Assembly: GCA_963827655.1 (NCBI GenBank)
Contig: CAWHCF010000005.1
Location: 1-28,338 of the forward strand
Length of the DNA stretch: 28,338 bases
Origin: an uncultured Acidobacteriota bacterium
Lineage (GTDB): Bacteria > Acidobacteriota > UBA6911
Reading direction: 5' to 3'
In this document: positions 1 to 28,338 of the stretch, piece after piece
Layout of the letters: each line of letters begins with the position of its first letter
How positions within the stretch are numbered: position 1 is the stretch's first letter
The notes under the pieces: model-generated
Databases searched by the model: none
What the model was told of the DNA's origin: nothing
What the model saw: the letters and a program-made list of their open reading frames with translations, nothing else
Translations under genes and position numbers: made by a program

Positions 1-1010
1 TTTGCTCGTAATCGTCCACTCGGTCCGCCGGACGCTTTGCTGGCTGGACCCGGCCGCTCTCGTCGGTAGCCCGACAGACCAGCTCATAGGCGCCCGGAAC
101 GGGAATCTTCCAGTCATATTCCCAGTGCACCCACGCGCAGGGCTGCGGAGGAGGCTGTCCCGGTGAGAACCTGGCGGCCTGCCAGGAGTATCCGCCGTCG
201 GTGCTTACCTCAACGGCCTTTACCGGTCTTTCCCCTGCCCACGCCGCGCCGCGTACCGTAAACCGCCGTCCCATCAGGATCGCCTCGTCAGCCGGTCTCG
301 AAAAGACGGACTTCACCTCTATCGCGCTGACCGGTCCGGCATCCTGGACCCCACCTACTATCGATCGGACTCGCCGGTATTCTTTTCCCCCCGCGTCTTC
401 TTCACGGATTACCTCGATCGTCTCAAGCCACTTGACCGAATCCATGCCGTACCATCCCGGAACCACGGCCCGGATGGGAAATCCGTGGGCGGCCGGCAGC
501 CTCTCGCCGTTCATGGTCAGGGCGAGGAGCGTGTCCGGGCGCATAGCTTTGGTAATGGGAATGGTGCGGGAGTAGCCGTCGGCTCCGCGCAGTCGGACGT
601 AACCGGCCTCGGGTTGTGGTTGAGCTTTCGCGAGGAGCCCGGCGAACGCCGATCCCGCCCCATTCGGCGTGGCCCACCAGGCCCCCGCCGGGCGGGTTTT
701 CCGCGCACTCCAAAGTCACTGCGACTGTTTTTCGCGGCTCCCGAAGAAGGTCGGCGTAGGGGATCTCAAAAGGAGAGCCCACGGCTCCACCCACTGACAG
801 CTTGTGCTTGTCCGAAGAAGTCGTTGGGGCGGGGAAATGGTCTCGAACGAAAAACAGGGCGTTCGGAGTCAGCCAGTCGTCCAGCAGGGAGAGATCAAAA
901 ATGCTGATCTCGGGCTTACGCTCCTGATTCCAGGCGCGGGGAGCAGCCAGGAATCCCGTGCAGACGAGAACACCGCGATCAAGAAAATGCCGGCGAGATT
1001 CTATCTTCAC
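1..1010 (-). CDS. Sulfite oxidase family molybdopterin-dependent oxidoreductase, Tat-like signal; runs off the left edge; one frameshift near 645
   Basis: GTG start at 1010 and SRRHFL twin-arginine motif. Family motifs TPNALFFVRDH and TLECAEN (Mo-ligand Cys). After the shift near 645 the frame reads GADGYSRTIP, MNGERLPAAHGFPIRAVVPGWYGMDSVKWL, VEVSTDGG and WVHWEYDW...YELVCRATD (dimerisation domain), open to base 1. Confidence 0.88.
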
Positions 1011-1044
1011 GGTGGGAACGGGACAGGCATTGCTGCCTGTCCCG

Positions 1045-4000
1045 TCACCAGGCGACCTTGAGCGCCATCTGCAGGATTCGCGGATCGCCGTCGGTACTGA
1101 TGATTTTCCCGAAGTTCGGGTTGGTCAGACCGGTAACCGGATTGGCCATGTGGGTGGCGTTGAAAACGTTGAACGCCTCAAACCGGTATTCAAAGAGTCC
1201 CTGATCGCCCAGGAACGGAAGCCCCCAGCCTTTCGACATCGACAGATCCACGTTGGCGAAACCCGGACCAAACAGAATGTTCCGCCCCAGCGTCCCGTAG
1301 GTGTTCGGGGCCGGATTCGCGAAGCGCGCCGTGTCGAAGTACGCTGCCAGCCTCTCGCCTTTGGGCCGGCCGGGATCGAGCACCGGATATCCGTCGCCGA
1401 CCAGGTCCGCGCGCGCCGAACCGGCCCCGGCCATCGGGTTGTTCGAAGCGCCGACGTTGAACGGCCGCCCGGACTGCAGCGTGATGATGCCGCTAAGCCG
1501 CCAGTTGCCCAAGATCGCGTTTGCAACGGGTTGTTCCAATTTGGGCAGGTCCCACACGAACGAATTGACGAACCGATGCGTCCGGGCCAGGTCCGAGTTG
1601 CCGCGCGAGAAGAAGAAATTGAACGGATTGTTGATGCCGCGGCTGCCGCCAAACCCGTTGCGCGAAACGTAGTCCAGGTTCTTCGACCACGTGTAGGTCG
1701 CGCTGACGGTGAATCCCTGGCTGTAGCGCTTGTCCACCGACACCTGTAGCGCGTGATAGGTCGAGTTCAGCCCGTGCATCCAGCGCGAGATCGTCTGGAA
1801 GTCCTTGACGGGCCGGCGTCCGTCGATGTCGCGCGGTTCTGGGTGAGGGTTAGCGACGGATTGTAAATGGGCGCGTTCTGGTCGTACTCGCTCTTCAAAT
1901 GCGTGCCTTTGGTGCCCGACGTAACCCACACGCCCCAGGAAGCCGCGGCCGAATTCCCGCTCCACCGTCAGACTCCAGTTCTGCGTGTAGGGAGTGATGA
2001 ACTTCTTGTCGAGCACGATCGTGAAGAGCGGCGTCGGGAACGGCACGTCGTGGTTGGCGGCGCTGGCCGGAAAGATGTCCAGAGCCTCGCGCCCGAGAAA
2101 CGGATTGTCGAACGAGCCGTCGGTGTACTCCACGCTGTAGCTGAACGGCGTGACGTTGTTCGCGTCGTTCTGCGCATTGAGCGACGGCGCGTCGTAGAAG
2201 ATCGCGTAGCCGCCGCGGATGCTGGTCTTGCCGTCCCCGAACGGATCCCAGGCGAAGCCGAAGCGGGGCGCCAGGTTGTTGTAGTCGGGATCGGTCACCA
2301 CGCTGCCGAACTCGCCGCCGATCCATAACCCGCGGGCTTGTCGTCGCCATGGTAGAACAGGCCGGGCAGAGCATTCTTGTAGATCTTGCGAGCGGAGGCC
2401 GGCGTTGTTCGCGGCCAGGTCGAAGGTCTGGTTGCGGTCGAGCAGATCCTCGAAGAGCTGGTAAGGCTCGTACCGGATGCCGAAGTTCAGCGTAAGACCG
2501 GGGCGCACTCGCCAGGTATCGCCGAAGTACCAGCCGGTCTGCGTGCCGCGCCGCTGCTCGATCTCGCCGCTGTTCTGCGTGAAGAACGAAAAGCCGCCGA
2601 GCATGAAATCGGCGCGGTCGAAGCCGCTCTGGTCGCCGAACCCGGTGACATGGCCGTCGAACTCGAACAGACCGGAGCTGTGAAACAGCGTGTTGTTGTT
2701 GAAGCGCTTGCGAACGACGCTCAAGCCCCACACCAGGCTGTGGCTCCCCTTGGACATGGTCCAGTCGTGCACCAGTTCGATGCTGCCGCGGCCGAAGCGG
2801 ATCTGGTGCAGGGGCCGGTTGAAGCATACACCGCTGCCAGCCATGTTGATGTCGATGTGGTTCCCATTCGGCGTTAGATTGACGCCCAGGTCGGCCGTGG
2901 TCAGCGGAAAGTCGGTGCGATGTTGGCGAGCTGGTGGGCGCCGGTGAACTGCGTGTGGACCACCGTGGTCGGGTTCATGACAAACGTGTGGCCGAGGGTG
3001 CCGCTGAGCGCTTCCTGAAGCCCCCATACCGCGCCGCGTGGATATTGTCCGGCGGCGAGTGGAAGGGTGTTTCTCCGTCGCTGTCGAAGACCCGGAAAAC
3101 GAAAGTGTTCTTGTCATTGAGGACATAGTCGATCTTGCCGATGCCTTGAATCCCATCTTCCGGTTGCGAAATGGTATAGCGGACAAAGCCCTCCGCGTCG
3201 GGAAGCGGCGAGAGCGAAAGCAGCTTGACCGCCGCCGGCGAAAAGCGGCTGGACGGGATCAGGTTGTTCGCGAAGCGCTGGCCGGGATTGAGGGGGTCGT
3301 ACAGCGGGCCGTTGAAGCCCGAGAAGTCCCCGCGCCGTTCGGCGGCCGTCAATGTCAGGTCGCGGTTATTGCCGGCCGCCTGGCGGATCATCAGCTTCTG
3401 GTAGCCGCCGAAAGCGAAGAGCTTGTTCTTGATGAACGGCCCGCCCAGCGTGAAGCCGAACTGGTTGCGCTTGAGCAGGTCCTGCTCGCGAGAGAAGAAG
3501 TTGGTGGCGTTCAGCTCAGTGTTGCGAACGAACCAGAACGCGTCGCCATGGAACTGGTTGGTGCCGGACTTGGTCACGACGTTCAGAGCGCCGCCGGAAA
3601 GGCCGCCCTGCTCGACGCCCATGTTGCTGGTCTGCGCGCTGAACTCCTGAACGGCGTTGGGGAACGGGAAGTCCATGTTGTCGTTGACCAGGTCGTCCAT
3701 GTTGGTCCCGCCGTCCAGCGTGTAGCGCAGGTTGTTGTTGCGCGATCCGTTGACGGTGATTTCCTTCTGGCCCTTCGGACGCCAGGCGCTGCCGCCCACG
3801 TCGCCGCTGTTGTTGGCCGCTCCGGAGGCCACCCCGGGCGCCAGAAGACCAGGTCGGCCGGATTGCGGCCGTTCAGCGGCAACTCGACGATGCGCTTGGA
3901 GTCGACGGTGTGGTTCAGGGTGGCCGAGCGGGTATCGACCTGTGTAGCGGCCGCCTCCACGGTAACGGTCTCCTGAACGTTGCCGACCTCGAGCTTGACG

Positions 4001-4308
4001 TCCACGCGAATGTTCTCGTTGGCCTGAAGCAGGATGTTGCGGCGCTCGTACTTGCGGAAGCCCGGCTGCTCGACCGTCAGGTTATAGGAGCCGACCGGCA
4101 GCAGCGTGAACACGTATCCGCCGCTGGTATCCGCGATCGCGGTGCGGGTCAGGCCTGTGGCGGTGTTGACGATCGTGACGCTTGCGCCCGGGACCACCGC
4201 CGCCTGGGCGTCGGTGACGGTTCCGAACAGCGAGGCCGTGTCGCGTACCTGACCGAAGATGACTGCCGGCAGGAAGAAAGCCCACAACAGGCAAGAGAAC
4301 ATGCGCAT
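1045..4308 (-). CDS. TonB-dependent receptor with N-terminal carboxypeptidase-regulatory-like domain, broken by about 6-7 frameshifts
   Basis: Assembled from ORFs 3583-4308, 2975-3832 and 1045-3186. Signal peptide, GTVTDAQAAVVPGASVT, LPLNGRN, VVTKSGTNQFHG, NNLAPRFGFAWD, RFEAFNVFN and C-terminal RILQMALKVAW. Apparent shifts near 3840, 3010, 2920, 2385, 2330, 1905 and 1840. Confidence 0.9.
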
Positions 4309-4394
4309 AGTACCAGCCCTCCCTTAATTTGGTACAGCGAAGCTAGTCCTGCGGAGCGCTGAAATCAAGAGAAAAGGACAGGCGAGCCAGAATC

Positions 4395-5288
4395 TTAGCG
4401 GCGGGAGTACAGCATGAACAGTCCGGCCATCGCGTCAATCGGAGCGCGTGTCGGATTATCGTAAACAGCCGTGACACGGTAGGTTTCTCCGGCGCGAATC
4501 GGATACCCCTCGCCGCTGGAGTAGACTTCCATCCCTACCATCCGGCCCTGGTTGTCCAGCCTGCGGCTTCCTTTCCAGACCTGTTCCCGGCGGGAAACGT
4601 TGAAAAGCTCAATCGAGACGCCGTGCGGATGGATGTGGGTGCCGAGAAAATGAATCTGGCCGTCGAATGGCAATTCAAAGGCGGTGCTTTTCTCGTGCCG
4701 GCCCGGCGGCACAAAGAATAGATGCGGCACCGCAACGCTGCGCAGCGTCGAATAAAGCGGAGTCAGCGGCTTTTTCACATCCTTGTCCCGGATCAGGAGA
4801 AGGACCGTTTTCATGGCTACTCTCGTCGGATGCTGGTCGCGATTGTTGAACATCGGCATCCAGTTCAGGCTTTCGTCCGGCGTCAACCGAATTCCGAAGC
4901 CGTCCGGCAGCCGCACCTCGGGTGTGAAGGAATCCGAGTAGATGCCCTTCAACTCCTGGTCTTGATGCTGCGTGACTCTTTGATCGCCAAAGAACGTGTG
5001 GCACAGATAGTTTTCGCGCGGCGGCTTGCCCTGCGAGTCGAGGATCTCGGTTCTGTAGCCGATGATCCAGACCGGCTCGGCGATGCGGAAGTTCCTCATC
5101 GCCTGCGGAAGATGATGGGCCAAAACGCCGGATTCAAGCTCGATCACCGGTGTGGAGAACTTGATCTCGCTTACCGCGCCGTACTCGCTGCTTACCGTGG
5201 AAGGCCGGAAGTCGGTCAGCAGATCCGCCCCGCCGGCGCCGAGGCTTGCCAGCCCAAGACAGATCAAATTCAGGATCACGCGCACCAT
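4395..5288 (-). CDS. Secreted hypothetical protein with possible copper type II monooxygenase (PHM/DBH-like) fold
   Basis: Intact 297-aa ORF with a signal peptide. Motifs LAHH, LCH, GTHIHPHG, YDNPT and a C-terminal Met (DAMAG) recall the CuM HxH...M site. Confidence 0.6.
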   Translation of the reverse strand: MVRVILNLICLGLASLGAGGADLLTDFRPSTVSSEYGAVSEIKFSTPVIELESGVLAHHLPQAMRNFRIAEPVWIIGYRTEILDSQGKPPRENYLCHTFFGDQRVTQHQDQELKGIYSDSFTPEVRLPDGFGIRLTPDESLNWMPMFNNRDQHPTRVAMKTVLLLIRDKDVKKPLTPLYSTLRSVAVPHLFFVPPGRHEKSTAFELPFDGQIHFLGTHIHPHGVSIELFNVSRREQVWKGSRRLDNQGRMVGMEVYSSGEGYPIRAGETYRVTAVYDNPTRAPIDAMAGLFMLYSRR

Positions 5289-5412
5289 GGTTTGTCTCAG
5301 GAATGGAATTCTAGCCCGATATGAGGAGCTTTGCGAGAATTCTGTTCGCGTATAAGGATAAGCTGGCGTTTCTTCAGTCTTCTGTCTTAGCGGTTGGTTT
5401 TTGTTTCACCTC

Positions 5413-6504
5413 TCAAATTGACAGGGCGGCCTGCAGCATGGCCTTGGTGTAGGCCACGTTATAGATCTCTGCCGCGAATCCGCCACCGCCCGGATACTGG
5501 TTCCGAATCTGGCCCCGCTCGCGGTCGACGTCGATGGCGCGCGGGTGCTCGGGGTAGATTGCCCGCGGGTACTTCTGCTTCACCAGCTCCCTCATCACCG
5601 CAAACATGTCGACCTGGCCCTCGTCGACGAACACCTCGGTGTAATCCACATACGGCTTCCGGACCACGACATTGCGAAAATGCACATGATTGATGCAATC
5701 TCTCTCGCCGAGATACCGGCACACCGCCACTGGATCCTCGCCCATTTCCCGCGTCACCCCACAGTCAAACGTCATGCCATTGTGGGGACTCTTGACCAGA
5801 TTCAGATATCGCTTCCACTGATCGACGCTGGCCATGATCTGCTCCGACCCGCGGCTGAGTGGCACCGGCGGATCGTTGGGATGGAGAGCGAGACGGACGC
5901 CGGCCTTCTCGGCCTCCGGCACAATGGCCTTCAGGAAGTGCTCCGCTCGCTTCAGCTGCTCAGCCCGGGTGTGGGTCCCGACGTTCTCGCGCGGGGGCAG
6001 GTTTTTCGACAGCTCATAGTCATAGGCTGTATAGCCGGCGCCGGCCCGGCCGATTTCCTCTTTGTAGCCCTCCATGAGGCGGTTGGCATAGAAGTTATAT
6101 TCGATGACCGGCAAGCCGGCTTTGCCGGCAGCGCGGATCGATTTGATCACATCCTCGATCTGTGCGTCACCACCCGGCTTCCCCCAGATAACGTCGTTGA
6201 AACCGGAGATCATCAGGTTGCAGATGGTAATGCCCCCGGCCTTGAATCGCTCCATCAGCGCCCGCAGGTCGGCTTCCGCCCAGGGAATCCTGGGCCCTCC
6301 CATCAGCACATAATCCACTCCGATCTGCTTCAACCGGCGCATTCCGGCCTCATCGGTATTCTGCCCGCTTCCCAGGCAGATCTTGGGCGTGTTGGGACCC
6401 TGGGCGGGCGGCCACGAGACCGATGCCGCCGCCAGGGCGGCGGGCGAAAGAACCGCGGCGCCCATTGCCTGCATCAGCTGTCTTCGCGAAAATCCAGACT
6501 CCAT
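5413..6504 (-). CDS. uxuA: Mannonate dehydratase (UxuA)-family protein with Tat signal peptide
   Basis: AAGKAGLPVIEYNFY, RLALHPNDPP, NGMTFDCG, INHVHFRNV, FVDEGQVDM and YPEHP. N-terminal SRRQLM. Upstream AGGAGG RBS. Confidence 0.8.
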   Translation of the reverse strand: MESGFSRRQLMQAMGAAVLSPAALAAASVSWPPAQGPNTPKICLGSGQNTDEAGMRRLKQIGVDYVLMGGPRIPWAEADLRALMERFKAGGITICNLMISGFNDVIWGKPGGDAQIEDVIKSIRAAGKAGLPVIEYNFYANRLMEGYKEEIGRAGAGYTAYDYELSKNLPPRENVGTHTRAEQLKRAEHFLKAIVPEAEKAGVRLALHPNDPPVPLSRGSEQIMASVDQWKRYLNLVKSPHNGMTFDCGVTREMGEDPVAVCRYLGERDCINHVHFRNVVVRKPYVDYTEVFVDEGQVDMFAVMRELVKQKYPRAIYPEHPRAIDVDRERGQIRNQYPGGGGFAAEIYNVAYTKAMLQAALSI

Positions 6505-6609
6505 GCTCGATCCTCCTGTTTTGCTTTAGCCCGAAACAAAGGGGCCGGAAGCTCCGACCCCCTTCTCGCCCTGGGTCAAGGCCCGGGAAGGCGGCCCGTG
6601 AACCAATGC

Positions 6610-9600
6610 TCAGAACTGAATCATCACGGTCAGGTTCATGAGCGGTTGGCCGCCAAGCGAAGCCGTAGTGGGATCGCTCGACACCTTGCCGAACTGCGCC
6701 GGGTTGCGGAAATCTACCGTCGTGTTCGGCGTGTTGAAATTATACGTCTTGAAGGCGTTCTGCATGTCCCAACGAATTTGTATGTTGTAGCGCTCCCCAA
6801 GATGAAAATTCTTCTGGACCGAAACCTGCGACCAGCGCAGCGGCAGCCCGGTGGCGATGTTTCGCCCCGCATTGCCAATGCGGAAGTCGCATCGGGTCCG
6901 ATCGAATCCGGGCGGAATCGTTGTCGAGGTTCCGCAGCCACCCGGGTAGGTGAAATTGGCCAGGCCGTTGTTACCGCCCCCGAACACGGAATTCGTGTTG
7001 CCCGTAGTGAACCGGTCTTCTCCGATCTCGTACCAGTCATCGCGGACGCCGGGCCGGTTCACGACATCCGGGCGCTGGCTGCCGGCGAAGCCGGGCCAGT
7101 AATTAAACGGGCTCCCGGCAAAACCGAAATTAACGGGATTGCCGCTCTCGAGCGTCTGGATCCAGGAAAGCTCGAGCCCGCCAATCACCCATTTCTGCCA
7201 GCCGGTCGTGGCCCACCGTTTGCCCGGGCCGAACGGCAATTCGTAGTTGAACAGGCCGATGAAGCGGTGCGTGCGATCGAAACCGGAACGCGCCTTTTCC
7301 AGGCTGCGGTTCTGGATCGGAGCCACGCCGTTGCCATCGTTATCGCCGTCCTGAGAGTCGATCGCTTTCGAGTAAGTGTAAAAGGTCGAGAAATACAGCC
7401 CCTTTGACAGGCGCTTCTCCAGTTTCACGGTTCCCGAGTGAAACGTGCTGTGGCCGAAGTTCGACCGGAAGCGAATATCACCGAAATGCGTGTAGGGCCG
7501 GTAATTCTGGGGGGCCGCGAACACAGCCGTCTGCTGCGCCGGGTTCCCCGCGAAGTAGTCGATCGGAAACGTGTTGTACTGCCAGCGCTCGACCAGCCCG
7601 ACTCCGGACGAGCCCTGGTAGCTCAGTTCGAGCAGGTAGTCGGGCTTGAACTCGTACTGCACGCTGCCGTTGAAGTTCAGGACGTAAGGATTGCGCATGT
7701 TCGGATCCAACCACTCGGCGCTGCGAGATCCGTAGTTCGTTCCGACGAAAGGCGACGTCCCGTCAGGCCGGACGGTGAACTGCACCGGATCGGGCCCGCG
7801 GCTGATCTGGTAGATCGGAGTCGGATCGCCCGGCGCCGCCTGCTGGTTGGCGGTGGCGACGTATTCCTCGAACTGGCCGCGGCTCTGCGGGAACCTGACA
7901 TCGATCGTGTACATCCCGATTCCGCCGCGGAACACCCATTTTTCGAAGGCGTGCCAGGAGAGGCCGAGGCGAGGGTTGAAGTTGTTACTGTCGCGCGCCG
8001 AGAGGCCTTCCGTGGGATGGATGAAGGCGCCCAGCTTGCCGGTGAGATCGTCGACCGCGGTCGGATCGAAATTGGTCATCTTGCCATACTTGCTACCGAA
8101 GGGACTCTCGTTCGAATAACGGAGTCCCAGGTTGGCGGTCAGCCGGCGCGTAATCCTCCAGTCATCCTGGATATAAAAGCTGTGGATGTCCGACCGGGGC
8201 AGCCAGCTCGTCAGCTCCGAATTGAAAGAACCCTGCCTCACGTAGCCGGTCAGGAAGCCGGCAAACGTGATGCCGGTGTTCGGCAGGTTCGCGCCGTTAG
8301 GTTGAAGACCCGCGGTAACGCCGTCGAAGGCGAAGCTGGCGAACCGGGCGAAGATTGCCGAGTTCAACCGGTAGCGCAGGATCTCATAGCCGAACTTGTA
8401 CGCGTGAGAGCCCCGAATCCAGGTGGTGTCGTTGCGGAATGACAAGGTCTCGTTCACGGCCCTCTCGGGATTCGCGCCGGTAATGTTGTAGATGCCGAAG
8501 GAGGGCATCAGCTCCGGACTCACGTTCGGAATCCCCAGCTTGCCGGCCCAGTCCTCGCCGTACGACGGAACCTGCCGGTCGGTGCCCTTGCGGCGGAAGT
8601 ATCCGACGCGCGAATCGTTGACGACCCTCGGCGTTGCCACCCAGGTATAGCCGAGAGAAGAGTTGAGCACCCTGCTCGGATTGTAGTTCCCCTGCACGGC
8701 GTCAAACTCCAGGCGATCCTCTCGAATCAGGATGGGGCGGCCATATCCGCTCCCGTCGTTTTGCGTATAGCTGCCGTACAGCTTGAACGTCGTCGAGAAT
8801 TGATGATCGATGCGCAGGTTGTAGTCGTTGAAGAAGACGCGCGCAAACTCATCGGCCAGGAGGTTATTGTTGGGACCCGTGCTGGTGAAGGTGCCGGCCT
8901 GATTGGGCAGGACCCAGGGATCGTATTCAAGCACCTTGCGCGCCACGGGATCGAAGCGGGTGAGAGGGATGGTGTTTCCGGGGAAAGGATCGCGCGCCCA
9001 GGTTCCGTCGGCATTTCGGCGAGTAGTAGCCGGATCATAGATCGGATTTGCCCCCGGAAACGTGAAGATGCCCTGGCGCATCTCGGGAGTCGGCGTCGAG
9101 GTGAATATCTGCGCCACCTTCTTCTCGTGAAGCCGCTGGTAGCCGAAGAAGAAGAAAGTTTTGTTGCGCCCGTCGTACAGACCGGGAATGTAGACCGGCC
9201 CGCCGACGTTCGCGTCGGGCATCATGAAGAACACAGGCACGCCGTCGGGGCGGCCCGGGGAAGGATCCGACGTGCGGGCACGGTCAAAGTACCTCCGGTG
9301 TTGCATATTCCGTGTGCGGCCATACCAGGAGGCCATGCCGTGGAGCTCATTGGTTCCGCTCTTCTTGACCGCGCTGATCACGCCCCCGGCCGAATGGCCA
9401 TACTCGGCCGATGGGACCGTGGTGATGACGTTGACCTCCGCGATCGAGTTCTGCAACGGCTTGATCGTAGCGGTTCCGCCCAGAGGGTCACTGCCGACGA
9501 CGCCATCTTCAAAGATGCCGATAGCGCCGCTGCGCTGCCCGGCAAGGTGATAAGCGCCAAGGTCGCCGCCATAGGCGAAACCACCGCTCGACATTCCCGG

Positions 9601-10062
9601 GACCAGGTTGAGGGTCGAGTTGATGTAGCGCTGGTACAGCGGCATTTCGTAGAGCACGCTGCCGCTTACCACGGTGCGGGTGGCCGACGTCTCTGTCTCC
9701 AGCAAGGCCGCTGCACCCTGCACTTCAATCGCTTCGGTAACCTGGCCGACCTGCAAGGAGGCGTCAAGGGCCAGAGTGTCGCCGGTGCGCAGCTCCACGC
9801 CATCGCGCACGATCTTCATGAACCCGGACATTTCGAATGTGACGGTATATTCCCCTGGCTGCAGCGACGGCACGCGATAGATGCCCTCGCTGTTGGTCTC
9901 GACAAGGTTCTTGAAGTTAGTGCTCTTCTGAACGATGCTGACGCTCACGCCGGGAATCACGGCGCCGGAAGCGTCCGTGACACGTCCCGTAATCGTGGAA
10001 GTACCAATCTGGGCAAACGCTGCCACCGAAGCAGCACACAGCGCTACCATGAGCTTTACCAT
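6610..10062 (-). CDS. TonB-dependent receptor with carboxypeptidase-regulatory-like domain (intact)
   Basis: ATG at 10062 preceded by GAAGGAG. Signal peptide, GRVTDASGAVIPG, AEYGHSAGGVI, KSGTNELHG, YIQDDWR, NNFNPRLG and a C-terminal Phe. Confidence 0.93.
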   Translation of the reverse strand: MVKLMVALCAASVAAFAQIGTSTITGRVTDASGAVIPGVSVSIVQKSTNFKNLVETNSEGIYRVPSLQPGEYTVTFEMSGFMKIVRDGVELRTGDTLALDASLQVGQVTEAIEVQGAAALLETETSATRTVVSGSVLYEMPLYQRYINSTLNLVPGMSSGGFAYGGDLGAYHLAGQRSGAIGIFEDGVVGSDPLGGTATIKPLQNSIAEVNVITTVPSAEYGHSAGGVISAVKKSGTNELHGMASWYGRTRNMQHRRYFDRARTSDPSPGRPDGVPVFFMMPDANVGGPVYIPGLYDGRNKTFFFFGYQRLHEKKVAQIFTSTPTPEMRQGIFTFPGANPIYDPATTRRNADGTWARDPFPGNTIPLTRFDPVARKVLEYDPWVLPNQAGTFTSTGPNNNLLADEFARVFFNDYNLRIDHQFSTTFKLYGSYTQNDGSGYGRPILIREDRLEFDAVQGNYNPSRVLNSSLGYTWVATPRVVNDSRVGYFRRKGTDRQVPSYGEDWAGKLGIPNVSPELMPSFGIYNITGANPERAVNETLSFRNDTTWIRGSHAYKFGYEILRYRLNSAIFARFASFAFDGVTAGLQPNGANLPNTGITFAGFLTGYVRQGSFNSELTSWLPRSDIHSFYIQDDWRITRRLTANLGLRYSNESPFGSKYGKMTNFDPTAVDDLTGKLGAFIHPTEGLSARDSNNFNPRLGLSWHAFEKWVFRGGIGMYTIDVRFPQSRGQFEEYVATANQQAAPGDPTPIYQISRGPDPVQFTVRPDGTSPFVGTNYGSRSAEWLDPNMRNPYVLNFNGSVQYEFKPDYLLELSYQGSSGVGLVERWQYNTFPIDYFAGNPAQQTAVFAAPQNYRPYTHFGDIRFRSNFGHSTFHSGTVKLEKRLSKGLYFSTFYTYSKAIDSQDGDNDGNGVAPIQNRSLEKARSGFDRTHRFIGLFNYELPFGPGKRWATTGWQKWVIGGLELSWIQTLESGNPVNFGFAGSPFNYWPGFAGSQRPDVVNRPGVRDDWYEIGEDRFTTGNTNSVFGGGNNGLANFTYPGGCGTSTTIPPGFDRTRCDFRIGNAGRNIATGLPLRWSQVSVQKNFHLGERYNIQIRWDMQNAFKTYNFNTPNTTVDFRNPAQFGKVSSDPTTASLGGQPLMNLTVMIQF

Positions 10063-10170
10063 TGAGGGACCTCCTTCGGATTGGGCCGGGGATATCACAT
10101 AGCGAACGCAAAAATCAACTTAATTGTTCGTTCTTGCGATTCAACGTGAACGGCATGCTTCTCGCAAGCA

Positions 10171-10468
10171 CTGAACCTTACACGCATCTTGTATTTGGCC
10201 CAGGACGAATGGTTACGCTACCTCGCGCCCTGAAAGGGCGAAAGAGATTAGCCGGGGGCAGCGCTTCGCTGGCCCCCGGTTTACATCAGCAAAGAGACGC
10301 GCCCCGGAGGGGCGCTGGAATCTCCCCCCTAATGCTCCTGCGCCCTTTCAGGGCGCGTGGACTATAATCCCGCAAACCCCGGGCTGCGCTTCGCTTGCCC
10401 AGGGCTAATTTCCGTCGCCCCTCCGGGGCGAAATCGCCAGGGCCCATGGAGATGCGTGTAAGGTTCAG
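10171..10468. mobile_element. 298-bp non-autonomous MITE with 19-bp perfect terminal inverted repeats and 4-bp target duplication
   Basis: CTGAACCTTACACGCATCT (10171-10189) and its exact reverse complement (10450-10468). AGCA flanks both ends (10167-10170, 10469-10472). No transposase inside. Confidence 0.8.
10224..10430. repeat. REP-like palindrome cluster (inverted doublet) inside the MITE
   Basis: CGCGCCCTGAAAGGGCG (10224-10240) pairs with CGCCCTTTCAGGGCGCG (10341-10357). CGCCCCGGAGGGGCG (10300-10314) pairs with CGCCCCTCCGGGGCG (10416-10430). GCGCTTCGCT occurs in both halves. Confidence 0.75.
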
Positions 10469-10532
10469 AGCAAGCTTGCGCCTTGACCTGCGCCATCGAC
10501 GGCTGCTGTGGTGACATCGGGATCCTGAGGTG

Positions 10533-10561
10533 ATGAAACGATTCGCGCAGGCCGTTCACTA
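10533..10561 (+). promoter_or_regulatory. Putative ECF sigma-dependent promoter of the matrixin/DUF4157 cassette
   Basis: ATGAAACGATTCGCGCAGGCCGTTCACTA matches 22/29 bases, ungapped, of the motif upstream of ECF sigma #2 (27344-27316). Confidence 0.55.
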
Positions 10562-10758
10562 CATAGCAGGTCAGTTTCGTCTTCGGCCAATCGACGGCCA
10601 CGCTAACGGTCGTCGACAGTCAACTGCCTCTGTCGGTTTAACAGGACTTGATGCAAGCACTCTGTCGCCGCAAGGTTTGGTTCATCGCGAAAAGCATCAA
10701 GATGAATGTTTCCCATCGGGAATCTCGAGTTTCAATTCAACCTTCAAGGAGCAAATAG

Positions 10759-12036
10759 ATGGCAAAGAAGAAGACAAAGATGTCTCAACTCAAGCAGCTC
10801 ACGGCTAACAAGAGCTTCGTCCCACAAACGTCAAGCTTGAAGCGAGGAGACAAGGGAGATGACGTCAAGCGTTTGCAGGAATACCTGACTAAATTCGGCT
10901 ATACGGAATCTCCTCTTACCGAGGCCTTTGGATCGGAGAAAGCCAGGGTATCAGCGCCGCCAGAACTGGACGGGAACTTCGACGAGAACACCCAGCAAGC
11001 CTTGAGCCGGTTTCAGAAATTCAATGGCCTGAAAGTAACAGGTAAAATGGACAAGGCTACGCTCGAGCTCATGTCGCGGCCCCGCTGCGGCTTTCCCGAT
11101 ACCGCCAGGTTCGTGGCTGAAGGTCGAAAGTGGAATAAAACGGCGCTGACCTTTTCCTACAGCAACTTCACACCGGAACTGACACAGGCGCAGGTACGGA
11201 CTGCACTCTCCCAGGCTTTCAGTTTGTGGGCAATCGTTACGCCCCTGACCTTCGCCGAGGTGAGTAGCAGCGCCGACATCGTGATCCGCTTTGTTGCAGG
11301 CAACCACGGAGATGGAAGCCCGTTTGACGGTGTGAGCGGCGTCCTGGCGCATGCCTTTTATCCGCCGCCCAACAATGGGGCCCTGGCCGGTGACCTCCAT
11401 TTCGATGAAGCCGAAACCTGGACCATAAACACCCCGCCCACCGGTATTGATCTGGTGACGGTTGCCGCTCATGAGATCGGGCATGCATTGGGTCTGGCTC
11501 ATTCCAATGTGACCGGCGCTCTGATGTTCGCGTTTTATGGTGGCGCCCATCGAAAACTGGAGACGGATGATGTCTCCGGCATTCAATCCATCTATGGTGT
11601 CGTCAACAGACAGTCCAATTGGAGGTGGTGTAACAAATGCCAAGGGATGTGGTTTGGCGGCAATCCCACGTCGGGGAAGTGTCCGGCCGGCGGGGCGCAT
11701 GTCAAGACCGGCAGTGGAAACTACAGCCCGGCGCACAATTCACCGGCTGCTCCCGGTCAAAATGACTGGCGGTGGTGCAATAAATGTCAAGGGATGTGGT
11801 TTGGCGGCAATCCCACGGCCGGGACGTGTCCCGCAGGTGGGTCGCACGTCAAGACAGGCAGCGGAAACTATACCCTGGCCCATAACTCACCGCCCGCTCC
11901 GGGACAAAGTAACTGGCGGTGGTGCAACAAGTGTCAGGGGCTGTGGTTTGCCGGCAATCCTACGACGGGGAAGTGCCCCGCAGGAGGGGGACACGTCAAT
12001 ACAGGTAGCGGCAACTATACCGTGTTGCAGGTGTGA
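10759..12036 (+). CDS. Matrixin (peptidase M10A) with N-terminal peptidoglycan-binding domain and three C-terminal Cys/His repeats
   Basis: AAGGAG RBS. PG-binding LKRGDKGDDVKRLQEYL...ALSRFQKFNGLKVTG, cysteine switch PRCGFPD, HGDGSPFDG...LAHAF, GDLHFDEAETW, HEIGHALGLAH and Met-turn ALMF. Confidence 0.93.
   Translation: MAKKKTKMSQLKQLTANKSFVPQTSSLKRGDKGDDVKRLQEYLTKFGYTESPLTEAFGSEKARVSAPPELDGNFDENTQQALSRFQKFNGLKVTGKMDKATLELMSRPRCGFPDTARFVAEGRKWNKTALTFSYSNFTPELTQAQVRTALSQAFSLWAIVTPLTFAEVSSSADIVIRFVAGNHGDGSPFDGVSGVLAHAFYPPPNNGALAGDLHFDEAETWTINTPPTGIDLVTVAAHEIGHALGLAHSNVTGALMFAFYGGAHRKLETDDVSGIQSIYGVVNRQSNWRWCNKCQGMWFGGNPTSGKCPAGGAHVKTGSGNYSPAHNSPAAPGQNDWRWCNKCQGMWFGGNPTAGTCPAGGSHVKTGSGNYTLAHNSPPAPGQSNWRWCNKCQGLWFAGNPTTGKCPAGGGHVNTGSGNYTVLQV
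11611..12033 (+). repeat. Three tandem 147-bp (49-aa) coding repeats QxxWRWCNKCQGxWFxGNPTxGxCPAGGxHVxTGSGNY
   Basis: Units start at 11611, 11758 and 11905 with an exact 147-bp period. Differences are mostly synonymous. Confidence 0.95.
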
Positions 12037-12051
12037 CCCTACGGCTGGCGT

Positions 12052-12110
12052 CTTCGTGTCTTCGTGGTTAGCGCGGAACAAATACCACCAAGACACGAAG
12101 CAACGCCAAG
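12052..12110. repeat. Short intergenic inverted repeat of the CTTCGTGTCTTCGTGG type (hairpin)
   Basis: CTTCGTGTCTTCGTGGT (12052-12068) pairs with ACCACCAAGACACGAAG (12084-12100). A related copy lies at 14904-14944. Confidence 0.7.
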
Positions 12111-12153
12111 GCTTGACGGCGAATTATTCCTTTTGGTAAACGGGATATAGAAA

Positions 12154-14249
12154 ATGGGATATCACCACCTGCGGACCCGAGTGAGACACAACCCAGCGCC
12201 GAAGAGGTCGAGCAAGAAACCTGCTGGCCTCGAAAAGCCCGGAACACACCTATCCCAAAGCCCGCCTCGTTTTTCCGGAAGAGAGGCGACTTCGCTCGGT
12301 GCGTATTTCGTTGACCCCGGAAAGCATCTTGTACTTGCGGCACACCATAGGCAACCGGGCCGTGAATCGGCTTGTTCAGGCCAGGCTCAAGATCAGTCAA
12401 CCGGGAGACCAGTACGAGCGCGAGGCAGATCGCGTAGCCGATCACGTGCTGCGCTCACCGGAACAGGAGACGAGCGGCCTCGAGCGAATAACCGGCGATC
12501 GGATCCAGCGCGTCACCCCAGAACAGAGAGATGAATTACAACGCCAGATCAGGCCGGAGGGACAGCGTCAAGGCACTGAGGAAGAAGAGCAAATCATTCA
12601 CGCGAAAGAACAGCCGGGCGCAGCGCCGGCGGTTTCTTCCGCAATCGATTCACAAATCGAGGTCCTGCCGGATCGTGGCAAACCGTTGCCGGAGGACGTG
12701 CGCGCGTACTTCGAGCCGCGGTTTGGGCAGGATTTCAGCGAAGTGCGAGTGCACGAAGGCGCGCAGGCGGCGGAATCGGCTCAAGCGATCAATGCGAGAG
12801 CTTATACGACGGGGGAAGATATTGTTTTCGGTTCCGGCGAATACGCGCCGGGAACGACGGAAGGCAAGAGGTTGCTCGCCCATGAGTTGACGCATGTGGT
12901 GCAGCAAGGAAAAGCCAGGCGGAATAAACTCGCCAATAATTTGCCCAACACAATCCACCAAACCAATACGCGCCAGGTCTCACGCCAAGGGTTCCTCACT
13001 CCGGCCCAGGAAACCGCAGCGATTGATTTCAACAACGCGCGCTACGATGAGCGTTCAATCAGAATCTTTCAGATTATTACCGGAGCAGCGGTCGACGGGC
13101 AGTTTGGGCGGTTGTCGGCCGAAGCCGTCGCTGGTTTTCAGAACGCAAATGGCCTGGGTATCGATGGGCAAGTGGGAGAGAATACTCTAAACGCGATGGT
13201 GCCGAATCGTGCTGCGGCAGGTCTGCACGAGCACGCCATTCAACTGGTTGTCGATTTTTACAACCTGAATATCACCAGAGACACACTCACGGTCCACTTC
13301 GATCCGGCTCTGGCCGTGGCCGGCGCCACTACTTTGCAACCGGGCAACCTGAGGGTAATCCGTATCGGTCCGCCATGCATTTGCCTCGGCTCCGGTTCTG
13401 CGAAATGCTATCAATGCGCAACTGGCATCGCCTGCTCCCGCGCCCGCGGCGGTAGGTCCGCGTCCCGCCCATTTGACGAATGCCAGGGAGTTAGAGGCCG
13501 TTCAATTCAACCAGGGACGATTCGGCGATCGGCGCTCTGTGCTGGCCATTCAAGCGTTAGTAGGAGCGAGGCCCGATGGTGTTTTTGGCAGCGATACGGT
13601 GGAACGCATCGCTGAATTCCAGAATGTCAACGTCCTGGCCATCGATGGCAAAGCAGGAGATGTCGAGACTCTACCGGCAATGGTGACCCAGCTCATTGCC
13701 GCGAACAACCAGGATTCGGCGATCCGCATGATCGTGGATTTCTATAATTTCCGGGATGACGGTAACTTGCTCGACGTGTTTTTTGATCCCGCGGTTGGGA
13801 CTAACGCCGATACGGATTTTCGACCCGACGAGCCCGTTCGTGTGCGGCTTGGCCCAAGCGGATTGGCCCAACCTTTTCCCGGCATTGTTCACACGATTGC
13901 CCACGAATATGAGCACGTCAGACGTCTCAAGGAAGGAATAGTCGGCAGAAATACGCATGAATTTCTTGGTGAGGCCATTGAAATTCTGAGTGAAGGAATG
14001 CGTGAAGAGGCTCTGGAAACATTGGCGCCGGCGGCCCCCGGTTTTGTCGCGGGGTTTGCTAATGATGCTAACCGGGCGTTAGTTAACTGGAACGCCATGT
14101 CATTGGCCGACCGGCGAACCTTCAGGAATCGGTTTATCGCGGTTCGCCAGAGGGTTCGTGACCGCATAGCTGCAGGGACGCCGGCACAACAGGCGCTGCA
14201 TGCGGCTTTGCTCGCCGGCTATAACGCCGTTGTTTTACCGCCGCCGTAA
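12154..14249 (+). CDS. DUF4157 (eCIS core domain) effector with two PG-binding modules and a C-terminal HEXXH metallopeptidase; frameshifts near 12240 and 13375
   Basis: IGNRAV, QARLKISQPGDQYEREADRVAD, YFEPRFGQDFSEVRVH, ARAYTTGEDIVF and LLAHELTHVVQQ define DUF4157. DGQFG...AVAGFQ...GLGIDGQVG and DGVFG...IAEFQ...LAIDGKAG are PG-binding motifs. C-terminal HTIAHEYEH...HEFLG. Shifting frame at about 13375 links the two ORFs with no stop (AFASAPVLRNAINAQL...HLTNARE). Confidence 0.85.
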
Positions 14250-14271
14250 AAGAACGCCAGAATAACTTCAC

Positions 14272-14856
14272 ATGAGACCGAAGTCCGGGCCGCTTCTCGT
14301 TGCTTCGCTGGGTATTCTGGCTCTGATTAGCATCTATTTTGGCCGACGATCGAATACATCAGAAACATCAATCGTATCTAATCAGCCGAACTCGATGCCT
14401 GAGAAAGTAGAGAGTGCCATGAAGGTACTTCAGATTGACGTAAAGGTTCTTACCCAGCCGGTACGCCTGTCGGGTCCATGCATGATTGAAGTCCGGATCA
14501 CGAACAAGAGTCATCAATCTGTGGTTTTGAATAAACGCCTGTCGGTAGGCTACAAGAACAGTCTATCCAGAGAATTGTTTATTGAAGTATTCGAGGAAGG
14601 TTCAAACGAAGTCGTCAGCCGAGAAGGGCTTCTATATGAACGCGCCTTTTCTTCTCCAGACGACTACGTCAGGGTCGAGCCCGAGCAATCTATTGGAACA
14701 TCGTTCAATCTCTTCGAGTGGTACACATTGCGATCTCCAGGACAATACGAGCTCGTGGTGTATTACCAGGCCGACGAAAATCTTGCGCCCAAACCCGCCG
14801 ATTTGTTCGAAGGTATTTTTTCTTCTGAGCGAATCCCTTTCACAGTCATACCCTGA
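14272..14856 (+). CDS. Hypothetical protein resembling a stand-alone M35 metalloprotease prodomain; candidate immunity/inhibitor
   Basis: Starts 22 bp after the effector stop and has an N-terminal hydrophobic segment. VRITNKSHQSVVLNK...FIEV...GLLYERAFSSPDDYVRVEPEQS...FNLFEWYTLRSPGQYELVVYY resembles, from memory, M35 pro-regions. Confidence 0.6.
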   Translation: MRPKSGPLLVASLGILALISIYFGRRSNTSETSIVSNQPNSMPEKVESAMKVLQIDVKVLTQPVRLSGPCMIEVRITNKSHQSVVLNKRLSVGYKNSLSRELFIEVFEEGSNEVVSREGLLYERAFSSPDDYVRVEPEQSIGTSFNLFEWYTLRSPGQYELVVYYQADENLAPKPADLFEGIFSSERIPFTVIP

Positions 14857-14903
14857 CCAGGGGACCGCTGCCCCGCTTTGTGTCGCTGGTCTCAAATTAA
14901 ATT

Positions 14904-14944
14904 CTTGGTGTTTCTTCGTGTCTTTGTGTCTTTGTGGTATTTGT
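14904..14944. repeat. Second copy of the CTT(C/T)GTGT-unit repeat
   Basis: CTTGGTGTTTCTTCGTGTCTTTGTGTCTTTGTGGTATTTGT closely matches the reverse complement of 12078-12110 with one extra 8-bp unit. Confidence 0.7.
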
Positions 14945-14968
14945 CTCCAGCAACAGGAGGACAAGCCG

Positions 14969-15958
14969 ATGATTTCTACCGGTCTCACCAGGATGCTGGG
15001 CATCCGTCACCCCGTGGTCCAGGCCGGCATGGGGGGCGTGGCGCGCGCCGACCTGGTGGCGGCGGTCTCAAACGCGGGGGCCCTGGGGATGTTGGGGATG
15101 GTCCGAATGGCGCCCGATTTCATCCGTGAGCAGATTCGCAACACCCGGGCGTTGACGGATCGCCCCTTCGGCGTCAACCTCGTTCCGCCTGTCGCGCCTG
15201 CATCCGGGTTCGAGACTCAACTCGAGGTCTGCCTCGAGGAAAGGGTGCCCGTGCTCTCGCTCTTCTGGTGTGACCCGGCGCCGTTTATGGAGCGTTGCCG
15301 GGCGGCCGGCGTGGTCGTAATGCTCCAGATCGGCAGCGTCGAGGAGGCGCGGCGCGCTGCCGCAAACGGCGTCGACATCATCGTGGCGCAGGGAGTGGAG
15401 GCGGGCGGACATGTTCGCGGCCAGATGGGCCTGCTCTCGCTCCTGCCCTCCGTCGTCGAGGGCGTGTCACCCGTGCCGGTGATAGCGGCCGGCGGTATCG
15501 TCGACGGCAGAGGGCTGGCCGCAGTCCTGACCCTGGGGGCCGAAGGCGTGTGGGTTGGCACTCGCTTCGTTGCCAGCGAGGAAGCCGAGGCTCATCCGGA
15601 GTATAAGAAGCGCTTGCTGGACGCCTCCGAGGCCGATACGGTCTACACGGAAATCTTCCATGTCGGCTGGCCTCCACGATCTCCCCACCGCGTGCTCAGG
15701 AATTCACTCACCGAGGGAGGCTCCCCGCCGCCCGGACCTGTCGCCCGCATGCGCTTCGGGAGCCAGACCGTGGAGGTGCCGCCATTCGGGAGCGCGCCTC
15801 CGACCGTGCACACGGAAGGCCGCACGGAGCTCATGGCCAATTATGCGGGCCAGGGGGTTGGTCTGATCCACAATGTCCTGCCCGCTGCGGAGATCGTGGA
15901 GCAGATGGTCTCCGAGGCCGAAGTCATCATGCGCCGCCTGCCGGCGATGCTGGGATGA
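14969..15958 (+). CDS. Nitronate monooxygenase / 2-nitropropane dioxygenase family flavoprotein
   Basis: AGGAGG RBS then ATG at 14969. HPVVQAGMGG, LVAAVSNAGALG, TDRPFGVNL, VAQGVEAGGH, PVIAAGGIVDGRG, GVWVGTRF and AGQGVGLI. Confidence 0.93.
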   Translation: MISTGLTRMLGIRHPVVQAGMGGVARADLVAAVSNAGALGMLGMVRMAPDFIREQIRNTRALTDRPFGVNLVPPVAPASGFETQLEVCLEERVPVLSLFWCDPAPFMERCRAAGVVVMLQIGSVEEARRAAANGVDIIVAQGVEAGGHVRGQMGLLSLLPSVVEGVSPVPVIAAGGIVDGRGLAAVLTLGAEGVWVGTRFVASEEAEAHPEYKKRLLDASEADTVYTEIFHVGWPPRSPHRVLRNSLTEGGSPPPGPVARMRFGSQTVEVPPFGSAPPTVHTEGRTELMANYAGQGVGLIHNVLPAAEIVEQMVSEAEVIMRRLPAMLG

Positions 15959-15992
15959 GGAGGTCGTGGAGGCGGCTGTCCCGGCATCAGGA

Positions 15993-18965
15993 TTAACGCG
16001 GGACCAGGTAAGTCCCGGCGATCCGGTCCTGAGGGCCACGCTCGGGAGTGATCGCGGACCAGAGCGCCCCGCAGATAAAAAGGGCGACGAGCGCGGAACT
16101 AACCCATAGGAGTTCAATTTCAGAGACGCCTTTACTGAGGTCGACGCCGATGCCCCTTACGTCAACGCCGGTGACAAGCCGCTACCAACCACGTGGGACG
16201 GTTGTCCGGAGATCCAGAAATACAGGACGATCGCATTTAGACAATACGGGTAGCCAGGCTATCAGCGTTCTGAAAGAAGCGCGCAGTCTCGACGCAGGCG
16301 ATCCATCCTTGTATACAACGGCGATACCCAGACCTCTAAGTAGCAGGCCGCCCCGAAAGAGAACTCCGGAAAGCAGCCCGAAAAGGCCTTCGGCCGCTGT
16401 GCTGATCGAGAAAGCCAATAAGAGAAAAAGCGCAGGGCCCCCGGCACCGTACTCCATGAAGAACCCCGACACCAGCCCCGACGCCAGAACGAAAAGAGTT
16501 GTGATGAGCGGCAGAAAACTCGAGCACGCCAGGTGGCCCAAACGTAGTCGGCGGGAGAGTGATGCTCTCCCGCCCAGGATGGACTCCACGCGCTGGAGTA
16601 GCTCACCTGAGGTGCGAAACTCTTGCTGCCTGAGTTCTTTCAGGAAGGAACTGGCGTGAACCGGCAGGGGACGAGAGAGATGCTTGGAAACATGCTCAGA
16701 GTTGCTCATTCCTCCGGTCAGCGCCCAGGTACTCAACCGGTAGAGGAACAGTTGCAACGAGGGAAAGTCCGTGACCGTCATCGGAGCTAGCTGGAGGGCG
16801 TTGTAGTTTTCGTCGAGGGGCGGTGCTGCGAAATCGAGCAGCTTCAGGCGACCATCGGTCGTTATCCAAAGCCTGTCAAGAGCGACGGTAACCGGAATCG
16901 ACTGGTTCTCGGAACTCGCGTTAAATTCCGTGATCAAATCCAGCAACCAGTATCGGACCGAACTCCAGGGCTGTTGCTCGCCTAGCAGCGCGGAAAGCGG
17001 TCTTCCTTCAGGCGCTTCATAGGCATCCCAGCATTCCTCTGCGCTCCGTCTCCCATTCAACCAGCGCAGTCGTCCCGGACGGTTCAGGTCACGTCTGGAG
17101 TCTGAAACGGGCGGAGTCGTAATCGATGGAACCTGGATCCAGGTTTTGCGCTGCAGCTTGGGGTCATAACCCAGGAACAACTCTTCGGAAGGAACTCTTC
17201 TCAAACTCCTGATAACCAGGTAAGGCCCGATCCGGTTCGGGTCGGTCGTGGCGGGCTCGGGGTAGCTGCTGGGCTCGATAACGGGCCGCACCGGCAGATT
17301 CAAATGACGAACCACACGCGTACCGCTCAGTAGTTCGTGAATTCCGGCAAGGCCATTCTCACGTCGCACGGTTGCGAATAAAACCAGGAAGCACAGCAGG
17401 CTAATGCAATCGTAAGGGCTTGGTTGGTACGTGGTAAAAAACGCCCATCCCTTGCCATTAGCAGCGGAGCCACTCCAGAGCCACATGGACGTACCGAGTC
17501 CAGCCCACGCCCCGAGTGCCGCAGAGGGAACCTGAAAGAATAGAGCAAAAATGAACGCCCGAAGGAATGCTCGGAGTGGTCCGGGTCTCTGTCCCGCCGG
17601 GCCAACCACTTTTAGTCCGCAGAGTGCTTTGCCGGCAGATCGGTCCCAGAGCCCTTCGAGAAGACCGAAATATGCAATGAGCCAGCCGATGCGAACCGTA
17701 TCCTCCCAGGGCTTGGTCAATGATAAGCCGAAGGCGAATAGCGGGAGTTTCACCAACACAAAAGCCGCAGTCAGGATGGAAAGGAAATCGAAGCTTCCTG
17801 CAACGAAGCGGATCTTTAGATCCGCCGGTATGGGAGAGGACGAACTGAAGGGTCTGAGTCTCTCCTTGAGCTCGGCATAGTTTGAAAATCGCTTTTCGGA
17901 GTTTTTTTCCAGGCAACGAAGGATTGCCCGCGACAGACCTTTTGGAATTTCGGGCCGCAGATTCCCTGGTGATTTGGGGTTCTCCTTAAGAATTCGGGCA
18001 ATCAGTTGAACCGTGCCTTCCGCTTCAAAAGGAGGCTTGCCTGTCAGCAGGTAATAAAGGGTAGCTCCCACAGCATAAATGTCTGAGCGAACATCGAGTT
18101 TTTTTCCCTCGAGTTGCTCGGGCGATGCGAAACTGGGTGTTCCCAGGAAAGAACCCGCGGCGGTCAACTGAGTTTCCTCGCGCGACAGAGTCGAGATGGA
18201 CAAACCAAAATCTCCAATCTTGACCGTTCCATCACTGTCCACAAAGCAATTGGCTGGTTTGATATCGCGATGTAGCAGTCCCTTTGCGGCGGCTGCCTGC
18301 AGACCATCTATCACCGCCAGAATCGCATCCACCGCTCTGGCGACACTCATAGGACCTTCCCTCTTCAAATGATCCTTGAGCGTTCCACCCGGAGCGAATT
18401 CCATCGAGATGACTGGCGTTCCGTCGATTTCCTCTGAGCCGTAGACGTAGACACAATTCGAGTGACTGACCTGAGCGGCCAGCCGTCCTTCCCTCAGAAA
18501 TCGTTGTTTGTCTGTGGCGGAGTCCAGGTGCTGATTTAATATCTTCAGTGCCACGCGCCGGCCACTCTCCAGATCTTCGGCCTCGTAAACTTCGCCCATA
18601 CCCCCTTTGCCGAGCAGACGCATGATCCGGTAGTGCCCGAACTCGCCAGGGCCGTGGCCCTGGACGAGTTGAAGTGTTCCTGTCTCTTGCGACTCTGAAG
18701 GTGGAGGAGTCTTGAGCTGGTCAACTTCCACTTCTGCCCCGGTGGCATCGTGACTGTGCGCCAGCAGGCGGATGGCCTGGTCTACGACCGGTGTGTTCAT
18801 GAAGCCTTCCGGCTTTTCTTTCTGGCCGAGCAGCGATTCGACTTCGCGGCGCAAGGATTCGTCGTTGCCGCAGGCCTCTTCGAGAAATGCTGCGCGCTCC
18901 CGCACGTTGAGTTCCAGAGCGGCGTGAAACAGTGTTTCTATTTGCTGCCAGCGTTCAGGCGTCAT
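15993..18965 (-). CDS. Ser/Thr protein kinase with RDD domain, degenerate second kinase domain and second RDD; disrupted near 16182-16240
   Basis: MTPERWQQIETLF N-terminal domain typical of ECF-linked kinases. LGKGGMGEVY, VALK, HRDIKPAN, DFG and GTPSFASPE. RDD motifs RFVAGSFD, SAGKALCGLKVV and GIHELLSGTRVV. Beyond the TAG at 16182 the same frame ends ERGPQDRIAGTYLVPR* at 15993. Confidence 0.88.
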
Positions 18966-19530
18966 GCGCATTGCTGAGCTCGCGGCGAAGCCAGGCCTGG
19001 GCCATGCTCCAGTCCCGCATCACGGTGGTGGGCGAGACCTTCAACACCTCAGCTATCTCGTCATTGGTCAGCCCGCCAAAGAAACGGAGTTCGACGACCT
19101 GGCTCTTGCGCGGGTCGATGGCAGCCAGTCTTGTTAAAGCCTCGTCCAGAGCGATAAAGTCCGGAGGCACTTCCGAACCAAGAACAGCTGCGTCTGTAAG
19201 GGAGAGCTGTGGCGCGCCGCCTCCCCGCTTGACTCTGTTGCGCGTGCGGGCATGGTCGACCAGGATACGACGCATCACCTGTGCGGCTATGGCGAAAAAA
19301 TGGGCGCGACTTTGCCACTGGACGTCTTGCACGTCGATCAGCCGCAGATATGCTTCATTGACCAGAGCCGTAGTTTGGAGCGTATGGCTGGAGCGCTCGA
19401 CGCGCATATAACGACGCGCGAGTCGGCGCAATTCTTCGTACACGAGAGGCATCAAGCTATTGAGCGCCTCCCGATCGCCCTGGCGCCAGCCGGCGAGGAG
19501 TTGACTGATTTCCCCTGGCGAAGGCTTCAT
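18955..19530 (-). CDS. ECF RNA polymerase sigma factor (TIGR02999/ECF43-like, kinase-associated)
   Basis: EISQLL..W..GD..AL..LMPLVYEELRRLA, HTLQTTALVNEAYLRL, RAHFFAIAA, KRGGG, VVELRFFGGL and TVMRDW. The stop overlaps the kinase start. Confidence 0.93.
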   Translation of the reverse strand: MKPSPGEISQLLAGWRQGDREALNSLMPLVYEELRRLARRYMRVERSSHTLQTTALVNEAYLRLIDVQDVQWQSRAHFFAIAAQVMRRILVDHARTRNRVKRGGGAPQLSLTDAAVLGSEVPPDFIALDEALTRLAAIDPRKSQVVELRFFGGLTNDEIAEVLKVSPTTVMRDWSMAQAWLRRELSNAHDA

Positions 19531-19787
19531 CACAACTTCTCGATCGGAGGGAGAGCTAATGGCGCCCATCATAGCAGAACCCCGAATCAACCAGAATTAT
19601 TGTTCGCGGTAGAAGCCCGGACAATCCAGGCCTTGGGACTGTAACGTATTTTTGGCAGTTGAGGCCTGAAAGGCCGACAGAGAGTAGGCCCGTCCGTAAG
19701 AAGCTGTGAAAAAATTCAGCGACCGGCTCTTGATTGACCGGCAGCTCTTTTAGTTTTGTGGCCTTTTGCAAAAGTCGCTGGGTTTAT

Positions 19788-19898
19788 GTGCGGACGGGCT
19801 ATCAAGCCCGTCCGGCCCCCTAGTGGCACAAAAAGAACTTCTTAAGGCTAAATGCTCCCGATCACGTTACTTGCGACGGGTCTGATGACCCGTCGCCA
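19788..19898. repeat. Inverted pair of REP-like hairpins
   Basis: CGGACGGGCT-ATCA-AGCCCGTCCG (19791-19814) and GCGACGGGTC-TGAT-GACCCGTCGC (19873-19896), each with a perfect 10-bp stem. Confidence 0.7.
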
Positions 19899-20666
19899 GT
19901 GCGCCTTAAAGCGCACATGATCAGAGAGGTGAAAGTCCTGTCCAGGTATACGCTCTTCGGCCTGAAACCGAATGCAACTGCGTCGCCGTGAGGCGGGGTG
20001 GGGAGCAGCAGGAGGTGAACGATCCATCCGTAGGATAACGAACTCGATTCGGCCGGTCTGTATCGGCGAGCCTGCTGGCGTAAGGCAAAACCTAGACCCG
20101 CAAAAGCGGGAGACTCGACGAGCTGAGGGGTAGCGTGCGAAAGCGACGTTGGGGGACTGACTGGTGGTTGGAGACGGAGGGATCGGAAGATCAAGTGCGT
20201 GAATCAGGGAGACCTGCTCGTAGCAGGAGCCGGAGTTCATGCTCGGAAGAGCCGAAGAGCGGGCGGGCAGGAGTCAGAGCGCTCATAAGAGCGGGGAAGG
20301 GCCGTAATGGGCCTGGAGCAAAGGAGCGCAGGGAGGTGGATGCATGGATGCGTGATTGACAGAAGACAAACCGACGCTAGTGCCCAAGGGCTATGCGAGT
20401 CGGAGAGAGCGACGGGTTGAAACCCGTGGCCGGAACTGGCAGCGCACGTGAGATGCATGTAGACAGCCTTGGTCATCCGGGAAACTGCAAACCAATCGCG
20501 AAAGTTTTCAGTTACATCGCAGGTGTGGGATCCTGACCAACGCTTCTGAATGGCACGTCAACCCTCTTCGAGGTGAACCACCGACTGGAGAGCCTTGATC
20601 GCGGGAGATCCGCACGTCCGGTTTGGGGGAGGGGGGATGAACTCAATCGATCCTCTCTACCCCTAT
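19899..20666 (+). mobile_element. ORF-less group II intron (about 768 nt) with the intron-encoded RT deleted
   Basis: 5' GTGCGCC...GGTGAAAGTCC. Domain V-like GAGAGCC..GCGGGAGATCCGCACGTCCGGTT (about 20588-20624). Domain VI ends CTACCCCTAT at 20666. Domain IV holds only decayed IEP ends (TEDKPT..., PW...M*TAL, RQPSSR*). Confidence 0.85.
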
Positions 20667-20753
20667 CAGAACAATTTTTCACACCTTCTGACGGGCGGGG
20701 CTAGTCACTGACGGGCCTTCGGCCCAGGCGAGAACACTCGAACCCGCCAATCT

Positions 20754-23043
20754 CTAGTTGATCTCTACTAATCTGTGAACCGGATAACGTGATCGCATTG
20801 ATCGCAGCAGCTCCTTGAAATCCCGGTCGCCTTCCTTCGCTAGTTCTGCCCGTCTGGCGAGGGCCGGATCTGGCGCCGGCGCGGGAGGCACCGGAATGCT
20901 CGGGCGGTCCTGCCTTGCGGTCGCCTGCAACACCTTTGACAGATCATCGGCGGCGGCCACGCGCTCACCCAAATCGGGCGGGTGGGCGCTGAGGAAACGT
21001 CGGATGATGGTTTTGATGATTGAGGTGTGGTCAAACACCACATCCGTCACCTGTTTGGGTGCCACCCAGGGAGAAACGACGAACGCGGGCAACCGTACGC
21101 CGTAGCGGTCAATGGCCGACACGACAGGAGCTGCAGGCGGCGGCACGTGGTCGAAGAAGCCGCCGTGCTCGTCATAGGTAATCACCAGCAGCGTCTTGTT
21201 CCAACGCGGGCCCTCCACCAGCGCCTTCACCACTGTCCCGATCAAGTGTTGTCCAGCTGCGATGTCCGCGGGCGGCTGGTCGTCGTTGCCGGGCGGAACG
21301 TTGATGAAGTCGGGGTCAATAAACGTCACCGATGGGAGCGTTCCGGCCCGCGCGCTGGCAACAAAGTTTGCGGCATCGTTGCCGGCGTCAAGGATATTCA
21401 CGTCGTCGTAGGTGTATCGCTCGAACACACGCAAAAAACAGTAGCCGTGCTCGTAGTAACGCCATGAGACGCCCTGGGCGGTGAGGTGGTCGAAGATGGT
21501 TTTAGTCTTGACCGGCTGGAAATTGCTGCCTTCGGGATTGTTGAATTCCCAGCCCCCATTCGCATCACGGTTGAGCCGGCCGGTCAGTGTGTAGAAACGG
21601 TTGGGGAAGGTCGGCCCCGGATGCGCGGCGAACCAGCGCTGGCAGATCAGGAACTCACGCGCCAAAACATCGTAAACCGGAACCTGGGCGGCATTGTAAT
21701 AGCCCATTACCTCGCCGGGATCTCTGCCAGCGGCTTCGGCGCGCGGCGCGAAGTCCGCCACAAAGCCATCCATCTTTCCCCCATTCACCTGATTTACGAC
21801 ACACTCGCGCTCGTGGCAGGGACTTTGAATGAACACCGTTCCGGGCAGCGGTAAAGAAGCGTAGTCGAGCCCCTTGTAAGGATTCTTCTCGCCGCCGCGC
21901 AACCCATCGATCTCGGCTCGCCCGCCGTGCTTGTTCAGGTAGCCGAGCATGTGGTCGAACGAACGGTTCTCCATCATCAGCACCACGATATGATCAATGT
22001 TGGCCAGTCGTCCCGGATCAAGAGGCGGCTGCGGGTTTTCGGGGAAAGGTTCAAGCTGGCCCAACGGCAAGACGTAATCAATAATCAGCGCTTGATTGTC
22101 ACTTGCGACGCTCAGTCACGTGGAACTCGCCACCCACTAACCACGGGGTTACTATCTTCTTGAGGGCGTTGCTGTCCTCTGGCTTCTCCGGGTCTCCTTT
22201 CAGAGCCTCAGCTATCTTTGCATCTACAGTGCCCTCGATCCTGCGCGCAACCCAACCGTCAGGCAGCACATCAACATTCACCGACGCGTCTGTGTTGATA
22301 AATTCTTTTAGCAGTTTCTTCCTGAGCGCCTGCTTGGCCGCATCCAACAGCGGTCCTGCGGCCTCAAACATCTTCTCTCTGAATTTTACCTTGACGATCA
22401 CTGAGTTAGGGAGTTGCAATACCTCTACATTGTTTATCGCCGCGTCCACTTCGTCCATCCAGCCCACCAGGTCAACGGCGCCGTCTCTACTGCTAAACTC
22501 CATCTTCAGCCTGATATTGAGTCCGTCGAAGTCAACGTTGGGGTATTGTTCCAGTTTGAGTTCCTCTCCCTCCGTCTCGAAATAGACCCGTACCTCGATG
22601 CCCAGCGGTTGTGCCCGAATGACATTCACTGTGAACCGGTTGGTGTTCAGGTCATTGAAGCGGTAGCTGGTATTGGGGAGAGGGGCTTGCACATCGATCC
22701 ATAGATTGTCGAATTTCCTGGGATCGATGAAGGGCCTCCACCCCTTAACCGGATCATCGAAAGATACGGCGAGCTCGCCCTTACCCCACTCAGTGCCGTG
22801 GAGGCGTAATTTGAACAGCGGCTTTTCCCGGTTGTTGAAAAACTCATCAAACTTGCGCTGCAATAAATCAAGCGGGATAACCTTCCTGAGGATTCGGCCC
22901 GGCGGAAGCGCGCCGACGAACTTGCGCAGCGAGAGCGGGTACGACCACTTCGGGAACGGCAAATTGTGCTGGCGCACCACCTGTTTGATGCTGATTGATT
23001 GTCCTGCTGCGTGCAGGGCCTCACGGACGCTTTTGCTTGTCAT
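20754..23043 (-). CDS. Phospholipase C / phosphoesterase family protein with a long unknown N-terminal domain; frameshift near 22105
   Basis: HIVVLMMENRSFDHMLG, GPTFPNR, LPSVTFIDP and ITYDEHGGFFDHVPPP. ATG at 23043 follows GAAGGGAG. Shifting frame near 22105 joins GGEFHV to SVASDNQALIIDYVLPLG without a stop. Confidence 0.85.
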
Positions 23044-23071
23044 AACGATTCTCCCTTCGTCCAGGAATGGT

Positions 23072-24154
23072 TTACTGCAGGGCGATAAGTACGGGAATAA
23101 GCCCCTGGCCACCCTTCAGAGGTCTTAGCGCTTTCCCGATCACCGATCCAAACGCCCGCGCCGCATCATCCGCTCTCATGGCGTGCCCCGGCGTCGGCGA
23201 GGTCGTCAGTAGATCGCCGATCCCGATTGCTCCAAAGCTCGCATCGGTCTTGCAGTACACCTTGCCAAGCAGCGCAATCGGCTGGCGGTTGTGCGTGGAT
23301 GATTGCTTATCCAGCACGATCCCAGGCTTGTAATCGCCCGCGCCGGAGACCACGCCGGCAACGCGCTTGTCGTAAGCGTTTTGACTTTGGTGCAATCTCC
23401 CATCTTCACCCAGCACCATCACCGTTCCGGGTTCAATCTGCTCCGTTTCGCAGATGTCGAAATCTTCGGCGCAATCGGCGTTGAGCAGACGGATGTCGCC
23501 GGTAACCTCGACATCGCCCTCAAAGCGACCAGCAACTCGTCCTTTGCCATATATCCCTACTGCACCTGGACCAACCCCCTCGCCCATCACGCCGGCGCCA
23601 CCGGTTGGGCTTTCGCTTTTTCCATAGACACCCATCCATCCTTTACTCTCCCCAACTACGCCGGTACCGCCTGCGGTATTAGCGCCATAAACCCCAAATC
23701 CACCGGACGTACTTTCGCTGATTCCTATAACGCCACACCAGCTCTTGCCCTTTGCGAACACGCCATTGGCGCCCCCCTCGGCTTGGACACCATTCACCTG
23801 GCTATCAGCGTACACGCCAGCCCCGCCGCCGCTCTGGGCGTCGAAACTATTGACGCCAACCACTGGACCATACGGTTTGATGGTAGGTTCTTGGCCTTCG
23901 TCATAAACGACGATGGAAGAGACTCGATCATTCCAGGGCAGAGTGATGGCCGGGGTATTCGCCCGGATGTCTATGAATTCTCCGCGGAAAAGAGAGTGTT
24001 CGTAGAGCCTGGCCACCAAAGCGTTAGGCACTTTGATGGAGCTGAGAGTGTCATTCCCGATGGAGATTTGACCGAGGGCGTTATCGTACTGCCCTTTGGG
24101 CAACACCTGAGAACGGCCTTCAAAATTTGCATGTTCGTAGATGGTTACTGGCAT
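23072..24154 (-). CDS. Beta/gamma-crystallin domain plus GVxG beta-helix repeats plus C-terminal intramolecular-chaperone-like (tail-fibre-like) domain
   Basis: VTIYEHANFEGRS...NDTLSSIKV and LYEH...NDRVSSIVV (crystallin). Repeated GVYA/GVFA/GVIG/GVYG/GVVG. ADCAEDF...PGTVMV...VAGVVSGAG..KPG...IALLGKV...GDLLTTS...VIGKAL. CAGGAG RBS. Confidence 0.75.
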   Translation of the reverse strand: MPVTIYEHANFEGRSQVLPKGQYDNALGQISIGNDTLSSIKVPNALVARLYEHSLFRGEFIDIRANTPAITLPWNDRVSSIVVYDEGQEPTIKPYGPVVGVNSFDAQSGGGAGVYADSQVNGVQAEGGANGVFAKGKSWCGVIGISESTSGGFGVYGANTAGGTGVVGESKGWMGVYGKSESPTGGAGVMGEGVGPGAVGIYGKGRVAGRFEGDVEVTGDIRLLNADCAEDFDICETEQIEPGTVMVLGEDGRLHQSQNAYDKRVAGVVSGAGDYKPGIVLDKQSSTHNRQPIALLGKVYCKTDASFGAIGIGDLLTTSPTPGHAMRADDAARAFGSVIGKALRPLKGGQGLIPVLIALQ

Positions 24155-24443
24155 GTTTCATCTCCTGATTAATTGAACTGGCAGTTTGTTTGTTATGACG
24201 GGGCGAAGCTGGACTACAGCCGCCCCGTGCTCCTGAATCCACTCTTGGTTCTTCGCCTCGGTTTGCTACCTCTCACGCCACAACACGTCCACGCCCGTTC
24301 AGCGACGGCTCGATTTTGAAGCAGCTGCGAGCCGTTTTCGCGGAGGGCAAGCTTATCGTCGCAAGTCCTGGTCAGATTTTCGGTCAAGATCACTTTCAAC
24401 CTCGGCGGCGGATTTTTTGTTTCATTTTCCGCTTCGTCTTATA

Positions 24444-24472
24444 AAGCGACAGTCCGGTGAGAAAACCACCAC
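24444..24472 (-). promoter_or_regulatory. Weak candidate ECF-type promoter for the crystallin/fibre-PLC operon
   Basis: GTGGTGGTTTTCTCACCGGACTGTCGCTT keeps the TG, TTCxC and TCRCT positions of the 29-bp motif, with lower identity. Confidence 0.25.
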
Positions 24473-24565
24473 AAGAAAAACTTCTTTTGCGCCCTGCCAA
24501 ATACGACCAGCTCTAAGGACGATGATCTGTTGTCGAAGCGCGAGGCTCTCGAGTCGGCGAGCTCG

Positions 24566-26743
24566 TCACGACCTGGGAACAACCCGTGAGGTTACTGGCT
24601 CGCGGCGATGGATCGAGCCCCGCCGGTTCCGCCAAATCCCGGCCACCCGCGGGCGAGCACCAGGGCTGTCGTCGGATCCAATCCTTGCCGCGGCGCGAGC
24701 GATGTTGCGGGATAGATAGCGCAGTCGGAGGTTTTCGGGGTCGGCGTCCAGTAGCGCTTTCGTGAGCGTGCGGGCTTCTTCAAAAATTCTGCGGGCGCGA
24801 GCCGTATCGCCGGATTGCCCGACGGTCCACGCGAGTTGCAGCTTGAGCCGCGCCAGTTGCTGGCGGTCTCCAAACCTTTCCGGGTCGTGCACAAGACGCT
24901 TCTCGAGATCGCTTACCTCCTGCAGGAGCATGGACGCGCGCTTGTCGAAAGCGATGGATTCTGTGCCCTGGTAACAAACGGTTTGCAGACGGGGAGTGGC
25001 GAGGTCAAGCGAGTTCGCTTCCCGGCAATAGGTTTCGGCCTGGCCGGTGTTGCCCGCCCTTCGCTCGAACGATGCCAGGTCGAGCAGCATGCGAAGTTGC
25101 ATGCTCTTGCCAAGGGAGCGCGACTGCTCGAGCCCGCGCACAAGAAAATCGCGCCCGCCCGCGACGTCTCCGGCCCGCGCGCGCTGGTGCGCGGCCGCAG
25201 AGAGCGCGTGCAGGAAGTGAGGCTTTCTTGCTACGGCGTTGCGAGCCGGCGCCGGCAGCGTATCGGTCAGTTCGATTGCCTCGACAGCGTATTCCCCTGC
25301 CATCCTCATTTGGCCGCGGCGGACTTGCAGATGCGCCGCATACAGTAGACTCTCGCCCAGCTCGGCGCGTGCCGCCGGTGTATCGCCGGCGGCACGATAC
25401 CGGCGGGCGTATTCGATGGACCGCCGGATGCTTTCGATGCTCTGAGGCGTCTGGCCGCGAATGGCTTGAGTGTAGCTGAGGCGGCGCCAGGCCCTCGTCA
25501 GCTCCGCCAGCGGCGGCGAATTCATCCCTTCCATCTGAGCGATTGCGTCGTGGATACCTGCGGCAAGGGCGGCCCGCTGGGTGGATTCGGGACTCTGTGC
25601 GGCCGGCTGATCGCGGAGCAGGTGGGCGATCACGGATTTGTGCTGGCTCGCATAGTGATCGGCGCGGCGGGCGTCGTGGCGCGACAGAAGCCAGCCGATG
25701 AGAAGCGACAGGACCGCCACACTCGATAGAGCGCAGGCGATTCGGTTACGCCGAAGGAACTTCGAAATAACATACCAGACGGACGCAGCACGGGCGCGCA
25801 CAGGAAAGTGGTGGAGATAGCGCTGAACGTCGTCGGCGATTTCGCCCGGCGTCTGGTACCGGTTCGAGGGTGAAGGCGAGAGACACCGGTCGCGAATGGC
25901 GCAAACATCGGCCGGTGGCGTCGTATGCGCGAGCATGTCGCGGAGGACGCAACCGAGCGAATAGACGTCGCCGGGCACGGAAGGTCCGAGCCCTGCCCTC
26001 TGTTCGGGGCTGGCATAACTCGGGGTCATGATCAGCCGCGAGAGCCCGGAGGCTTGGAGATCGCCAGGATCAATCAGGCGGGCCGTCCCGAAATCGAGCA
26101 GTTTGGGCGTGGCTTCCTGCTTGACCATCACGTTGGACGGTTTGATGTCGCCGTGAACTATGCCATTGGAATGCAGGTACCCGACGGCCTGGCAAATCCG
26201 GTTAAAGAGCTCCAGCATTTCGCCCAGTGACGAATGGGATTTCTCCAGGTACTGATCGAGCGGCTGACCATTGACGAACTCGATCGCAAGAAAAGAGTCG
26301 CCGCAAGCGTCGGCGCCGGCGTCGATCAAGCGCGCGATGTAAGGGTGATCGATTCCGCTCAGGATGTTGCGCTCCTGAATGAAGCGCTGGTGGAATACAC
26401 CTCTGTCGAAGCCGGCGCGGAGGATCTTGACGGCGGCGTGAAGTGTCACGCCATCCGCCTCGCACGAAGCCCGGTAAACCACGCCGAGCCCGCCTTCACC
26501 GATGCGCTCGATCAGCTTCCAGCGTCCGATGCGTTCGCCGGGTTGAGCGGCGAGACCGGCCAGAGGACGATCGAGGAAGGCGCCGGCCTGCGCGTCGGCG
26601 TCGAGCATCCGTCGGAGTTTGCCGTAAAGGATGGGCCGGCTATGGCATGTGCGATCGAGAAACGCCCCGCGGTCGGCCTCGGGAAGCGCGACGGCTTGCT
26701 GGAATAAATCATCGAGTTCACGCAGAGCGAGGCCGTCGTTCAT
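24566..26743 (-). CDS. Membrane Ser/Thr protein kinase with TPR-like extracytoplasmic region
   Basis: The ATG at 26743 overlaps the sigma stop (ATGA). LF..A..LP...R.AFL...C N-terminal domain, IGEGGLGVVY, HGDIKPSN, DFG, MTPSYASPE, a TM segment IACALSSVAVLSLLIGWLL and a helical Ala/Arg-rich tail. Confidence 0.9.
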   Translation of the reverse strand: MNDGLALRELDDLFQQAVALPEADRGAFLDRTCHSRPILYGKLRRMLDADAQAGAFLDRPLAGLAAQPGERIGRWKLIERIGEGGLGVVYRASCEADGVTLHAAVKILRAGFDRGVFHQRFIQERNILSGIDHPYIARLIDAGADACGDSFLAIEFVNGQPLDQYLEKSHSSLGEMLELFNRICQAVGYLHSNGIVHGDIKPSNVMVKQEATPKLLDFGTARLIDPGDLQASGLSRLIMTPSYASPEQRAGLGPSVPGDVYSLGCVLRDMLAHTTPPADVCAIRDRCLSPSPSNRYQTPGEIADDVQRYLHHFPVRARAASVWYVISKFLRRNRIACALSSVAVLSLLIGWLLSRHDARRADHYASQHKSVIAHLLRDQPAAQSPESTQRAALAAGIHDAIAQMEGMNSPPLAELTRAWRRLSYTQAIRGQTPQSIESIRRSIEYARRYRAAGDTPAARAELGESLLYAAHLQVRRGQMRMAGEYAVEAIELTDTLPAPARNAVARKPHFLHALSAAAHQRARAGDVAGGRDFLVRGLEQSRSLGKSMQLRMLLDLASFERRAGNTGQAETYCREANSLDLATPRLQTVCYQGTESIAFDKRASMLLQEVSDLEKRLVHDPERFGDRQQLARLKLQLAWTVGQSGDTARARRIFEEARTLTKALLDADPENLRLRYLSRNIARAAARIGSDDSPGARPRVAGIWRNRRGSIHRREPVTSRVVPRS

Positions 26744-27305
26744 GCTTCTTGCACCCCGGTGAGAGCTTCGAACAGCCAGGCGCGGCAGAATTGCCAATCG
26801 CGCTTCACGGTGATGAGTGAGACCTTCAGCCGCTCCGCAATCTCCGAGAATTCCAGGCCGCCAAAAAACCGCATTTCGACCACACTGGCTTTGCGTGGGT
26901 CCTCTTCAGCCAGGCGATCGAGCAGGCTGTCGATATCGAGGATCCGATTCAGATCGACGTCGACTGCATTGCCCGGAGTATCTTCCAGACCGACGCGAAG
27001 CCACGCCCCGTCCCGCTTCTGGGCCATTTTCGCGCGCAGGTAATCGATCATGAATTGACGCATGGCTCTGCTGGCGAGAGCCAGATAGTGCGTCGGGCTC
27101 TTCCACGGGTATCCGGAGAGACGGAGGTAAGCCTCGTGCACGAGCATCGTAGGTTGAAGTGTGGGTGAGGGGCGCATCGTCGCAGGTGGATGGCCGCGAT
27201 GCGGCGAAGCTCGCGATAAATGATCTGGAGCTCGTCAGGGGGAATAGGCTTGGAAGATGAGTTTATCAATGGACCTCCGAATGACTCGGACAGCAGACGA
27301 GCCAT
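26740..27305 (-). CDS. Second ECF sigma factor (TIGR02999/ECF43-like); frameshift near 27178; start uncertain (ATG 27305 or TTG 27269)
   Basis: IYRELRRIAAIHLR (ORF 27048-27344) joins PTLQPTMLVHEAYLRL, ASRAMRQ, VVEMRFFGGL and TVKRDW (ORF 26740-27177). Confidence 0.88.
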
Positions 27306-27315
27306 CACCGTGACA

Positions 27316-27344
27316 TAGTGAATCGCGCCGGCGAATCGTGTCAT
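27316..27344 (-). promoter_or_regulatory. Putative autoregulatory ECF promoter
   Basis: ATGACACGATTCGCCGGCGCGATTCACTA lies directly upstream of the sigma gene and matches 10533-10561 at 22/29. Confidence 0.55.
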
Positions 27345-27518
27345 TTGGGGAGGTTTTTTTCGAACCGGTAGAAGACGGGTCTATTGAGCGCGATTTTACG
27401 GATGCCAGCAGGAACACGCTGATCGATACCTGGGATACTAATGGTGGCATTGCGAACCTTGCCGGGGACTCGCCGGCCTCTGACTCCGCGTCGCGCAATA
27501 ACCCCGTTTTGTCCCTCC

Positions 27519-27590
27519 GAAAAAATTCAGCGAATGGCTCTCGATTGACCGGGAGCCCTGGTTATGGTGCGGGTCATCAGACCCGCGCAA
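27519..27590. repeat. Paralogue of the 19708-19741 motif followed by a REP-like hairpin
   Basis: GAAAAAATTCAGCGAATGGCTCTCGATTGACCGG (27519-27552) matches 19708-19741 at 31/34. It is followed by the hairpin GCGGGTC-ATCA-GACCCGC, with the same core as the intron-target hairpin. Confidence 0.7.
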
Positions 27591-27868
27591 TCTGCCGAGT
27601 ATTCATTAGGATCGGCGCAAGGGAATCGCAAGAAACGGGTACGAACGTACGATTGCGCTCGATCGCACGTGGAACCTCCCGACGGTTCCTGAGCCCGTTA
27701 CCAGAGCGCACGGGTTATCATGGCCCCTACCCGGTTGGTTAAACCACCGGCTAATGACCACTGTCCCGCCGGGACAGACCAGTTCTTTCACTCTTCGGCG
27801 GGGCTATTCACTGCAGGCCAATCTCCAAGCCCAGACCCTGAGCGTGCGCCTGCAGAAGCCGGGAAAAA

Positions 27869-28338
27869 CTACCTTCTCTCAATCTCGGTGACTCCAGAAC
27901 TGGCCATCTTCAGATAGGGATTCTGCAGCCAGGTTTGCGCTGCCAGACGCCCCTCCAGATAGAAGTCCAGAAAGGCGATCGCGGACGACTTGAGCCACGA
28001 TGCGAACGCCATGCAATCGGCCTGGGAAACGTTCTTCTCGGCGCACGCGCCGGTGTTGAGGGCGAAGATGGTGTGGAACGTATCGGAGTCCTTGATGTAC
28101 ATCATGTACTTGTCACCCGGGCGCATCCGGTCAAAGGCGATTCGGCGCAACATGGGAGTGTCTTCGCAGAGATCGCGAGCCGGGCCTTCGCAGTGGGCGT
28201 CTCCGTCGCCGGTTCCGATGAGCACGGGCCGCGTGATAGGATCCCACGAGGTTTGCGGCTGCTGAAAATCGGTTTCGAAGAAGCCGATATGACCCGGACC
28301 CTGGGGTGAGAATCCGAGAAAAACAATGGGCCGCGGGT
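27869..28338 (-). CDS. C-terminal part of a probable alpha/beta-hydrolase; start lies beyond the window
   Basis: Frame is open from the right edge: PRPIVFLGFSPQGPG...WDPITRPVLIGTGDGD...DKYMMYI...TFHTIF...AIAFLDFYL, a pattern consistent with the catalytic Asp and His. Confidence 0.65.
   Translation of the reverse strand, partial: PRPIVFLGFSPQGPGHIGFFETDFQQPQTSWDPITRPVLIGTGDGDAHCEGPARDLCEDTPMLRRIAFDRMRPGDKYMMYIKDSDTFHTIFALNTGACAEKNVSQADCMAFASWLKSSAIAFLDFYLEGRLAAQTWLQNPYLKMASSGVTEIERR

Follow-up and report, generated by a model that had tools for sequence, protein, structure and literature searches.

The window, a stretch of 28,338 nt from the genome of an uncultured Acidobacteriota bacterium, contains two copies of a conserved two-block element, one upstream of a matrixin gene and one upstream of the gene for an ECF sigma factor (sigma #2), which is followed by a kinase gene (kinase #2). 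As judged from sequence comparison, both stretches are real copies of a promoter-like element. The shared promoter is probably read by ECF-Z, a sigma factor encoded outside the window, and the sigma #2-kinase #2 operon and the matrixin cassette would then be joined in a sigma cascade. ECF sigma factors are the main means of environmental sensing for many soil bacteria, and this genome (G000) alone encodes ~20 full-length kinase-coupled ECF sigmas. The literature searched held almost nothing on what controls kinase-coupled ECF sigmas or on what those control, and the literature on ECF43 in Acidobacteria and on DUF4157 with a sigma factor gave no description of this regulon.

Two copies of a conserved element

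The relevant features of the window are:

10533..10562, + strand: motif copy 1 (site 1), ATGAAACGATTCG-cgcaggccg-TTCACTAC, with -35-like TGAAAC at 10534-10539 and -10-like CACTAC at 10557-10562; predicted ECF-Z-type promoter of the matrixin cassette
10759..12036, + strand: matrixin gene, PG_binding_1 and Peptidase_M10 (HEIGHALGLAH), then three Cys-rich C-terminal repeats
12299..14249, + strand: PF13699 (eCIS_core, formerly DUF4157) HExxH protein, eCIS_core E 8.3e-35, with two repeated PG_binding_1 modules
16182-18971, - strand: kinase #1, Pkinase and RDD
18955-19590, - strand: sigma #1, PF07638, sigma-2.2 QTTA; with kinase #1 a second ECF43-like pair
24566..26743, - strand: kinase #2, Hanks-type Ser/Thr kinase, Pkinase E 4e-37
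26740..27269, - strand: sigma #2, PF07638/TIGR02999-type (ECF43-like) ECF sigma, frames 27269-27180 and 27177-26743, stop 26742-26740
27315..27344, - strand: motif copy 2 (site 2), ATGACACGATTCG-ccggcgcga-TTCACTAT, with -35-like TGACAC at 27343-27338 and -10-like CACTAT at 27320-27315; predicted ECF-Z-type promoter of the sigma #2-kinase #2 operon

The ungapped 22/29 match between 10533-10561 (+) and 27344-27316 (-) claimed in the original prediction was reproduced in coordinates and count, and both copies do lie in sense orientation, with the matrixin ATG (10759) 197 nt downstream of the one and the sigma #2 TTG (27269) 46 nt downstream of the other. The raw score of 22/29 is not in itself significant when all genome positions are compared with each 29-mer. 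Genome-wide, each 29-mer has 24-25 matches at 20/29, 2-3 at 21/29 and one at 22/29, which is its partner, and a single 22/29 match is about what the decay of the match counts leads one to expect. The significance of the motif lies in which positions match rather than in the raw score. With the 22-position pattern of the original prediction and at most 3 mismatches, just the two window sites were retrieved from the 8.18-Mb genome. A 17-position consensus built solely from sigma-upstream copies (window site 2, L112, L110 and L050) had site 1 as its sole other match genome-wide at up to 2 mismatches. A matrix with 30 training sites from other genomes, none of them from G000 or its near relatives, placed site 2 first (29.0 bits) and site 1 second (27.1 bits) in the whole genome. 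A "weaker variant" had also been proposed at 24472-24444 (-), but it is attributable to chance: it agrees with 8/16 consensus positions, a score equalled or exceeded at 1021 positions of the window, a hand count against the 22-position pattern gives 11/22, and the stretch is absent from the motif matches at up to 3 mismatches.

The element consists of the blocks TGAnACGnTyC and TTCACTAT separated by a variable spacer. When ten sites from eight lineages were aligned, both blocks were common to them and the 9-nt spacer was fixed in length and variable in sequence; a search of G000 with TGA.ACG.T.C and TTCACTA gave matches only with a 10-nt gap, which corresponds to nine variable bases in the ten-site alignment. 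Upstream of the sigma #2 orthologues L112/L113, L110 and L050, whose proteins are 57-85% identical to the orthologue P0005, both blocks are kept while spacer and flanks diverge, and the distance from the motif to the TTG is constant (46-47 nt) before sigma #2 orthologues in four lineages. The test of conservation upstream of orthologous sigma genes that accompanied the original prediction was thus carried out, and since the motif is kept there, the objection that it might not be conserved does not apply; conservation favours the proposal of a promoter-like element linking the sigma #2-kinase operon and the matrixin cassette. From this layout we infer an ECF-type promoter with -35 TGA(A/C/T)ACG, a 16-17 nt spacer and -10 (T)CACTAT. 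At three sites (the L114 sigma, L132 and L163) the start codon lies 6-8 nt past CACTAT, the place where a leaderless transcript would begin. Promoters of the sigma-70 type (TTGACA/TATAAT-like, 16-18 nt apart) numbered 0 in 10000-16300 and 0 in 24000-28338.

Of 136 other genomes of the class, none contained the motif, and when the DNA of both upstream regions was compared with 40 relatives, the motif regions were unmatched. The same comparison exposed a dispersed repeat adjoining site 1; the motif itself was ruled out as a repeat. An origin as a relic of a duplicated sigma 5' end was rejected, the similarity being limited to ~53 nt from the ATG, and the resemblance between TLSPQGLVH and TLQPTMLVH reaches only E 0.089. 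As for an RNA element, the window contains no Rfam family, and the matrixin leader of 203 nt is not more stably folded than its shuffles (z -0.59). In one RNA run (X16), low-depth contigs cover only 24709-26114 in kinase #2, with none at the motif sites and with DNA carry-over possible, so that the run is evidence neither for nor against transcription.

Two readings would deprive the shared bases of a promoter role at one or both sites. That site 1 resembles the motif by chance or is a functionless relic, with only the copy before sigma #2 at work, would agree with a 22/29 match being close to chance genome-wide, with the long leader of 197 nt to the matrixin start, and with a -10 block ending in C where 9/10 aligned sites have T or A; moreover, the related-strain Logan contigs X2-17 and X4-24 align only from 10554 on, with at least 100 upstream letters unaligned. 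However, site 1 agrees with the sigma-upstream consensus at 16 of the 17 positions, which are invariant among the sigma-upstream copies, a score reached nowhere else in 16.35 million genome positions and, at up to one mismatch, by none of 20 letter-permuted controls; the matrix built from other genomes gives it the second-highest score genome-wide, and it is intergenic, in sense orientation and on the same 28-kb contig as site 2. A chance origin or a relic is accordingly judged very improbable. Still harder to sustain is the reading in which the shared bases encode a short peptide (MKRFAQAVHY / MTRFAGAIHY), whether as an ORF of its own upstream or as part of a sigma extended at its N-terminus. 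Both window copies begin with ATG, the peptides align at 9/17 residues (pairwise E 1e-4), and in the window the frame continues into sigma #2. Across the ten sites, however, CTG replaces ATG at three, the frame differs from that of the downstream gene at seven, and a stop follows within 35 codons at four, for two of these in the final 50-nt stretch before the gene start. Spacer changes are non-conservative (AGAI to VRQF in L110), the intact P0005 begins at the position of TTG 27269, and the six-frame genome has no further copy of the peptide. The ten-site comparison therefore contradicts a coding or uORF role, to which we give almost no credence.

The element and ECF-Z loci

Exact matches to 15 positions of the motif occur in three further genomes (G376, G204 and G555), whose best sigma #2-type sigmas are only 41-45% identical to P0005; a quick tree without G555 and with SH-aLRT support only places those of G376 and G204 apart from the sigma #2 clade, which has 97% support. 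The motif stands at the head of an operon in G555 that consists of a small ORF, an ECF sigma gene of the ECF-Z type and a zf-HC2 anti-sigma gene. Orthologues of this sigma in G137 and G376 (50-54% identity) are encoded 3.4-4.7 kb away from the motif, and G000 likewise has one:

Contig C14, 34260-34838: ECF-Z, followed by genes for a zf-HC2 anti-sigma, a 197-aa protein and an 855-aa CHAT-TPR protein

ECF-Z passes only the general model TIGR02937, its best specific model being NF058625 with 64 bits against a cut-off of 130. A CHAT-TPR protein follows ECF-Z and zf-HC2 in both loci with enough flank (G000 and G376). Among 400 other genomes sampled from the phylum, 13 encode ECF-Z at E at most 1e-35; at E at most 1e-25, 0 of 40 relatives do. 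The sigma and the motif, which is absent from the 136 genomes of the class searched, thus share a restricted distribution.

The motif is associated with these loci. In 18 ECF-Z loci (61.7 kb in total), 19 matches with at most 3 mismatches of 16 positions were found, distributed over 12 of the loci, as against 2 in PF07638-sigma control loci (135 kb) and 1 for the reversed pattern; the other six loci had no match within their 1.5-kb flanks. The pattern TGAAACGNT-N14-CACTAT had 18 exact matches in 16 ECF-Z-bearing genomes and 0 for its reversed control, and 13 of these 18 matches have an ECF-Z gene no more than 5 kb away. The genomes are related, and the motif and ECF-Z counts are thus non-independent events. 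G204 has an exact motif, but its ECF-Z homologue is only 40% identical and falls below the 1e-35 threshold with the G000 query. In G000, a weaker copy of the motif (2 mismatches, 16.9 bits) lies on C14 between ECF-Z and the anti-sigma gene, and no good motif was found upstream of the start of ECF-Z itself.

In the original prediction, the reader of the motif was sigma #2, which once phosphorylated would autoregulate its own operon and switch on the matrixin cassette. The motif does stand directly before sigma #2-clade genes in four lineages at constant distance, and its conservation before the orthologues would, taken alone, fit autoregulation equally well. L114 has a full motif copy before the gene adjoining its sigma-kinase pair; autoregulation is common among ECF sigmas according to the available portion of the Casas-Pastor 2021 supplement; and the other PF07638 paralogue loci examined in G000 and G137 are without the motif, no match being present near the sigma #1/kinase #1 pair (16182..19590). 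What speaks against sigma #2 is that G376, G204 and G555 have the exact motif without a close sigma #2 homologue, and that the motif is concentrated at ECF-Z loci; conversely, the genome of a clade member, L051 (G138), is without it at up to one mismatch. In addition, the ECF43 motif predicted in the available part of the same supplement (-35 GTC, -10 CAG) is unlike this one, and the sigma #2 gene is frameshifted in this assembly. The role of sigma #2 as reader and autoregulator is thus unsupported, and we regard it as unlikely. A different factor could be involved, either a DNA-binding regulator encoded near ECF-Z or an alternative sigma co-inherited with the ECF-Z cluster. The link between motif and ECF-Z is one of co-location and co-occurrence, the conserved partners of ECF-Z include proteins of unknown role (CHAT-TPR in G000 and G376, the 197-aa protein in G000), and ECF-Z of G000 has no clear motif upstream of itself. 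Against such a factor stand the ECF promoter layout, TGAAAC being the -35 of ECF30 and ECF116 in the portion of the supplement available, the fixed spacing, with start codons 6-8 nt past the second block in three cases, and the lack in the ten-site alignment of a conserved palindrome between the blocks, as is usual for the site of a dimeric regulator. An unrelated reader therefore appears improbable, and ECF-Z remains the favoured candidate.

Sigma-kinase pairs, the matrixin cassette and the proposed cascade

The sigma #2 gene starts at TTG 27269, 4 nt after GGAGG. The intact orthologue P0005 (176 aa; 166.8 bits on TIGR02999, cut-off 126.15) aligns colinearly with both of its frames, at 77% and 86% identity, and the second frame matches Pfam PF07638 with E 2.3e-34. 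The frameshift in this assembly consists of one base missing from a C run near 27162-27165; the base is present in all four related contigs (L110-L113), and the position is absent from the indels listed for the related-strain Logan contigs. In ECF43, according to the available part of PMC13147305, a Ser/Thr motif (consensus QTTA) in which one Thr is conserved takes the place of the acidic DAED of sigma-2.2. Sigma #2 has LQPTMLVHEAY (QPTM) and sigma #1 LQTTALVNEAY (QTTA) in this region, each with Thr at the ECF43 phospho-position. Both sigmas thus have sequence features typical of kinase-coupled ECF43 sigmas (PF07638/TIGR02999, QPTM and QTTA in sigma-2.2, and the adjoining kinase genes), the type to which the original prediction likened sigma #2.

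The ATG of kinase #2 overlaps the sigma #2 stop (ATGA), so that a kinase gene occupies position +1 with no anti-sigma gene, and L114 shows the same sigma-kinase arrangement. An ECF43 kinase would be expected to have one membrane helix and an outer TPR domain. Hydropathy places a single transmembrane segment at approximately residues 353-371 of the ORF. The C-terminal ~370 aa give weak TPR matches (E 2e-4 to 5e-3), all under the Pfam cut-offs, and this sensor part has no homologue at E at most 1e-10 in 50 genomes of the family.

In the matrixin cassette, AAGGAG precedes the matrixin ATG by 8 nt, and a hydrophobic signal peptide was not found in the protein. The PF13699 protein is represented by two overlapping ORFs (12299-13615 and 13473-14249), both with PG_binding_1, the second repeating the module of the first; they are probably one gene split by a frameshift. 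No terminator-like site was found on the + strand between 12036 and 12299, and the PF13699 gene may be co-transcribed with the matrixin gene. The PF13699 domain has four copies in the genome. The cassette had been taken to encode eCIS-type effectors, a reading that has no basis beyond the Pfam name of PF13699. The window contains no eCIS structural genes, and the 90%-complete assembly has 0 matches to Phage_sheath_1 (PF04984) and 0 to Baseplate_J (PF04865). Pvc16_N (PF14065) also gave 0 matches in the assembly, but its control was silent and the result is uninformative; Phage_T4_gp19 (PF06841) gave one weak match (30.9 bits) on contig C26.

Upon release of ECF-Z from its anti-sigma, RNA polymerase carrying ECF-Z would begin transcription a few bases past CACTAT at both window sites. 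One transcript would comprise the sigma #2-kinase #2 operon with a leader of ~40 nt, and the other the matrixin/PF13699 peptidoglycan-binding protease cassette with a leader of ~190 nt. The activity of sigma #2 would presumably also require phosphorylation by kinase #2. Two gates would thus control sigma #2, ECF-Z at the level of transcription and the kinase at that of activity; should the frameshift be real, the cascade would end in a dead gene in this strain.

A more general design can be put forward only tentatively, namely a two-tier cascade in which an anti-sigma-gated ECF-Z with its CHAT-TPR partner would drive transcription of an ECF43-like sigma, silent until phosphorylated by its membrane kinase, and would directly activate peptidoglycan-binding proteases and cell-wall enzymes, and which would recur in lineages as distant as G000, G137 and G394. 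Another PF07638 sigma gene, in G394, has an ECF-Z-type site 6 nt upstream of its ATG. The direct targets would include the matrixin and the PF13699 protein; a CHAP amidase, an S13 carboxypeptidase and a trypsin-like peptidase, whose genes lie elsewhere in the genome, are possible further members. A common target family of the distant motif sites was looked for and rejected (L118 against P0006, E 5.1; L119 against L120, E 0.42). The two-tier cascade, if true, would require two distinct outside signals, one after the other. The arrangement suggests that a kinase-gated sigma can itself stand under an anti-sigma-gated one, and to conclude autoregulation from a motif upstream of a sigma gene, however attractive, is probably wrong here. 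For uncultured soil bacteria, it offers testable wiring in the form of a promoter (TGAAACG-N16-CACTAT), a candidate sigma and a short target list.

Comparison with known systems

Like the eCIS-associated DUF4157 proteins (Geller et al. 2021, PMC8213781, available part), the second gene of the cassette encodes the PF13699/DUF4157 HExxH domain at the N-terminus; compared with those proteins, the domain is fused to peptidoglycan-binding modules and there is no toxin domain.

ECF-Z resembles the autoregulated ECF/anti-sigma modules of the Bacillus SigW/SigX type (ECF30 and ECF116), as these are given in the available portion of the Casas-Pastor 2021 supplement, in that it is small and followed by a zf-HC2 anti-sigma, its motif has a -35 with TGAAAC and a fixed spacer, and the predicted promoter copies lie at its own locus and at a few distant targets. 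It differs from those modules in its -10, which would be (T)CACTAT and not CGTC or CGTA, and in the CHAT-TPR protein that follows ECF-Z in two loci with enough flank. Neither CACTAT nor TGAAACG was found in that portion of the supplement, the further groups of which may bear on novelty.

Sigma #1 and sigma #2 share with EcfP-PknT of Vibrio parahaemolyticus and EcfK-PknS of Xanthomonas citri (PMC8999054 and PMC13147305, each in its available part) a kinase gene immediately downstream, and their QTTA and QPTM, respectively, replace the acidic sigma-2.2 motif as in the ECF43 pairs of the available part of PMC13147305. Sigma #2 differs from those pairs in being frameshifted in this assembly and in that its phosphorylation is only presumed, and the motif in front of it differs from the GTC / CAG predicted for ECF43 in the portion of the Casas-Pastor supplement available. 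Dependence of an ECF43 pair on another ECF sigma for its transcription is not described in the available parts of PMC8999054 and PMC13147305, and it is in this respect that the sigma #2-kinase operon stands apart, in carrying the predicted promoter of a second, anti-sigma-controlled ECF.

The two motif copies and the genes they precede

Contig C5, the whole of which is the window, belongs to an assembly (G000) of 8.18 Mb in 53 contigs that is 90% complete. The genes relevant to the motif, and one split gene, are as follows.

1045-4308, - strand: TonB-type outer-membrane receptor (CarboxypepD_reg and OMP_b-brl_4), three overlapping ORFs
10759-12036, + strand: matrixin (PG_binding_1 and Peptidase_M10)
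12299-14249, + strand: PF13699 (eCIS_core / DUF4157) protein, also carrying two peptidoglycan-binding modules, after the matrixin
16182-19590, - strand: sigma #1 and kinase #1, the second sigma-kinase pair
24566-27269, - strand: sigma #2 and kinase #2, the kinase ATG overlapping the sigma stop (ATGA)

The two 29-mers reported before the matrixin gene (site 1, 10533-10561, + strand) and before sigma #2 (site 2, 27344-27316, - strand) were confirmed and agree, ungapped, at 22 of 29 positions. By itself this score is weak, being roughly the chance expectation from the decay in match counts: over the 16.35 million positions of G000, the matches to either 29-mer number 24-25 at 20/29, 2-3 at 21/29 and one at 22/29, its partner. 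The pattern of the original prediction has no other occurrence in the genome at ≤3 mismatches. A 17-position consensus derived from the sigma-upstream copies only had site 1 as its sole additional match in G000 at ≤2 mismatches, and 20 permuted consensus controls gave none at ≤1 mismatch. As judged by a matrix from 30 sites, with G000 and its near relatives left out of training, site 2 (29.0 bits) and site 1 (27.1 bits) rank first and second among all G000 positions. A weaker variant proposed at 24472-24444 agrees at 8 of 16 consensus positions and was rejected because 1021 positions in the window score equal or higher; the initial observation is correct for two sites and incorrect for the third.

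A dispersed repeat of ~80-95 bp lies just upstream of site 1 (10402-10495). It includes a hairpin-like ATTTCCGTCGCCCC-TCC-GGGGCGAAAT and has 20 more matches on other G000 contigs (84-100% identity), with short partial matches in two relatives (G005 and G007).

Sigma #2 occupies two reading frames, both colinear with P0005, an intact 176-aa metagenomic orthologue (77% and 86% identity), and a C run near 27162-27165 has one extra base in 4/4 related contigs as compared with the window. The split of the TonB-type receptor into three ORFs implies two frameshifts, and the PF13699 gene is also split into two ORFs. Since all three genes are split, indel errors in the assembly are likely. The start of P0005 aligns with TTG 27269, which has GGAGG 4 nt before it; hence site 2 lies outside the gene, 46 nt upstream of its start. 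Sigma #2 shows the hallmarks of ECF43-type kinase-coupled sigmas described in PMC13147305 and PMC8999054: a PF07638/TIGR02999 domain, a kinase at +1 (kinase #2, with one membrane segment) and a Thr replacing the acidic sigma-2.2 motif. The genome encodes ~20 full-length PF07638 (ECF43-like) sigma paralogues, plus several that are split, at C35:57298, C22:41107/41429 and C52:174694/174797.

An ATG opens both motif copies, and the peptides read from it would resemble each other. At sigma #2 orthologue loci (L110-L114 from metagenomes and L050 from a species-representative genome), the blocks ATGAyACGwTyC and TTCACTAT are conserved, the 9-nt spacer and flanks diverge, and the distance from motif to TTG is constant at 46-47 nt, so that the anticipated conservation upstream of orthologues was found. 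Among ten aligned sites, the start is CTG in three, a stop falls within 35 codons in four, and in seven the frame does not match that of the downstream gene. A coding reading was ruled out by these comparisons, and conserved blocks around a diverging spacer are, as judged from the alignments, what marks a DNA signal in two parts. At three sites of the type linked below to the sigma ECF-Z, in L114 (4099-4150), L132 (1501-1540) and L163 (near 1494-1530), the downstream gene has its ATG 6-8 nt after CACTAT, and transcripts predicted from these sites would be leaderless.

The matrixin cassette and the eCIS question

No sigma-70-type promoter was called at site 1 or site 2, no Rfam family matched in the window, and the structure of the matrixin leader is not unusual. 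No terminator-like site was found between the matrixin and PF13699 genes. The matrixin has no hydrophobic signal peptide; its C-terminus (window 11700-12036) carries three tandem Cys-rich repeats of ~44 aa each, with the pattern NWRWCNKCQGMWFGGNPT.GKCPAGG.HV.TGSGNY and no Pfam match. Elsewhere in the window, 14896-15507 and 19180-20403 exceed the summed contig depth of neighbouring bins 10-100 times in each of the three soil DNA runs, with many loose ends at 14901/14944 and 20324/20688, and look like repeats or stretches common to many other organisms.

According to Geller 2021 (PMC8213781), eCIS loci are enriched for the marker PF13699, and the cassette had been proposed to encode eCIS-type effectors. 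The marker is present, but no eCIS structural genes lie within the window, and the 90% complete assembly has no match to Phage_sheath_1 or Baseplate_J; the lack of Pvc16_N matches is uninformative, as its control was silent. The sole contractile-tail marker found in the assembly is one weak match (30.9 bits) to the tail-tube family Phage_T4_gp19 at C26:22078-22452 (- strand). Hence, the cassette was not classed as an eCIS effector set.

A candidate sigma factor for the motif

The original prediction had sigma #2 itself reading the motif and autoregulating its own operon, with which conservation of the motif before sigma #2 orthologues is compatible. None of 136 other genomes in the class has the 15-position pattern of the motif. 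With extra agreeing positions, the pattern was found in G376 and G204 (2 of 400 sampled phylum genomes; reversed control 0) and in G555 (1 of 80 other sampled genomes, from the family of G137). None of the three encodes a close sigma #2 homologue (best 41-45% identity to P0005), which argues against autoregulation, and in a quick maximum-likelihood tree the G376 and G204 sigmas fall outside the sigma #2 clade (97% support). The motif stands at the head of a G555 operon comprising a small ORF, a divergent 220-aa ECF sigma, here named ECF-Z, and a zf-HC2 anti-sigma. Genome G137 has a sigma #2-clade gene with the motif (L050), and G138 has one without it (L051) and ECF-Z relatives of 35-38% identity at most. 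Orthologues of ECF-Z occur in G376 (54% identity, 4.7 kb from its motif), in G137 (50% identity, on the same strand as the second G137 copy of the motif and 3.4 kb downstream of it) and in G000:

C14:34260-34820: ECF-Z, 51% identity orthologue
C14:34260-38810 (L146 5261-9811): cluster of ECF-Z, zf-HC2 anti-sigma, a 197-aa protein and an 855-aa CHAT-TPR protein

The cluster order is the same in G376, where the CHAT-TPR protein has 907 aa. Orthologues were found in 13 of 400 other sampled phylum genomes (E≤1e-35) and in 0/40 relatives (E≤1e-25).

In 18 ECF-Z loci (61.7 kb), 19 motif matches (≤3 mismatches over 16 positions) were found at 12 loci, as compared with 2 in 135 kb of PF07638-sigma loci and 1 for the reversed pattern, though these counts are not independent events because the compared genomes are related. 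The ECF-Z loci typically have matches both 5' of ECF-Z and in the interval separating it from the anti-sigma gene, where G000 has a 16.9-bit copy. Likewise, TGAAACGNT-N14-CACTAT had 18 matches (control 0) in 16 ECF-Z-bearing genomes, 13 of them ≤5 kb from the ECF-Z gene. Against reading by ECF-Z, G000 has no good copy upstream of ECF-Z, six of the 18 loci have no match in their short flanks, and G204 carries the motif but an ECF-Z homologue just 40% identical. The idea of a shared regulatory signal stands, but with the motif in genomes lacking a close sigma #2 homologue and enriched at ECF-Z loci, autoregulation by sigma #2 is probably wrong, and ECF-Z is the more likely reader.

Proposed cascade and comparison with known systems

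ECF-Z, freed from the zf-HC2 anti-sigma, would guide RNA polymerase to TGA(A/C)AC, a 17-nt spacer and CACTA(T/C) at both window sites, which are predicted to act as promoters. One transcript would cover the sigma #2-kinase #2 operon and the other the matrixin and, assuming co-transcription, probably the PF13699 gene. Since sigma #2 carries the ECF43 hallmarks, its phosphorylation would be required as a second input. A cascade from ECF-Z to a PF07638 sigma appears to recur, given the L050 motif in G137 and the case of G394, where another PF07638 sigma (44% identity to P0005, QPTA in sigma-2.2) has an ECF-Z-type site, distant from ECF-Z, 6 nt ahead of its ATG. Other candidate G000 sites of 20-25 bits (C6:130843, C33:787, C11:26204, C22:308440 and C14:29227) precede genes for a trypsin-like peptidase, a protein with no Pfam match, a HEAT-repeat protein, a PG_binding_1 and CHAP protein and an S13 D-Ala-D-Ala carboxypeptidase. 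A cell-wall or peptidoglycan theme is hinted at by these candidate targets, taken with the matrixin cassette and a G295 target that has an MliC domain.

Literature searches on ECF43 in Acidobacteria and on DUF4157 with a sigma factor gave no account of the ECF-Z system. The Casas-Pastor supplement predicts GTC / CAG for ECF43; CACTAT and TGAAACG are not in the part of it examined, and the remainder could include an ECF-Z group. Known kinds of system already include ECF43 / kinase pairs and ECF / anti-sigma modules that autoregulate. What looks new is ECF-Z with its putative promoter, the CHAT-TPR proteins encoded near it, and the proposed position of an ECF43-like, kinase-gated sigma below ECF-Z.
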